Shown here: in pieces, positions 1-64,000 of the stretch
Layout: each line of letters starts with the position of its first letter
Position numbering within the stretch: the first letter of the stretch is position 1
Source of the DNA: Monocercomonoides exilis PA203
Lineage: Eukaryota > Protista > Preaxostyla
Assembly (NCBI GenBank): GCA_001643675.2
Contig: LSRY02000019.1
Location: 1,240,001 to 1,304,000, forward strand
DNA length: 64,000 nt
Direction of reading: 5' to 3'
Notes under the pieces: generated by a model
What the model was told of the DNA's origin: nothing
The model's input: only the letters and a program-made list of their open reading frames with translations
Database searches by the model: none
Position numbers and translations under genes: made by a program

Positions 1-3000
1 GAACAGAAAGATAATTCTCCTTTTGTCAATGTCAATTTCTTTTCCGTTTTCACAATTAAAAATTGCAAAATATTGAGCTCTTCCACATCTTTAACTTGTT
101 CAACCAACACTTTCACGTCGATAGTAAATAGCACACGCATTAAACATTCGAACAAACAAATATCTCATTGTTTTGCATTTTGCTGTTCTTCAGATATTGA
201 AATTTCATTTTTGAATTCAGTTTTCACTAACTTTGAGATTTTTGAGAATAATAGCTTTCTTTGTAATGGAATTGGCAGGTCAGTTTATATTGAGAAATGT
301 TTTTTCTGCAACATCACACAAAAATTCAAAACTTTTTCGGACAGTCCATTCAATTCATTTAAAAACAGTGAAGTTTCACATTGCGTTTTTGCTTATTCTT
401 CAAATGTTTTGGAAGGTGGTATAACTTTTGGAATGGAACAAGCTCAAACATTCATATGCTGTAATTCATCTTTTTCCTCTAATTACAGATCTAGCAATCC
501 TTTTGAAAAACAAAATAGTTCACAAGCAACTTCTTCACAGAATTTCAGTTCTTGCGAATGGTCCGACTGCAACGCTGATTGTGGCGGGGCGTTGTATATT
601 CATGATAACTCTTCAGCAACACTGTATGTTTCAAACTCTTCATTTACCAGGTGCAACGCAACAAACTCAAAAGGAGGTGCGATCTTCGCATTTAAAATTG
701 CAGTTTGTTCAGTGATTAATTCATCATTTAAAGAATGTTACTGCGTGGCATCTACCGATTATGGAGGAGCTGGTGTTGAATGCGAAGGACTCTGCGAACA
801 ACCATATGTTGAAAATTGTACTTTTTCTGATGGATGGTCAGGAAATGATGGTGGCGCATTACACATTATGACATGCAATGCACAAACAAAAGATTGCATA
901 ATGGATTGCACATTCATTAACAACAGTTGCCATTCTTTAATAAACAGCGATGGAGGCGAAATTGTTCTTTGGAATTCGATTGATTTGATTGTCATGCATA
1001 ACTGTCTCATCACAAATGGGTATTCAGCAAAATACGGAGGAGGAGTCTCGACTTATGCAAAGAATGACAACTCTGAATTGATTTTCTATTTTTGCTTTTT
1101 TCACAATAACACTGCCCAATTACTCGGACACGATATTTGCATTGATGGTAGTACACGGAATCGAGTTGACACATCATGCAGAACAACTCAAAACAAAGTT
1201 AATAGAGTTGCATTTCGCTCGGGGCAAGATAAAAGTGATTTCCTTTCGTATGAATTTGATCCAATAAGATTTGTTGCTTCTTCAGTTTCACATCCAAATG
1301 CAAAAGATTCATACGGTTGTGGATTATCTGAAGAATACGCATGTGAATCGATTAGCTTTTGTTTAATGCAGCTAATTCCTGAAGTTGTCACAGAAATTAC
1401 AGTTATTGGAGGAATCATTAGAGAATCATATTCAATTGATGTTCATGATAAACATTTCAATTTGAGAGGAACTTTTGAAAGTGATGCTGAAATACAACCT
1501 TCATTTACTAAACAAGAAACATCTCTTTTCAGTGTGTCTTCTGGAACGCTTGATGTGTATCAAATAAGAGTGACTTACAATTCATTAACAAAATATAATC
1601 GAGAATCAAGAATCTGCTGCATTTGTGGCTCAGGATCCATCAACCTCAAAAATATAAACTTGACAACTGATGATTTGCATTCTGCTGACACATTTTTTAA
1701 AACAGAAATGATAACAGTTGTTGAAGGTTCATTAACAATGGTCAATGTTGAATGGATTCGCTTTTTTTCATCAACGTCATTATTTCATTTACCACAAACT
1801 TCTAGTTTTTATTTATCTATGAATCAAACAAATATAAAAAATATCAATCGAATATCTCAAGGAGCAGCGCTTTTCGAATCTCAATTCATAAATGGAAATA
1901 TTGTTCAAACGCAATGTTGCATTGAAAGATGCGGAAGTGAATCTTCTCTTGATGGTGGAGCCGTTTGCCTTTCACTGGGCAGTGAATGCATTCTTGCCAT
2001 TGAAAAAGGATCAATTCAGAATTGCTTTGCATCTTCCACAGTTGGAAAAGGTGGCGGTTGTTTTTTGAACTTAGCAAACATGCAAGCTGAATTTTTTCTA
2101 TCTGTCTCATTCAATAAAAATTCTGCCAGATTGGGAAACGACTTGTTTATCCAATCCTCGAACCTCCGTAAATCAATTTCTAACGAAACACTTCCATTTG
2201 CCTATGTACTGGGGCACAGCTCCTTCGACAGTTTGCAAGGGTTCACTGGGACTGACCATGAGCATTCAATTCCGTTGGTTTTGTTTTTGGAGGATGTTGG
2301 GCAAACAATCCATGTTAGGAGCAATGACGGTGTTGATACTGTGGTGTGTGGATTCTCGGATTATCCGTGCCACTCGCTCAATTACTGTGTGGAGAGGTTG
2401 GACGAAGAAAACGCAAAGGCAGTAGCTGTTCTTGCCTCAGCAACAATTGAAAACGAAACGACATTGCATAATTTGGATTTGAAATCATCAAACACTTCAA
2501 AAGCCGAAATCACTTGCATCAAGTCGCTGCAGGCCTCAACACGAAAAGTGATTGCTTCAACAGGGGATGTGTCCGTCGAATTGATCCACTTTTTGCTTCC
2601 TTCTTCATTTGATACTGAGATCGAAGCCTTGATATTCTTGTCTTCTGAAGGCATGCTGACAATGAAATCTTGCTCATTCGGAATGCAACAAGGCGAGCTT
2701 GGCCAGATGGGTTACTGGTTGTTTCAGATTTGTGGAGGAATACTAAATATCTACAGCTGCACCTTAAGTTCAGACTGCCTTCAGCACGCGCCCATAGCCG
2801 TGTGTGAGAGCGACACGAGCACTCAAGCAACAATCATTTCATTGAATGTGAAGAACACAGATATCGGCAATCATCCTCTTATCCATGCGATTCCATCATC
2901 AGCAGCAAAACTCCTGAATGGTGCCACAACGAGCAGTGGGATCATATCTCTTGTTTTATGTTCTTTTGAAGGGATGGTCCATGCAAATGCAAACAGTGCA

Positions 3001-6000
3001 GTGCTGTTTTCATCCCATATTTCAAGCTGTGTTGAGTGCTCCCATTGGAATGTCACGAATGTCAAAAGCACTCAGAGCATCGAGGGAGGCGCGATGAAAG
3101 TTGTTGTTGAAGCTCAAGGGCAATTTACGATGGAAAACGCAACATTCACAAAATGCTGCGCTGAATGTGAAACGGCTGGAAAAGGAGGAGGCATCTATTT
3201 TGACTGTTCGGCTTCCAATGCATTCTCCTTCCAGCAGATGGCCTTTGATCAGTGCTCTGCAAAACACGGGGAAAACATGTTCTTTCTTTCATCAGACCTA
3301 AATGTTTCCATCACAAACCAGTCTTTAGCGCTTGAAGTGAGTGAGACAACAGATGATACAAATCTGTTCATCGGAAGCGACTCCACAAAAGCAAACTTCG
3401 ATCTGTGCAGATTTCTGATTGGATTTTCTTCTCAAGAAATCTATCTCAGCAAGAACAGCGGCTGGGATGTTCTTCGCTGCGGGAGCAAGAGCGAGCCATG
3501 CGCAACAATGCAGTATGGCCAGAAGCATTTCTGTGCTTCAGATAATCCAGCACAAGCAAACATGAGTATTTTCCTCGTCGTCGATGAAGTTCAAGTGGAT
3601 TGCGAAGTCGACATTTCAAACAATACTCTGACCTCTTCCGATATTGACTCTCACTCTGCTCTGATATTTGCAGCAGCCATTTCACCACAGCCAGGAAAGC
3701 AGCAACATACTGACTCTGTGCTGGCAAACACTGGCGCATGCTCCCTCTTGAGCATCGATATCTGTTGTGATCATGGCTCGGGATGGAGCCAAACATGTTT
3801 GATAAGCACTGCTGCTGGAGCTTTCTCTGCTCAAAGTTGCTTGTTTACCAGCACCTCTGGAACAGCGATTCCTTATTGTGTCGTTGCCTGCTTTTCTGGT
3901 ACTTGTGAATTGTCGCTTTGCTCATTTCAGTCCATCAAATGCGAAGGTCACATCTTCATTGCATCGTGCGGAAGCAGTTCTATCCTATCAAATGTCTCTA
4001 CGGGTAATGTTGAACTCATGGGCAAAAGCATTGTGGAAGTGTTGCCGCAAGTGATGCCACCAGCAATGACACAGGAAATCAACGAAGACATTTGCCCAAC
4101 AGTGCAACTCAAATACTGCACCCTTCACTCGCTTCTTCAAAGCACTCCTTTTGAACCCTCCATCATCAGCTCCTCTGGCAGCCAGCCTTTTAGCGTGTCT
4201 GCCCAAAACACGTCCATAAAGAACTGTGGAAGCAGCCAAAGTGAGAGCGGTGGATGCATAACCATGAGGTTAGATGAAGAAGCATTATTTCGCTGCACTT
4301 TATCCACAATCTCGGAGTGCTTCTGCTCAGCGACTGGAAGGGGAGGTGCAATATTTCTGGATTGCTCATCAATTGCAAGCGATAGCTCGCTGCCTTTCCT
4401 CTTCAAAAATATCACATTCTTGGAGAACAAGGCGTTCAGAGGAAGAGACATATATGTGAGATGCTCCAATGTGGAATCCCAAATAAGGAGCGAGCTATTC
4501 CAGCTCGACTTCAGGCCACCATACAACCAGGAGCTCGCCATTTGGGGATGCACTGCACAAAACTATGCTGACGAGCAAGATCTCTTGCTCCTCGTGATTG
4601 TGTATCAGAGTGAGACAATATTTGCTTCTTCTTCAGCCGACAACACCTCAGATTCACGCCAGTGCGGAGCTATCAATGCGCCCTGCTCTTCCTTGAATGT
4701 TGCATTGTCTCACATCATTCCTTCTGTTTACAGCAACTTGCTCGTTGACGAGATTTCTCTGGTCTCTGGAGAAGCAAGCATCCATGATGTCTCGATCAAG
4801 TCGCTGGAACAGGAAAGAGACAGAGGGACAATCCTCCTGAACAGGAGCATTGAGAGCAGGATGAACAGCCTTCTCACGTGTGCATCCAGAGTGAAAATCG
4901 AATTTCTGAAATTCATGTTCGGAGGCGCGTTTTCTTCTCCATATTCCAGCTTATTATCCCTGACTGATGGCAGCTTGTCAATTACAGATGCACTCTTCTC
5001 CCAAGATGTTTCGAATGATTATCCTGAAAAGAGGTTGAATTGCTCTATCATTCTCGTGGAGAATGGCAGGCTGCTGATCAACGAATGCACTTTTGCTTCC
5101 CTCCATTTTGGTTCTCCATGCGTAGCAGCAAAAGGGGGACAATATTGCTCATTTATGAACTTGAACATTTCTGATGTGAATTCTGATATCTTGTTTGATT
5201 TCCGCAATCTGGTGAACCTCTCCATGCTGCAGGTGCTTATTTCCAGTTGTGAACTTGAACAATCCGCTCTGATCCTTCACAACTGCAAAGATTCCCAGCT
5301 CCAAAAAATTCAAGTCAGAAATGTTGAGAGCAAAACAAGCTTGATTGTGTTTTCCTCAGACGGTTTTGGTGCTTGCTTGAACATCCAGTGCTATCATTCC
5401 GAATTTGATGCCATATCCGTGCTGTCTGGCTCCTTGCTTTCCATCGAATGCCAAGATGCAAATGTCGAGATGAACAATCTGTCATCGACAAAAACAGTGT
5501 TGACAAATGGTTGTGCTGTGAACCTTGTATATGCAAATTCCTCATTAAGTATCAGGCAATCATCGTTTCAAAACATATCCAGAGATTCAATGGGCCCATG
5601 CTGCATGGCTGCTTCACTTTCATCACCATCGCTCGAATTGGAGAACTGCTCATTCAGAAAATGCGTCTCTCCCTCAGATAAAGGGAGCATCTCTGCTTTA
5701 TCTGGCCAATCCAATGCAAGCATAACTTCGTGTGCATTTGATGGAGAAACTGACCTGCAACAACTCAGATCCAATGCAGATTCATTCAAAGATTTGTGCA
5801 AGTGGAATGGCTCCATGATCGATCTTCTCAATTGCTCGGGAGCAATAAAAGACACCACAATCGCCAATTCGTCCAAGGGAGGACTGTCGATCTCTGGCGG
5901 AAACATTTCTATTCAGTTTGGGATGTTTTCTGGCAACAATCCAAACGCTGCTGGATACCCATCCATCAGAAACAACGTTATCTGCTCACACAACGCACTC

Positions 6001-7859
6001 CTGAACATCATCAGCCTCAAGGGAGGAGATGGCTTTCTCCCCAACACCTCAATGTGGATTGCAGGAGACGATTGCACGCTTGCAGGCTTGGCCTCAGAAA
6101 GGCTTTCCCCATTCTTCATCCCACAGCTGCACTCAGTTAACTCACATATCCAAGGCGATGCACTTTCTCTGGATCTCATCGGCTCTTTACTCCTCCCCTG
6201 CCACCTGCTCCTCCAGATTGATTCCATCGACGGCTCCCTCCATCAACTCAAGACATATCCGCTGCAAGCAGAACTCTTTGAAAATGAAACACAAATCCAT
6301 GCAGTCATCCCAGCCTCAATCGTGACTTCGGTACCTGACACCACAGAAGTGGCTGTAAGCATCCTGTTTGGAAGCCTAAATGCTACAGCATCTACAGCAC
6401 AATTTCTTTTGAAGAACAGGAGCGAGATTGCGCAAAAGAAGATGAAAGAATCGTTGAAAAAGGAAAAGAAGGAAAAACACTTTGGCCAATAATAGTTATT
6501 GTAATGGCGATAATTCTTTTAATTGTTCTTGCTGTTTCAATTGTTCTGGCCATTCGGTGGAGAAAGGTGAAGAATGAAGCAGAAGATCTGAGAGAGATTG
6601 TGAATGACAACATCAGAAAGGATCCAAAAGCGTTTGAGATGGTGACGATGGAGATGTCACCAGAGGAGCAGTGGAGGAGAGCAGAGAGGGAGGCTGAGAA
6701 GAAGAACGAAGAGAGGATCAAGAAGAGAGTATATGCGAAAAGCTTGGGGCATTCTGAATCATCAGAGCATTTATTGAGTGAAAGTGGATCAACCGAATAC
6801 ATTCTGGGGAGAGACTCAGACAAGATCCCTCAATGGGCACTGGAGAAGGTTGAAGAAGAGACAAGAAAGCGAACACCTTCTCCATCCATTTCATCCACCT
6901 CAACAACAGACACTTCAGACACAGATTCAACATTTGTTCGAGGGGAGGATCTGTGTCCCACAACATCATCCATGTCGAATCTGGTGGATGCAATGGCATG
7001 TTCGTCTCCCCATGAGAAGCTGATTGTGGACTTGAGGGATTCGCTGTTCATGCTGCTGCATGGAAGAAATGAGAAGAAAGAGATGGCGATTGACACTCTG
7101 CAAGAAAGAGAGATGACAGCTGCCCAAATCCTGTTCTGGGCGGCTAATCTTGCGCTTCACTCCTTTGAAGACGAAGAAAATGAACTCTCTTCGCTGGCCA
7201 ATCTCAGCCCTCACATTGTTCTCTTCTCTGAGCACATGGTCATCTGCATTGCACTTCATTCCGATTGCTCTTCTTCAGACTCAGATTCTTCATCCATCTC
7301 TTCATCAACCGTTGTCACATCAACATCTGATTGCTCCACTGTGAACAGAAATGGGAAAGACTCGCCACCGCCATCATCAGCATTTGAGGATGAGGATGAC
7401 AATAGAAAAGAGTGTATGAGGTGGAAGGCACCTGAGATGCTGATCAACAAAAAGATGGGAGCAACAAAGGAATCAGTTGTGTTCTCGATTGGGATAATGC
7501 TGTGGGAGTGTCTGACGCTGGAGATCCTGTTTGGAGAGTATGAGGCAGAGGTGGCGGGGCAGAAGATTGTGAATGGGGAGAGGCCAAATATCGACAGGAT
7601 CTGCAGTTCGTCTTTTGCCAGCGTGGCAAAGGAATGCTGGTCGCGTGCACCTGGAGACAGACCATCGCTCGAAAGCCTCAAGAGGATCTTCATTCAGCAC
7701 TTCCCTGCAGGCGCTGTCATGCTCACAATGTCTGATGCTGTCGACTTCGAGCCTGACACAGATTATGGATATCGTGGCAGCTTCCTTCCCCAATCTGCCA
7801 CTGCTTCATCAAATGCAACAGCAACAACAACACACAGAAACACACAACACAATTGCTAA
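1..7859 (+). CDS. Giant Cys-rich surface receptor-like protein (beta-helix/Pmp-like ectodomain, TM segment, degenerate kinase C-lobe); 5' end outside the window; -1 frameshift at ~6434-6437 in this sequence
   Basis: Frame 1 is open from base 1 to 6492, with repeated GGAI/GGGI, FxxC/FxxN and CG-x4-PC motifs. ORF 6504-7859 supplies the rest of the TM segment and the RWKAPE..VFSIGIMLWE kinase subdomains VIII-XI. The intact paralogue at 17648-25933 has CAAAAAGAAG where this copy has CAAAAGAAG. Confidence 0.8.
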
Positions 7860-10189
7860 GCAAGCATGCTCCTAATGATTCATCGATTCAGTAACACTCA
7901 TGAGCCTTGCTAACAGGAAAATGCTTATTTTCTGTTGTTCGCTCATAGGATTCAAAATGATACAATTCCCAAGAATGTTTCAAATCAAGTCTTTGAAGAG
8001 ATTGAAACTACAAATTCGCCAAAACATAGCCAGATATATAGTAGTATCAGGTCATTCATCTTTCAGTGCATTCCATTGGGTATTTGAATGATCAGCAGCA
8101 ATCTGCAGGTGCAAATCAACAGCTTTTGTTTTGAAAAATGAAGTTGATAGTTAAAAACGAAGCGCTGTCAGAACACTTCCAATCAAAAAAGAAGGAAAGT
8201 CATGCATATGAATGAAACGATCACAATTATTGTGAAAGAAAAGTCAATTCTGAAACAGGTGAAAAAAACCGTTGAAAATTCTGTTGTTGCAGCCGAGATG
8301 CTGCACGCCAGTTGTTGGAATATCCTCGATTCATTTGTTGTGTTTTGTTGAAAGTTTCATCGCTATTATAATAATTATTATTATTTTCGAATTATTTTTC
8401 TTTTGAGTATTTTTTGATGTTGGGCATCGAGTTGCTTGCTGCTCCATCTCATCAACTTGCTGGACTCTTTGCTCAATTTCCAATTCAGATCAATTTATAA
8501 ATTAAACTTTCTGCAGTATGCCTATCAAATTTGTCTTTATCTCTTGATTCAACAATCCATTTAACCGCTTTGCTTCTTCTTCAAATGGCCGCAATCCACA
8601 ATTTCATTGACCTCTCAAAACTTCCCTTCAATTTTTCTTTTCCCATTATATGTCTTTCTTTTATTTTGGCTTTTTCTTCCAATAAGCAGCCGAAAGCACC
8701 TCCCCTTCTCGATCTCAGTCGTGCCATCGCAAAATCTCTGGCCAATTGCTTTCGAACTGTTAGAAATTAAAATGAAGGCTGCTGTCCAATGAGGCACATA
8801 CGTTGCAAAAGGTTTCCATTTTTATTTATTTTTGAATAAAAAGAAGAGGCGAGGCAGCATTGAAATGATTAAAAAAGAATTTCTATTCTTGGCATGATAA
8901 GTTTCATTTGCTTTTGTTCCTGAGTAACGCTTTCAAATCAAAAATCCAAACTCAAACAAGAAGATACTCCAGCCTGATTTCGGCATTAATATCACCGCTG
9001 GTCTTTCATTTTATTTTTCTCTCTTTCGGAACTCCTCCCATTGGATGTTTTTTTCCCCCTGCTTTCTTCAAGTATTTTTTTTTCCTCTTCAAGATCGAAG
9101 GAGCTGAAATGCTTCTGTATCTTGCACTGGTTTCACAAATAATCCAGGATTGCACGCCCTTGAACTGCTTATCATATTTCCCGCAAAACGCAGCATATTC
9201 TCTCGCGTCATGAATCAGCTTTGAACTACAGCCATCCTTCAAATCATCTTATCCGTTCCAATAAAAAATTATAATCGTGAAGTTCGCTCGCACCTTCTGT
9301 GATTTCTAGCTCATTCAAAAGTTGTATTTCTCTGAAAAATGCAATTTCTGCTGCCATTTTGATCTGAGTTTGGCATTCTAATGGTGATCCATTGACTCTG
9401 ATGTGGCAGATCAAAGCAAAAGAACGACTGCTTCCACACATATTATTTGTGTTGTTTTTGTGCAAATGACAAGATGTTGTAGCATTGGCAACCAATTTGG
9501 TAACTTCGTTAAGTCTTGGCAAAGCCTTCTTCTTACATAAGTTTTTTCTGTTAAAATACAATTTATTCATTCATTCTGCCTTCTACTCCGGTTCGATTGC
9601 CAAATAGAAAAAATTGTGCTTGAAATATGAAAAGGATTCCAGAAAAAGAAAATATTTGACCGCCTTATGAGCACGACAACTCCAAGTTAAAGAACCAAAA
9701 CTGAAAATAATGAATAGTGGGTGACGAAGGAAGATAGAAATGTCAATCATGAAAAAACGAGCAGTGCAGCGTAAATAAAAATCAATGCTGTTCTCTAGGA
9801 CTTTTAAAACCGGGAATGCTTTGGATAAACCACAACGTTCAAAGTTATTTGCTTCAATTGAATCTTCGTCAGATAAGCCACTTATCCATTTGAAATGTGA
9901 TGGAAATGCACAATAAAAATTTAGTAGAAGATGTACTATATTTATAATGTGAAAGCTTGCCTTTTTACAAGAAAATGGACATTTATAATATGATCTCAAT
10001 GCCATTTTAAATTAAATTATATGAAAATTTAATTTTTCCAAAAACAATTTCAATTTTTTGTTACAGAATTGACATTTGAAAAAGAAATACTATTCAAATG
10101 TGCTTTCTGAGATTCTTGAAATTTATAAGCTCAAATCTGGGACGAAATTTTTTGTTTTTGAATTTTGTTCCACTTTTATATTTCTTATA

Positions 10190-12227
10190 GTGTAAGTTAT
10201 TTATCGGGACCTTTTTTTTATGAAAAAAATTTAATAAAATTTAAAATAACAAAAATGATGAATCCAATTTATTTATAACTTTTCTTTTTCATATTTTTCT
10301 ATTAATTTCATTTATTTCTTCCTTTTCATTTTCATGATCATCTTCTTTCACTTCAAATTTTCTCTTTATTTTTTCATTTCAACCAAAGACTCTAACTCAT
10401 TATCTTCTTTTTGCTCTGCTTTTTTCATTTCTTCTGAAAAATTCTTTTCATCATCAACTTTTTTTCTTTTTTAACTTTTTCTTCTTCTTTAATTCCTAAA
10501 TGTTCACTCCAATCACTCAGAAGCTTCTCATCAGTAATCTACTTGCCATAGAAGTTGAATCTATTTGAATGTGATAAAGGTTGATATTCTGATGTTTCTG
10601 GAAGCTTCATGAGAATCGGTCCAGATTCATTATGAAGAACTCCACTCGTTGCGAAGGATATTTTTATGACAGCAAGTGAGAGGGTGGTATGAATTGCTTG
10701 AGGGAGAACATCCACAAGAGATGTTCTTTTCGATGAAGATGTTGATGAAGATGGAGGTTCATATTTTGTTTGCAGTTCTGTTTTGAGAACAGCGAAGACT
10801 CCTCTATCAAGAGGCTGGGCGATATGTGTTCTGTGAGGAATGAAGGTGACGACGTCGATATTTTCTTTTTGAAATTCTCTCCAGATTGTCGGATCTGCGC
10901 GAGAAATGTGTGAGTCGATGAGGAACAAGCAGCGAGAGTTTTCCAGTGACATGCGCTTTCTGCCATCGATAATTCCTTGAAGGAGTGTTGTTAGTGCGTA
11001 CTTTTTGAATTGATTGCAGCCCATCCAACCACTTCCGTTCTGCCAGATATCCAGAGCCTGTGAAAGCAGCGGCTTCATTTCATCAGGAAGTCTCTTGCTA
11101 GGCCATAGAATCACAGAAGGAAGTGCAAATCCATCAGCGGCCACAGCAGCAACTTGAGTAGAATTCGCCATTTTTGGTGGTTCTTTGTGTAGTACTGGAT
11201 TTTCATTTTTAGGATGAACCACACTCAGCTTTGAAGTGGCTGGAACTCTCGTTAATGACTCATCCATATTGAATATTTGTTCTTTTTATCATATATATAT
11301 TCATGTGAATCGTCAAGCAATGAATACCTTGGCTGTAGAATACTTTGGCCCGACACCGAAAGGTTATAATCATCCAAATTTTTTGAGAGCGCTTCCTTTC
11401 AACTTTGGATAGCACTTCACAAATTAATTAGCCGTGAGCATTGAAACGTCAATGTATGGGGCGTATTCGTCGTCTGTATCATTTATCACATTTTCCATCT
11501 TAAATATTTATTAGAATTATTAATTATTTAAGAACAACAAACCAGTTCGCGAACTTTCCGTATAGGCAAACAGCTTCCAGATCTTGATTCAATGATAATT
11601 TCATCCAGTACAATTTGTTCTTTGTCTCCAATAACAAATTGTGGTCTTCCTACTTTTGAAACTAGCCTTTTGTTTCTAAGCGCCCGTTCAGCATTTTTAA
11701 TCCTTTTGTGTGAGAATTCCATGGAGTTTATAGCGTCTGTAATCCTGACAACTCCATCAACCACAATGCGCGCCATCCGTTCCAGCTGATTGTCAATCCT
11801 TCTGTAATCGAAAGATTTCATTGCAGCACGTAATTTCCTTTGTCTAGCAATTCTCTTTTGTTCCACAGCAATTTTCATTTTTTTATTATGGTTGTGATCT
11901 TAAGTCCAATTTATTAATTTATTAATTATAATATTCAATTTTCATTGAAATTAAATTTTTATTTCCATTTGATGCGAATTTTAAAAGGTTTAACACCTCT
12001 TGTTACCCACCTATTTATTTATTTTTTGCAATGGAAGGGATTAACCCCCCCCCCCCCCCTCCCCACCCATTGGAAATAGGCTTCGCATTCAAATGTAATT
12101 ATCCTAATTTTCAGAGTTTGCTTTAATACTGATAATGTTAATAAATAAATAAAAAGTGGGAATTTTAATTTTCTATTTCAAAAATTTGTGCACCGTTAAA
12201 AAAAAGGTTCCGATAAATTACTGACCC
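10190..12227 (-). mobile_element. Decayed pogo/Fot1-like (Tc1/mariner superfamily) DNA transposon, copy 1
   Basis: Imperfect ~30 bp TIRs (GTGTAAGTTATTTATCGGGACCTTTTTTTT / GGGTCAGTAATTTATCGGAACCTTTTTTTT, 4 mismatches), TA on both sides (10188-9, 12228-9) and an internal DDE_1 transposase. Confidence 0.88.
10539..11878 (-). pseudogene. DD35D (DDE_1 family) transposase pseudogene, mirror copy
   Basis: Peptides identical to those of 13622-14961. Confidence 0.88.
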
Positions 12228-12520
12228 TATTTCTCTCTATTTTTCACAATTTTCTTCTTATAATGCAAGAAAATGTTTGACAAAAATGATCTGATAGAGA
12301 AAAAAAGTGGAATAAATTAGAATTCTAATTACAAATTCAGCAAAATTATAATATTCATTTTTTGAAAAAAAATGCAAGGATTGATGCAAATCGTAATAAA
12401 TAATCATGAAAATATTGGAATAATTATTTATGTGCAATGTCAAATACTTTTTCATCTTTAAAATTAAAATTGAATAAGTTGTTTTTGTTTCAATTTTATT
12501 AAAGTTTTGTTTTTTCATTT

Positions 12521-12788
12521 GGGGGAAAATACTATCTTTCAAGCTTTGTATGCACAAAACATGAAAAAATTGTTTCACTTATAACATAATAAAACGTTAT
12601 CAGATTACAAAATAAATTTGATTTTCATATCTGTAAGGAAACATCATTAATATTATAACATTATGTTTCGTGACCTCACATGTATTTCAAAAAATAAGCC
12701 CATTTTCTTCAAATTATTTGATCACAAAAAGATCATCCAAGATGCATAATTTTTCAATGAAAATGCTTGAAGCCAAATATTTTGTCCC
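12521..12788. mobile_element. 268 bp MITE-like element, copy A, 4-bp TSD ATTT
   Basis: Ends GGGGGAAAATA...TATTTTGTCCC form an imperfect TIR extending ~30 bp and including TTCAAGC. ATTT lies at 12517-20 and 12789-92. Colinear with 12866-13133. Confidence 0.75.
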
Positions 12789-12865
12789 ATTTCATCATTA
12801 ATCTATCTATTATGTTATGTATTTCACGTTACTGATGATATTTAACTTGACTTTATTGAATTAAT

Positions 12866-13133
12866 GGGGGAAAATATAAACTTTCAAGCTTTTTATGCAC
12901 AAAGCATGAAATAATTGATTAACTTATAACATTTTTAAACGAACACAGATTTCAAAAACAATTTGATTTTCATATCTGTTAACAAACATCATTGATATAA
13001 TAACATTAAGTTTTGTGACATCAAACGTATTTTAAAAAACAAACACATTTATTTCAAAATTTTTGATCACAAAAAGCTTATCAAAATTGCATAATTCTTC
13101 AATGAAAATGCCTGAAGTCAAATATTTTGTCCC
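12866..13133. mobile_element. 268 bp MITE-like element, copy B, 4-bp TSD TAAT
   Basis: Same length and termini as copy A but diverged internally; TAAT at 12862-65 and 13134-37. Confidence 0.75.
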
Positions 13134-13421
13134 TAATAGGTTAATAATTTTTCATTAATAAAAAAGGTTCAAATTTTTTCCACTTTTTTTCTCTATCAGA
13201 TCATTTTTGTCAAACATTTTCTTGCATTATAAGAAGAAAATTGTGAAAAATAGAGAGAAATAGGGTCAGTAATTTATCGGAACCTTTTTTTTAACGGTGC
13301 ACAAATTTTTGAAATAGAAAATTAAAATTCCCACTTTTTATTTATTTATTAACATTATCAGTATTAAAGCAAACTCTGAAAATTAGGATAATTACATTTG
13401 AATGCGAAGCCTATTTCCAAT

Positions 13422-13455
13422 GGGTGGGGAGGGGGGGGGGGGGGGGGGGGGGGGG
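13422..13455 (+). repeat. G-rich tract (GGGTGGGGA then G25), G-quadruplex-capable; the mirror copy at 12045-12068 has C15
   Basis: Seen directly; lies in the 5' non-coding part of the transposon. Confidence 0.85.
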
Positions 13456-13621
13456 TTAATCCCTTCCATTGCAAAAAATAAATAAATAGGTGGGTAACAA
13501 GAGGTGTTAAACCTTTTAAAATTCGCATCAAATGGAAATAAAAATTTAATTTCAATGAAAATTGAATATTATAATTAATAAATTAATAAATTGGACTTAA
13601 GATCACAACCATAATAAAAAA

Positions 13622-14961
13622 ATGAAAATTGCTGTGGAACAAAAGAGAATTGCTAGACAAAGGAAATTACGTGCTGCAATGAAATCTTTCGATTACAGAA
13701 GGATTGACAATCAGCTGGAACGGATGGCGCGCATTGTGGTTGATGGAGTTGTCAGGATTACAGACGCTATAAACTCCATGGAATTCTCACACAAAAGGAT
13801 TAAAAATGCTGAACGGGCGCTTAGAAACAAAAGGCTAGTTTCAAAAGTAGGAAGACCACAATTTGTTATTGGAGACAAAGAACAAATTGTACTGGATGAA
13901 ATTATCATTGAATCAAGATCTGGAAGCTGTTTGCCTATACGGAAAGTTCGCGAACTGGTTTGTTGTTCTTAAATAATTAATAATTCTAATAAATATTTAA
14001 GATGGAAAATGTGATAAATGATACAGACGACGAATACGCCCCATACATTGACGTTTCAATGCTCACGGCTAATTAATTTGTGAAGTGCTATCCAAAGTTG
14101 AAAGGAAGCGCTCTCAAAAAATTTGGATGATTATAACCTTTCGGTGTCGGGCCAAAGTATTCTACAGCCAAGGTATTCATTGCTTGACGATTCACATGAA
14201 TATATATATGATAAAAAGAACAAATATTCAATATGGATGAGTCATTAACGAGAGTTCCAGCCACTTCAAAGCTGAGTGTGGTTCATCCTAAAAATGAAAA
14301 TCCAGTACTACACAAAGAACCACCAAAAATGGCGAATTCTACTCAAGTTGCTGCTGTGGCCGCTGATGGATTTGCACTTCCTTCTGTGATTCTATGGCCT
14401 AGCAAGAGACTTCCTGATGAAATGAAGCCGCTGCTTTCACAGGCTCTGGATATCTGGCAGAACGGAAGTGGTTGGATGGGCTGCAATCAATTCAAAAAGT
14501 ACGCACTAACAACACTCCTTCAAGGAATTATCGATGGCAGAAAGCGCATGTCACTGGAAAACTCTCGCTGCTTGTTCCTCATCGACTCACACATTTCTCG
14601 CGCAGATCCGACAATCTGGAGAGAATTTCAAAAAGAAAATATCGACGTCGTCACCTTCATTCCTCACAGAACACATATCGCCCAGCCTCTTGATAGAGGA
14701 GTCTTCGCTGTTCTCAAAACAGAACTGCAAACAAAATATGAACCTCCATCTTCATCAACATCTTCATCGAAAAGAACATCTCTTGTGGATGTTCTCCCTC
14801 AAGCAATTCATACCACCCTCTCACTTGCTGTCATAAAAATATCCTTCGCAACGAGTGGAGTTCTTCATAATGAATCTGGACCGATTCTCATGAAGCTTCC
14901 AGAAACATCAGAATATCAACCTTTATCACATTCAAATAGATTCAACTTCTATGGCAAGTAG
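13622..14961 (+). pseudogene. DD35D (DDE_1 family) transposase pseudogene
   Basis: Catalytic motifs IFNMDES, FLIDSH and QPLDRGVF, with 35 residues between the 2nd and 3rd Asp. The basic ORF 13622-13972 is the probable DNA-binding part. The linker has in-frame stops and frameshifts, and coding-like sequence continues past the TAG ending at 14961. Confidence 0.88.
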
Positions 14962-17647
14962 ATTACTGATGAGAAGCTTCTGAGTGATTGGAGTGAACAT
15001 TTAGGAATTAAAGAAGAAGAAAAAGTTAAAAAAGAAAAAAAAGTTGATGATGAAAAGAATTTTTCAGAAGAAATGAAAAAAAGCAGAGCAAAAAGAAGAT
15101 AATGAGTTAGAGTCTTTGGTTGAAATGAAAAAAATAAAGAGAAAATTTGAAGTGAAAGAAGATGATCATGAAAATGAAAAGGAAGAAATAAATGAAATTA
15201 ATAGAAAAATATGAAAAAGAAAAGTTATAAATAAATTGGATTCATCATTTTTGTTATTTTAAATTTTATTAAATTTTTTTTCATAAAAAAAAAAGGTCCC
15301 GATAAATAACTTACACTATAAGAAATATAAAAGTGGAACAAAATTCAAAAAACAAAAAATTTCGTCCCAGATTTGAGCTTATAAATTTCAAGAATCTCAG
15401 AAAGCACATTTGAATAGTATTTCTTTTTCAAATGTCAATTCTGTAACAAAAAATTGAAATTGTTTTTGGAAAAATTAAATTTTCATATAATTTAATTTAA
15501 AATGGCATTGAGATCATATTATAAATGTCCATTTTCTTGTAAAAAGGCAAGCTTTCACATTATAAATATAGTACATCTTCTACTAAATTTTTATTGTGCA
15601 TTTCCATCACATTTCAAATGGATAAGTGGCTTATCTGACGAAGATTCAATTGAAGCAAATAACTTTGAACGTTGTGGTTTATCCAAAGCATTCCCGGTTT
15701 TAAAAGTCCTAGAGAACAGCATTGATTTTTATTTACGCTGCACTGCTCGTTTTTTCATGATTGACATTTCTATCTTCCTTCGTCACCCACTATTCATTAT
15801 TTTCAGTTTTGGTTCTTTAACTTGGAGTTGTCGTGCTCATAAGGCGGTCAAATATTTTCTTTTTCTGGAATCCTTTTCATATTTCAAGCACAATTTTTTC
15901 TATTTGGCAATCGAACCGGAGTAGAAGGCAGAATGAATGAATAAATTGTATTTTAACAGAAAAAACTTATGTAAGAAGAAGGCTTTGCCAAGACTTAACG
16001 AAGTTACCAAATTGGTTGCCAATGCTACAACATCTTGTCATTTGCACAAAAACAACACAAATAATATGTGTGGAAGCAGTCGTTCTTTTGCTTTGATCTG
16101 CCACATCAGAGTCAATGGATCACCATTAGAATGCCAAACTCAGATCAAAATGGCAGCAGAAATTGCATTTTTCAGAGAAATACAACTTTTGAATGAGCTA
16201 GAAATCACAGAAGGTGCGAGCGAACTTCACGATTATAATTTTTTATTGGAACGGATAAGATGATTTGAAGGATGGCTGTAGTTCAAAGCTGATTCATGAC
16301 GCGAGAGAATATGCTGCGTTTTGCGGGAAATATGATAAGCAGTTCAAGGGCGTGCAATCCTGGATTATTTGTGAAACCAGTGCAAGATACAGAAGCATTT
16401 CAGCTCCTTCGATCTTGAAGAGGAAAAAAAAATACTTGAAGAAAGCAGGGGGAAAAAAACATCCAATGGGAGGAGTTCCGAAAGAGAGAAAAATAAAATG
16501 AAAGACCAGCGGTGATATTAATGCCGAAATCAGGCTGGAGTATCTTCTTGTTTGAGTTTGGATTTTTGATTTGAAAGCGTTACTCAGGAACAAAAGCAAA
16601 TGAAACTTATCATGCCAAGAATAGAAATTCTTTTTTAATCATTTCAATGCTGCCTCGCCTCTTCTTTTTATTCAAAAATAAATAAAAATGGAAACCTTTT
16701 GCAACGTATGTGCCTCATTGGACAGCAGCCTTCATTTTAATTTCTAACAGTTCGAAAGCAATTGGCCAGAGATTTTGCGATGGCACGACTGAGATCGAGA
16801 AGGGGAGGTGCTTTCGGCTGCTTATTGGAAGAAAAAGCCAAAATAAAAGAAAGACATATAATGGGAAAAGAAAAATTGAAGGGAAGTTTTGAGAGGTCAA
16901 TGAAATTGTGGATTGCGGCCATTTGAAGAAGAAGCAAAGCGGTTAAATGGATTGTTGAATCAAGAGATAAAGACAAATTTGATAGGCATACTGCAGAAAG
17001 TTTAATTTATAAATTGATCTGAATTGGAAATTGAGCAAAGAGTCCAGCAAGTTGATGAGATGGAGCAGCAAGCAACTCGATGCCCAACATCAAAAAATAC
17101 TCAAAAGAAAAATAATTCGAAAATAATAATAATTATTATAATAGCGATGAAACTTTCAACAAAACACAACAAATGAATCGAGGATATTCCAACAACTGGC
17201 GTGCAGCATCTCGGCTGCAACAACAGAATTTTCAACGGTTTTTTTCACCTGTTTCAGAATTGACTTTTCTTTCACAATAATTGTGATCGTTTCATTCATA
17301 TGCATGACTTTCCTTCTTTTTTGATTGGAAGTGTTCTGACAGCGCTTCGTTTTTAACTATCAACTTCATTTTTCAAAACAAAAGCTGTTGATTTGCACCT
17401 GCAGATTGCTGCTGATCATTCAAATACCCAATGGAATGCACTGAAAGATGAATGACCTGATACTACTATATATCTGGCTATGTTTTGGCGAATTTGTAGT
17501 TTCAATCTCTTCAAAGACTTGATTTGAAACATTCTTGGGAATTGTATCATTTTGAATCCTATGAGCGAACAACAGAAAATAAGCATTTTCCTGTTAGCAA
17601 GGCTCATGAGTGTTACTGAATCGATGAATCATTAGGAGCATGCTTGC

Positions 17648-20600
17648 TTAGCAATTGTGTTGTGTGTTTCTGTGTGTTGTTGTTGCTGTTGCATTTGATG
17701 AAGCAGTGGCAGATTGGGGAAGGAAGCTGCCACGATATCCATAATCTGTGTCAGGCTCGAAGTCGACAGCATCAGACATTGTGAGCATGACAGCGCCTGC
17801 AGGGAAGTGCTGAATGAAGATCCTCTTGAGGCTTTCGAGCGATGGTCTGTCTCCAGGTGCACGCGACCAGCATTCCTTTGCCACGCTGGCAAAAGACGAA
17901 CTGCAGATCCTGTCGATATTTGGCCTCTCCCCATTCACAATCTTCTGCCCCGCCACCTCTGCCTCATACTCTCCAAACAGGATCTCCAGCGTCAGACACT
18001 CCCACAGCATTATCCCAATCGAGAACACAACTGATTCCTTTGTTGCTCCCATCTTTTTGTTGATCAGCATCTCAGGTGCCTTCCACCTCATACACTCTTT
18101 TCTATTGTCATCCTCATCCTCAAATGCTGATGATGGCGGTGGCGAGTCTTTCCCATTTCTGTTCACAGTGGAGCAATCAGATGTTGATGTGACAACGGTT
18201 GATGAAGAGATGGATGAAGAATCTGAGTCTGAAGAAGAGCAATCGGAATGAAGTGCAATGCAGATGACCATGTGCTCAGAGAAGAGAACAATGTGAGGGC
18301 TGAGATTGGCCAGCGAAGAGAGTTCATTTTCTTCGTCTTCAAAGGAGTGAAGCGCAAGATTAGCCGCCCAGAACAGGATTTGGGCAGCTGTCATCTCTCT
18401 TTCTTGCAGAGTGTCAATCGCCATCTCTTTCTTCTCATTTCTTCCATGCAGCAGCATGAACAGCGAATCCCTCAAGTCCACAATCAGCTTCTCATGGGGA
18501 GACGAACATGCCATTGCATCCACCAGATTCGACATGGATGATGTTGTGGGACACAGATCCTCCCCTCGAACAAATGTTGAATCTGTGTCTGAAGTGTCTG
18601 TTGTTGAGGTGGATGAAATGGATGGAGAAGGTGTTCGCTTTCTTGTCTCTTCTTCAACCTTCTCCAGTGCCCATTGAGGGATCTTGTCTGAGTCTCTCCC
18701 CAGAATGTATTCGGTTGATCCACTTTCACTCAATAAATGCTCTGATGATTCAGAATGCCCCAAGCTTTTCGCATATACTCTCTTCTTGATCCTCTCTTCG
18801 TTCTTCTTCTCAGCCTCCCTCTCTGCTCTCCTCCACTGCTCCTCTGGTGACATCTCCATCGTCACCATCTCAAACGCTTTTGGATCCTTTCTGATGTTGT
18901 CATTCACAATCTCTCTCAGATCTTCTGCTTCATTCTTCACCTTTCTCCACCGAATGGCCAGAACAATTGAAACAGCAAGAACAATTAAAAGAATTATCGC
19001 CATTACAATAACTATTATTGGCCAAAGTGTTTTTCCTTCTTTTCCTTTTTCAACGATTCTTTCATCTTCTTTTTGCGCAATCTCGCTCCTGTTCTTCAAA
19101 AGAAATTGTGCTGTAGATGCTGTAGCATTTAGGCTTCCAAACAGGATGCTTACAGCCACTTCTGTGGTGTCAGGTACCGAAGTCACGATTGAGGCTGGGA
19201 TGACTGCATGGATTTGTGTTTCATTTTCAAAGAGTTCTGCTTGCAGCGGATATGTCTTGAGTTGATGGAGGGAGCCGTCGATGGAATCAATCTGGAGGAG
19301 CAGGTGGCAGGGGAGGAGTAAAGAGCCGATGAGATCCAGAGAAAGTGCATCGCCTTGGATATGTGAGTTAACTGAGTGCAGCTGTGGGATGAAGAATGGG
19401 GAAAGCCTTTCTGAGGCCAAGCCTGCAAGCGTGCAATCGTCTCCTGCAATCCACATTGAGGTGTTGGGGAGAAAGCCATCTCCTCCCTTGAGGCTGATGA
19501 TGTTCAGGAGTGCGTTGTGTGAGCAGATAACGTTGTTTCTGATGGATGGGTATCCAGCAGCGTTTGGATTGTTGCCAGAAAACATCCCAAACTGAATAGA
19601 AATGTTTCCGCCAGAGATCGACAGTCCTCCCTTGGACGAATTGGCGATTGTGGTGTCTTTTATTGCTCCCGAGCAATTGAGAAGATCGATCATGGAGCCA
19701 TTCCACTTGCACAAATCTTTGAATGAATCTGCATTGGATCTGAGTTGTTGCAGGTCAGTTTCTCCATCAAATGCACACGAAGTTATGCTTGCATTGGATT
19801 GGCCAGATAAAGCAGAGATGCTCCCTTTATCTGAGGGAGAGACGCATTTTCTGAATGAGCAGTTCTCCAATTCGAGCGATGGTGATGAAAGTGAAGCAGC
19901 CATGCAGCATGGGCCCATTGAATCTCTGGATATGTTTTGAAACGATGATTGCCTGATACTTAATGAGGAATTTGCATATACAAGGTTCACAGCACAACCA
20001 TTTGTCAACACTGTTTTTGTCGATGACAGATTGTTCATCTCGACATTTGCATCTTGGCATTCGATGGAAAGCAAGGAGCCAGACAGCACGGATATGGCAT
20101 CAAATTCGGAATGATAGCACTGGATGTTCAAGCAAGCACCAAAACCGTCTGAGGAAAACACAATCAAGCTTGTTTTGCTCTCAACATTTCTGACTTGAAT
20201 TTTTTGGAGCTGGGAATCTTTGCAGTTGTGAAGGATCAGAGCGGATTGTTCAAGTTCACAACTGGAAATAAGCACCTGCAGCATGGAGAGGTTCACCAGA
20301 TTGCGGAAATCAAACAAGATATCAGAATTCACATCAGAAATGTTCAAGTTCATAAATGAGCAATATTGTCCCCCTTTTGCTGCTACGCATGGAGAACCAA
20401 AATGGAGGGAAGCAAAAGTGCATTCGTTGATCAGCAGCCTGCCATTCTCCACGAGAATGATAGAGCAATTCAACCTCTTTTCAGGATAATCATTCGAAAC
20501 ATCTTGGGAGAAGAGTGCATCTGTAATTGACAAGCTGCCATCAGTCAGGGATAATAAGCTGGAATATGGAGAAGAAAACGCGCCTCCGAACATGAATTTC

Positions 20601-23600
20601 AGAAATTCGATTTTCACTCTGGATGCACACGTGAGAAGGCTGTTCATCCTGCTCTCAATGCTCCTGTTCAGGAGGATTGTCCCTCTGTCTCTTTCCTGTT
20701 CCAGCGACTTGATCGAGACATCATGGATGCTTGCTTCTCCAGAGACCAGAGAAATCTCGTCAACGAGCAAGTTGCTGTAAACAGAAGGAATGATGTGAGA
20801 CAATGCAACATTCAAGGAAGAGCAGGGCGCATTGATAGCTCCGCACTGGCGTGAATCTGAGGTGTTGTCGGCTGAAGAAGAAGCAAATATTGTCTCACTC
20901 TGATACACAATCACGAGGAGCAAGAGATCTTGCTCGTCAGCATAGTTTTGTGCAGTGCATCCCCAAATGGCGAGCTCCTGGTTGTATGGTGGCCTGAAGT
21001 CGAGCTGGAATAGCTCGCTCCTTATTTGGGATTCCACATTGGAGCATCTCACATATATGTCTCTTCCTCTGAACGCCTTGTTCTCCAAGAATGTGATATT
21101 TTTGAAGAGGAAAGGCAGCGAGCTATCGCTTGCAATTGATGAGCAATCCAGAAATATTGCACCTCCCCTTCCAGTCGCTGAGCAGAAGCACTCCGAGATT
21201 GTGGATAAAGTGCAGCGAAATAATGCTTCTTCATCTAACCTCATGGTTATGCATCCACCGCTCTCACTTTGGCTGCTTCCACAGTTCTTTATGGACGTGT
21301 TTTGGGCAGACACGCTAAAAGGCTGGCTGCCAGAGGAGCTGATGATGGAGGGTTCAAAAGGAGTGCTTTGAAGAAGCGAGTGAAGGGTGCAGTATTTGAG
21401 TTGCACTGTTGGGCAAATGTCTTCGTTGATTTCCTGTGTCATTGCTGGTGGCATCACTTGCGGCAACACTTCCACAATGCTTTTGCCCATGAGTTCAACA
21501 TTACCCGTAGAGACATTTGATAGGATAGAACTGCTTCCGCACGATGCAATGAAGATGTGACCTTCGCATTTGATGGACTGAAATGAGCAAAGCGACAATT
21601 CACAAGTACCAGAAAAGCAGGCAACGACACAATAAGGAATCGCTGTTCCAGAGGTGCTGGTAAACAAGCAACTTTGAGCAGAGAAAGCTCCAGCAGCAGT
21701 GCTTATCAAACATGTTTGGCTCCATCCCGAGCCATGATCACAACAGATATCGATGCTCAAGAGGGAGCATGCGCCAGTGTTTGCCAGCACAGAGTCAGTA
21801 TGTTGCTGCTTTCCTGGCTGTGGTGAAATGGCTGCTGCAAATATCAGAGCAGAGTGAGAGTCAATATCGGAAGAGGTCAGAGTATTGTTTGAAATGTCGA
21901 CTTCGCAATCCACTTGAACTTCATCGACGACGAGGAAAATACTCATGTTTGCTTGTGCTGGATTATCTGAAGCACAGAAATGCTTCTGGCCATACTGCAT
22001 TGTTGCGCATGGCTCGCTCTTGCTCCCGCAGCGAAGAACATCCCAGCCGCTGTTCTTGCTGAGATAGATTTCTTGAGAAGAAAATCCAATCAGAAATCTG
22101 CACAGATCGAAGTTTGCTTTTGTGGAGTCGCTTCCGATGAACAGATTTGTATCATCTGTTGTCTCACTCACTTCAAGCGCTAAAGACTGGTTTGTGATGG
22201 AAACATTTAGGTCTGATGAAAGAAAGAACATGTTTTCCCCGTGTTTTGCAGAGCACTGATCAAAGGCCATCTGCTGGAAGGAGAATGCATTGGAAGCCGA
22301 ACAGTCAAAATAGATGCCTCCTCCTTTTCCAGCCGTTTCACATTCAGCGCAGCATTTTGTGAATGTTGCGTTTTCCATCGTAAATTGCCCTTGAGCTTCA
22401 ACAACAACTTTCATCGCGCCTCCCTCGATGCTCTGAGTGCTTTTGACATTCGTGACATTCCAATGGGAGCACTCAACACAGCTTGAAATATGGGATGAAA
22501 ACAGCACTGCACTGTTTGCATTTGCATGGACCATCCCTTCAAAAGAACATAAAACAAGAGATATGATCCCACTGCTCGTTGTGGCACCATTCAGGAGTTT
22601 TGCTGCTGATGATGGAATCGCATGGATAAGAGGATGATTGCCGATATCTGTGTTCTTCACATTCAATGAAATGATTGTTGCTTGAGTGCTCGTGTCGCTC
22701 TCACACACGGCTATGGGCGCGTGCTGAAGGCAGTCTGAACTTAAGGTGCAGCTGTAGATATTTAGTATTCCTCCACAAATCTGAAACAACCAGTAACCCA
22801 TCTGGCCAAGCTCGCCTTGTTGCATTCCGAATGAGCAAGATTTCATTGTCAGCATGCCTTCAGAAGACAAGAATATCAAGGCTTCGATCTCAGTATCAAA
22901 TGAAGAAGGAAGCAAAAAGTGGATCAATTCGACGGACACATCCCCTGTTGAAGCAATCACTTTTCGTGTTGAGGCCTGCAGCGACTTGATGCAAGTGATT
23001 TCGGCTTTTGAAGTGTTTGATGATTTCAAATCCAAATTATGCAATGTCGTTTCGTTTTCAATTGTTGCTGAGGCAAGAACAGCTACTGCCTTTGCGTTTT
23101 CTTCGTCCAACCTCTCCACACAGTAATTGAGCGAGTGGCACGGATAATCCGAGAATCCACACACCACAGTATCAACACCGTCATTGCTCCTAACATGGAT
23201 TGTTTGCCCAACATCCTCCAAAAACAAAACCAACGGAATTGAATGCTCATGGTCAGTCCCAGTGAACCCTTGCAAACTGTCGAAGGAGCTGTGCCCCAGT
23301 ACATAGGCAAATGGAAGTGTTTCGTTAGAAATTGATTCATGGAGATTTGGTGATTGGACAAACAAGTCGTTTCCGTGTTTCGCTTTGTTAGGCTTTTCCA
23401 CAGAAAAAGAAGGTGTCTCAATTGTTAATGAAGCATCTGAATGCCCAAGATCCAGAAAGATTCCTCCTCCATATCCCACATGGGAACCAAAAGGTGCTTC
23501 ACATTCTTCAAAGGAGCATGATGAAATGGTTGCAGAGCATGTATTTTGAAGTGAGAGGAACAATGCACCTCCTCCATTTCCATCTGCAACCACCCTGCAA

Positions 23601-25933
23601 CGCTTAAAGATGCAATTGTTTATTGAAGTTGAAAATGTGCCTTCTGATCTTTCACACCATGATGCACTCAAACATCCACCATTTTGTGCACATTCGATAT
23701 CTGAAAAAGAAGTGTTCGAAATATTGATGGATTTGCAGTTGGAAGTTGCAAAAGCGCATCCTTGTGAAAACACAAACCGTGTCACATTTACGGACTCTAT
23801 TGTCACATATCCATTTTCAGCATTAATTAGAGGTTGAATTGACGGCTGATTCGATTGAGCACTTTTTGTGAAAGAGCATAATTCCAGCTGCAGAGAACCA
23901 GAGGATCCGATTGTTATTGCTGATCTGTTAAACACACAAGCAAAAGAAATCCTTTTTGCATTCAGCGAACCATTGCCGACGGAGATGAGATGATCTGTGA
24001 GCGAAGTCTCAAGGGATTTTATTGTTGATTTGCCGTTTTCTATTCCGCTAAGAACGATATTCCTCCAATCAATTTCAATTATGTCTTCAACAAATACTTC
24101 TTCGCCCATATACACATTTTGATTCAGTTGTTCTCTCCACCTCGTCACTCCATATTCCACCGTTTGGCATTCCGAACCAACTCCTCCACAAGTGTTCACA
24201 TCGTTTCCAGAATTGCTTATGTGTATTTCTGACTGGGGAGATGGAAGATATGAGTCATATGCAACACCGTCATCATCTCCACAACTCAAAGCATATTTAG
24301 CACATTGAACAACTTTTCTTGTAGCTATTGAGTAAGAAAGACAGTGCAAAATCTGAACTGTGTTATTGTCCAGGCTATATCCATTTCCGATAAAAATATC
24401 CGCACCATGTGATAGTTTCTGCACTGTATTGTTTTCAAACAGGCAAAACTGAATTTCAAGACTCTTATTATTGATATTATCTGAAGCGTCAAATCCTCCT
24501 GAGCCTAATGGAGCATCCCCTTTATACAAATGACAATTCGATATGACAAAATCACTTTTGTGATGTTGAAGAAATACAGTTCCAGCATACCTTAATGTTG
24601 CTCTGCTGCATTTGAATACAGAATTATAAATCGATCCGCTTCCTCCATGATACCATGCAACACTTCCTCCATAAGCTGCTGAGCAGTTTTCAAATGAACA
24701 GCCAACAATAATTGAAGATCTATTTGTTATATGAGTGAATGCGCCTCCAATTGGATGCGATCCCGTTCCTGTGCATTTGGAAAAAGAAGAATTTTCAATG
24801 AAACAATCACTTCCATTGCTAAAAACAGCACCCCCATATCCATATGTTGAGGGAAATGTATCAACGCATTCTGAAAATAGACATTTTTCAACAGTGAGCT
24901 TGGCATTTTCGCTTACCGCAATTGCACCTCCATGAAGAGCGCTGCATTCTGAAAAAGTGCATTGTTCAAATTTTACATCACCTTCTGTAAATGATTGTGT
25001 TGTATTTGAATAATTCTTGTGAGAATAGGTGTTTAGAGAACGAATAAAAGAAGTGTTTGTGGAGGAGAAATCACCATAACCTAGTGAACCTGAAATAATC
25101 ACTCCATAAAACGGACAAATGCAAACAGTGATGAAGCAGTTTTCTATTTTGCTTTCTTGATTAGAATGCAGTTGCGTTGAGCGCATGTTGTTGTTTTGAG
25201 TGGAAATATTGCAGAAACAACAATGTGAAGCAGATGAAAATGATAAATTGATATCTGCAATGAATGGATTTCCGAATGAGGTTGAAAACGATGAAAACGT
25301 GCTGAAAGAAATGAGAACTGATCCTGTTGAAGAAATTGAAGAGGATCTTGTTGAGACAAGAGAAGGCAAAGCACCACTTTGCAATGTGTTTATGACGGAA
25401 ATATTAATCAAATTGACAATTCCATTTGAACACTCAAAAGGAGAGACAGCAAGCATTGGAAACAATTCCAGATGGCAATTATGAATTAATAGCTCAGATA
25501 TATCACTTTTAAGCGATATGGAAGGGGTGCTTGTTTGAACAAGAATTATTTCTCTGACAAACAATGAAGAATTCAGCAAGATCATTTCTCCTCTCACACA
25601 ACTCAACTTCATGCTTTCATATGTGTTTGATTTCAAACAATCATCTTTTTTGAATTGACAAAAACAGCCAATTGTTGGAGTATTATCTGTTTCAGAAAAT
25701 TTTTGGATATCATTTGTCTCTGATGAAGATAATTGTATTTTGTTTGACGAAAAAATCTCTTCATTTTTGAAAGAAGATGAAATGGCAGTATCGTGTTGAT
25801 TTTTGAAGGCATTTCTTTTTGTGATAATTTGAGAAAAGATGTTTTTATTTGTTACCTTGCAATCATCTGCTGAAAAGAAACAGTCCAACAAAACAACAAA
25901 TATAAATAATGTTTGTTGAAGTGTTTTATTCAT
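17648..25933 (-). CDS. Giant Cys-rich surface receptor-like pseudokinase, 2761 aa, intronless
   Basis: Single ORF with an N-terminal signal-like segment (MNKTLQQTLFIFVVLLDCFFSA), GGAI/FxxC repeats, one TM helix (WPIIVIVMAIILLIVLAVSIVLAI-RWRK), a Ser-rich linker and a kinase C-lobe with no recognisable GxGxxG, HRD or DFG. Confidence 0.88.
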   Translation of the reverse strand: MNKTLQQTLFIFVVLLDCFFSADDCKVTNKNIFSQIITKRNAFKNQHDTAISSSFKNEEIFSSNKIQLSSSETNDIQKFSETDNTPTIGCFCQFKKDDCLKSNTYESMKLSCVRGEMILLNSSLFVREIILVQTSTPSISLKSDISELLIHNCHLELFPMLAVSPFECSNGIVNLINISVINTLQSGALPSLVSTRSSSISSTGSVLISFSTFSSFSTSFGNPFIADINLSFSSASHCCFCNISTQNNNMRSTQLHSNQESKIENCFITVCICPFYGVIISGSLGYGDFSSTNTSFIRSLNTYSHKNYSNTTQSFTEGDVKFEQCTFSECSALHGGAIAVSENAKLTVEKCLFSECVDTFPSTYGYGGAVFSNGSDCFIENSSFSKCTGTGSHPIGGAFTHITNRSSIIVGCSFENCSAAYGGSVAWYHGGSGSIYNSVFKCSRATLRYAGTVFLQHHKSDFVISNCHLYKGDAPLGSGGFDASDNINNKSLEIQFCLFENNTVQKLSHGADIFIGNGYSLDNNTVQILHCLSYSIATRKVVQCAKYALSCGDDDGVAYDSYLPSPQSEIHISNSGNDVNTCGGVGSECQTVEYGVTRWREQLNQNVYMGEEVFVEDIIEIDWRNIVLSGIENGKSTIKSLETSLTDHLISVGNGSLNAKRISFACVFNRSAITIGSSGSLQLELCSFTKSAQSNQPSIQPLINAENGYVTIESVNVTRFVFSQGCAFATSNCKSINISNTSFSDIECAQNGGCLSASWCERSEGTFSTSINNCIFKRCRVVADGNGGGALFLSLQNTCSATISSCSFEECEAPFGSHVGYGGGIFLDLGHSDASLTIETPSFSVEKPNKAKHGNDLFVQSPNLHESISNETLPFAYVLGHSSFDSLQGFTGTDHEHSIPLVLFLEDVGQTIHVRSNDGVDTVVCGFSDYPCHSLNYCVERLDEENAKAVAVLASATIENETTLHNLDLKSSNTSKAEITCIKSLQASTRKVIASTGDVSVELIHFLLPSSFDTEIEALIFLSSEGMLTMKSCSFGMQQGELGQMGYWLFQICGGILNIYSCTLSSDCLQHAPIAVCESDTSTQATIISLNVKNTDIGNHPLIHAIPSSAAKLLNGATTSSGIISLVLCSFEGMVHANANSAVLFSSHISSCVECSHWNVTNVKSTQSIEGGAMKVVVEAQGQFTMENATFTKCCAECETAGKGGGIYFDCSASNAFSFQQMAFDQCSAKHGENMFFLSSDLNVSITNQSLALEVSETTDDTNLFIGSDSTKANFDLCRFLIGFSSQEIYLSKNSGWDVLRCGSKSEPCATMQYGQKHFCASDNPAQANMSIFLVVDEVQVDCEVDISNNTLTSSDIDSHSALIFAAAISPQPGKQQHTDSVLANTGACSLLSIDICCDHGSGWSQTCLISTAAGAFSAQSCLFTSTSGTAIPYCVVACFSGTCELSLCSFQSIKCEGHIFIASCGSSSILSNVSTGNVELMGKSIVEVLPQVMPPAMTQEINEDICPTVQLKYCTLHSLLQSTPFEPSIISSSGSQPFSVSAQNTSIKNCGSSQSESGGCITMRLDEEALFRCTLSTISECFCSATGRGGAIFLDCSSIASDSSLPFLFKNITFLENKAFRGRDIYVRCSNVESQIRSELFQLDFRPPYNQELAIWGCTAQNYADEQDLLLLVIVYQSETIFASSSADNTSDSRQCGAINAPCSSLNVALSHIIPSVYSNLLVDEISLVSGEASIHDVSIKSLEQERDRGTILLNRSIESRMNSLLTCASRVKIEFLKFMFGGAFSSPYSSLLSLTDGSLSITDALFSQDVSNDYPEKRLNCSIILVENGRLLINECTFASLHFGSPCVAAKGGQYCSFMNLNISDVNSDILFDFRNLVNLSMLQVLISSCELEQSALILHNCKDSQLQKIQVRNVESKTSLIVFSSDGFGACLNIQCYHSEFDAISVLSGSLLSIECQDANVEMNNLSSTKTVLTNGCAVNLVYANSSLSIRQSSFQNISRDSMGPCCMAASLSSPSLELENCSFRKCVSPSDKGSISALSGQSNASITSCAFDGETDLQQLRSNADSFKDLCKWNGSMIDLLNCSGAIKDTTIANSSKGGLSISGGNISIQFGMFSGNNPNAAGYPSIRNNVICSHNALLNIISLKGGDGFLPNTSMWIAGDDCTLAGLASERLSPFFIPQLHSVNSHIQGDALSLDLIGSLLLPCHLLLQIDSIDGSLHQLKTYPLQAELFENETQIHAVIPASIVTSVPDTTEVAVSILFGSLNATASTAQFLLKNRSEIAQKEDERIVEKGKEGKTLWPIIVIVMAIILLIVLAVSIVLAIRWRKVKNEAEDLREIVNDNIRKDPKAFEMVTMEMSPEEQWRRAEREAEKKNEERIKKRVYAKSLGHSESSEHLLSESGSTEYILGRDSDKIPQWALEKVEEETRKRTPSPSISSTSTTDTSDTDSTFVRGEDLCPTTSSMSNLVDAMACSSPHEKLIVDLRDSLFMLLHGRNEKKEMAIDTLQEREMTAAQILFWAANLALHSFEDEENELSSLANLSPHIVLFSEHMVICIALHSDCSSSDSDSSSISSSTVVTSTSDCSTVNRNGKDSPPPSSAFEDEDDNRKECMRWKAPEMLINKKMGATKESVVFSIGIMLWECLTLEILFGEYEAEVAGQKIVNGERPNIDRICSSSFASVAKECWSRAPGDRPSLESLKRIFIQHFPAGAVMLTMSDAVDFEPDTDYGYRGSFLPQSATASSNATATTTHRNTQHNC

Positions 25934-26039
25934 TGTGCATAACGTGACTTATGGAGGCTATCCGAATTGTTTTGTACAAATGTGATGATAATGGGTGTTT
26001 AATCTAGAAATAATTTTGGTACAGTATTCTTTCATTAAT

Positions 26040-26196
26040 GACAAATTGAATGATTTGTTCCAAACTTTTTCTACAATCGTATGATCATAATTCTATCATT
26101 ATCGTGCAATATAAAATATAAAAAAAATAAAAAATCGAAAAAAATCTTTGACAGAACTGTGTGGAACAAGATTCATAAAACAAAAAATTTTGTCCC
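26040..26196 (-). repeat. Diverged dispersed non-coding repeat beginning GGGAC (related to 10139-10189 joined to 12230-12312, and to 63308-63380)
   Basis: Reverse complement reads GGGACAAAATTTTTTGTTTTATGAATCTTGTTCCAC...TTATATTGCACGATAATG...ATGATC...AGAAAAAGTTTGGAACAAAT, which aligns by eye with the sequence on both sides of the pogo insertion. Confidence 0.6.
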
Positions 26197-27007
26197 TTTT
26201 ACAAATTGGAAGTCATCAACACAAAACAAAATGTGATCAGATTTCTGTGAATATAGTCTTAAAGAATTTCTGAATCATTGGAAAAATATGAACCTAATTT
26301 TTATTGATTTTCATTGAGTGAAAGTATCTAATATTCTGAATATCATTCTTTCTCCTTTTTCACTTTTATTTGAAATGAAAAGCCTTTTTAAAAAGTCAAA
26401 CAAGAAGATCTTAAATTTTGCGAATAAATGAATAAATACAGAAGAGGAGCAGAAGAAATGTTTTGCAAGAAGAAAAAGACAAATTGAAAATCCAAGAAGT
26501 ATTTTTAAATTTTAAAAGTGAAAACTCAAGAAAGAAAGAAAGAAAGAAGAAATATTAATTGTTCAAGAACGGAAGAATTTGGATGAAGACAAATTTTTAA
26601 CTACAATTCAAGATAATGATCTGTGCTTGCTGTTTTTATGTGTTTCAAGTTAAAATGTTTACAAATTTTCTGAATTTTGCTGTTGTTTTTGATATTTCAC
26701 AAAAAATCGTTGAATTTGAATTTTTTCTTTTTTTCTTTAAAAACCATTAAAACATTCACATTTTGGAAAAAAACAATTTCAAATTTTATTTACATTTGGG
26801 AAACACTGAATAATTGCAAGAGGTTTCTTTCTTCATTTTTCTTTCGATTTTCTTTTCTTTTCTTTCTTTTTGATTGAGTGTTAGATGAAATTTCACAAGC
26901 TTTTGGTATTATTATTTGAATAACAATAAATCTTTCCAATACAAATTTGAAATGAAAATAATAATGGAACAAATTGAAAGTTCTGTAATTATTCTGTTTT
27001 GAAAAGG

Positions 27008-30000
27008 TTACCACACATCATGATCACTGTTCCACGATGAACCGGTTTGAGATTTCTGAGAATGATCGCTTCTATGGCTTGATGATGGGTATTGCTGATT
27101 TCTGTCAGAATAGCCATAAGGGTCTTGACTTTGATAGTATCCTGATTGAGTCGATGATGGAGGATACGAGGCAGCAGATGAAGGATAAGATTGAGAATAG
27201 CTGGATGGCTGTTGATAAGACGAAGAATAAGGATAGGGTGGATATGCAGATGAGTATGAAGCTGCAGCAGATTGAGGATAATTTGAATACCCACTCCGAG
27301 AATAACTCATCATCTGCCTCTCTCTTTCTCTCTGTTCTGCTCTTGCTGCTTCCCTGCGTCTTTCTTCTTCTCTCCTCTTTTTCTCTTCTTCATCTTTTGC
27401 CTTCTCTTCCTTCATCCGCTTTTCCTTGTACGAACTCTTGAAAAATGATATGGCTTCATCAACAGTATTAAATGTTTTCCCCATCATTTTGATTCCTCGA
27501 GGAGTTAATTTCATAACTTCTGTTTGAATGGTATCCATAGGAAGATAATAAAATGTGAATTGTCCAGCTTCCCCAGAAGATGATGCACTAATTGCATATG
27601 GTATTGTCATTGGTTTTTCCTCTTTCTTTTTGAAAAGTGTGTCTGTAACCTCAGCTGAAATAACCCTTCCGCTATTTCCAGACATGGATGAAGACACATA
27701 AGAGCTATGCTTATATATCATTTGCGATAGTGTTACAAGCGGCTTGATCACTTTTGCAGCAACTTGGTTCAGAGAATCCATCACAAGCGAGCCAACAGCC
27801 AGATGCTTCCCCACTGCAAATGGATTTGGCTTGTCCTTCTCCATAATTTCAAGATGTGTTGCGGTTCCTCCATCACTTAAAAGAAACGATGCAATTAGTC
27901 TGTCCTCAAATCGAAGTGAAGGACGGAATACAAAGCTTCCTGCTTTTCCACCACATTCTTTTGCCAAATATTCTTCGGCCTGCGTTTTATTAAACTGATG
28001 ATAAGATGGATGATCAACATGACGTTTCTGAAGTGCTTGTTGAATTTCATCTCTTTTCTTCTTTTGATTGATCGCTTGCAACTGAGTAACATCAGTCGAC
28101 GCAGACGAAAGAGGTGCACTGAATGGCTGTGAGGGTGATTTGCTTGTTGAAGGAAGAACTTTTGCATTCAACAGAGTTGATTCTTGTTGTTGTCTCTTTT
28201 CCTTCCATGTATCAAGTGATGCATTGTAATACAAATCTCTTTGAACAGTTCGTGACTTCATTTCTACCATCTCCCGCTTGCACAGAGAAATGCTGCTTCT
28301 TTCGAAATCCATAAATGAAATATACATCTTCTGGTGCCTGTTCGGAATAGGCAGCCCTTCTGCTGTCCATCCAGGTTCAATTGGATCCGCAGCCACAGGC
28401 CTGCCGCTGTTTCGCGACTGCATTATCATCTGCTGCTTTCTTTTTGCCTCTTCTTTTGCACGCAGTGGATCCATCTTCAAATACGCTGGAAGCCCATTGT
28501 CGAACCTGAAGTTGAATCCATTCCCGTTCCGAGTCTCACCCACACACCGCACAAAAACTGCCGAGCCTGGGCGCAAAGTCAGCCTATTCCCTTCAGACGC
28601 ATTCATCATGTAGAACAACGACATGCTGCTGATTGGTTGCTTCTTGTTTGGAGTTCCTGCCTCACGATAGACTGTCCCGAACTGGCTCTGCATTTCGTTT
28701 GCTCCAAATGAAGTTGCAGAAGCAGTCATTGAAGCTGTTTGCAGAGCAGACGAGTGGAAACGGGGATCTACCCAGAGCTGATCATACAGGTCGCTTGCTG
28801 GTAGTGAGTTCTTTTTCTGTTTGAGAGCTTGCTCTCTCTTCTGCTTCCTTCTCCTCTTCTCTGCTTCCCTCTGCTCTCTTTCCTCTCTTTTCCTTTCTCT
28901 TTCTTCTTCGTCAAGATTTGTATCGTCTTCCTCTGATTCCATTTCATCGTCCATTTCCTCTTCGTCCTCGTCCTCTCTTCCTCGTCCTCCTGCGCCATCT
29001 CCTCGCATCGAATTCATCGAGCTGTTTTTGTTCAGAAGTGCAGCCATCATTCGCACGCGACGCGGTCCCATTCCAGCTGCAAACTCAAGCGCCGGCGAAA
29101 GATGCGGCTTCAACAGGGTTGCCAGAGGTTGCAGAGAAATCAGCGAGGCGGCACGGCGAAGAGACTGTGAAGTGAAGTTGAGCAGGTTCGGCGTGTCTGC
29201 CAGCTGCTGAAGTGGATGAAGAGATAATCTGTTAAGTGCAGAGATTGTTGTGTGGATAGCATTTGCACTGCCTTCGTTGAAGAACTCGCTCTCAGATGAT
29301 CGCGTCTGCTGGAGTGCCTTAAATTCAGCATCGTTCAAACGAGCATCTGCCAATAAAGCAGCAATCTCGAAGAATGGTGAGATGTAATGTCTTCCCAACG
29401 AAACAGCAATCTGCAGGCAAAAAGACGCTGCAAGTGCTTTTGATTGAGATGATTCTTGAACTGCAGAAGGTACTGAAGTGCTTGGTGAGTCTTTCTTGCC
29501 AGTGATGTTATTGAATTCCTGTTTTGCTCTGTTTGACCCAACAAATGCTCGCCCAACATTTGCAGTAATCATCTTTACGAGGCATTCCTTTGTCAGTCGT
29601 GGAGGAATCGTGAACTGTTTTTTCAAGCCATCAGACGAGCCATCTGAACCCAAACCAGACGAGTAGCCAGAGCGATTGCTTCCATAGCGATCGTTAATCT
29701 GCGGCTTGGCATCAATTGGAGTGAGATATGGATAGTCGCTTTCTCGTGGCGCACTGCTTGCGCTTTGACGAGGCTCAGGGCACTCTGCTTTCATCTGCTG
29801 GATCATTCGGGTGATGTCGTCCATAATAAACCTCAGCTTGTTGTCGCTTCCAGACACAAGCAACACGTTTGGCGTGTGGCGAAGGAGGAATATGCGCAGT
29901 GTGTTGAGTGCAATAAGATATGGCTTGTTCTGAATAGTCTTTGCAATCGGAGTGAGTGCATGGGCGCTGTTTGCGGATGTTGTCGGATTCTGTACAGGAA

Positions 30001-33000
30001 TGCGCTCAGTGATGGCAGACATAAATGCATTTATCTCCTCAAGCGGCGGTCTTCGCCCATTTAGTCCGTTGAGCAGCATGTGCCCCATCGCCTCGCCATT
30101 CCGATTCAGAGACACAACAGCAGGTACAGAAGGTGTTGGGTCACATACCAATGAGCAGATGCGGTCGTGTGCATTGCTTTTTCCGTCAGCACTGAGAGAC
30201 TCCTGTATTTGTGAGTATGGTGCATCCACAAGCTTCATAAACAGAAGATCTCCACAGGCAGATGCAATTGAACGCTTGGAAAGAGAGACGCGCTTGTTGA
30301 AAATTTCAGTGAGAAGTGAGGGAAGAATATTGCTCAGGAATGATTTGCAGAGAACAGAGAAGAGAAGAGAAGACCATTCAGAAGAAGGAGATGAAGGAGA
30401 AGTTGATTGGGGCTTAGACGAAGAAGCAGATGGCAACGACGCAGAAAATGAATCTGAACTTCCCCAGTCTGAACTGCTTGATTTATTATCTGCTGCTGAA
30501 GATGAAACTACAGGCTGATCCCATGAGTCATCAAAAGAAGAAGAGGGAGAAGAAGATACTTCAGAAGGATCGCTTCCCCATCCATCATTTGATGCAGTTG
30601 TGGTTGTAGAAGAAGAAGAAGAAGAGCTAGTCTCGCTAATTTCTTTCTCCTTTTTAACATTTTCATTCTCTTCAGCTTTTGCATTCTCCTCTCTTTTTTG
30701 TGCAGACTCATCTTTTTCATCCATTCCACTCGATGCCCTCAGCTTTTTGATTACATTCAGCTTCCCTTCGTCAGTTAGTGCCATCACACATTTGATCAGT
30801 CCTTCTTGTCTTGCCTTCACAAACAGCGCAAATGTCTCGTCGCTGCAGTCGATGAGGCGAATCGGCTTGCGGTCAAGACACCACAGGCGCGCGTAGAGTG
30901 GGTGGAGGGGATCGTCATTCATCAGCATCGACCCTTTCTGTGTGGGGATGACGCTGACTGTCACATGAGGCACGATGGATTCTCTGATCACGTTGCGGAT
31001 AGACGCGATGCTCGAAAGCCTGCTGACAGCAAGCGACTGAATGGCATCGAGAACACTTTTCTTGTCTTCAAATATCTGCCGGCGCAGCTCATCCACAAGA
31101 GCCTCATCGGGACTGCCCACAGAAGGAAACTTACCGTCAGATGGAGTGTAACTGCCCAGCTTGTATTCAGACAGAAACAGATCTGCAACTTCATCTGGCG
31201 TAAGGACAGCGTCTGAGCTTTCTTTGCGTTCTGACTGTTTGTTGTCCATTTCAGAGCCAAGCGGACGAGGAGCATCAGCTTCATTAGTATTTTCATCATT
31301 GTCAGCTTTGAACTCGCTTTTTGTTGGGAGCGTTGGCTTAATCAGCCTCATGCCCATCTCCACATTCACACCAACATCATTCGCTTTCAGTCCGAGTGTG
31401 AATGGATATAGCCCAATGCCCATCTTAACCAGCATTGCAGGTGTTTGTCTGAGAACACTCTCGTTTGAGCCTGTTTTGCCTCCGCGTGGCATGCTGGCTG
31501 CTGCACTGCGAGAAGCAACCACACCACGCGAGGCAGACAGCTCCTCCTGCATCTCTCTGAACATCTCATTCACCCTTTCGATGTTCTCAGGCGAATAGCA
31601 CTGCTTCTCCTGCTCGTTTCCGGCGAAGAAACCAAACGCGCTGTCAGCTCCAGCGCCGGCCTCACTGGATGTTGTCTGAGTGATTGCCGTCTCAATCTCA
31701 ATTTGGCTGTCGTGCAATTCTGCGTTCTCCTCTGCTTGCACAGCAGCTCTCTGTGCTTTTCGTGCTTTCTCCTTCCACTCCATCACCTGATGAAGCCAGT
31801 CCATCGACTCCTTCTCAACCACAGCCAGCAGCTCCTCCCGAATGCACCGCAGCTGCATTTGCACATCGCTTATGCACTCTGCTGTGGACAAGGAGAGATT
31901 GTGCTGAAGATAAGATGACAGCTCATTCAACTCAGCGATGATGTCGTGGATGATGTGTGGCTTCTTCAGCGGAGTGAATGACTCAGACGAGGAAGCGGTG
32001 GAGGAACTTGTAGAATTATCAGAAGAAGAAGAGGAGGAAGATGACGACGATGAGGAAGAAGAGGTTGATGCTTCTGCATTGGGGTCATTCTTTGCCAAAG
32101 GAGACGGTGCACGCTCAACCTTTTCTGCATCTGCCTTTACACCAAGCTTTTCATCTGGCCTGTGTTCAGGATGATAATCTCCGTCTTCCTCGTCATCTTC
32201 CATTCCTTCTCCTCTGTTGTATAGCTCTTCCATCGTCATGTTCCCCTTCGCTCCTGTTTTCCTTCCTTCACTCGCTCCTTCTCCACCAAATTGCTGCTCT
32301 GAGTCTTCTTTCCTCTCAAACCGTCTGTTCTCTTTGAATGCCAACAGCCGCTCCGCAGTCTCTTTGATCATGTTCAGCGAGCGCACGGCCTTCTGCTTCT
32401 GTGCCATCCACAGCACAAACGAGATGTCTGCCCTTTCAATCGCCCACACGTCGACCTCTGCCAAAAAGGGGGCGAACATTGACTTGTGATGCCGGCAAAT
32501 CAGCGACACCTCCAAATGCTCGTTCAGCATGAGATGCAGAATGTGAGTGACAACATCCACAAATGTGGTGGTAGACGAAGAGGAGGAGGAAGTTGGTGCT
32601 GAAGAAGAAGAAGATGATGATGATGATGAGGAGGAGGAGGAGGAGGAAGATGAAGAGGACGAAGTGAAAGATGATGAATTGGATGAAGATGATGAAGAAT
32701 TCGAAGATTGTGAAATGGAGCTGAGTGAAATGCGTTGTCTGCTTGTGGATGCAGGTGCTGTAGAAGGCAAAAAGAACATAGAAGACGAGTGCGTTGCTGC
32801 TGCAGAGCTGGCTGGCGCCACAAGTGTGGAGCGAGTCAGGTCTGTCTCAGGAGGAGGAACGGTGCTGGTGCCAAAGAGATCCTGCCCCAGAGAAGGCTTC
32901 TCTTTCCCTCTGCCTGACGAGCGGCTGTCCATGTCTCTGTCATAAGAGCTGCTGCTGCTGGTGCTTCCGCCGCTGCACCCAACAGCCTCAGCTGTCTCGC

Positions 33001-34933
33001 TGATGCCGACTTTCTCAGCGTCTGCCGGCAGCTCGTGGAGGGTGTCATAGACAGGGTAGGCACAGCCCAGTGTGAAGTAGTTGCGCTCAATCCACTCGGC
33101 CTCGTGGCGCAGCTCCTCCGGCCGGATCTCAAAGTGCAGCAGCGCCTCGTCCCACGTCTTCACTGAACCGTCGCGGTTGAGCACAGAGTGCACCACAACA
33201 GAAGGAGGGGCAGGGATGTTTGTGGCCACATCGACTGGCTCAGACATGGCGCCTGCCTCTAATGCATCGAGCTCGCTTCTCTCGTTACCGAACAGAAAAT
33301 AGGTATCGCCCAATGTCTTCACTTCCTCGTTGATCTCTTCTTCCAGCTCTGCCACATCCTGCTTCTCAAATAACTCATCATCGTCATCTTCCTCCTCTTC
33401 TTCCTCTTCGACTTCAACATCTTGCTCCAGTTCATGATCATCAAATGTGTGTGCATCCGCTGCTTGGCTTTCATCTTCCTCGTCTGCTGCAGCCTTCACA
33501 TTCTTCGTGTCCATCAAGTCGGTCCTGGCTTTCTTGTCAGCAACTGTCGCCATCGACTCTGCAATGGGATGCGGCTTCTCATCAGCCTCCACTTGCTTCG
33601 CCTCTTCTCTGTCTGCTTCGATGTCTGCCTCTATTTCGACTTCGACTTCTGCTTCTACGCCGTCTTCTTTGCCTTCAGCTGTTTTATTCTCAGCTGATGC
33701 ATTGGGATTGGCGTTGCTGTTGCTTTTGTCGAAGTCGTCTTCTCCATTCTCATTTATATTATCGTTCTCTTCAAGCTGGTTCTCTTCAGCGCCGTTCACT
33801 CCGTTCTCTGTTTTGACACGTGACAGCTCTTTTTCTATTCTCTTCCTGCGCCTTCTTTCTTGTTTCTTTGCTTTCTTCTTTTCTTCCATCCTTTTTGCCT
33901 TCCATTCGTTTATTCGGCTTTCTTTCAGCTTGTCCCAATTGTCCAGCGTCTTCTTTTGAACTTCCTCTTTCACTGCCTCAAAACGAGGTCGAAGATGAAG
34001 CAGAATCAGTCGCTCAGGAATTCTGAGTGCTTTTATCTTCTCATCTCCTTCTGTCAGATAATGCTCTTCAACAACAGTCGGCTCAAACACTTTCCGCAGA
34101 ACAGCTCCTGGTTCTTCCTCTTCTTCAACTTCCCCTTCTGAATATAAATATTCTTCCTCCTCCTCATCTTCAAGTTCATCCTGCTCTTCTTCATCAAATT
34201 CGCCTTTTACACTATGAGATTTTAACTTTTGTCTTTCTTCTTCCTCAGATCCTGGAATGGCTTCTTTCTTTACAATTGCATCGCCTTCAACTTTTGCCCG
34301 TAATCGTTTTTTGCGAAATTGTGGAGCAACAGTCGATTCTAATTTAATTCCTTCAGGAAATAATGATCGAGCAAATGAATCATCATCACCAAACAATTGA
34401 AGGGCTTCGTGCCTAAAATCTTCATCTTCATCATCGTAATATTGCCGACGTCGATAAGCAGCAGGATTATACGAAGATTGAGAGGGTAAGCGATCTGAAT
34501 ATGATGTCTTTCGATCATATGTGCCACTTTCGTCCAGATCTTCTTCATTATCATCGTCATCCTCTTCCGCTTCTTCATCTAAATATGAAGAAGATTTGAA
34601 TCTTTTTTCTCCATGCGGTTGTTTTTGAACTCTTGATTTATCATCAATTTCATCTGTCTCTCTCATTTCTTCCTCGTCATCGTCTTCAAGTTCATCTAGC
34701 GCACTTCTTGGTTTTACGTATGAATCATTTTCCGGTTCTGCATCGTTTTGTGCGCTATCAGCTTCAAGTTCTTCTTCGTCCTGATAATCATCGGTTATGT
34801 CCTGTTTTTGAATAAAAGGCTTCACATCAATCATAGAAGTTCCTTCATCAATATCATCATCGTCATCACCAGAACGGATGTTACGGACTAATCTTCGAAA
34901 AGGTTGGCCCTTGTTTCCAGAATCAGAACTCAT
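27008..34933 (-). CDS. SPT6: Transcription elongation factor / histone chaperone Spt6
   Basis: Acidic N-terminus (YLDEEAEED); Spt6 core motifs IPERL, EAEWI, AVSLGR..P, LHPLQ and AGMGPRR; S1-like region; tandem SH2 (HPSYHQFNKTQAEEYL..GSFVFRPS). Confidence 0.93.
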   Translation of the reverse strand: MSSDSGNKGQPFRRLVRNIRSGDDDDDIDEGTSMIDVKPFIQKQDITDDYQDEEELEADSAQNDAEPENDSYVKPRSALDELEDDDEEEMRETDEIDDKSRVQKQPHGEKRFKSSSYLDEEAEEDDDDNEEDLDESGTYDRKTSYSDRLPSQSSYNPAAYRRRQYYDDEDEDFRHEALQLFGDDDSFARSLFPEGIKLESTVAPQFRKKRLRAKVEGDAIVKKEAIPGSEEEERQKLKSHSVKGEFDEEEQDELEDEEEEEYLYSEGEVEEEEEPGAVLRKVFEPTVVEEHYLTEGDEKIKALRIPERLILLHLRPRFEAVKEEVQKKTLDNWDKLKESRINEWKAKRMEEKKKAKKQERRRRKRIEKELSRVKTENGVNGAEENQLEENDNINENGEDDFDKSNSNANPNASAENKTAEGKEDGVEAEVEVEIEADIEADREEAKQVEADEKPHPIAESMATVADKKARTDLMDTKNVKAAADEEDESQAADAHTFDDHELEQDVEVEEEEEEEDDDDELFEKQDVAELEEEINEEVKTLGDTYFLFGNERSELDALEAGAMSEPVDVATNIPAPPSVVVHSVLNRDGSVKTWDEALLHFEIRPEELRHEAEWIERNYFTLGCAYPVYDTLHELPADAEKVGISETAEAVGCSGGSTSSSSSYDRDMDSRSSGRGKEKPSLGQDLFGTSTVPPPETDLTRSTLVAPASSAAATHSSSMFFLPSTAPASTSRQRISLSSISQSSNSSSSSSNSSSFTSSSSSSSSSSSSSSSSSSSSSAPTSSSSSSTTTFVDVVTHILHLMLNEHLEVSLICRHHKSMFAPFLAEVDVWAIERADISFVLWMAQKQKAVRSLNMIKETAERLLAFKENRRFERKEDSEQQFGGEGASEGRKTGAKGNMTMEELYNRGEGMEDDEEDGDYHPEHRPDEKLGVKADAEKVERAPSPLAKNDPNAEASTSSSSSSSSSSSSSSDNSTSSSTASSSESFTPLKKPHIIHDIIAELNELSSYLQHNLSLSTAECISDVQMQLRCIREELLAVVEKESMDWLHQVMEWKEKARKAQRAAVQAEENAELHDSQIEIETAITQTTSSEAGAGADSAFGFFAGNEQEKQCYSPENIERVNEMFREMQEELSASRGVVASRSAAASMPRGGKTGSNESVLRQTPAMLVKMGIGLYPFTLGLKANDVGVNVEMGMRLIKPTLPTKSEFKADNDENTNEADAPRPLGSEMDNKQSERKESSDAVLTPDEVADLFLSEYKLGSYTPSDGKFPSVGSPDEALVDELRRQIFEDKKSVLDAIQSLAVSRLSSIASIRNVIRESIVPHVTVSVIPTQKGSMLMNDDPLHPLYARLWCLDRKPIRLIDCSDETFALFVKARQEGLIKCVMALTDEGKLNVIKKLRASSGMDEKDESAQKREENAKAEENENVKKEKEISETSSSSSSSTTTTASNDGWGSDPSEVSSSPSSSFDDSWDQPVVSSSAADNKSSSSDWGSSDSFSASLPSASSSKPQSTSPSSPSSEWSSLLFSVLCKSFLSNILPSLLTEIFNKRVSLSKRSIASACGDLLFMKLVDAPYSQIQESLSADGKSNAHDRICSLVCDPTPSVPAVVSLNRNGEAMGHMLLNGLNGRRPPLEEINAFMSAITERIPVQNPTTSANSAHALTPIAKTIQNKPYLIALNTLRIFLLRHTPNVLLVSGSDNKLRFIMDDITRMIQQMKAECPEPRQSASSAPRESDYPYLTPIDAKPQINDRYGSNRSGYSSGLGSDGSSDGLKKQFTIPPRLTKECLVKMITANVGRAFVGSNRAKQEFNNITGKKDSPSTSVPSAVQESSQSKALAASFCLQIAVSLGRHYISPFFEIAALLADARLNDAEFKALQQTRSSESEFFNEGSANAIHTTISALNRLSLHPLQQLADTPNLLNFTSQSLRRAASLISLQPLATLLKPHLSPALEFAAGMGPRRVRMMAALLNKNSSMNSMRGDGAGGRGREDEDEEEMDDEMESEEDDTNLDEEERERKREEREQREAEKRRRKQKREQALKQKKNSLPASDLYDQLWVDPRFHSSALQTASMTASATSFGANEMQSQFGTVYREAGTPNKKQPISSMSLFYMMNASEGNRLTLRPGSAVFVRCVGETRNGNGFNFRFDNGLPAYLKMDPLRAKEEAKRKQQMIMQSRNSGRPVAADPIEPGWTAEGLPIPNRHQKMYISFMDFERSSISLCKREMVEMKSRTVQRDLYYNASLDTWKEKRQQQESTLLNAKVLPSTSKSPSQPFSAPLSSASTDVTQLQAINQKKKRDEIQQALQKRHVDHPSYHQFNKTQAEEYLAKECGGKAGSFVFRPSLRFEDRLIASFLLSDGGTATHLEIMEKDKPNPFAVGKHLAVGSLVMDSLNQVAAKVIKPLVTLSQMIYKHSSYVSSSMSGNSGRVISAEVTDTLFKKKEEKPMTIPYAISASSSGEAGQFTFYYLPMDTIQTEVMKLTPRGIKMMGKTFNTVDEAISFFKSSYKEKRMKEEKAKDEEEKKRREEERRREAARAEQRERERQMMSYSRSGYSNYPQSAAASYSSAYPPYPYSSSYQQPSSYSQSYPSSAASYPPSSTQSGYYQSQDPYGYSDRNQQYPSSSHRSDHSQKSQTGSSWNSDHDVW

Positions 34934-35016
34934 GATTGATCACATACCCAAACTTTTAGCTGATAATTTCGCAATAAAAATAAATTCATTTAAAAGACTT
35001 TTTGCAAACAAAGAAA
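34934..35016. promoter_or_regulatory. Probable compact bidirectional promoter between SPT6 and KAE1
   Basis: Only 83 bp separate the two divergent start codons. Confidence 0.55.
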
Positions 35017-36443
35017 AGTTTGTCTTGCTTTGTTAAAGTTAAAATTAAATTTATTTTTTGAATTTTATAAAATTTTCTTTCCTAAAGTGGTGAAATTTGC
35101 AATTGGATTTGAAGGGAGTGCAAACAAGCTCGGGGTTGGAATTGTTACAGATGATGGAAAGATATTAGCCAATATTAGAGACACTTACATCACACCACCT
35201 GGAACAGGTTTTCTGCCGAGAGAAACAGCTCTTCATCACAATTCACATTTATATGCTCTGACGAAAAAAGCACTTCAAATAGCCAACATCACACCAAAGC
35301 AAATTGATTGCATATGCTATACAAAAGGTCCTGGAATTGCAATGCCCCTTATAACAGTTGCAGTGTTCGTGAGAGTTTTGGCACAAGTCTGGAAAAAGCC
35401 AATAATTCCTGTGAATCATTGCGTTGCTCGTTTGACTTTTCTTTTAAATTTCTATGAATATAATAATTATGATATAGATATTGAAATGGGTAGATTCGCA
35501 ACAAAAACAGAAAATCCTGTTGTTCTATATGTTAGTGGAGGAAATACACAAGTGATTGCTTTTGCTCACGGAAAGTTTGAAAAATACAAATTTTTCAAAA
35601 GAAATTCATACAAGTTTTTAAATTTTCATCTCTTATTTCTTTTTATACAGATATCGTATTTTTGGAGAGACGATTGACATGGCTGTTGGAAATTGTTTTG
35701 ATCGATTTGCTCGTGATATTCAACTTTCAAATGATCCTTCACCAGGATACAACATTGAGCAGCTCGCAAAAAAGTTTGCCTTTCTTTTCTTTTCTTTTTT
35801 TCTTTAGCACTTTCAAATTTTTAGAGGAAAAAAATACATTCCACTTCCTTATGTTGTAAAAGGGATGGATGTGTCATTTTCTGGAATTCTTTCATATATT
35901 GAAAAGGATCTTGACGAAAATTTGGCATCGGGAAAATATACAAAGGAAGATTTATGTTATTCTCTCCAAGAAACAGTATTTTCAATGCTTATCGAAGTAA
36001 CTGAAAGAGCGATTGCACATGTTGGAGCAACCGATGCATTGATGGTTGGTGGAGTTGCATGTATGACGTTCATTTTTTTTTCCCCTAATTTAATATTGCT
36101 CAACTTGTGACATTTTATTCGATTGAAATATTATTAATTTTTTTTAGGTAATGAAAGACTTCATGAAATGATGAAACAGATGATAGAACAGCGTGGAGGG
36201 AGAGTATGTGCAATGGATGAACGATATTGCATTGACAACGGAGCAATGATTGCACACACAGGACTACTTGCCTTTCCATTTGGACTTTTTGAAGATGTTG
36301 AACAGACCATCACGCGCCAACGCTTCAGGACGGACGAAATGGAGATACCATGGCGAATGGGAGAAATTGGAATTCAAGGAAGTGAAGAGGTTGACAATCC
36401 CGAAGCAGCATCGCATTTAATTACTCAAAAAATAGAAAAATGA
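35017..36443 (+). CDS. KAE1: tRNA N6-adenosine threonylcarbamoyltransferase Kae1/OSGEP (KEOPS); introns 35018-35087, 35430-35477, 35575-35650, 35774-35824, 36061-36147
   Basis: The spliced product reads [95 protein letters not shown]. All junctions are GT-AG and preserve the frame. Confidence 0.96.
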
Positions 36444-36539
36444 ATTGAAGTCATTAGGTTGCGAGTTTTATTGAAAAATTAGTTAAAGAATAAATACAAA
36501 AGCTTACGACTGTAAGATGAAAAAGAGCAAGATTTTTGT

Positions 36540-37180
36540 TCAGTGCTTTTGAGGATATCTAACGTTATTCTTTTTCGTTTCTGCATAAGCAAAATTTAAA
36601 GCATGTTCTAATGTTTTTATCATTTTTTTGTTTGCCAAATTGTCTTCTGAATCTCCATTCACGTTTTGAGGATATCTGTGAGAATGTTCGTAATCTATGT
36701 GACGAATATGATGGGGAGCAAATGTTTGCTGCTTTAGTGCATCATTGTTTTCTTCATGTGATGCATCTTTTGGAGTTGTATTCTCAGCATCATCCATTTG
36801 TTCTTCAGCAATTTTCAAATTTTGCTCAGCGAGATCTCTTCTTTTCTGGACATATTCATTTTGATTCATCTTTTCGGCATATGTTTTTCTTTGACATTGA
36901 TTCATATATTCATCAGAATTTTCCTTTGTGGATAAAAAGTTCTTGAAATATCTGGTGACTTTATGAGCAAAATTTTCTGTTTTCTCTTGAACATAATCAA
37001 GCACTGGCGCATCTGTTTCCGGAATTCTATTATCATTATTCCAACTAGAAAGTCCATCTGCTATACATTGCATAATAAATACAGCCTGTAAAAATTTCAA
37101 CAGAGAACAAATAACAAAAGTTTAGCATGCTTTAAAAAAAAAAAGATACTACATACAATCAAAAATAAAATAAAATCCAT
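36540..37180 (-). CDS. Hypothetical secreted protein (2 exons)
   Basis: The ATG at 37180 gives MDFILFLI; a GTATGT...TTACAG intron joins this in frame to AVFIMQCIADG, creating a signal-peptide-like start. The remainder is hydrophilic and helical. Confidence 0.6.
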
Positions 37181-37466
37181 CTCTTAGCAGAAAAGTGTGC
37201 CGCTATGAAAATAAATACAATTCCATATTTTTGATTTCAAAATTCTTCTGCAAAAGTCGCAGGAAAATATCATAAAAAAATTATTATACAACTGAATTCG
37301 TCCAATTATATTTTGTGTGTTATAAAAAGTATTATTTGATGAAGTTTTGGAATATGTGGACCAACAACTCGCATAATCAACGTTTGAATAAATACATCAT
37401 GGGATAGATTTTTTGCTTGAATTTGATTGATCAAATAAGATCAATATAATTTTGCTTTTATTTTTC

Positions 37467-40400
37467 ATGGAAACTCTTTCAAATATTATACGCATTTCAA
37501 ATGCTTCATACTTAGTGTTTCTGACAAGCAAGAAACCGGTATAGATTTCATATTGATTTTAAAGCACTGTGTTAATTTTTTATTCATTATTTGATTTTTT
37601 GCTTCAAGAGATTTGCTTTTCGTGGCAAAATTTGGCTAAACGTTCTTAGAGGATATATACGGTTAAATAATTTTTGTAATTTCTTGAAATTTACCTTTTT
37701 TGCATTTTTTCATTCAGAATTTGTGGATCTGTTTTATCGCATAAAGCAAAAATAATACAATTATCGTGTCCTTCATCTTCTCCATTTTTAATAATTGAAT
37801 CTGTTCTTTCATCTGTTCGACAAGGCAAGTTGCTCGATAAAGACAAATTTTTTGAAAATATCGATGAACAAAATGATGCACAATTGAGCTTTATTGTTGA
37901 TCACGCCGCTTGCAAATTATCAATAAAACAGAAGGAAATTGTATCCGTATTTCTTATTCAGGTGCATAGAGATCAAATTATCGATTCATTATATCTAAAT
38001 CAGTTTTCTGTACCAAAATCAATGATAATCGGAATAAAAACAAAAAAAATTATTCCAATTCTTTCGCAGTCAGAATTTTCTGATCAAATTAACTTAGGAA
38101 AAAAGAATATGGCTCATTGCGCTAAATCAATCATCGAAGAAACAGAATTGGAAATTCACATGAAAGAATCTGAGCTTGAAGACGCATCTGGGAAAACTGT
38201 TGAAAGTGGGAAAATAGTGAATGAAATTTTTGATGGGAAAGAATTAAATCAAACATCAGCAGAAATAATGATGAGCGATGCTTTGAAAGATGATTTTTCA
38301 AGCAATTCATCTGTTACGCAAAGTAATAATGACAATGATAGTGATTCAAAAAAAGAACATGAGTTACAAGAGCTCTCAGAACAAGTCACAGGCAAATCGA
38401 CAGATGGAGCAGACTCTGACATCTCAAAAAAAGAGAACAAAGGAAGTCAAGATGAATTAACAAAAGAAAGCGTAAGAGATGTTGAAGCAGATGAGGGAGT
38501 GGACAATATTAATGAAGATCTTATTGTGATTGATGAAAGTGAGGGAAATGATGAAATAAATGATTATGTTATCATTGACGATGATTCAGACGAAATTGAA
38601 GTAATCAATAGTGAGACTGGCGTCTATGATCCATTTTCTGAGAGTTTTGAAATGTCTTCAAGCAGCTTTGCAGATGGAGGAGAGGAATTTGGCGATGATG
38701 TTCAAATACTTGAGCATCTGTCAGATGGAAAACGGCGTCAAAGCAAAAGCAGGATGCAATCTAATCTGTTGTCTCCTTCTCGTTCTCCGCTTCCTTCATC
38801 GTCACCATCACCGTCTCCTTCACCATCACCATCACGCTCTGATATCGATGGCATCCGTTTGGCACTGCTTCGGCAAAAACGACAGCGCATTCCGCAGAAG
38901 CTGGAGAAATCTCTGCATCCAACTGGTCTGCAAAATTTCTTCATTGTCGATTCTCCTCCTCCGGACATTGTATCACTGCAGGATATTTCGCCTGCACGAA
39001 GCGATGCAGGGGTGCAAATGCCAGAAGAGTGGATCCTTCCAATCGAAACAATTGTGCATCACCTGATTTACACCTCAGCCACGTCAACTGTCCCTGATGT
39101 GTCGCAAGCTCCGTTCTTCTCTGAAGAGCAGAGTCTCGCTGCGCTTCCGCCTTTTACTCCAAAGTTGACCACGACCAATTCTGTCCTTCTGATGGGCACA
39201 AAAAACGCAGGCAAATCCACGCTGGCACACTTCATTGCGAACAGTCTGCTGAACGTGCTTCCGTTTGTCTTCGTGCTCGATTGTGATGTTGGGCAGCCTC
39301 TTTTGACTGCCCCTGGCTTTGTCTCGCTTGTCGCTGTGTTCGAGCCGCTGTTGAATCCACCGTGGATGAATGTGAACCCGCTCCAGCAGAATGACTGCGA
39401 CAGGATCGGAAACTCGCTAAAATCACTTTTTGAGAAGGCTGCTTCAGAAAAGAATGGAGAAGACTCTGCCAAGTGGAAGGCACTGACTTCGGCTGTTTCT
39501 GGAGATTACGGCTGTTTTGTGGTTGATAGCGTCTTTATTGGTGATGTCTCAATGGTGTCAAACCCTCTTTTGTTCGTAAATGCCATCAAGCGGCTTCTGA
39601 CTACTTACAGACTGCTGTGCCGCAATGATGTCATGCGTTCTGTTCTTAAATCTTCTTCTCCTGCTCCATCTCCGACTCCTTCTCCTGTTTCTCCTTCTGC
39701 TTCTCCTGTGGATCGTTTTGAGGCATCTGATGCTAATCCTTCATCAGCATCTGATACCTCTTCCACGGAACAGTCAGCTTCCTCTTCCTCTTCAATCCAA
39801 AGAGGCGGAATGAAAGATTGCTATCCGCTCATCATCAACACCCCCGGATGGGTACAAGGAATGGGAATGCACTGCCTGATGTCTATTATTGCAAACGCTT
39901 GTCCGATGTTTGTTGTTCAGCTCACCTGGACGCAAGTGAAAAAAGTGAGGCCAGACGACAGACGGACTCCAGTGAAAGGGAATGACAATTTGAGTGATTC
40001 TGAGTGGGTGATACAGCAAGTGGATCTGATCAGGAAATTTGCAGCTGAAGAGAAGCTGCCTTTGGTTGGCTGGGAATGGCCTGACCTCGCTGGTTCTAGC
40101 AATATTAAGCTGCACTCTTCTGATGAAAAGAAGTCGGCTCAGGATCTGATCCAGATACAGCAGATGCCACTCACCTCGCCTCAAAAGCAGAACTCTGTGC
40201 TCCTTCAGCATTATTACTCATCGATGGTACCTCTTCTTCATCGGAGGACAGACAATTTGTATCCGTCGCCTTCTGCTCTGTTGAACTCCTGTTCGATTGT
40301 ACTTCCTCCAAGACCAGACACACAACCACCGAGGAATCTCACACCAAGTGAAGGAAGGGCGCTCCGGTGGATGAATCTGTTTGGCGGATGGAACCATCTC

Positions 40401-41687
40401 TGGTTCAAGAACACAACACAGATGGCAGATGAAGAAAGAACAGAAACCAGCAAAAATGCAATGAATGGAATTGGAAAGAAAGGCAACACTGTGCTTGCTG
40501 GAGATGCGAACGAATCATCGCTTTCCAATGCCAAAATAAATCCTCAAATAAGCAAAAATGAATCTGAAACATCTGATTCTTCTCAATCTTCTGTTGCATC
40601 CAATGATTCTCATATGTCATTTCCTTTGTGTCTTCCTTCTGCTCTTTCATTTGAGCCTCCTTTGCACATTCCCTGCGACAGAACAAATTTGATATGGATG
40701 AATCAAACTGATCTGCCTGAGGGTGAAGAGAAGCGATCTGACTTTCTGAAGCGTTCTTTGCCTCTCTCTTTGGTTGTTTTGTCCAGACAAAGGCAAAAAA
40801 CCGATGATATTGCAGCTGAATGCAATTCTTCTGCCTGTGTTGCTTTGAAGACTCTTTTCAGAGCGTGGAGGGAAGAGTGCAAAGAGACTGTGATTCCAGG
40901 AAGCTTTGCACTTTATGATTCAAAAAGCGAACTTCGCTTTATTTTATCCACTTCATCCAATTTGACATCTTCTTCCTCCTCTTCATCTTCACCATCCTCT
41001 TCATTTTTCAACACAAGCACGCCACTCTCAGCAAAGGAACTGCATGTTTTGGAGAGTGTTCCCATCACATGCGCAATTGTGCGTGGAGCAGACACAAAAT
41101 CCAATTCACTTACAGTCACTCTTCCTCTTCTTGACACATTCAGAATGTGTTTAGATACAAGGCTTAACCACACTGATTCTTCATCACTTTCTCTGCCATC
41201 TATCTTCAATAACCCATTTCTGCTATGGATGAAAGAGCAAGCCATTTCACTTCGATACGAGCTCTCATCTTCGACTTTCCATTTAGCTCGTCCTTCTCTC
41301 CTCAGAGCATATATTGATTCAGCTGCTTCATCAGCCAAGCAAGATGACTCTGGTGCTTCTACAACTTCTTTTACTCAAACTCCTTCTCCTTCTGCTGTAT
41401 TGTTCACTGACTCCCTAATCAAAAGCGCAATAACTGTTCCTGACCCTCTCTTCATACCAACTGTTAATCCTCCTCTGTCGCAATTACTCAGCCAGCAATT
41501 TTCTCCAGAAGCCCAGACCATGTTTGAGGCAATCAACACATCGGCACTTCTGTCAATGAAGTATGTTCTGCCTGATCGTGTTGGAGCTTCCTGGACTGTC
41601 GGAGAGAAGGCGATGAGCAGAACATCGAAGCATGGCCAAAGAAGGAGGAACATTAGCGCAGATAAGTTAAAGCACATTGAACAGTAA
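37467..41687 (+). CDS. NOL9: Polynucleotide 5'-hydroxyl kinase NOL9/Grc3 (Clp1 family); 5' exons approximate
   Basis: P-loop MGTKNAGKST, LDCDVGQP, PGFVSL and IINTPGWVQGMG. Short upstream exons start from ATG 37467 (e.g. FAFRGKIWLNVLRGY). Confidence 0.85.
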
Positions 41688-42086
41688 ATTATTATTTTGT
41701 GTTGATTTGAAAGTATTTGGAAAAAATAATAAAAATTTTCATTTCATTCAGAATTAACAAAGTTAAACACTTCAGTTTTTCACTTCACAAAAAAAAAAAA
41801 AAAAAGAAGATAATCGCAAAAAGACCTTTTCATATTTTTTATTTCATCAAAAACAAAAGGGTTATTCAAACATAAAGACATAAAATTTAAAAGTTCATAC
41901 TAATTTATAAAAACATAAAAATAAGTTGAAACTTCAATTTAGACAACATAAATAAAAACTTATAACAAACAAAAAGGTTTGAATACTTCATTAAATAAAA
42001 CCATAAGCATTTATAATATTGCAGATAAAAAATAATGTCGGAATTAATGAAAATGTTAGTGTTACACTTTATCAAGTGCTTCTCAT

Positions 42087-45000
42087 TCAATGTTCTGGGA
42101 ATGGAACCAAACCCAAATGAATCATTTTCTCTTCTTCTGTTTCTTTTTCTTGCCTCGGCTTCAAAGCAGCATCAGCACGGAACTTGCTGCTGATGGCTTG
42201 TGGAGTTGCATGTGGGTGTGATTGAGCAGTGTTCAAAGAAGGAAGTGAAGCTGTTGCCGAAGAGGAAGAAGAGAATGAAGAAGAAGAGGGAAGAGGGAAA
42301 TGAGAAGATGCTTCCAGAGAAGATGAATAAGTGGGGAGCAGCAAAGGCTGCCCAGTTGACGAATGCACAAAGTCTTTGCTTTCTGTCCACTGTTTCAGCT
42401 TTCCCGAGCTCATCTTCAGTTTCTGCTCCTCCCACTTCAAATCAGATTGCAAGTATTTCCCTGTCGCATCATCTTGAATAGGAGAAGATAAGTTGTCTGA
42501 TGAAGTGTTTGTTTCGGATGGAGAAGGAGCAGCGCTTGCAGGAGAATGAGCACCAAACGGACTGGGAATCCCCGGAGACGACGGAAGAGTGGCAAAGGAT
42601 GCAGCTGCGTTGACTGTTTGGCTGCGAGAAAGCGCTGAAATTGGGTTTTGTGAGGGAATTGAGGGGAGTGTAAGCCCTCTTTCACGCTTGTTCCCGTTCT
42701 TCGGCTGGTTGTTTGTTGTTGAGTGATCGGGAGAACTGGGTGTGTTGCCAGATAGCCGAGCAACAAATTCGCTCAAACACTTTTCGTTGCTCATTCGAGA
42801 TGTCGCAGAAGGAGAAGGGCTGGCAGAGTTCACAGGAGAAAGCGCCTTTGATGAGTGCAGCGATGTGACTGGAACAGAATGCTGCATCCATCGCGAGATC
42901 CGCCGATCCTCCATTCTCTGCCTTCGGCCTTCTTCCCGCCGCTTCAGCTGCTCCAGCGCTTCTTTCTCCTTCTGCTCGGCTTTCTCCTTTCGGAGGTTCT
43001 CCTCTCTGAGAAGGACAATCGCAGCCAGGTTGTCTTCGGTGATACAAGTGCTGTCTTCCATCGTGTTTGCCTTCAGCACGTCCCACATCGCATTGATCGT
43101 CGCAATCACCGCATCGCACTTCTTCTTCAGCACTGTGTATGTCCACTCTGTCTGCGCATCCTCGCTGCCCTTTTTGTCCTCCGCCTGAGTGTTTAGAGCA
43201 TCGGAAGGCGTTTGGTTCTTCGCTCCGCCTCTTTCGTGTGTCTGCCTCAGGACAAGCTTCTTCTTCTGCATTGTGTTGCTTGCCCGCACAAATCGCCCGT
43301 CGGGTGGCTGAGGAGGCCTTGTCTTGCAGATGGCGCAAGAGAGAGAGAAAAGCATGCTCCGCGCATCCTCCGAAAACACAGATAGAACAGCATTGGGGTC
43401 TAAAATGGAAGGCGGCTGGTTTGGAACTGAAGGAAGATTCCTCGAAGAGGCCAAAGAAGAGTTCAAAGTGCCTGACGATGCAGTGCCTGCTGTGTGATAC
43501 GACAGAGCTGATGCAGAAGAGGTGGACATGGAACGAGCGGATGACTGCAGGGCAATCGAAGAAGGCGTCTTTTGATGTGATATTGGCGTTGACGAAGCTG
43601 TATTAGTTTGTTTTTTTACAGGGACAGTAGCTGCAATGTCGTTGAAAGAAGCATGCAGAGCAGCAGACGACTGAGACAGCAGATAGCGTGATCCGCTGCT
43701 GTCGCTTTGAGCCATAAACGACCGAATGAAAGGCGACACTGCAAAAAACAGCTCCTTCGGGTTGTGCTGCTGGCGGGGCTTTTCGTGCTCTGCAGCTGCA
43801 ATGCCTTCCTGTGACGACTCGAGACAGGACATTCGGGAGAGAGAGCCTGAGGGATCGACGGTAGTTGAGATGAACTGGTCGCAGAGGGTCAGTGCGTTCT
43901 GCCACTCGCCTTCGGTTTCTGTGTCGACGTCCTCGCCGTATGTGTCAGTGAGGATCTTGTGAACAATCGAGCGCAGTGCAATGACGAGAAAAGGAGCAAG
44001 GAAAAGTAGACCAGCATCCTGAAAGCAGGATATTTCGTGGATGAAAGGGGAATATGAGTGGACAAATGAGATGAACGTCTGCTGGAGAAGTGCGTGGCCA
44101 AAGGGAGCAATAATGGCCTTGTGGTTGATGCCTGACGTGAAGAAAGCAGGAGCAGCATTGCGAGCAGAGCGGGCAGAGACTGAAATGGTTGTGTGTGGTG
44201 TCGATGGGGTCATCGGAATCTGTGATCTGGACGGTGAAAAGGGAGGGAAATACGAAGTGGGTGGAGCGTATGGAGAGATTAATGGAAGAGGAGATATCAG
44301 AACATTTGCAGTCGAAGAGATAGCTTGGTCGTGTTCACCGGATCCATCGTCTTCTTCGGGCAGTGAAATCAGATGGATTGTGTGCACAACTCTGATCAGG
44401 TGCTTCTCCATGGCAGGCGACAGATGGTCGATAAAGAACTGTTTCTCTCTGTTCGACAGGTAGCAGAAGTGGTATCTCTGGTCGAGTGTCTTTGCCTCTG
44501 CCAACCTCGACGTGAGTAGCGTGCCTGTGCATGAAAAGCTGGAGCGAGTGGTGAATGCGCCGTGTGGCGACTGCAGCGCCAGGAATGAGGAGCGCGCGAT
44601 GGGAGACTCCGGAATGGTCAGCCGCAGCTTTCGCTGGAAGGACGGGGTGTGCTGCAGAGTGCCTGTGCCAAGCCCGCTCGACGGAGACGGGATGACAATT
44701 GGGGACAAATGGTCTTCCCTCTTCCCGTCGCGGCTGTCGATGCGGATGTACCGCTGCTGCGTGGCTGATGAATTCTCCTTTGTGTACTGGAATGACTCAC
44801 GATGCTGCAGTGTGGGTGAGGGAGGAGCCTGTGGAAGGAATATGCTTTTGCTCATCTCGTTGTCTCCAGTGAGGCTGAGTGCGGTGTCTGTGTCTGGAAA
44901 AAAGAGGGGCATGATGAAGAGCAAGTAGCACAGACGCACCATCATCCTGATGGCTCTGTTGAACTGTGGATGGTGTGCTAAGTGGATTGCAGTTGCAACG

Positions 45001-48000
45001 TAGATTCGATGAAGTCTGTGTGTGATGCGGTCGAATGGAAAGGCAGCCACAAATCCTTTGATGTACACCGAGATCTCCTCCGGTGTGGGATCAGGTACCA
45101 ACACACGGAGCTCTTCGTAATTGAGTGTTTTGCGAACTTTGCTCTTTCGCTTCGCAGCTCCATCGGAAGTCGACTGATTTTCGATTCCTTTGTTGGCTTT
45201 TGAATCAAATGATAGTTCATCTTTGTGTGACTCATCGCCTCTTCCTCCTTTTTCAAACTCTTCTTCTTCCTCCTCCTCTTTAACAACCTCAACTGCAGTA
45301 AATGGCACACCTGAACTGGAAATCAATGTCTTTTCTCTGAGAATTGGTCGTTTTGAAAGAGGGATTGAGGGCGATGTCGAGAGTGTTGCAACAGAAAGCT
45401 GATGCTCCCAAAACAGAGGAGAAGTCGGGTCAGTCGTTGGCAGCGGCTCAAATGCAGAAGACATTCCCGTCACGTCAGCTGCGTCTCGCTCGTCACATTT
45501 TTCCGCTTCACCCTCAAAAGAACAGAAGCCAAAGGGATCTGTTTCATTGCCCATCGCCAACGAAGAGCTGGATGCAGAAGAACGATGCATAAGCGCCTCC
45601 ATCCTCTGCATCGTCCTTCCCTTTTCGATGATTTCAGACTCTGCTGCGTTGCGGTCGCTGTCTCTTTTCTTCTTGAACTGCAGCAGGCGGATGATGTCCT
45701 GCCGCTGCGGTCCGAGGCAGAATGGGTACACATACAGCTGCTGGATGGCATTCCAGTCAAACCCCACAGGTGTCGTGGCACGCGGTACGTTGTGTTTGAA
45801 GCGGAGAAACTCAGCGGGCGTTTTCGACGAAGCAAGCACCATGTCTGGGTCGTAGTAGATAGAACCGGTGTTGGTATCTTTCTTTTTGGCTAAGTCGAGT
45901 GTGCTGTTGGAAGTGAGCAGTGTGGATGCTACAGACGTTTTGCCGTCTGTGGTTGTGTCTGAGTCCTGATCATCATCGGAAGACGAACTGCTTGTTGAGT
46001 CGTCATCATCGTAATCGTCGTCATCATCATCATTACCTTCGCTCATATTGTCACCAGGAAATTCTTTTCTCTTTTCTTTCTGTCCATCTTCCTCATTTGC
46101 ACCATAGCTGTTATTACTCCTCTTGCGCTTTCTCCTCTTCCTTTTCAGCTTCTTTCTGTCTGAAGCATCGTCATGTGGCGACATCAGTGACAACAACGCA
46201 GTATCTGGCCCTTCTTCCTGTTTGTTGTTTCCCTCTCCACTCAAACTGTTCTCCACCTCCTTTGCCAACAGCACACGTTCTGCTTCTCTTTCGCCTGGAT
46301 GCCCAAACAGCTTCCATATCCGCTCGATGCTCTTCTGCCCAATCATGTTTGCTTCTGTCAGCAGGTGTCCGTAGTACGACATTGCTATCTCCTTTGGAGT
46401 GGCTGGCACTTTGGCATTCTTCTGCATCTTGTTAGAGAGCTGACTCATTGATGCATTCGCATCTGATGCGAACGTCATCATACTCGATGGTCTAAACAGT
46501 CCCTTTGCAGAAGGAGAAGACGCAGATAATCCACTTTGCTTGGGACTGGATGTTGAAGGCATCGTTGGAGATGCAGAGCGATGCGACAGCAAGCTTTTAT
46601 TTTTGCCTCGAGGAGACAAGTTTCGTGTTCCTCTTGGAGACACTCCATTGCCTTCCTTCGAAGATATAGTTGCTCCCAGCACATCCGACGTATCTTCATT
46701 CTCTGTCTCGCCTTTCAGCCTCTTCTTCAGCGACTCAACCAGGCGGATGGTGTGTGACGGGGTGGACTTGTTGACAGATGCAGAGGTGGGGCGCGAGGGG
46801 CCAGGACTCGACGTGAGTGATTTGGGGCCATCGTCAGCTGCTGCGGTGAATGGATCGTCTTCTTTTGAGGTATCGAAATGAGAGTGTGTTCGCTTCTCTG
46901 CAAGCTCCTTCACGAACTCTGGCTGCGACGAAAGAGGAAGTTTGTACTGGCGCGTGGAAAGCCGCTCTGATTGTGTCAGAAGATTCACCCGTGAAAGAGG
47001 CCGAGCATATGTTGGAACAGCAGCCGAAGAGTGCTCAGCAGAAGGCTTGGAAGGTTTGGTGCTGCTTTTGGGAGAAGTTGGAGGTGACACAGTTTTGTGA
47101 AGTGGAGGGAGTGATGCGGGTGATTGAGGTGAAGGTGATCGACTGGTGTGTTTGCCAACAGGCTCTGCTTCATCGCTGGATGTCTCTTTTGATTGCTTAG
47201 TCGTGTCTTCCTTTTCCGGCTCTGTGAAAAATGGAAGCCGAGTCCTTCTCATCCTTTCCTTCTCTTTCTCTTCCTTCTCCTTCTGCTCCTCTTCCTTCTG
47301 CTTTTCAATCGCCAGCTCTTTCGCATGCTGCTTCTCCAGCTCCTTCTCCTTCTTGTACTCCCAGTGGTCGTCCAGCCTGGTGACTGCCCGCTGGTAGAGA
47401 TAGTGCGACACGACAGGCTTTTTGTGGTGCCATTCCTTTGTCGCTGTGGATGCCTTGCTGACGATGCCTTTGCTCAGCTTTTCAGACAGCATCGCTGCCT
47501 GCTGCAGGATGTTCAGCACAAACGTCTCCGAATTGGTTCGTGTGAGCTTCTGCCCAGTGAATGTCTTGGGGAGTGCAAACGATGTCGTCTGCTGCCCGAC
47601 TGACAGGTTGGATGTTGTTGGGGTGCGGACAAGACGCGAATGGCGAGAGGATTCAGACGAAGAGCGCCTGGTGGAATTGGAGGCAGAAATATCAGGAGTG
47701 AAATACGGACGCATCGCAGATGTCACATCAATCGGAGGCAGCTTCTTGGCCGCTGCTTCTGCGCGTGTTGTGAGTTTGGCTGAGGATGAATGAGAACGCA
47801 GCGAGTGGAGGAAAGAAGACGCAGAATTTCTCATTTCAAGTCTTCCTCGTTCGTTTGAGGTGTTGTTTTCAGAGGTGGCCATTTCGTCTCCGCTGACAGT
47901 TGAGATGATCAGCGGGGAGCTTCTTGGCGGTGGCCCTGATTGGTGTGCGCGCCCTTCCCGCTGGCCAACAACAGCAACTGGCTGAAGCTCTTCGAATGAG

Positions 48001-49021
48001 TCTCTTCCGTGCATATGGCGAGGAATCAAAAGCGACTGCGAGGGAGTCAATGGAATAGGCGTCATCATCCCATCTCGATGCGACTGTAGCAAGGGAGACT
48101 GTGAATACCTTGAAGCAGACAGAGAGGGAGAAGGGCTTGATGACAAAGAGAGTGATGGAGATGGTGAGAAAGAGGGAGGTGTGACAGAAAGCGAACGTCT
48201 TGTTGGCTGTGGTGTCTGCCCAGAACGAATCAGCATGTTTGCCCTTTTCTTCTTCAGCATTTGCGTTGCACGTGCTTTTGAGACTGTGGCTGTGTCACGT
48301 ATTCCTGATGGCTCAATGCAAATCGAGTTCTCCAAATAGCCGCGTGAAAGTGTACGCAATTGCACGTTGTCCGGATTGATTTTCATCCTTTCTCGGACTG
48401 TTTGAATAGCTTCTTGTGTTGTTGGAACACCAGTCTGCTCCAGATAATATACTGCAAATTCTGTCTTTGCTTGATCGAGAAGTTGATCATTCATTGCTAA
48501 GCTTGTGTCAGTTTCTGGTTTTAGAGGAATTGTTAATTTCCACATCCTTTTTTGTCTTGGGGTGTCTTCTTCTGATTCAGATGAATCTTCGGTATGAACT
48601 TTGTGGGACAATGTAGATTTATGTTTTTTAGCTTTGACATTCGCTTTCCCTCCTTTTGACCCAAGAACTGTTTACAGAAAATATCAAATTTCATTGAGAA
48701 AAAGTCATCTCATTTTCAAATTAATAACTATAAACCCTTCAGCTTCGCTGCGATTATTCTTGAAGTGTTTTCCTTCATGCTTTCTCTGTAACTTGCTGTT
48801 ACATGACCCTTTAATGTGAATTATTTGTTGAATAAGATATTAATGGAAAGAGCAACGATTAACGAATAAAATTCCTTAATGCAAACCATTAGCCTTCTTG
48901 ATTTTTCTTGAAGTTCATCCTCAGTATATTTTCTTTTTTGAACATATTTCATAATCTCAGATTTTTTTGGTTTTGGATGTCCGTGAAGAAGTCCACTTGC
49001 CTCGTCTTGGTCATCGTCCAT
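42087..49021 (-). CDS. Large Ser/Pro-rich hypothetical protein (~2.2-2.3k aa, two short 5' introns)
   Basis: A 2174-codon ORF can be joined in frame to the ATG at 49021 through two GTTT..AG introns (…SRRLM|GHVTAS…AAKLK|VLGSKGG…). Some hydrophobic globular blocks, but no family recognised. Confidence 0.75.
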
Positions 49022-49520
49022 AAAGTGGATTTGTATTTAAAAAGACAATTTTATCTTCGGTAAAATACAATTTTGATTTTTCTTTGCTTCAAAAATGAAA
49101 AAATCTTTTTTTAATTGGTTTGTGTTGTGTGAAAAAAAAGAAAATGGGTAAAAAAACAATAAACCTCAAAAGAATTTTAAAAGAGAATAACATTAATAAA
49201 GTTACATTTATTGAGAGTGAAATTGCTGTTCAATGACAACAAAACCTTCAAATGACTTAAGTTGGTACTGAATACAAAGTACTTTAAATATTACACACTA
49301 CAAAAAGACAAAATGTAACAAACAGAAATAATTTTTAAAATGAAGTAAGATGAACAGAGGAGAAAAGAGCAAATGCATTTTTTTTTGTTTGTAAACACAA
49401 TTTGAATGGAAAGCTCATAATGATAAAATGTAATGAAAGAATGTTTTCACATTCACAGAGCCATCAATAAGCATGAAGTTGAGAAATAAACAAAAGAACA
49501 CAAAAAGACAGAAGTAATGA

Positions 49521-52500
49521 CTAATCATCGTCGAGAACAGCGCAGGTCATTCTTCCATGAGACAAAGTTCCTCTTTTGTAAACAGAAGATGCAGAAGAAG
49601 ACAGAGCAGAATGAGTTGAATTGAGAGAAGACAGTTCAGAACTGGAAGGAGAATGTTCAGATGACGAAGAAGAAGAAGAGCCCATTACTTGCTCCGCTTT
49701 GCTGGTGCGGGGAAACAGAGAGCTCGACGTTTCGTTCGTAAAATCTGTTGGTGCACCGATTTTCAGCCGTTTTGAATGAATTCTGCCTGGCCGGCTTCCT
49801 TCTTCGTGTCCTCGTCTGTTTGAAGAATTCGCTGGATCTTCGATTCTCAGAAATCGCTTGATCATTTTCCATATCCACTCGATAACAAGATACACCCGAT
49901 GCACCATGGGGTAGATAAAGAACAGGTAAAACGGGCGAAGGATAGTAAATAATGGCTCCATTTGGAATCGCAAATCAATAAATAATGAAGAGTTCCATAT
50001 GACATCAAAGAACGTTACGATTGCAGAGAAGAATTCGGGAACATAGAAGTTTAATGCATTCCTTTTGTTAAAAAAAAATAAAATAAAATAAATGATAAAT
50101 AAAAAAAGAAAGAAAGTGTTCAAACTTGATTGTTTTGCTTTGCAGATACGCAAGTGACACGAGTCCCAAAATGATCACAAGTAAGAACGGATGGCGGAAC
50201 ACATAGCAGATCTCGTTGAATGCAAAGACAAGCAGCACAATCCAGAACCACCAAGGCACTTCGTCTCTCTCTTGATCATCATCAGCCCCTCCCATCCCTC
50301 CAGCGCCATCCGCACCCGATCTTCCTTTCCCCTTTTTGAACTTCCCAGCAACAGTCGCTGTGTCGATCGCCTCCTTCGCCTGGAGATACTCGCGCACTTC
50401 CTCTTTCTCCACCTCTTTGTTTACCATCTCCAGCACCGTCCTGTCCAGCAGCGTGACTGCAACCGTCTCGTTTTGGCACCACTTTCGCAGCGACTCTTCA
50501 GAAAGCTTGTTGAACGAATAGGAAGACGATGCATTGCTTGAAGAAGAGGTCGTGCTGGATGTTGAAATGGACAATGAAGAAGACGCCATCTGTTGCTCTG
50601 GTGCTTCTCCTGTTTTCTCCTTCATCAGCCTCAAAAACAGCTCCTTTTTCTCTGCTTTCTCCCTCTTCTCTTTCTCTTCGGGCGTCTCGTCTTCTTTCTT
50701 TCCTTTCTGCTCCTGCTTCTCCTCGCTCCATTCGTCAAACTCAAACAGCGTATTTGGCAGCGGCTTGTTCATAATGTGCTTCAGACACCCGACCAGCTCA
50801 TCACCCGATGAGAACTGCCTATGCAGAGATTCATGCCTCTCCTCATCAAACACCAGCAGCGCCCGGCTCAGGTCTTCCACCAGCATCGCGCTGCCTTCCT
50901 TCGCCAGCACATACACGTCGTCTGCTCGGCTCGTCGCCTGCCACACACGCGGAATTCCCTCTGGCGTCTCGTCGAAGAGGATGTGGAACACCTCTTTCCC
51001 TTTCTTCTCCACCGTGTCCTTCCCCACCGACACCTTCACGAACTCCATGATGCTCCCTTCGAGGATCGCACCCACTCTGTCCAGGATCGTGTCTAGCTCC
51101 TCGCCGCTCAGACAGAACTCACCCAGAAACGACGTCAGCCGCTCGCGCGACTCGGCTAGCATTTCGTTCTCCCGCTGGCGGATGACGTTCCACACTGACC
51201 AGAGCGGAGGAGAGGACGCATCGGCAGGAGAGGCAGAGCCAAAGAGAGAGGAAGACATCGAGTTCAGCAGAGAGAATGAAGTGGATGGAGAAGTGGCTGT
51301 GGGGGAAGTGTTGGGTGACTTGCGGAAGAGCGACGGGCGCTGTGTGGAGCTCTTTCCTCGGCTGCCGAGCGAGCCGAGTCTGCTCAGTGGAGAAATCGGC
51401 GTCGTCTCTCGCTCGTTGATCATCCGCTTGTACTGCACCACCAGCGGGGACGTTGAGTTGATGTCGAACACAGACGAGACCTTCTGCTTGAACGACGACG
51501 AAATGTACTTCATCCCGTTTTCGAACTCTTCTTCGATTCGGCGCCGTCTTTCCGCATTCAGCCGCTCGATGGCGCAGCTGCGGAGCTGTTTGGCCTGTTC
51601 GGAGTAATTCCAAGTGGTCGCCTTGTTCCAAAAGGAAAGAGAGAGAGAAAGCGAGGGCTTCGGGCGGTGGACGGCAGAGAGGTCGTTGGAAGACGATGTG
51701 GGGGAGAGTGTTGGGGTGGGTGTGGTGGAGGTGGAAGGAGAAGGGAGCGGAGGGTTCTGCAGGTGGATTGGCACAGACAGCTTTGAGACAGACGAGGAAG
51801 GCGACAGAAACGAAGGGTAGTCTGGCGACTCCATCACGCTGCTCTCAGTCGAAGGAGCAAGAGAGTCCATCATCGCAAGCTTGCTCATCGCATCCTCTTC
51901 GAATCTAACTCCACGCAGTTTGTATTTCTCTCTATTGATCTTCTCCAGCGCTATTCTTCGCATTGACGGCAGCATCGTCAGTAAAGCAATACGCTCAAAG
52001 CGGTGCTCGCAGCGGCGGAGCACAGTAACAGCGCGTTTGGTGAACGACTTCTTCTGCTGCGTCATCGGAAACAGTTTGCTTTCTTCCTCGTTGAGTGTGT
52101 CTGTCCAGGTGTGATATTGGATGATGAACTCTCCTTGCTTCATCAGTTGGTGCGACTTCGGCGACTTGAACGTGGAAAACGTCAGGAGACGCTCGGCAAC
52201 AGACGCCTCCGGTTCGACAGAGGAAGGCGTGGCAGATGACGGCAGAGACGGGGAATTCGGGCCAGTTGCGCTGAGTTTCCCTTCTTCCTCGTCTTCTGCA
52301 TCGATCAGCGACCAGTCGTCTCCATCAGACATGTAAGAGCGCTGGACTTTTGTGTACTCGCCGCTCATCAGCTCGATCATCCGCTTGTTCATAATCCGCC
52401 CGTCAGAGCTGAAGCCGAGCAGCCCGCTGTCTTCATCAAACTTTGATTGACGATCAGAACTCATAAGACTTCCAAAAGAGGAAGAGGAAGAAGCAGAGGA

Positions 52501-54958
52501 AGAAGAAGCAGACATTGGCAAGCTCGGTGATGCTTGGTTCGATTCTGCGAAGATGCCAGCAGTCGGCGAAGAGGAGCGGGAGCCTGGTTCTGATGCAATC
52601 TGCGGAGAAGGCGATGGAGTGAATTTGCCTTGCATCATCTTTTGTGCAGTCAGTGCGCGTGCCTTCTTCAGCTTGATTGTTGCCAGCATTGTGTTGCCGA
52701 CTGTGCCCATCTTCTTCCGCCCCACCGACATGATCTCGTCCTCCAGCGACATCTTAGGCGAAGAAGGCGACACATACGGAGGAACAGAGGGAGATGAAGG
52801 CAAAGAAATGTTCAGCTGATCAGGAGATGCTCCGGTTGTCGGTGGAGAAGGTGAAAGAGAGCGGGCCAAACGAGGAGAACGAGGGCTGATGGGAGGAGGA
52901 TTGGTGGATTGTGTGAACAAAGAATTGGATGAGTGGAGAAGCACCTGCTGCTGCTGCTGTGTTGGTGGAGGGAGTGAAGGCTGAATGGAAGTGGAGACTG
53001 GCGATAGATCAGATGGATGTGGTGCAGATGTTGGTGAGAGGAGGAGCGGAGGAACGGGCTGCTGGCTGAGCTCAGAAGACGAATGAGTCTCGTCGTTTGG
53101 AGCAAAAACAGCAGCAGTCGATGGCTCCGTCGGCGAAAGCGGGGCAAACTCGCTTTCGTGTTTGGGGAGGGTGGGAGAAAGTGTTGTGAATGGAGAAGCA
53201 TTTTCTGATGGTTGATTTGAAGAAGCATCTGAAGTGGATGAAGAGAGAAGCGACGGCTGAGACACAAAAAGCGGACGCTGAATCCGCTGGCTCTGTCGCA
53301 TGCTGCGGTACATCGACGAATTGAGCGAGGAGGACGGGTCTTTTGCATCGACAAAGGTGACAGATGAAGTTGATGGAGCAGCCGTCGATAAAGAAGAAGA
53401 GGAAAGCTGAGAAGATATGGAAGCTTGCGAACCGGATGGCAAGTGTTTTGAAGAAGATGTATGATTTGGGTTTCTGTGCAGATACGTATGGATTTCGTAC
53501 TCAAATGCCTGTTCGCACGCTCTGCTGACCGTCACTAGATGCTTTTCGTAGATCTCCTCCATCATTTCGCCCATTTCTTCTTCGAGCTCCTTCCGCTTTG
53601 CTTCGTAGATGACCTTCACATACGAAGATGCCATTGAATCGTACGCATCCAGCGCATCGTTCTCCATCACCCCCAAAATGTCGCCCAGATCCAGCCGCAG
53701 AATGCCCTTTGCAACAACTTCAGACACAATCAGCCGCACGTCTTCGCGCAGCTGCTCTGCAGTCTCCTTCACAATCTCGTTGCATCTCAGATGCGACAGC
53801 ACCTCGCGCTGTGAGGGGATATCCAAGTCGTTGTCATCCACAATCTGCTTCCAGATGTTTTCGGCGTAGCGCCCAAGACCGTCCAGGGGTATATTCTTAG
53901 CACGCGGAGAGGTGAACACAAAGTCTTCTTTCAGAGGATTTGTGAATCTGTCACGCAAAGCTCTCGCTTCGCTCAAGAATTGTTCATGTTGAAGTGCATA
54001 GTGAGGAAGCAACACAACGTCTACATCAAAACAGTCTTCTAGTTGTAAATGCTCCAAATCTTTGCGTTTTGGACGAGAGTTCCACAGACGTTTAACATCC
54101 TCGTGTATCATTCCGCTCAATTTCTCTGCTGGCGTTTGACCTGTATAATCTCTGACGATGAAGAGGAGCAATGTTTTTGATCTCGTACTGTCTTTGAAAA
54201 GAAGCCTGGCTGAAGCTTCAAATACACTTTCAATGATTGGATAGTTTGAAGCGGAATATCGCCCAAGATCATGATACCACACATTCATGATAATAACTTC
54301 AGACAAAGCTATGGAAAATAGCGTCACTTTGTTTTCAAAAGTCTAGAGATATCGACATTCAATTTCCAGCATGAAAGAAAAGAAATAAGAAAGATTAAGA
54401 ATTGAGCATACGGTCGCATTTCCGCTTCTTTCACGACTATCAGTACCCTCCACATCAAGAATAAGCAGCGGAGTTATTCTTATTTATAATTTGTTTGCAC
54501 GTTCGTCCATTTTATTCGGTTGTTAAATAATTCCGAAATAAAAAGAGGAAAGAATATATTCTTTAAAGAAATCGAAAAGAAAATTATAAATGCAAACGGT
54601 TTCCCCAATGCATGAGAAATAACTCTTTTTGAAGTTGCAAGCCAAGTACCAACAGTTGTCCTTGACCTTCCGTCTTGTTCATTCATCACAGAGAATTGTG
54701 TATCAAATAACGCATTCAAAAGTGTACCTAACGCAAAATAAAGCAAATTATTTTAAAGGCAAGCATATTTAAATTGTATAGAATACTTTTTCCACTTGAT
54801 TGTGCACCCATGATGGAAACCATGTGAAATTCTTTTGTATGAATAGACTTTGACCATTGAAATAACTCAAAGCCCAAATCATCATTAAAATTACCATTCC
54901 CATCCAAAACTTGAATTGAAAAACTTTGTTCAGGTTCTTGATGTTCAGGTTCAATCAT
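49521..54958 (-). CDS. SEY1: Sey1/RHD3 atlastin-like ER-fusion GTPase, multi-exon
   Basis: SIMGAQSSGKS|TLLNALF, RSRTTVG, ILDVEGTDSRER, LFSIALSEVIIMNVWYHDLGRY, LLFIVRDY, DLDIPSQREVLSHLRC and the C-terminal TM hairpin VPWWFWIVLLVFAFNEI..HPFLL. Confidence 0.95.
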
Positions 54959-55162
54959 TCTTTCCGAAAATGCTTTTGGAAATTAGATCGTGTCAAGTCA
55001 AAAGCTAAATTATGGTCACATTTTGGATGCGAAATGAAATTCTGAATGAAGTGAAACTAAAAAGTTGCTTAAATATAAAAAGAAACGACAAAAAAAAAAA
55101 AATTATAACAGCTTCTTGTTCGATATTTCACACGCATGTTAACAAGTCCTTAACTAATTTGT

Positions 55163-57207
55163 TCATTTGCTTTCATCATTCTTCAATTCATTTTCGTCTT
55201 CTTCCTTCTCTTCAGCATTTTCTTTTTCTTCATTCTTCTTTTTCTCTTCCTCTTCAGAACCATGCGCATCGTGTTCTTTATCTTCTTCACCTTCTCCTTT
55301 TTCAGCTTCTTTGTTTTCCTGATTTTCTTGATTTTCCTTTTTCTCTTCTCCTTCCTCTGTTTCTTCGTTCTCTGCTTCCAATTCTTCTCTCTCCAGTTCT
55401 CTTTCCAGCTCTTCCTCGTCCCAAACCTGCCCGCTCTTCATCAGCTTCATTCTGTTGTATTCGTGCCTGCTGATATGCTTCGCCTTCTTCTCTTCTTTCC
55501 CTCTCTTGTAGAACACCTTATCGTCATCGTTTTCTGGCTCTGTGTCTTCCTCTTCCTCCTCTGCCACATCGCCTCCTCCTCCCGTCCCTCCCACCAGCAG
55601 CTTCCTCTTCCTCTTCCTCTTCACCACCATCACCACCTGCCCTTCCTCCGCCTGCTCAGCTGCTTCCGCTGCCATCTTGTCCAAAAAGGATGGAAGCGCT
55701 TTCCCTCGCTGCTTCCTTCCTCTTCGTCGCCTCCCTTTCTGCTCTTCTGAACTGCTCCAGCCATCTTCTTTCTCCTTCTCCTTCTCCTTCTCTTTTTCCT
55801 TATCCTTTCCTTTCTTGTTATCTCTTCCCTTCTTCTTTCCTGTCTCCTTTTCTCTTGTCTGCGAGGCTGCCTGTGAATTGTTAGAAGGCGACGGCGAAGG
55901 AGAAGGTATTCCTTCTTCATCGCTTTGCTGATCCTCAGCTTCGTCCTTTGCATCGTCATCTTCTTCGTTTTTGTCGTCTGAAAAGTCGTTTTTGCGCTGC
56001 TTCTTTTCTCTCCGGTTTGCTCGTCGCTTCCGCTCTTTTGCTCCTTTCTTTGTGTCTTGAGAACTGGAAGGTGCTGAAGAAGAAGAAGAAGAAGAGGACG
56101 AAGAGGGGGAAGAAGAAGAAGAAGAAGAAGAAGATGCAGCTGAAGCAGTTTTTGAAAGATTTGCAGTGCGATCTGTCTTGTTCGTGGAGAGATCTTTGAT
56201 GACAAACTTGTCAATAAGATTCACTGCATTTCGGCAAGTTAATAAAAAATATATAGCAAATAAATGCAATTTTAAAGCAAATTATTTTGTTGATATTTTG
56301 TAAATATTCAAATATTGCTTATAACAGTTCACAATTGATTAAAAGAGCAAACATTCTGTATTGGGAAATTTTGCAACGCAATCATAGATATTACGAAAAG
56401 CTTCAGGGCTTATTAAAATCACTGACAATTTGGAAGATTCGTCTTTTGAACCTTCTTTCTCAACTTCAACCACGAAAGGCTCAATTTGTGTCATTAACTC
56501 TGAGTGAACGTCATTCGGAGAAACCACAGATACTCTCATAAATGCTCTTCCAATTGTTTCATCGTTTTGCATAAGTTGCCTTATGGCTGAGAGAGCTTGT
56601 TTTTTGGCACTTTCTTCGGGTCTAGCTTTAAAATGAATTTTTTTTAGTAAATTCTCAATAAGAGGAACTGGTAAAGGTTGTTTTGCAACACGATTGTAGC
56701 ATCTTTCAGCAATGATTACAGCTATATCTCTGTAAAGCGCGGTAATCGTTGATTCTCTTTCAAGATGGCTCACTTGATACTTGCCTTGATCAAGAATCTT
56801 AAAAATTGATTAAATCGAAACAGAAATATTTGTCCATTTTTTTTAAAAAAAAAAAAAAAAAAAGAGCACAATGTATTCAAACTAGCCGACTGATTTCATC
56901 TTCATCGTCCGTACCAAATGCTTTGCGAAGAAGTGTTGAATCGGCAACAAGTCCTTGTTTCACATCAGAAAAAACTCTTCGAAGCTGGAGAACTTCATTG
57001 AGGTCTGTTTCTCTTTAATACGTTATTGAATGATTGGTATTTATAAATGTATATTCTATATTAAGTTAAAACAAACATTTTATCCCTCCAACTTGCAATT
57101 TTATTTTTGTAACAAGCAATTTCAAATGTATGACCTCCTTTTTTTAATTTTACAATTGCAATATTTGTAAAATCCTTAATGTTTGATGGGGTTAATATTT
57201 TACTCAT
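55163..57207 (-). CDS. SBDS: Ribosome maturation protein SBDS/Sdo1 with a long charged low-complexity C-terminal extension (4 exons)
   Basis: MSKILTPSN..TNIAIVKLKKGGHTFEIACYKNK, ETDLNEVLQ..VFSDVKQG, AFGTDD, ILDQGKYQVSHLER and SAKKQAL. Intron 56224-56352 (GTTTGC..CAG) joins in frame to ORF 55163-56269. Confidence 0.9.
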
Positions 57208-57517
57208 CTTAGACTTTAAAGAAGAAGAAATTTAATGATCTATTTCTATAATTATATAATTCTGACGGAATTTTCATGGCACGATCATAAAAATCACTCT
57301 GCTTATTGAATTTTCAATAATTTTTCAAAAACAATTCGATGTTGTTGGAACAGAAAAAGTGTGATGATTTGATATATGTTATAAAAATTTCTTTTTATTT
57401 ATTTTTTTTTTTTTGTTTTTTAATAAAAGATTTTGAAAAATAAATATCAATTCAAATTGAAAGATCTATAAGCATTTATTATGGATTTTTCATTTTCCTG
57501 ACAGTTCCCATAATCCG

Positions 57518-58405
57518 ATGAAAACTTATTTTCTTTTTGGCTTTCTTTCACTCTTGTCTGTGATCGGATTCATTTCACTTAAATTTGGTTTAAATTCCAT
57601 TTCAACTTTACCAGCATTTGCTATTTCGCAAGCGGAACAGAATGATCTTTTTTTACATTTTGTGAAATACTCAAAATATCCATTTAAAAATGTTTATGCA
57701 ATCAATCTCGAAAGAAGAAAAGATAGGCGTGAACACATGAAAGAAGAGTTGGAAAAGGCTTCTCTAACTTATGAGTTTTTCAATGGTATTGATGGAAAGT
57801 TTCTGAATCAAACAAATGTTACAAACTCATCCTTTCCGTTCTTGGAAAGAATCCATCCAAATACAAAATTTAACTTTTCAAAAGCAGGATCAATTCTTGG
57901 ACCACGTTCATCTCATTACGGGATTGTTGGTTGTTGGCAAAGTCATTTGCAGGTGTATTTTAAAATTTGTGAAATAGCAAAGAAAACTCAACAAGACGGA
58001 CCAGTGCTGATTTTAGAAGATGATTCAATGCTTTCTCCGTATTTTGTACAACGCGTAAACAGATTACTTCTCACTCTTCCAGATAACTGGGATATATTTT
58101 TTGTTGGAACGACAAATCACTTATGTACAAACTCAACATTCGGACAAGTTTGCGAGCTTAAGTGGGTTGTTGGAGCAACTGCATATATTGTCAATGGAGC
58201 AAAAACAGCAAAGAAATTAGTTGATATATCAAATACTGCTTTTGTTCAGATTTCAGATGTGCTTTGGCTTCCATATATAAATGGACCTTTGCATTTTTAT
58301 GCAATTTCTTCGAACAAAAGGGAAAATCACTTATCCAAACCAGATCATTACACTTCTCGAAAAACCGACATCCAGTTTCATCGTATTGTTTTGAATGATG
58401 GTTGA
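57518..58405 (+). CDS. Glycosyltransferase family 25 protein with N-terminal membrane anchor
   Basis: GT25 motifs VYAINLERRKDRREHM, FFNGIDG, GCWQSH, LILEDD and GATAYIV; intronless. Confidence 0.88.
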   Translation: MKTYFLFGFLSLLSVIGFISLKFGLNSISTLPAFAISQAEQNDLFLHFVKYSKYPFKNVYAINLERRKDRREHMKEELEKASLTYEFFNGIDGKFLNQTNVTNSSFPFLERIHPNTKFNFSKAGSILGPRSSHYGIVGCWQSHLQVYFKICEIAKKTQQDGPVLILEDDSMLSPYFVQRVNRLLLTLPDNWDIFFVGTTNHLCTNSTFGQVCELKWVVGATAYIVNGAKTAKKLVDISNTAFVQISDVLWLPYINGPLHFYAISSNKRENHLSKPDHYTSRKTDIQFHRIVLNDG

Positions 58406-58581
58406 ATATTTGATTTTAAAAGAAAATTTTTGTTTGTTTGTTTGTTTATTAATTAGGAGACAAGTTATAAATTTTAAAATCATCTCAATCTGATATTCAC
58501 AGTTTCTTTTTTGACTTTTGTGTTTTGATATCTGTGAATATTTGAATAAAAAAGTTATGCCCATTACTTTTTCTTTTTTTC

Positions 58582-59336
58582 ATGAATAAAAATCAAACTG
58601 ATGGAAGCTTGGAGAGTTCTATGTGGATTGATAAAGAAGAGTTAGAGGAAGAGCAGCAAGAAGAGTATGTTTGATTTTAAATAACAGAATTTAACTTTCT
58701 TATTGTTTCAAAATAGAGAGAAATCAAAGCAGCCAGATATTCCAGAAGAAGACGATGCCGCGATAGAAAGAGAACGACAACAATTATTGGAAGATGTTGA
58801 AGATGATTTCATTCATTTTGAATTTGAAAAGGAAAGAAAACGGTATTGAGAAGAAGTTTTTTTTCGTTATTCAATCCTTTTAGTAAAATAATAGATGCTC
58901 TTAATGAAGATCAGTCACAAAGATATATGGCCTTGACGAAGTCTGTCATACCTAGGCATAAGGTGAAAGAGGTTAGTTGAATTTATCACAATTTTTTAAA
59001 ATTTTTCACATTGAATAAGATTTTATCAGATACTTTGGAACATGAATGTCCAGGAACAATATCAATTCTTCTTGGTGGCATGGCAAGAATTTATTGTGGA
59101 GAACTTGTTGAAGAAGGTTTGAAAAAGATCAAATGTTTTGTGAATTGAAGAGAATTGAATTTAAAGCTTTGAATATAAAGCAACGACGTGGAGCTCCAGA
59201 AAATGATCCACTGCTTCCAAGTGATATTCGAGAGGCTTTCATTTCTATAAGGCATCGTGAAGAACAAGGTGCACATTACTCAAGGCAGTCATCGGAGAAA
59301 GCAATATCTTCAAATAGAATGGCTGTTGGGAAATGA
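58582..59336 (+). CDS. TAF11: TFIID subunit TAF11 (histone fold), 5 exons
   Basis: The spliced product has an acidic N-terminus followed by ALNEDQSQRYMALTKSVIPRHKVKEIL..ISILLGGMARIYCGELVEEALNI..PLLPSDIREAF, matching the TAFII28 pattern (EEQLNRYE..K.FVGEVVEEAL..PLQPKHMREA). Confidence 0.88.
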
Positions 59337-60002
59337 AACTTTAAAAAAGGTTTCTTCAAGGGATTAAGTGTTTGTTACAGTGAACTTAGCTCCATTAAAG
59401 AAATAGCTCTTCTCATTGTTTTAAAAGATAATTAATAAAAGAGATATTAGTGATATTTTTTTCTTGTTGAATGAAAAAAAAATTTCGCAATTTCTATTTC
59501 ATAATTTTTTATCAATTTCAAGGAAATTGCTTCAAGTTGTGCAAAATGATAATTTCGTTCTGAATTTCAAAATTTTTTTGTTTTTCATTTCATGTTAATA
59601 ATTATCTTTATTGAAAGCACTCTCTTTTATTGTTTTGATTATTGGTGATTATTAATTTCAACAAAAATAAATAATTTTTTGAAAAATGACTTTATTAAAA
59701 AAGTTGAATCTAATAAATTTTTCTTTTATCACGTTTTTTTTTTTTTTCCAAAATAACAGATTTGCTTTATTAATAAAAACTATGGCTTTTTGAAAACAAA
59801 AACAAATTTTTTATTACAGTTTTCTGAAATGTTAATAAAAAATCCTTCGTTCTTTGTTTGCATTCCAAAATTTTCTCAAGATTGTTTAACTTTAGCAAGA
59901 AATCGAGAAAGAAGTGGGTGATTATTTTTGATATCACATTTAAGCCTGGGTGACGTGAAGAAAAAAGTTTGTCACGTCCGTCACCAGTTTTCCACCCTCA
60001 CG

Positions 60003-60047
<45 letters not shown>

Positions 60048-60084
60048 AGAAGAAGAAGAAGAAGAAGAAGAAGAAGAAGAAGAA
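60003..60084 (+). repeat. A43 followed by (GAA)13 polypurine tract
   Basis: Seen directly, 60 bp inside the left end of the element. Confidence 0.95.
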
Positions 60085-60341
60085 GGAAAGGAAAGATGCA
60101 GATAAAAAAAATAAATTTTTTTATTTATTGTTAAATTCAGCATTTTTTTTCCTTGTGTAAAAAAAATTTGAAATCATAAATCCCATTATAATATGATAAG
60201 GAAATAAAGCTGGTTTGTTCAAAAATCAAATGAGAAATGCATGTGGATGATGATGGTGCGGGCAGAGCCCTCTCATTGCTTTTTATAATTATTCTTTAAC
60301 CTGGAATAGTTGAACCTTAACATAAGCTCATCCAATATTTA

Positions 60342-61800
60342 TATGAAACAACATAGTTTTCTTAATGCAATTGCATTATTAACGATCAGATTAAGAACGT
60401 AACTGAAAAGTTCACTGGTTTGCATCCATTGCTGCATTTGAATTTTTGGTTATTGCATTTCGTTCTATCTTTTATTTTTGAAGCATTGTTTGATGGAATT
60501 GAAGAGTGCGATGAGGAAGAACAAATGCAGAGAATCAAAGAGCTGAATGAAATGGTTTATGAAATGGATGAAGAAGAATTCGAATCAGTTTTAACAAAAG
60601 AACTGTTCAATTAAATTGATGATATGATTGAAAAAGAAAAAATGTCAACGAAAATACAATTTTTCTATTGAAGCATGTTGGATATTGCAAAGTACCGAAC
60701 CGCATTTTGGATTTTGCATTTAATGATTCTTTTTTGTATGATCGATTTCAGAAAATGATCATAAAAGAAAATGAGAAAAAAGAAGAAAAGAATGAAAGAT
60801 TGGTGCTTGGTGTATGCAAATGCTACTCAATGCTTCACAGTTATATATATTTTTGTGAGGAATTACTTTCAATCTGTGTGTCTTGCCTTTTGATAACAAC
60901 TTTGAATAAAGATGAAAGCAAAGAAGCATTTAAAGAAGTAAAAATGGCTTTATCTGCTTTGAGAAGCGTTGATGGCTGCAATGTTTGCTCGTTTTCTCTT
61001 TCTTTTTGATGTTTTTGTTATTTTCTTATATTTTTTTAACAGAAAATTGCAAAAGAACTTTTCTGGGATGAAATCAAAGAAATCATCAGATAACGCCAGC
61101 AACATCATAATCTGACACGGCTTGCGCTTCTGTCTACTTGGAAGATTTTGATAGAAGGATTTGGTATTGATCAAAGCCTTAAAGGAGAGATTGTGAATGA
61201 ATTGCATTTCACGAGAGAGGCATCAAAAACATTGAAAGAGCTGATGGAAAAGCATATTGGAGGAGAGAAAAAGAAGAGAAAAATGAAGGAAAAGAAGTGA
61301 AAGAAGAACTTGTTTTATTGAAATGGATCCAAAAAGTTTGAACTACATTTTCTCTTTCGCTTATTGTGGAGCAAATAATTTATTGGACTTGTTCACAGTG
61401 CGTTCAGGTATTTCGAGCATCAAGGGATTCCAACAGAATGGTAAGCAAGAATTGCATTTTTTTCTTGAGAAATGCAGCGGAAGGCAAAAATGTGAATGTT
61501 GAAGACTTGCTCAAAGGAGGAGCTATTGATGCTGTATTGGAGGAAATGAATCAATCAACGTTGAACGAAGGTGTGGCATTTGAAAGCTTTCTCTTCTTTT
61601 TGAATATTTCAAGAAGACTGAAAGAAGAGGAGGAGGATGAAAAGGAAGAAGCAAATAAAAAGGAAACAAAAAGGAAGATATTTGAAAAGATGGAAGAAGA
61701 AGGATATGAAGATATCATCTCAAGCTTTCATGTTATTCTTGATTATCTTTTCAAAAAATTTAATCGTTATTTGACTTTGAAATTTTCGATTATTTTGTGA
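60342..61800 (+). pseudogene. Decayed member of a Glu/Lys-rich alpha-helical protein family (resembles a highly expanded Monocercomonoides family)
   Basis: Colinear ORF pieces (TEKFT|ALFDGIEECDEEEQ.., LLKHVGYCK.., HHNLTRLA.., LLKGGAIDAVLEEM..KRKIFEKMEEEGYEDII) are interrupted by in-frame TAA stops (60612, ~61090) and frameshifts; two GTTTGC..AG introns. The start position is approximate. Confidence 0.7.
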
Positions 61801-63307
61801 ATTCTCGAGGAATTGCTTTGAGTCTAATTACTCAAAAATGGCATTTTTCCATTTTCATCATTTCGTTAAAATAGAAAACATTCATTTTATTCTTTAAAAG
61901 CGACTGTTTTTCATTATTTCAAAAAAAAAAAAAAAAGAGAGAGAAACGATAACAATATTACAAAGCTAAAAATATTATTAATAAATGAATAACATTCTCA
62001 TTTTCATAGATTCTTCAGAGACATTTTCCTTAAATGAATTGAAACTTTTATCTTCTTCAATATGTTTTAATTTGAATTATTCTTTTCATTACTATTATTC
62101 TCCTGATGGCTCAACTTCTTCAATAGCAATTTCAACACACCCTGATTGAAAACCTTCGCCTGCTGTGCCCACAAACAAAAATTTTATTCACTTTATAAAA
62201 GCAAATGTGAATCTTATTGGTGATCTTGGTATTTAAAAATAACTTTTTTTCTGTAACGTCACATACGGTTCCGAATGAGTGCAAAAAATTGTCGAAAGAT
62301 GGTTTTTAATATAAATAAGTTTCCTCTTTTTCCGATGAAAATTGTCGTATCACATGAAGCGAAGACTTTGATGAGTTTATCGAACAAAAAATTATCCAAC
62401 AATGAAAGCTTCGAATTTTCTTCTTCGAACATTCAGAATTTTATATTAAATCAATGAGCATTCTTCAGCATCATTTTGAGATTTGTATTCAGTTCTTTCA
62501 TAAAAATATGAGAATTTCCAATATTAATTAAAATTGTAATGGTTGTGGGAACAGTAAATAATAAAAGCTTTCAAATAAGAAATTTAGCTTGTTTGTTTTG
62601 ATCTTCTGCTCCTTTTTATGCTTCATTTATATAATGACTGTGTGTGAAGCCAAAAGTCACTGACGTCAGTGATTTGTCAAAATTCCGATTTTCGCTTGCA
62701 CGTCAGTGAAAATTTCATAATGGAAAATTCGATATTTTCAATTTTCCAAATAAATTATTTTTGAAAACATTTATTATAAAGAAACTTTGAAATAATTATG
62801 TTGGTTTTTTGTTGTGACGTGGAAAAGACTGTCACGTTCGTCAAAAATCGAAAATGTCACGTCAGAAGTCAGCACGTCACCCAGGGTTAATCACATTTTT
62901 TCATTCAAGAGATTCAGTTCGAAAATATCCCTTGAATATCAACAAAATAAAACTGAACAGAAAAAAGGCTAATTCAAAAATATCTTAATCTTTATTTGGA
63001 CTTAACATTTGTTTTGATAGTAGTTTTGATAATTCAACAATTCAAACACAAAGTCTCTTCCCAATGACAAACAACGTTTGAAAAATTGACACTCCGAAAA
63101 AAGTTATGATTTCAAAAATACACACCCATATCAGTTTTTGTTTTTATTCAAGTGAAGAAACATCAAAAATCAAAATTATTGAAATTTTTGTTAAATACTT
63201 TTTTTCTAATTGAATTAATTGATCTCTCGGATCATTCACTGGAAGAAAAACAACCAATTTTAATCTGAACTTTTTAATAGTTTTTTTTAAAAATTGAAAA
63301 TAAACAT

Positions 63308-63380
63308 GGGACGATATTTTTTGCTTAATGAATTTTGTTCAATTCAATATTTTCTTATAATTTTCTCAATTTTTGTTTTT
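63308..63380 (+). repeat. Diverged copy of the GGGAC dispersed repeat, containing the empty pogo target site
   Basis: GGGACGATATTTTTTGCTTAATGAATTTTGTTC...TTTCTTATAATTTTCTCAATTTTT, compared with GGGACGAAATTTTTTGTTTTTGAATTTTGTTC...TTTCTTA[TA]TTTCTCTCTATTTTT at the filled site. Confidence 0.55.
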
Positions 63381-64000
63381 TTTTTCTGAAATTATTTGAA
63401 TTGTTGTGGTTGATTTGTGATGGAATGATAGCAGAAACAGTTCGAAACATATCACAGTTTTTTCATCCTCGCAATAATTTTGCCTCATGAGTTTTCGATG
63501 ATGAATAATTATTTTTCTGCAACATATCTGTGACATGACGTATTATAAAATCATATATTTGACAAAATGATGATGATGATGATGATATTATATCAAAACA
63601 TATATTTATGAAAAATGAAATAAACAAACAATAGCTAAATCTTAGATAAACTTTTTATATAGCTTTGGAAATTTTTTGTAGTTATCATTTGAAATATCTG
63701 TCTTTTTCTTTTTTTTCAGTAACGGTAAGTGATTGTTAAAGACAAATTGTAATAAATAATTTTTCAAATGACATTTCCAGTCAAAGAAATAACTGGAGGG
63801 AAATTGATCTTCAAAATTGCGAAATAAATAAATTAATAAAGCTTGAATTGTCACATATTGATTCATTGGTAATATTTACATATTGTCAAAAATTTTGGAA
63901 ACGAAAAGAATTTAAAATTTTGACAAATCGAAAAAATCTTTTCAGTCATTTAATCATTGTTTCAATTTCCTTTTGTCATATCACAGATGTCGAATTTTCG

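Follow-up and report, generated by a model that had tools for sequence, protein, structure and literature searches.

Two giant receptor-like genes, A and B, lie tail to tail in a near-perfect palindrome of 21.2 kb in the genome of Monocercomonoides exilis, as arm-to-arm alignment revealed, and they share their last two-thirds because both sit in this palindrome. It is contained in the 64,000-nucleotide stretch of contig LSRY02000019.1 analysed here (the window). In the reading that we consider rather probable, the palindrome is real, and the body of gene B was copied by recent segmental copying or ectopic conversion over that of a gene A that was already A-type. The original prediction had seen in the two genes a receptor diversification system using a conserved motif as crossover point. 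What we find are ordinary processes, segmental duplication and ectopic gene conversion, at work in a patchwork family, with no motif-targeted switching device, and no new mechanism is revealed.

Anatomy of the palindrome

As predicted, identity between the two genes starts abruptly at 2171/23337 and is perfect from there inward in the arm-to-arm alignment. The approximately 37 bp just outside are homologous but diverged, with 7 mismatches between 2134-2170 and 23374-23338, and both fusions are in frame. The identity extends 4,453 nt beyond the stop codons, to 12312/13178, and each arm holds approximately 1,895 last codons, 2 kb of 3' flank conserved in the family and a 2-kb pogo-like transposon (Table 1). 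This transposon, of the pogo/DDE_1 type, occurs more than 30 times genome-wide, and paralogues P1-P4 carry no insertion at the corresponding site. A gene-targeted exchange of cassettes does not fit, because the identity belongs to a 10-kb arm including non-coding flank and transposon.

The inverted arms, which flank a non-duplicated, asymmetric spacer of 865 nt, exceed 99.9% identity and show 0 substitutions in 10,142 nt in the assembly as it stands, in which polishing with multi-mapped reads could mask a small true divergence. They differ in 8 homopolymer runs only (18 nt in total), the left arm being shorter at all 8. Under symmetric errors such one-sidedness has a two-sided chance of about 0.8%, and the two arms could have had different histories. 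Mutagenesis by break-induced replication was considered as the source of the 8 homopolymer deletions but rejected in favour of nanopore consensus error, which is far more probable because 8 indels per 10 kb without a substitution are too many and because the A5 run, which is A4 in assembled gene A, is present in RNA-library contigs. The arm margins are diverged at both ends (7/37 nt outside, 2/10 nt inside), and the outer margin is also explicable as old paralogue homology. A match of the P3 flank to the spacer at 12371-12505 would have pointed to the left arm being the one 'in situ', but blastn did not reproduce it and the idea was dropped.

Table 1. Features of the two receptor genes and of the palindrome (positions in the window)
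Feature	Position	Strand	Length	Remarks
Gene A, chimeric giant receptor-like pseudokinase	1-7859	+		public gene model P0021
Private N-terminal ectodomain of gene A	1-2133	+		not alignable to gene B
Palindrome outer margin, conserved module-end motif (GNDLF..)	2134-2170	+		mirror 23338-23374; B-superfamily-like, not Q-like
Left palindrome arm	2171-12312		10,142 nt	no substitutions vs right arm
A4 run in gene A (A5 in gene B)	6434-6437	+		frameshift 50 nt before transmembrane segment
Transmembrane segment, gene A	6486-6554	+		mirrored from gene B 18953-19021
Kinase-like C-lobe remnant, gene A	7392-7685	+		gene B mirror 17822-18115
3' flank, left arm	7860-9897			mirror 15610-17647; 90-93% common with paralogues P1-P4
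Pogo/DDE_1-type transposon	10187-12230	-		34-bp terminal inverted repeats
AT-rich spacer	12313-13177		865 nt	23% GC
Perfect mini-palindrome at inner arm edge	12315-12330		16 nt
Dispersed repeat, two direct copies in spacer	12520-12788, 12865-13133		~270 nt
Right palindrome arm	13178-23337		10,160 nt
Transposon mirror copy, right arm	13260-15319	+
Gene B, intact receptor-like pseudokinase	17648-25933	-	2761 aa

Assembly and read support

The M. exilis assembly was built from nanopore reads (read N50 8.9 kb) with Canu/Pilon and polished with multi-mapping reads. From fold-back or misplaced reads, such a procedure could have made the palindrome itself or just the perfect arm identity, and the genome would then truly have a single copy or two copies that differ clearly. 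This would agree with arms that, at 10.1 kb, exceed the read N50, and with arm differences that concern homopolymer lengths only and are all shorter in one arm. We nevertheless hold an artefact to be very unlikely. In Logan contigs, which drop rare variants, junction A is found both in a 2016 DNA contig (depth 6.5), exact over 1500-2200, and in a 2024 RNA-library contig spanning 1867-2200, and both end exactly k-1 bases past 2171. Short-read contigs from within the arm have depths of 12-20, roughly double that of the A-private contig. Furthermore, the window is located 1.24 Mb into a contig of 1.6 Mb, unique sequence flanks it on both sides, and the spacer is asymmetric and short enough for ordinary reads to cross. 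The inverted adjacency of the arms rests on the published Canu assembly.

Gene B and the architecture of the receptors

Paralogues P1-P4 are collinear with gene B end to end (85-99%) and match it in their 5' flanks too, whereas the N-terminus of gene A is unrelated to them. Because four paralogues match it along its full length, gene B is the native copy. Its product begins with a signal peptide, continues with beta-helix modules in tandem and a pair of small beta domains, and ends, after a transmembrane segment, with the remnant of a kinase C-lobe.

In AF2 models (pLDDT 82.9 and 81.5) the ectodomain is made of all-beta rungs forming a right-handed parallel beta-helix. Foldseek ranked PL6 alginate lyases, GH55 glucanases and phage tailspikes highest, with E values as low as 5e-6 and a probability of ~1; the TM-score was low owing to the presence of two domains in the model. 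The fold was seen by AF2 and Foldseek only: the ectodomain had no Pfam match at E ≤ 5 and none in a PDB sequence search, and the Chlamydial Pmp-type repeat PF02415 (Chlam_PMP) gave no match at E ≤ 5 in any ectodomain piece. GGA(I/L/V)-like strings are visible by eye in the ectodomain.

The cytoplasmic part matched PF07714 (PK_Tyr_Ser-Thr) with 44.6-48.3 bits (cut-off 23.1) at profile positions 160-256 of 258, that is, over the C-lobe only. The cytoplasmic tails (300-450 aa) of 12 family members showed none of GxGxxG, the VAIK lysine, HRD and DFG; APE is kept. Since the catalytic motifs are missing, the tail is a pseudokinase, in accordance with the prediction.

Gene A as a chimera

Gene A begins outside the window, 198 nt ahead of it, with a signal-peptide-like sequence, and its private part amounts to 789 codons. 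The N-termini of A and B had been described as only distantly similar, and indeed they are 24-47% identical at the nucleotide level (MAFFT) and gave nothing in blastn; protein identity is 26% over 292 aa, partly non-collinear. The N-terminus of gene A was compared with the Q genes on contigs C58, C47 and C1 (67-68% nucleotide and 42-55% amino acid identity). As the best of them reaches only 67-68% at the nucleotide level, no recent donor exists. With an N-terminus 55% identical to the Q genes in amino acids and a chassis 100% identical to gene B, gene A is a genuine chimera of N- and C-terminal parts.

In the assembly, gene A is divided by a 1-nt frameshift into two ORFs (73-6492 and 6504-7859), because it has A4 instead of A5 at 6434-6437. 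This frameshift is probably a nanopore consensus error. The public model P0021 crosses the likely false frameshift via an invented intron and begins at an internal methionine.

The identity edge at the module-end motif

The switch between the two genes falls at a conserved module-end motif, as had been proposed. At this point the AF2 model has a short helix and a linker, which come after the last beta-strand of helix 1, and the junction of gene A comes directly after this last strand of the beta-helix module. Over 45 nt of the margin, gene A has 10 mismatches to B and 18-19 to the Q genes. The B-type character of its 37-nt margin suggests that the recent tract ended within homology that was already there, and that the join was not its product. 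The join of gene A recurs, within 4 nt, in an old pseudogene on contig 39 (C39): the 84 aa upstream of the join are A-like, and its chassis is 84% identical to the P5/C2 subfamily. In view of the equal join in C39 and of the B-type margin of gene A, the identity edge is most likely the limit of an older homology.

Alternatively, the event that built the palindrome could have made gene A in one step, if the inverted body of B with its flank had template-switched at the motif onto a Q-like N-terminus whose own body was lost. The N-terminus of gene A is nearest to the Q genes, whose body is different and longer, and the motif is the sole nucleotide island common to all clades, with a 15-nt exact match at 2134-2148; the mini-palindrome at the inner arm edge would suit fold-back priming. 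This course is unlikely, however, given the B-type rather than Q-type margin, the old pseudogene that already had the equal join, and the lack of a recent donor among the Q genes.

That copying ran from B to A is shown; for the order of events and the molecular mechanism we infer the following. Gene A would already have been 'A-type', its foreign N-terminal ectodomain having been joined at the module-end motif to a B-superfamily chassis; this prior state is deduced from one degenerate pseudogene and the 45-nt margin. A recent homology-directed intrachromosomal event would then have copied the body of B onto that of A, either through gene conversion between the arms of an inverted repeat that already existed or through fold-back or break-induced copying. 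The 2-kb 3' flank, a later-inserted transposon and approximately 370 nt more would have been copied along. The copied tract would end 37 nt inside the limit of A/B homology, so that the edge would come to lie at the motif and the reading frame would be kept.

The motif in the gene family

If the module-end motif were a repeatedly used junction placing variable distal ectodomains on a common chassis, it would amount to the predicted diversification system. Two joins at one point, on two chassis subtypes (A with B, C39 with a P5-like one), would be consistent with this, as would the three combinations of N-terminus and chassis present in the family. A module-sized replacement between P0017 and P0010 (aa ~866/907 to ~1231/1262) adjoins motifs at both ends, and conserved inter-module stretches may thus be somewhat favoured crossover sites.

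The family as a whole, however, speaks against repeated use. Twenty-six paralogues pass the motif without interruption; alignments that start there occur only in gene A (query position 1464) and C39 (1460). Instead of many recent exchanges at the same element there is one recent join (A) and one old (C39). The closest chassis after the A/B pair is 95% identical and has a B-type N-terminus. Contrary to the discordance expected between N- and C-terminal trees, the main subfamilies agree on both sides of the motif.

The predicted clustering of breakpoints was likewise not seen: 3/39 tract ends were near motifs versus 9.5% expected (p = 0.73), in a survey that used 19 annotated or translated proteins in place of DNA, includes non-independent pairs and is blind inside conserved zones. 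A strict search yielded almost no paralogue tracts of ≥250 nt with ≤1 mismatch, and the tract ends were obtained by a conservation-corrected scan in its place. Other tract ends were located elsewhere, such as the one between B and P5, which falls within a helix at aa 1827, and those of a P4 block at aa ~1340-1560. Finally, the copied unit takes in 4.4 kb of non-genic DNA and the transposon, and nothing pointed to silent cassettes or an expression site.

Of the original proposal, the switch at a conserved motif and the chimerism of gene A have stood, and C39 adds a second, old join; targeting of the motif and its repeated recent use have not stood. A diversification system is therefore improbable. 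We think as little of a version in which the motif and the ~40 conserved residues after it would be a preferred in-frame crossover site for the repeated exchange of whole distal ectodomains or single beta-helix modules among giant receptor genes, with palindromes as the vehicle, so that recombination would make the family a modular system of surface diversification.

Significance

The palindrome offers a clean, datable case of how the largest gene family in a model protist without mitochondria evolves (332 'tyrosine kinases', 320 TKL; PMC6759080). An inverted segmental copy would have overwritten 5.7 kb of gene A, so that in both genes an identical stalk, transmembrane segment and pseudokinase now follow distal ectodomains that differ. 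The M. exilis 'tyrosine kinase' genes also receive a structural description, as strings of beta-helices on a dead kinase remnant, an architecture that two genome papers do not describe; literature searches found no earlier description of the receptor architecture or of the palindrome. There is a practical warning as well: identical arms of 10 kb escape short-read polishing.

Comparison with known systems

The anatomy recalls the human and primate Y palindromes P1-P8, in which, in accounts credited to Rozen, Skaletsky and their colleagues in 2003, identity is reportedly kept by arm-to-arm gene conversion. In both cases near-identical, gene-bearing arms form a large inverted repeat around a short spacer of unique sequence, with unrelated sequence just outside. 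Unlike in the Y palindromes, the arm edge in M. exilis lies inside a gene, so that only the 3' two-thirds are common, and the arms measure 10 kb and belong to a protist. The likeness covers anatomy, and the M. exilis palindrome may be a young duplication rather than a product of long-term concerted evolution.

Ectopic conversion and mosaicism are known from protist surface families such as Plasmodium var genes with their homology blocks, the mosaic VSGs of Trypanosoma and the VSPs of Giardia. Like these, the M. exilis family is large and lineage-specific, with ectodomains that are a patchwork of tracts swapped between dispersed paralogues. In contrast to them, nothing in it spoke for mutually exclusive expression, archives of silent cassettes or a dedicated junction element, and its tract ends are scattered.

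In Pneumocystis MSG genes, the conserved recombination junction element (CRJE) opens every cassette, and a single expression site provides the constant part. The CRJE, a short conserved in-frame element joining variable to constant parts, resembles only the motif-junction reading of our data. At least 26 M. exilis paralogues, by contrast, are complete genes running through the motif, and there is one recent join.

In the transmembrane kinase (TMK) family of Entamoeba histolytica, type-I membrane proteins combine a large, variable ectodomain with a kinase-like domain on the cytoplasmic side. Like these, and like the expanded tyrosine-kinase-like (TKL) proteins of Trichomonas vaginalis and M. 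exilis, the M. exilis receptors have this layout. They differ from the TMK and TKL kinases in that the ectodomain is a string of right-handed beta-helices without Pfam match, and that of the kinase only the C-lobe, devoid of catalytic motifs, is present.

Structure of the palindrome

Arm-to-arm alignment of gene A and gene B, the two convergent giant receptor-like genes of the window (coordinates are listed in the table), confirmed the original prediction that identity begins abruptly at 2171/23337. It is perfect inward from this edge, the 37 nt directly outside contain 7 mismatches, nucleotide similarity is gone farther out, and the best match between the N-termini at the protein level is 26% identity over 292 aa. 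The identity is not confined to the genes but extends 4,453 nt beyond both stop codons, up to 12312/13178. The structure is a 21.2-kb palindrome, in which an 865-nt AT-rich spacer lies between two perfect arms (2171-12312 and 13178-23337).

Each arm consists of the last ~1,895 codons of the receptor, ~2 kb of 3' flank common to four other paralogues at 90-93%, a 2,044-bp pogo/DDE_1 transposon, and a further ~80 nt. The transposon is bounded by 34-bp terminal inverted repeats, its transposase ORFs are degenerate, and it has more than 30 genomic copies (83-89%). Because the flank homology of the four paralogues ends at 9883-10138, they lack the transposon at this site, and the arm was therefore copied after transposon insertion; the copied unit was a chromosome segment rather than a gene cassette. 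In the spacer a dispersed ~270-nt repeat occurs twice in the same orientation; this repeat also sits inside other copies of the transposon (e.g. C1:1575526-1576126). Exactly at the left arm's inner edge there is a perfect 16-nt mini-palindrome centred on GAATTC (12315-12330), which may have primed a fold-back or may be a chance feature of AT-rich sequence.

Coordinates of features in the window and of similar gene pairs on other contigs
Feature	Coordinates	Strand	Source
Gene A (start 198 nt upstream of window)	1-7859	+	sequence analysis
Gene B (2761 aa)	25933-17648	-	sequence analysis
pogo/DDE_1 transposon copies	10187-12230 (left arm), 13260-15319 (right arm)		sequence matches
Dispersed ~270-nt repeat, two direct copies in spacer	12520-12788, 12865-13133		sequence matches
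Homopolymer differences between arms	6434, 10155, 10212, 10223, 10369, 10420, 10459, 12045		arm-to-arm alignment
Convergent pair	C48:240537-242783(+)/245675-247921(-)	+/-	genome matches
Convergent pair	C10:1444007-1445340(+)/1447086-1448419(-)	+/-	genome matches
Convergent pair	C40:718274-719432(+)/723159-724318(-)	+/-	genome matches

The palindrome may be a young duplication, or an older one held identical by conversion. Over 10,142 nt there are no substitutions between the arms, which differ only in 8 homopolymer runs (18 nt in total). In each of the eight the left-arm run is shorter, in one C-run by 10 nt; the chance of all 8 runs being shorter in one arm is about 0.8%. Eight homopolymer indels and not one substitution are what nanopore consensus error characteristically leaves. 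Where a repeat is perfect, short reads are placed on the correct copy and the other copy stays unpolished; the differences between the arms are probably such residual nanopore error.

Read support and gene model

The window (C13:1,240,001-1,304,000) lies 1.24 Mb inside contig C13 of the 82.3-Mb, 101-contig assembly, which was produced from nanopore reads with Canu, Nanopolish and ten Pilon rounds (PMC8767320). The genes adjoining the receptors are eukaryotic housekeeping genes (SPT6, a CLP1/Grc3-like gene and Sey1), and all 32 receptor relatives found in the database are M. exilis proteins. A 2174-aa ORF at 42087-48611 (-) has no Pfam match.

Four sequencing runs, all as Logan contigs, were checked over 1500-7400. 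Junction A, the identity edge in gene A, is spanned by a 2016 DNA contig that covers 1500-2200 with 0 mismatches and ends exactly 30 nt beyond 2170, as expected in a k=31 graph where a path private to gene A joins sequence common to another locus. The depth of this contig was 6.5 versus 12-20 for mismatch-free contigs inside the arm, about two copies. A contig from an RNA library spans 1867-2200, a weak indication of gene A transcription. Junction B, the corresponding edge in gene B, is the normal arrangement of the family.

At 6434-6437 gene A has A4 where the other arm has A5, and is frameshifted 50 nt before the transmembrane segment. Contigs bearing A5 were present in all four runs, and in one RNA run A5 made up the entire depth; the frameshift is probably an error. 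P0021, the public model of gene A, starts at an internal methionine, so that it lacks the signal peptide together with about 400 aa, and bridges the frameshift at 6434 with an invented intron that skips about 36 residues.

Origin of gene A

Gene B is 85-99% identical over its entire length, N-terminus included, to paralogues at C13:1.37 Mb, C13:1.03 Mb, C13:0.67 Mb and C25:0.56 Mb, and its 5' flank matches the 5' flanks of the same four. The best relatives of the first 789 codons of gene A are the Q genes, a different clade of ~3,050-aa proteins, at only 67-68% nt and 42-55% aa identity; the body of the Q genes is unalignable to gene B before the transmembrane/kinase tail. Taken together, these sequence comparisons show that gene A is the chimera and that copying ran from B to A, in agreement with the predicted joining of a different N-terminus to a common body, transmembrane segment and pseudokinase tail (the chassis).

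In B-superfamily genes (gene A, gene B and two further family loci, P5 and P6) GC3 is ~0.22-0.35 in the N-terminal 2.6 kb and then ~0.40-0.58 in the chassis; in the Q genes (Q1) it is ~0.3 up to the transmembrane/kinase tail and rises there too. This step would fit GC-biased gene conversion that is stronger where paralogous partners are more numerous.

Protein architecture

The only domain recognized by a Pfam search of the receptors was a kinase C-lobe. GxGxxG, VAIK, HRD and DFG were not found in the tails of 12 family members, whereas APE was kept; the receptors are pseudokinases. In the published genome papers the family is named only as the largest one, 332 'tyrosine kinases' (PMC6759080). 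The ectodomain had no match in Pfam or in a PDB sequence search. AF2 models built from paralogue alignments (pLDDT 82.9 and 81.5) predict tandem right-handed beta-helices and, between these and the membrane, two small beta domains, and a Foldseek search with the ectodomain model matched two-helix PL6 lyases, GH55 glucanases and phage tailspikes. In the model the motif (A/K)xxGxD(L/I)(F/Y) (B aa 854-866) forms the final beta-strand of one helix, and the identity edge (aa 866/867) falls directly after it, within a short helix preceding a low-confidence linker. This placement upholds the description of the crossover site as a conserved inter-module motif.

Motif as a recurrent crossover point

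When a 3-kb query centred on the gene B junction was searched, 26 paralogues (74-92%) matched unbroken across the junction, and matches beginning there were obtained at only two loci, gene A (query position 1464) and one on contig C39 (1460). The latter (L019, C39:8773-13600) is a degenerate pseudogene 9 kb from the contig end, with neither N-terminus nor kinase tail. Upstream of its join there are 84 A-like residues (52% aa, 75% nt to gene A) with an in-frame stop; its chassis is of the B-superfamily (84% identity to the P5/C2 subfamily, 77% to gene B) and has at least three frameshifts. B-superfamily matches to this locus all begin at one same point. The shared join indicates that an A-like N-terminus and a B-like body were joined at the motif before the present identity arose. 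In the 45 nt around 2134-2170 gene A has 10 mismatches to gene B versus 18-19 to Q, whereas the preceding 87 nt are 71% identical to the C39 locus, 61% to Q and 30% to gene B. These values define two edges, one within the other: the old homology ends at 2134 and the recent identity at 2171.

The expected discordance between N- and C-terminal trees did not appear: the module ahead of the motif and two blocks behind it gave trees with the same main subfamilies and a few local conflicts. When 19 family proteins were scanned with a correction for conservation, 44 tracts of high identity specific to one pair of proteins were detected, with 39 distinct ends in all. Only 3 of the 39 fell in the three inter-module zones (9.5% expected, p = 0.73), that is, no enrichment was seen; since the scan is blind within conserved zones and the pairs are non-independent, there may be a mild crossover preference for these zones. 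In one comparison, P0017 versus P0010, a single module-sized replacement has both ends adjoining motifs. Clear tracts have their ends outside these zones: the tract shared by gene B and P5 begins at aa 1827, mid-helix, and the block in P4, a paralogue collinear with gene B, spans aa ~1340-1560. In P5 (L013, C58:1.36 Mb) ~550-750 nt, from gene nt 5477 to ~6030-6250, are 98-100% identical to gene B, as against 73-82% in the rest of the gene, and the left edge is sharp and lies mid beta-helix. The tract is an ectopic conversion between different contigs.

Proposed history

The most likely history starts from an A-type gene, in which a foreign distal ectodomain was already on a B-superfamily chassis, lying tail-to-tail with gene B. 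In a recent homology-directed intrachromosomal event the gene B body, flank and transposon would have been copied over this gene, either by conversion between the arms of an inverted repeat that was already there or by fold-back or break-induced copying. The copied tract would have stopped 37 nt short of where homology ends; this would explain why the identity edge is at the motif and in frame. Convergent pairs of family genes with equal match scores and mirror-symmetric coordinates on C48, C10 and C40 suggest that further inverted pairs or palindromes may be present there. The crossover does lie at a conserved module boundary and gene A is a chimera, but the motif was not borne out as the crossover point of a dedicated diversification system; the evidence agrees with segmental copying of the ordinary kind and with ectopic gene conversion within a patchwork family.

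Follow-up and report, generated by a model that had tools for sequence, protein, structure and literature searches.

The window, a 64,000-nucleotide stretch of the Monocercomonoides exilis genome (contig C13, positions 1240001-1304000), holds a decayed gene with a spliced structure between two short terminal inverted repeats (TIRs). This arrangement raises three questions, namely which type of transposon carries the gene, how the gene came to be inside it, and whether such elements could have multiplied the large gene family to which the gene belongs. An earlier note, made from the window alone, had read the locus as a piggyBac-like Pack element that could have served as the amplifier of this family and that may have been immobilised by a G at its left end. 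We searched the 82.3-Mb genome (101 contigs) for relatives of the ends, the interior, and the flanks of the element. The results make it very probable that the element is a non-autonomous member of a hAT family in which one ancestral copy captured the gene next to one end, that the whole family inherited this cargo, that gene conversion later altered it, and that the host gene family was not built by the element.

Ends, target duplication and insertion site

The 13-nt core CCTGGGTGACGTG occurs at 59945-59957 on the plus strand and at 62873-62885 on the minus strand, and nowhere else in the 64-kb window. The element delimited by them spans 59941-62889 (2949 bp) and has TIRs of 17 bp. The left TIR (end A; 59941-59957, plus strand) reads TAAGCCTGGGTGACGTG, the family consensus being TA(G/A)(C/G)CCTGGGTGACGTG, and the right TIR (end B; 62873-62889, minus strand) reads TAACCCTGGGTGACGTG on its own strand. 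The octamer ATCACATT directly adjoins both, at 59933-59940 on the left and, in the same letters, at 62890-62897 on the right. Accordingly, inverted repeats that enclose a decayed, intron-containing gene are present as the earlier note had described them, whereas the TTAA target duplication that it had proposed is replaced by an 8-bp one; the letters TTAA at both ends are the last T of ATCACATT followed by the TAA that opens the TIR.

Inward of end A lies a subterminal region (59958-60002, plus strand) that carries the GTCACGTCCGTCACC motif and is conserved across the element family, followed by an A-run and a (GAA)n microsatellite (60003-60096). On the side of end B, a non-coding internal region (61830-62760) is 85-96% identical between copies and is confined to this element subfamily, and the end-B subterminal region (62661-62872, minus strand) contains repeated TGACGT and GACGTGAC motifs. 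These motifs concentrate in the subterminal regions and are presumed to be transposase-binding sites. Scans for Rfam families and tRNAs across the element returned none.

The duplication is a property of the whole family. With the TIR start set at TA(A/G)(C/G)CC, 24 of the 31 TIR pairs were bordered by perfect 8-bp direct repeats, and in 2 more the repeats agreed at 7 of 8 positions; the octamers vary between copies, and the computed chance of a single 8/8 match is approximately 2e-5. Among 58 ends, the TIR starts were TAGCC (30), TAACC (18), TAAGC (8), and other sequences (2), in keeping with the short TIRs of hAT elements, which measure approximately 10-25 bp and open with TAG, CAG, or TAA. 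The outer tetranucleotide across 30 loci was CTAA, TTAA, CTAG, TTAG, ATAA, GTAG, or ACAG. The nTnnnnAn target preference, which is of the Ac/hobo/Hermes type, produced no clear pattern among 23 perfect duplications (position 2, T in 12 and A in 10; position 7, A in 9 and T in 10). Because this preference is confined to some hAT clades, its lack does not exclude hAT membership.

The element sits approximately 25 bp inside a MITE of approximately 265 bp, the first ~25 bp of which are found at 59916-59940 and the rest at 62898-63130. More than 1000 first-look candidates of this MITE occur in the genome. An uninterrupted copy within the locus L045 is colinear with both the left and the right flank of the element and contains the octamer ATCACATT once, and at least 40 further copies among the scored matches run through the corresponding position without a break. 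The right flank was also considered as the relic of a transposase gene; this reading was rejected because the flank is the MITE, which also lies inside the transposase region of L045.

A family of elements with the same ends

At no more than one mismatch, the core yielded 95 forward and 98 reverse matches genome-wide, whereas the reversed control yielded 7 and 10; the matches of the core lie mostly in inverted pairs. At least 33 such pairs were identified among the 100 exact matches listed, with spacings of 0.7-11 kb, mostly 2.8-3.3 kb; the expectation that the motif would recur in inverted pairs across the genome was thus borne out. The approximately 190 TIR ends correspond to approximately 90 elements. 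One of them, on C2, is a full-length sister copy that is 96.9% identical to the window copy and is flanked by its own duplication, AATATTAC.

The ends also bear on the G at the left terminus. TAAG opens end A in 7 of the 29 complete copies and in at least three solo ends, and the target duplication differs in each case. The copies with this start span different subfamilies, the sister copy on C2 being one of them. The presence of TAAG in at least 9 copies at different sites suggests that the variant was competent for transposition. Judged by this distribution, the left-terminal G would not have immobilised the window element, contrary to what had been supposed.

Transposase and superfamily

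The window copy itself exhibited no transposase homology, and the coding capacity of the family was found in longer relatives. The element L036 (C35:317922-324919; 6998 bp; perfect duplication ATTTTTTA) has the same ends as the window element and contains a transposase frame of approximately 940 codons, which lies on the strand that reads inward from end B and is interrupted by three in-frame stops. An 11-kb element (C47:2085800-2096871) has the same layout together with a nested copy of the same element family. Homology between the two is unbroken from the TIR through the start of the transposase, which argues that the transposase belongs to the element family itself. Solo TIRs on C14, C38, and C47 have further close homologues of the transposase (65-76% identity) at a distance of 5-8 kb, and the coordinates suggest that the C14 and C38 copies also bear a transposase between the same ends. 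The genome search revealed no intact transposase of this clade; relatives at 65% identity or more all have stops or truncated frames.

Two loci considered as autonomous or complete relatives were rejected. The 9-kb TIR pair L031 on C2 is a 3-kb shell of the element family in which a different hAT is nested, a 6-kb element with an intact 919-aa transposase and with TIRs (TAAACCTTTGCGACAC) and a target duplication (GTTTACGC) that belong to it alone. The 7.6-kb locus L045, taken as a single element with cargo and transposase, is a composite, the flanking octamers agreeing at just 5 of 8 positions and the end-B-proximal sequence being present twice.

The affiliation of the transposase was read from its C-terminus. 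A C-terminal piece in L045 (4375-4698, minus strand) matched the hAT dimerisation domain PF05699 at 25.8 bits, above the Pfam cut-off of 21.4, and a piece from L038 matched it at 16.7 bits. Profile A2, built from these transposases, matched chains of the Hermes hAT transposase (E 7e-6) in the same C-terminal region. Outside the C-terminus, where an RNase-H-like DDE catalytic core with an inserted all-alpha domain would be expected of a hAT transposase, there was no Pfam or PDB sequence match, and PDB sequence searches with single transposase pieces also returned none. For a related intact transposase of 918 aa, a word search returned two matches only, and its AlphaFold model reached a pLDDT of 35. 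The 8-bp duplications and a hAT transposase between the same ends assign the superfamily to hAT and not to piggyBac, and the window element is a non-autonomous, transposase-less hAT-superfamily DNA transposon of M. exilis.

Two other readings of the ends can be weighed against this assignment. The reading as a piggyBac-like Pack element, with TTAA duplicated at the target and termini of the form CCC...GGG, draws on the TTAA letters that border both ends of the window copy, but the variable tetranucleotide at those positions in other copies and the 8-bp duplications refute it. Where the earlier note had proposed to look for an autonomous piggyBac transposase, longer relatives carry a hAT-like one between the same TIRs. 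The piggyBac DDE domain PF13843 also had no match in the 82-Mb genome, an absence that is weakly informative, as the control genomes gave no match either. We consider the piggyBac reading extremely improbable. A chance enclosure of a host pseudogene by two unrelated solo ends is conceivable in principle and has nothing further in its favor; it was rejected in view of the perfect duplication, the uninterrupted paralogous site, and a 97%-identical full-length sister copy elsewhere with a duplication of its own, and its probability is vanishingly small.

The captured gene and its protein family

The gene carried by the hAT element was searched exon by exon. Comparison of the family profile with the three frames placed a full-length pseudogene of an armadillo-like family at 60477-61802 on the plus strand, covering profile positions 1-420; the gene is complete, with approximately 390 bp of upstream sequence included. 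A GT..AG intron of 60 nt (60983-61042, plus strand) has been retained between profile positions 167 and 168. In-frame stops are located at 60612, 61091, and 61339, and approximately three frameshifts near 60650, 61290, and 61780; some of the frameshifts may stem from homopolymer errors in the ONT assembly, but the stops do not. The decayed gene is of a type encoding a Glu/Lys-rich helical protein. With MONOS_ proteins as matches and no transposase homology, the description of a non-autonomous element that contains an intron-bearing host-type gene in place of a transposase proved correct.

The terminal exon of the cargo is 57% identical to MONOS_9338. In a protein search with a length window of 134-425 aa, all 162 matches were MONOS_ proteins, which have no Pfam domain for the family; its known members thus come from M. 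exilis alone. Open frames, reaching 426 aa in length, occur in at least 160 annotated members. One protein of the family bears the label "TSET complex, TPLATE subunit B," which looks doubtful. Neither Pfam, searched with pieces of the cargo, nor the PDB sequences, searched with the family profile, yielded a match. The AlphaFold model of a 424-aa member was all-helical (pLDDT 88; pTM 0.84), and its best fold matches in the PDB were designed armadillo-repeat proteins and importin-alpha (E 4e-5; TM 0.42-0.48). On the basis of these fold matches, we call the family a predicted armadillo-like solenoid, a label that stops short of proven membership in the ARM family.

A probable single old capture

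The cargo is not peculiar to the window copy. Family proteins matched 27 of the 29 complete elements, always on the plus strand and approximately 500-1850 nt from end A, and the two complete elements without cargo are short deletion derivatives (664 and 1805 bp). Of five solo loci with end A, four also contain the cargo, one of them being the end of the C14 element, which bears a transposase; the cargo is likewise present in the transposase-bearing L036 and the 11-kb C47 element. In every copy examined, it is decayed and retains short ORFs only. The occurrence of the cargo at one position in copies with and without a transposase suggests that the capture predates both the diversification of the family and the loss of the transposase, and the shared position further suggests that the cargo was inherited and was not a private capture by a non-autonomous element. 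A single old capture would fit these observations.

A tree was computed from the terminal exons of 18 element copies and 50 annotated proteins, using single-exon translations with X at stops; FastTree was also run. The tree was poorly resolved and is unrooted. In an AU test that omitted five very gappy or long-branched element rows, the tree in which the element copies were held together was not rejected (p-AU 0.70) and scored better than that of the free quick search. These results are compatible with the element-borne copies forming a single clade and hence with a single capture.

Mosaic structure of the cargo

Compared with the elements L043, L044, and L037, the window copy exhibited 85-93% identity in the right 0.9-kb non-coding part and in part of the cargo, and 56-72% identity in other segments of the cargo. 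For the terminal exon, the best match after the sister copy was a free locus (C7:1156917-1157357; 84%), and sibling elements were absent from the best 40 matches. This mosaic pattern of identity points to ectopic gene conversion between element-borne and free paralogues, which, acting in either direction, would best explain the structure of the cargo.

The element and the host gene family

A first look at the genome identified 1043-1360 family loci. The earlier note had looked to the fraction of family members lying between such TIRs; among the best 40 matches of the cargo, 6 were located in TIR pairs and 34 were free, and none of the exact core matches listed fell within several kb of the 34 free loci. 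The annotated members crowd on a few contigs, and this clustering suggests local duplication. The evidence says no to the proposal that the element family generated the host gene family, as far as the genomic distribution of the two can tell.

The proposal that most family members stem from transposed copies nevertheless has two observations in its favor, because nearly every element carries a family member and element-borne copies exchange sequence with free ones. Approximately 90 elements, however, stand against 1043-1360 first-look loci, and all 34 of the free loci scored are without a nearby exact TIR core among the listed matches. Every element copy is a pseudogene, in contrast to the 160 or more annotated members with open frames; the piling of annotated members on few contigs suggests local duplication instead, and the element copies are compatible with one clade. 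Amplification by the element is consequently very improbable, and the role of amplifier assigned to it by the earlier note was not upheld. The armadillo-like gene might alternatively have been a functional second gene of the hAT lineage, from which, in the extreme form of this reading, the host family itself descends. A complete cargo (profile positions 1-420 and approximately 390 bp upstream), its fixed position in transposase-bearing copies too, and its retention through the entire diversification of the family would agree with such a role, but the gene is decayed in all 29 copies, even where the transposase is best preserved, signs of purifying selection were absent, and the tree is unrooted. 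hAT elements are not known to require a second protein. We regard a functional second gene as decidedly unlikely.

A further reading starts from the capture of the whole gene by a still autonomous hAT lineage, which kept it through its radiation and whose approximately 90 dispersed copies would go on trading sequence with approximately 1000 free paralogues through gene conversion. In this reading, which we consider rather unlikely, the transposon would be a mobile donor and acceptor that shuffles a large orphan gene family, or the gene would once have served the transposon.

Proposed history

For the preferred reading, a non-autonomous hAT element with one inherited capture, the following course may be proposed from the features of the family. 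A transposase-bearing ancestor would have picked up one genomic, intron-bearing, armadillo-like gene next to end A, and the whole family, with or without a transposase, would have inherited this cargo at the same position. The 3-kb forms, the window copy included, are without a transposase, and a hAT transposase acting in trans would recognise their 17-bp TIRs and the subterminal repeats of the GACGTGAC type. The element would then have been excised and reinserted with duplication of 8 bp of the target, the window copy landing approximately 25 bp inside the ~265-bp MITE. The cargo would later have been partly overwritten through ectopic gene conversion with free paralogues.

Significance and comparison with known systems

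The window element is an ordinary case of gene capture by a transposon, and its superfamily is corrected here from piggyBac to hAT. It is a clean example from a protist, an oxymonad, whereas the documented cases that we found come from plants and fungi only. The element offers no explanation for how the gene family arose. In the M. exilis genome, DNA transposons account for 4.5% and unclassified repeats for approximately 35%; the element family was not named there, and the authors suspected that expanded gene families had been mistaken for repeats (PMC8767320). The present family demonstrates concretely how the two intermingle, in that the body of the transposon consists mostly of a member of an expanded family and this cargo recombines with free paralogues. 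Such intermingling is of consequence for repeat masking and gene counts as well as for the dating of such families.

With piggyBac, the element shares only an accidental TTAA beside a C-rich end in one copy. In contrast to piggyBac, it has no constant TTAA, an 8-bp duplication, a transposase of another family, and TIRs that start with TA(A/G). Its resemblance to Ac/Ds, hobo, and Hermes comprises the 8-bp duplication, short TIRs starting with TAG or TAA, short subterminal repeats, and, in the longer copies of the family, a C-terminal hAT dimerisation domain. Unlike in these elements, the transposase is very divergent, approximately 940 codons long, and recognisable by its C-terminus alone; the nTnnnnAn target preference was not seen, and the fifth base of the TIR is C instead of the G of the usual hAT consensus.

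Pack-hAT elements occur in maize and rice, and Pack-TYPE elements, in the account of Gisby and Catoni (2022; PMC8903248), are non-autonomous and shuffle the coding DNA that they capture. The features shared with them as given in that account are non-autonomous elements with TIRs, 8-bp duplications, and host coding DNA inside. The window element likewise lacks a transposase and has a host gene as its interior, but its gene was not acquired privately by a non-autonomous element; a whole intron-bearing gene appears to have been captured once, by a transposase-bearing ancestor, and inherited family-wide. The closest parallel is found in Pseudocercospora fijiensis and related fungi, in which a complete hAT carries a captured histone H3 according to the description by Dhillon et al. 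(2019; PMC6710886). In both systems, a captured host gene has spread with the transposon in many inactivated copies. The fungal cargo, as described there, is a housekeeping gene of single-copy origin that RIP has inactivated, whereas the cargo in M. exilis belongs to a family of approximately 1000 members, is inactivated by ordinary stops and frameshifts, appears to exchange sequence with free paralogues, and resides in an oxymonad host.

Internal structure of the element and its cargo

We compared the cargo of the transposase-less hAT element, a pseudogene of the armadillo-like family, with the sibling elements. The results revealed that a tract of its terminal exon (window 61291-61590) shared 56-72% identity with the siblings, and that both flanking sides shared 85-93%. 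The nearest sequence to this tract was a free locus on contig C7 of the M. exilis assembly (G000:C7:1156917-1157357; 84% identity). The tract is probably the product of gene conversion. The internal 0.9-kb stretch at window 61830-62760 was limited to the element's own subfamily, in which seven copies were found at 80-96% identity and two more at 68-69%; it was searched for coding, Rfam, and tRNA signals, and none were found. Among the members of the armadillo-like orphan family is the M. exilis protein P0004 (213 aa; 56-58% identity to family members), which NCBI lists as "TSET complex, TPLATE subunit B". This name seems to reflect either a mistaken annotation or a gene model that is only a fragment.

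Nested and rearranged copies

The hAT element (window 59941-62889) was inserted approximately 25 bp into one copy of a ~265-bp MITE (window 59916-59940 and 62898-63130). This MITE has inverted ends of ~33 bp beginning GGGTGATTATTTTTGAAA, and a first look yielded >1000 candidates genome-wide; the 40 copies scored were 79-96% identical. Another copy (L045:4689-4953) broke the transposase region of locus L045.

Locus L003 (G000:C1:1445256-1448268) is a rearranged copy of the main hAT family. It lacks the cargo, and an N-terminal portion of the transposase sits ~1 kb inward of its end-A terminus. This portion was 93% identical to the piece in locus L038 (G000:C47), and its orientation was opposite to that in the transposase-bearing copy L036. 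A nested ~4-kb family member, whose TIR cores (CCTGTGTGACGTG and CCTGAGTGACGTA) are degenerate, extended from L038:3564 to about 7540 and directly adjoined the last transposase codons of the 11-kb element on C47.

A second hAT family

A distinct 6-kb hAT family was represented by L031:538-6530 (G000:C2, about 1489359-1495351), with further copies in L033, L034, and L042. A kinase-like piece was carried by this family too; a 327-aa ORF within it had weak matches to protein kinases. The TIRs of the family were TAAACCTTTGCGACAC / TAGGCCTTTGCGACAC, and each copy had its own 8-bp duplication. The transposase was intact (919-924 aa), and identity between copies was 94-95% across 6 kb. The family looks young and is possibly still active.
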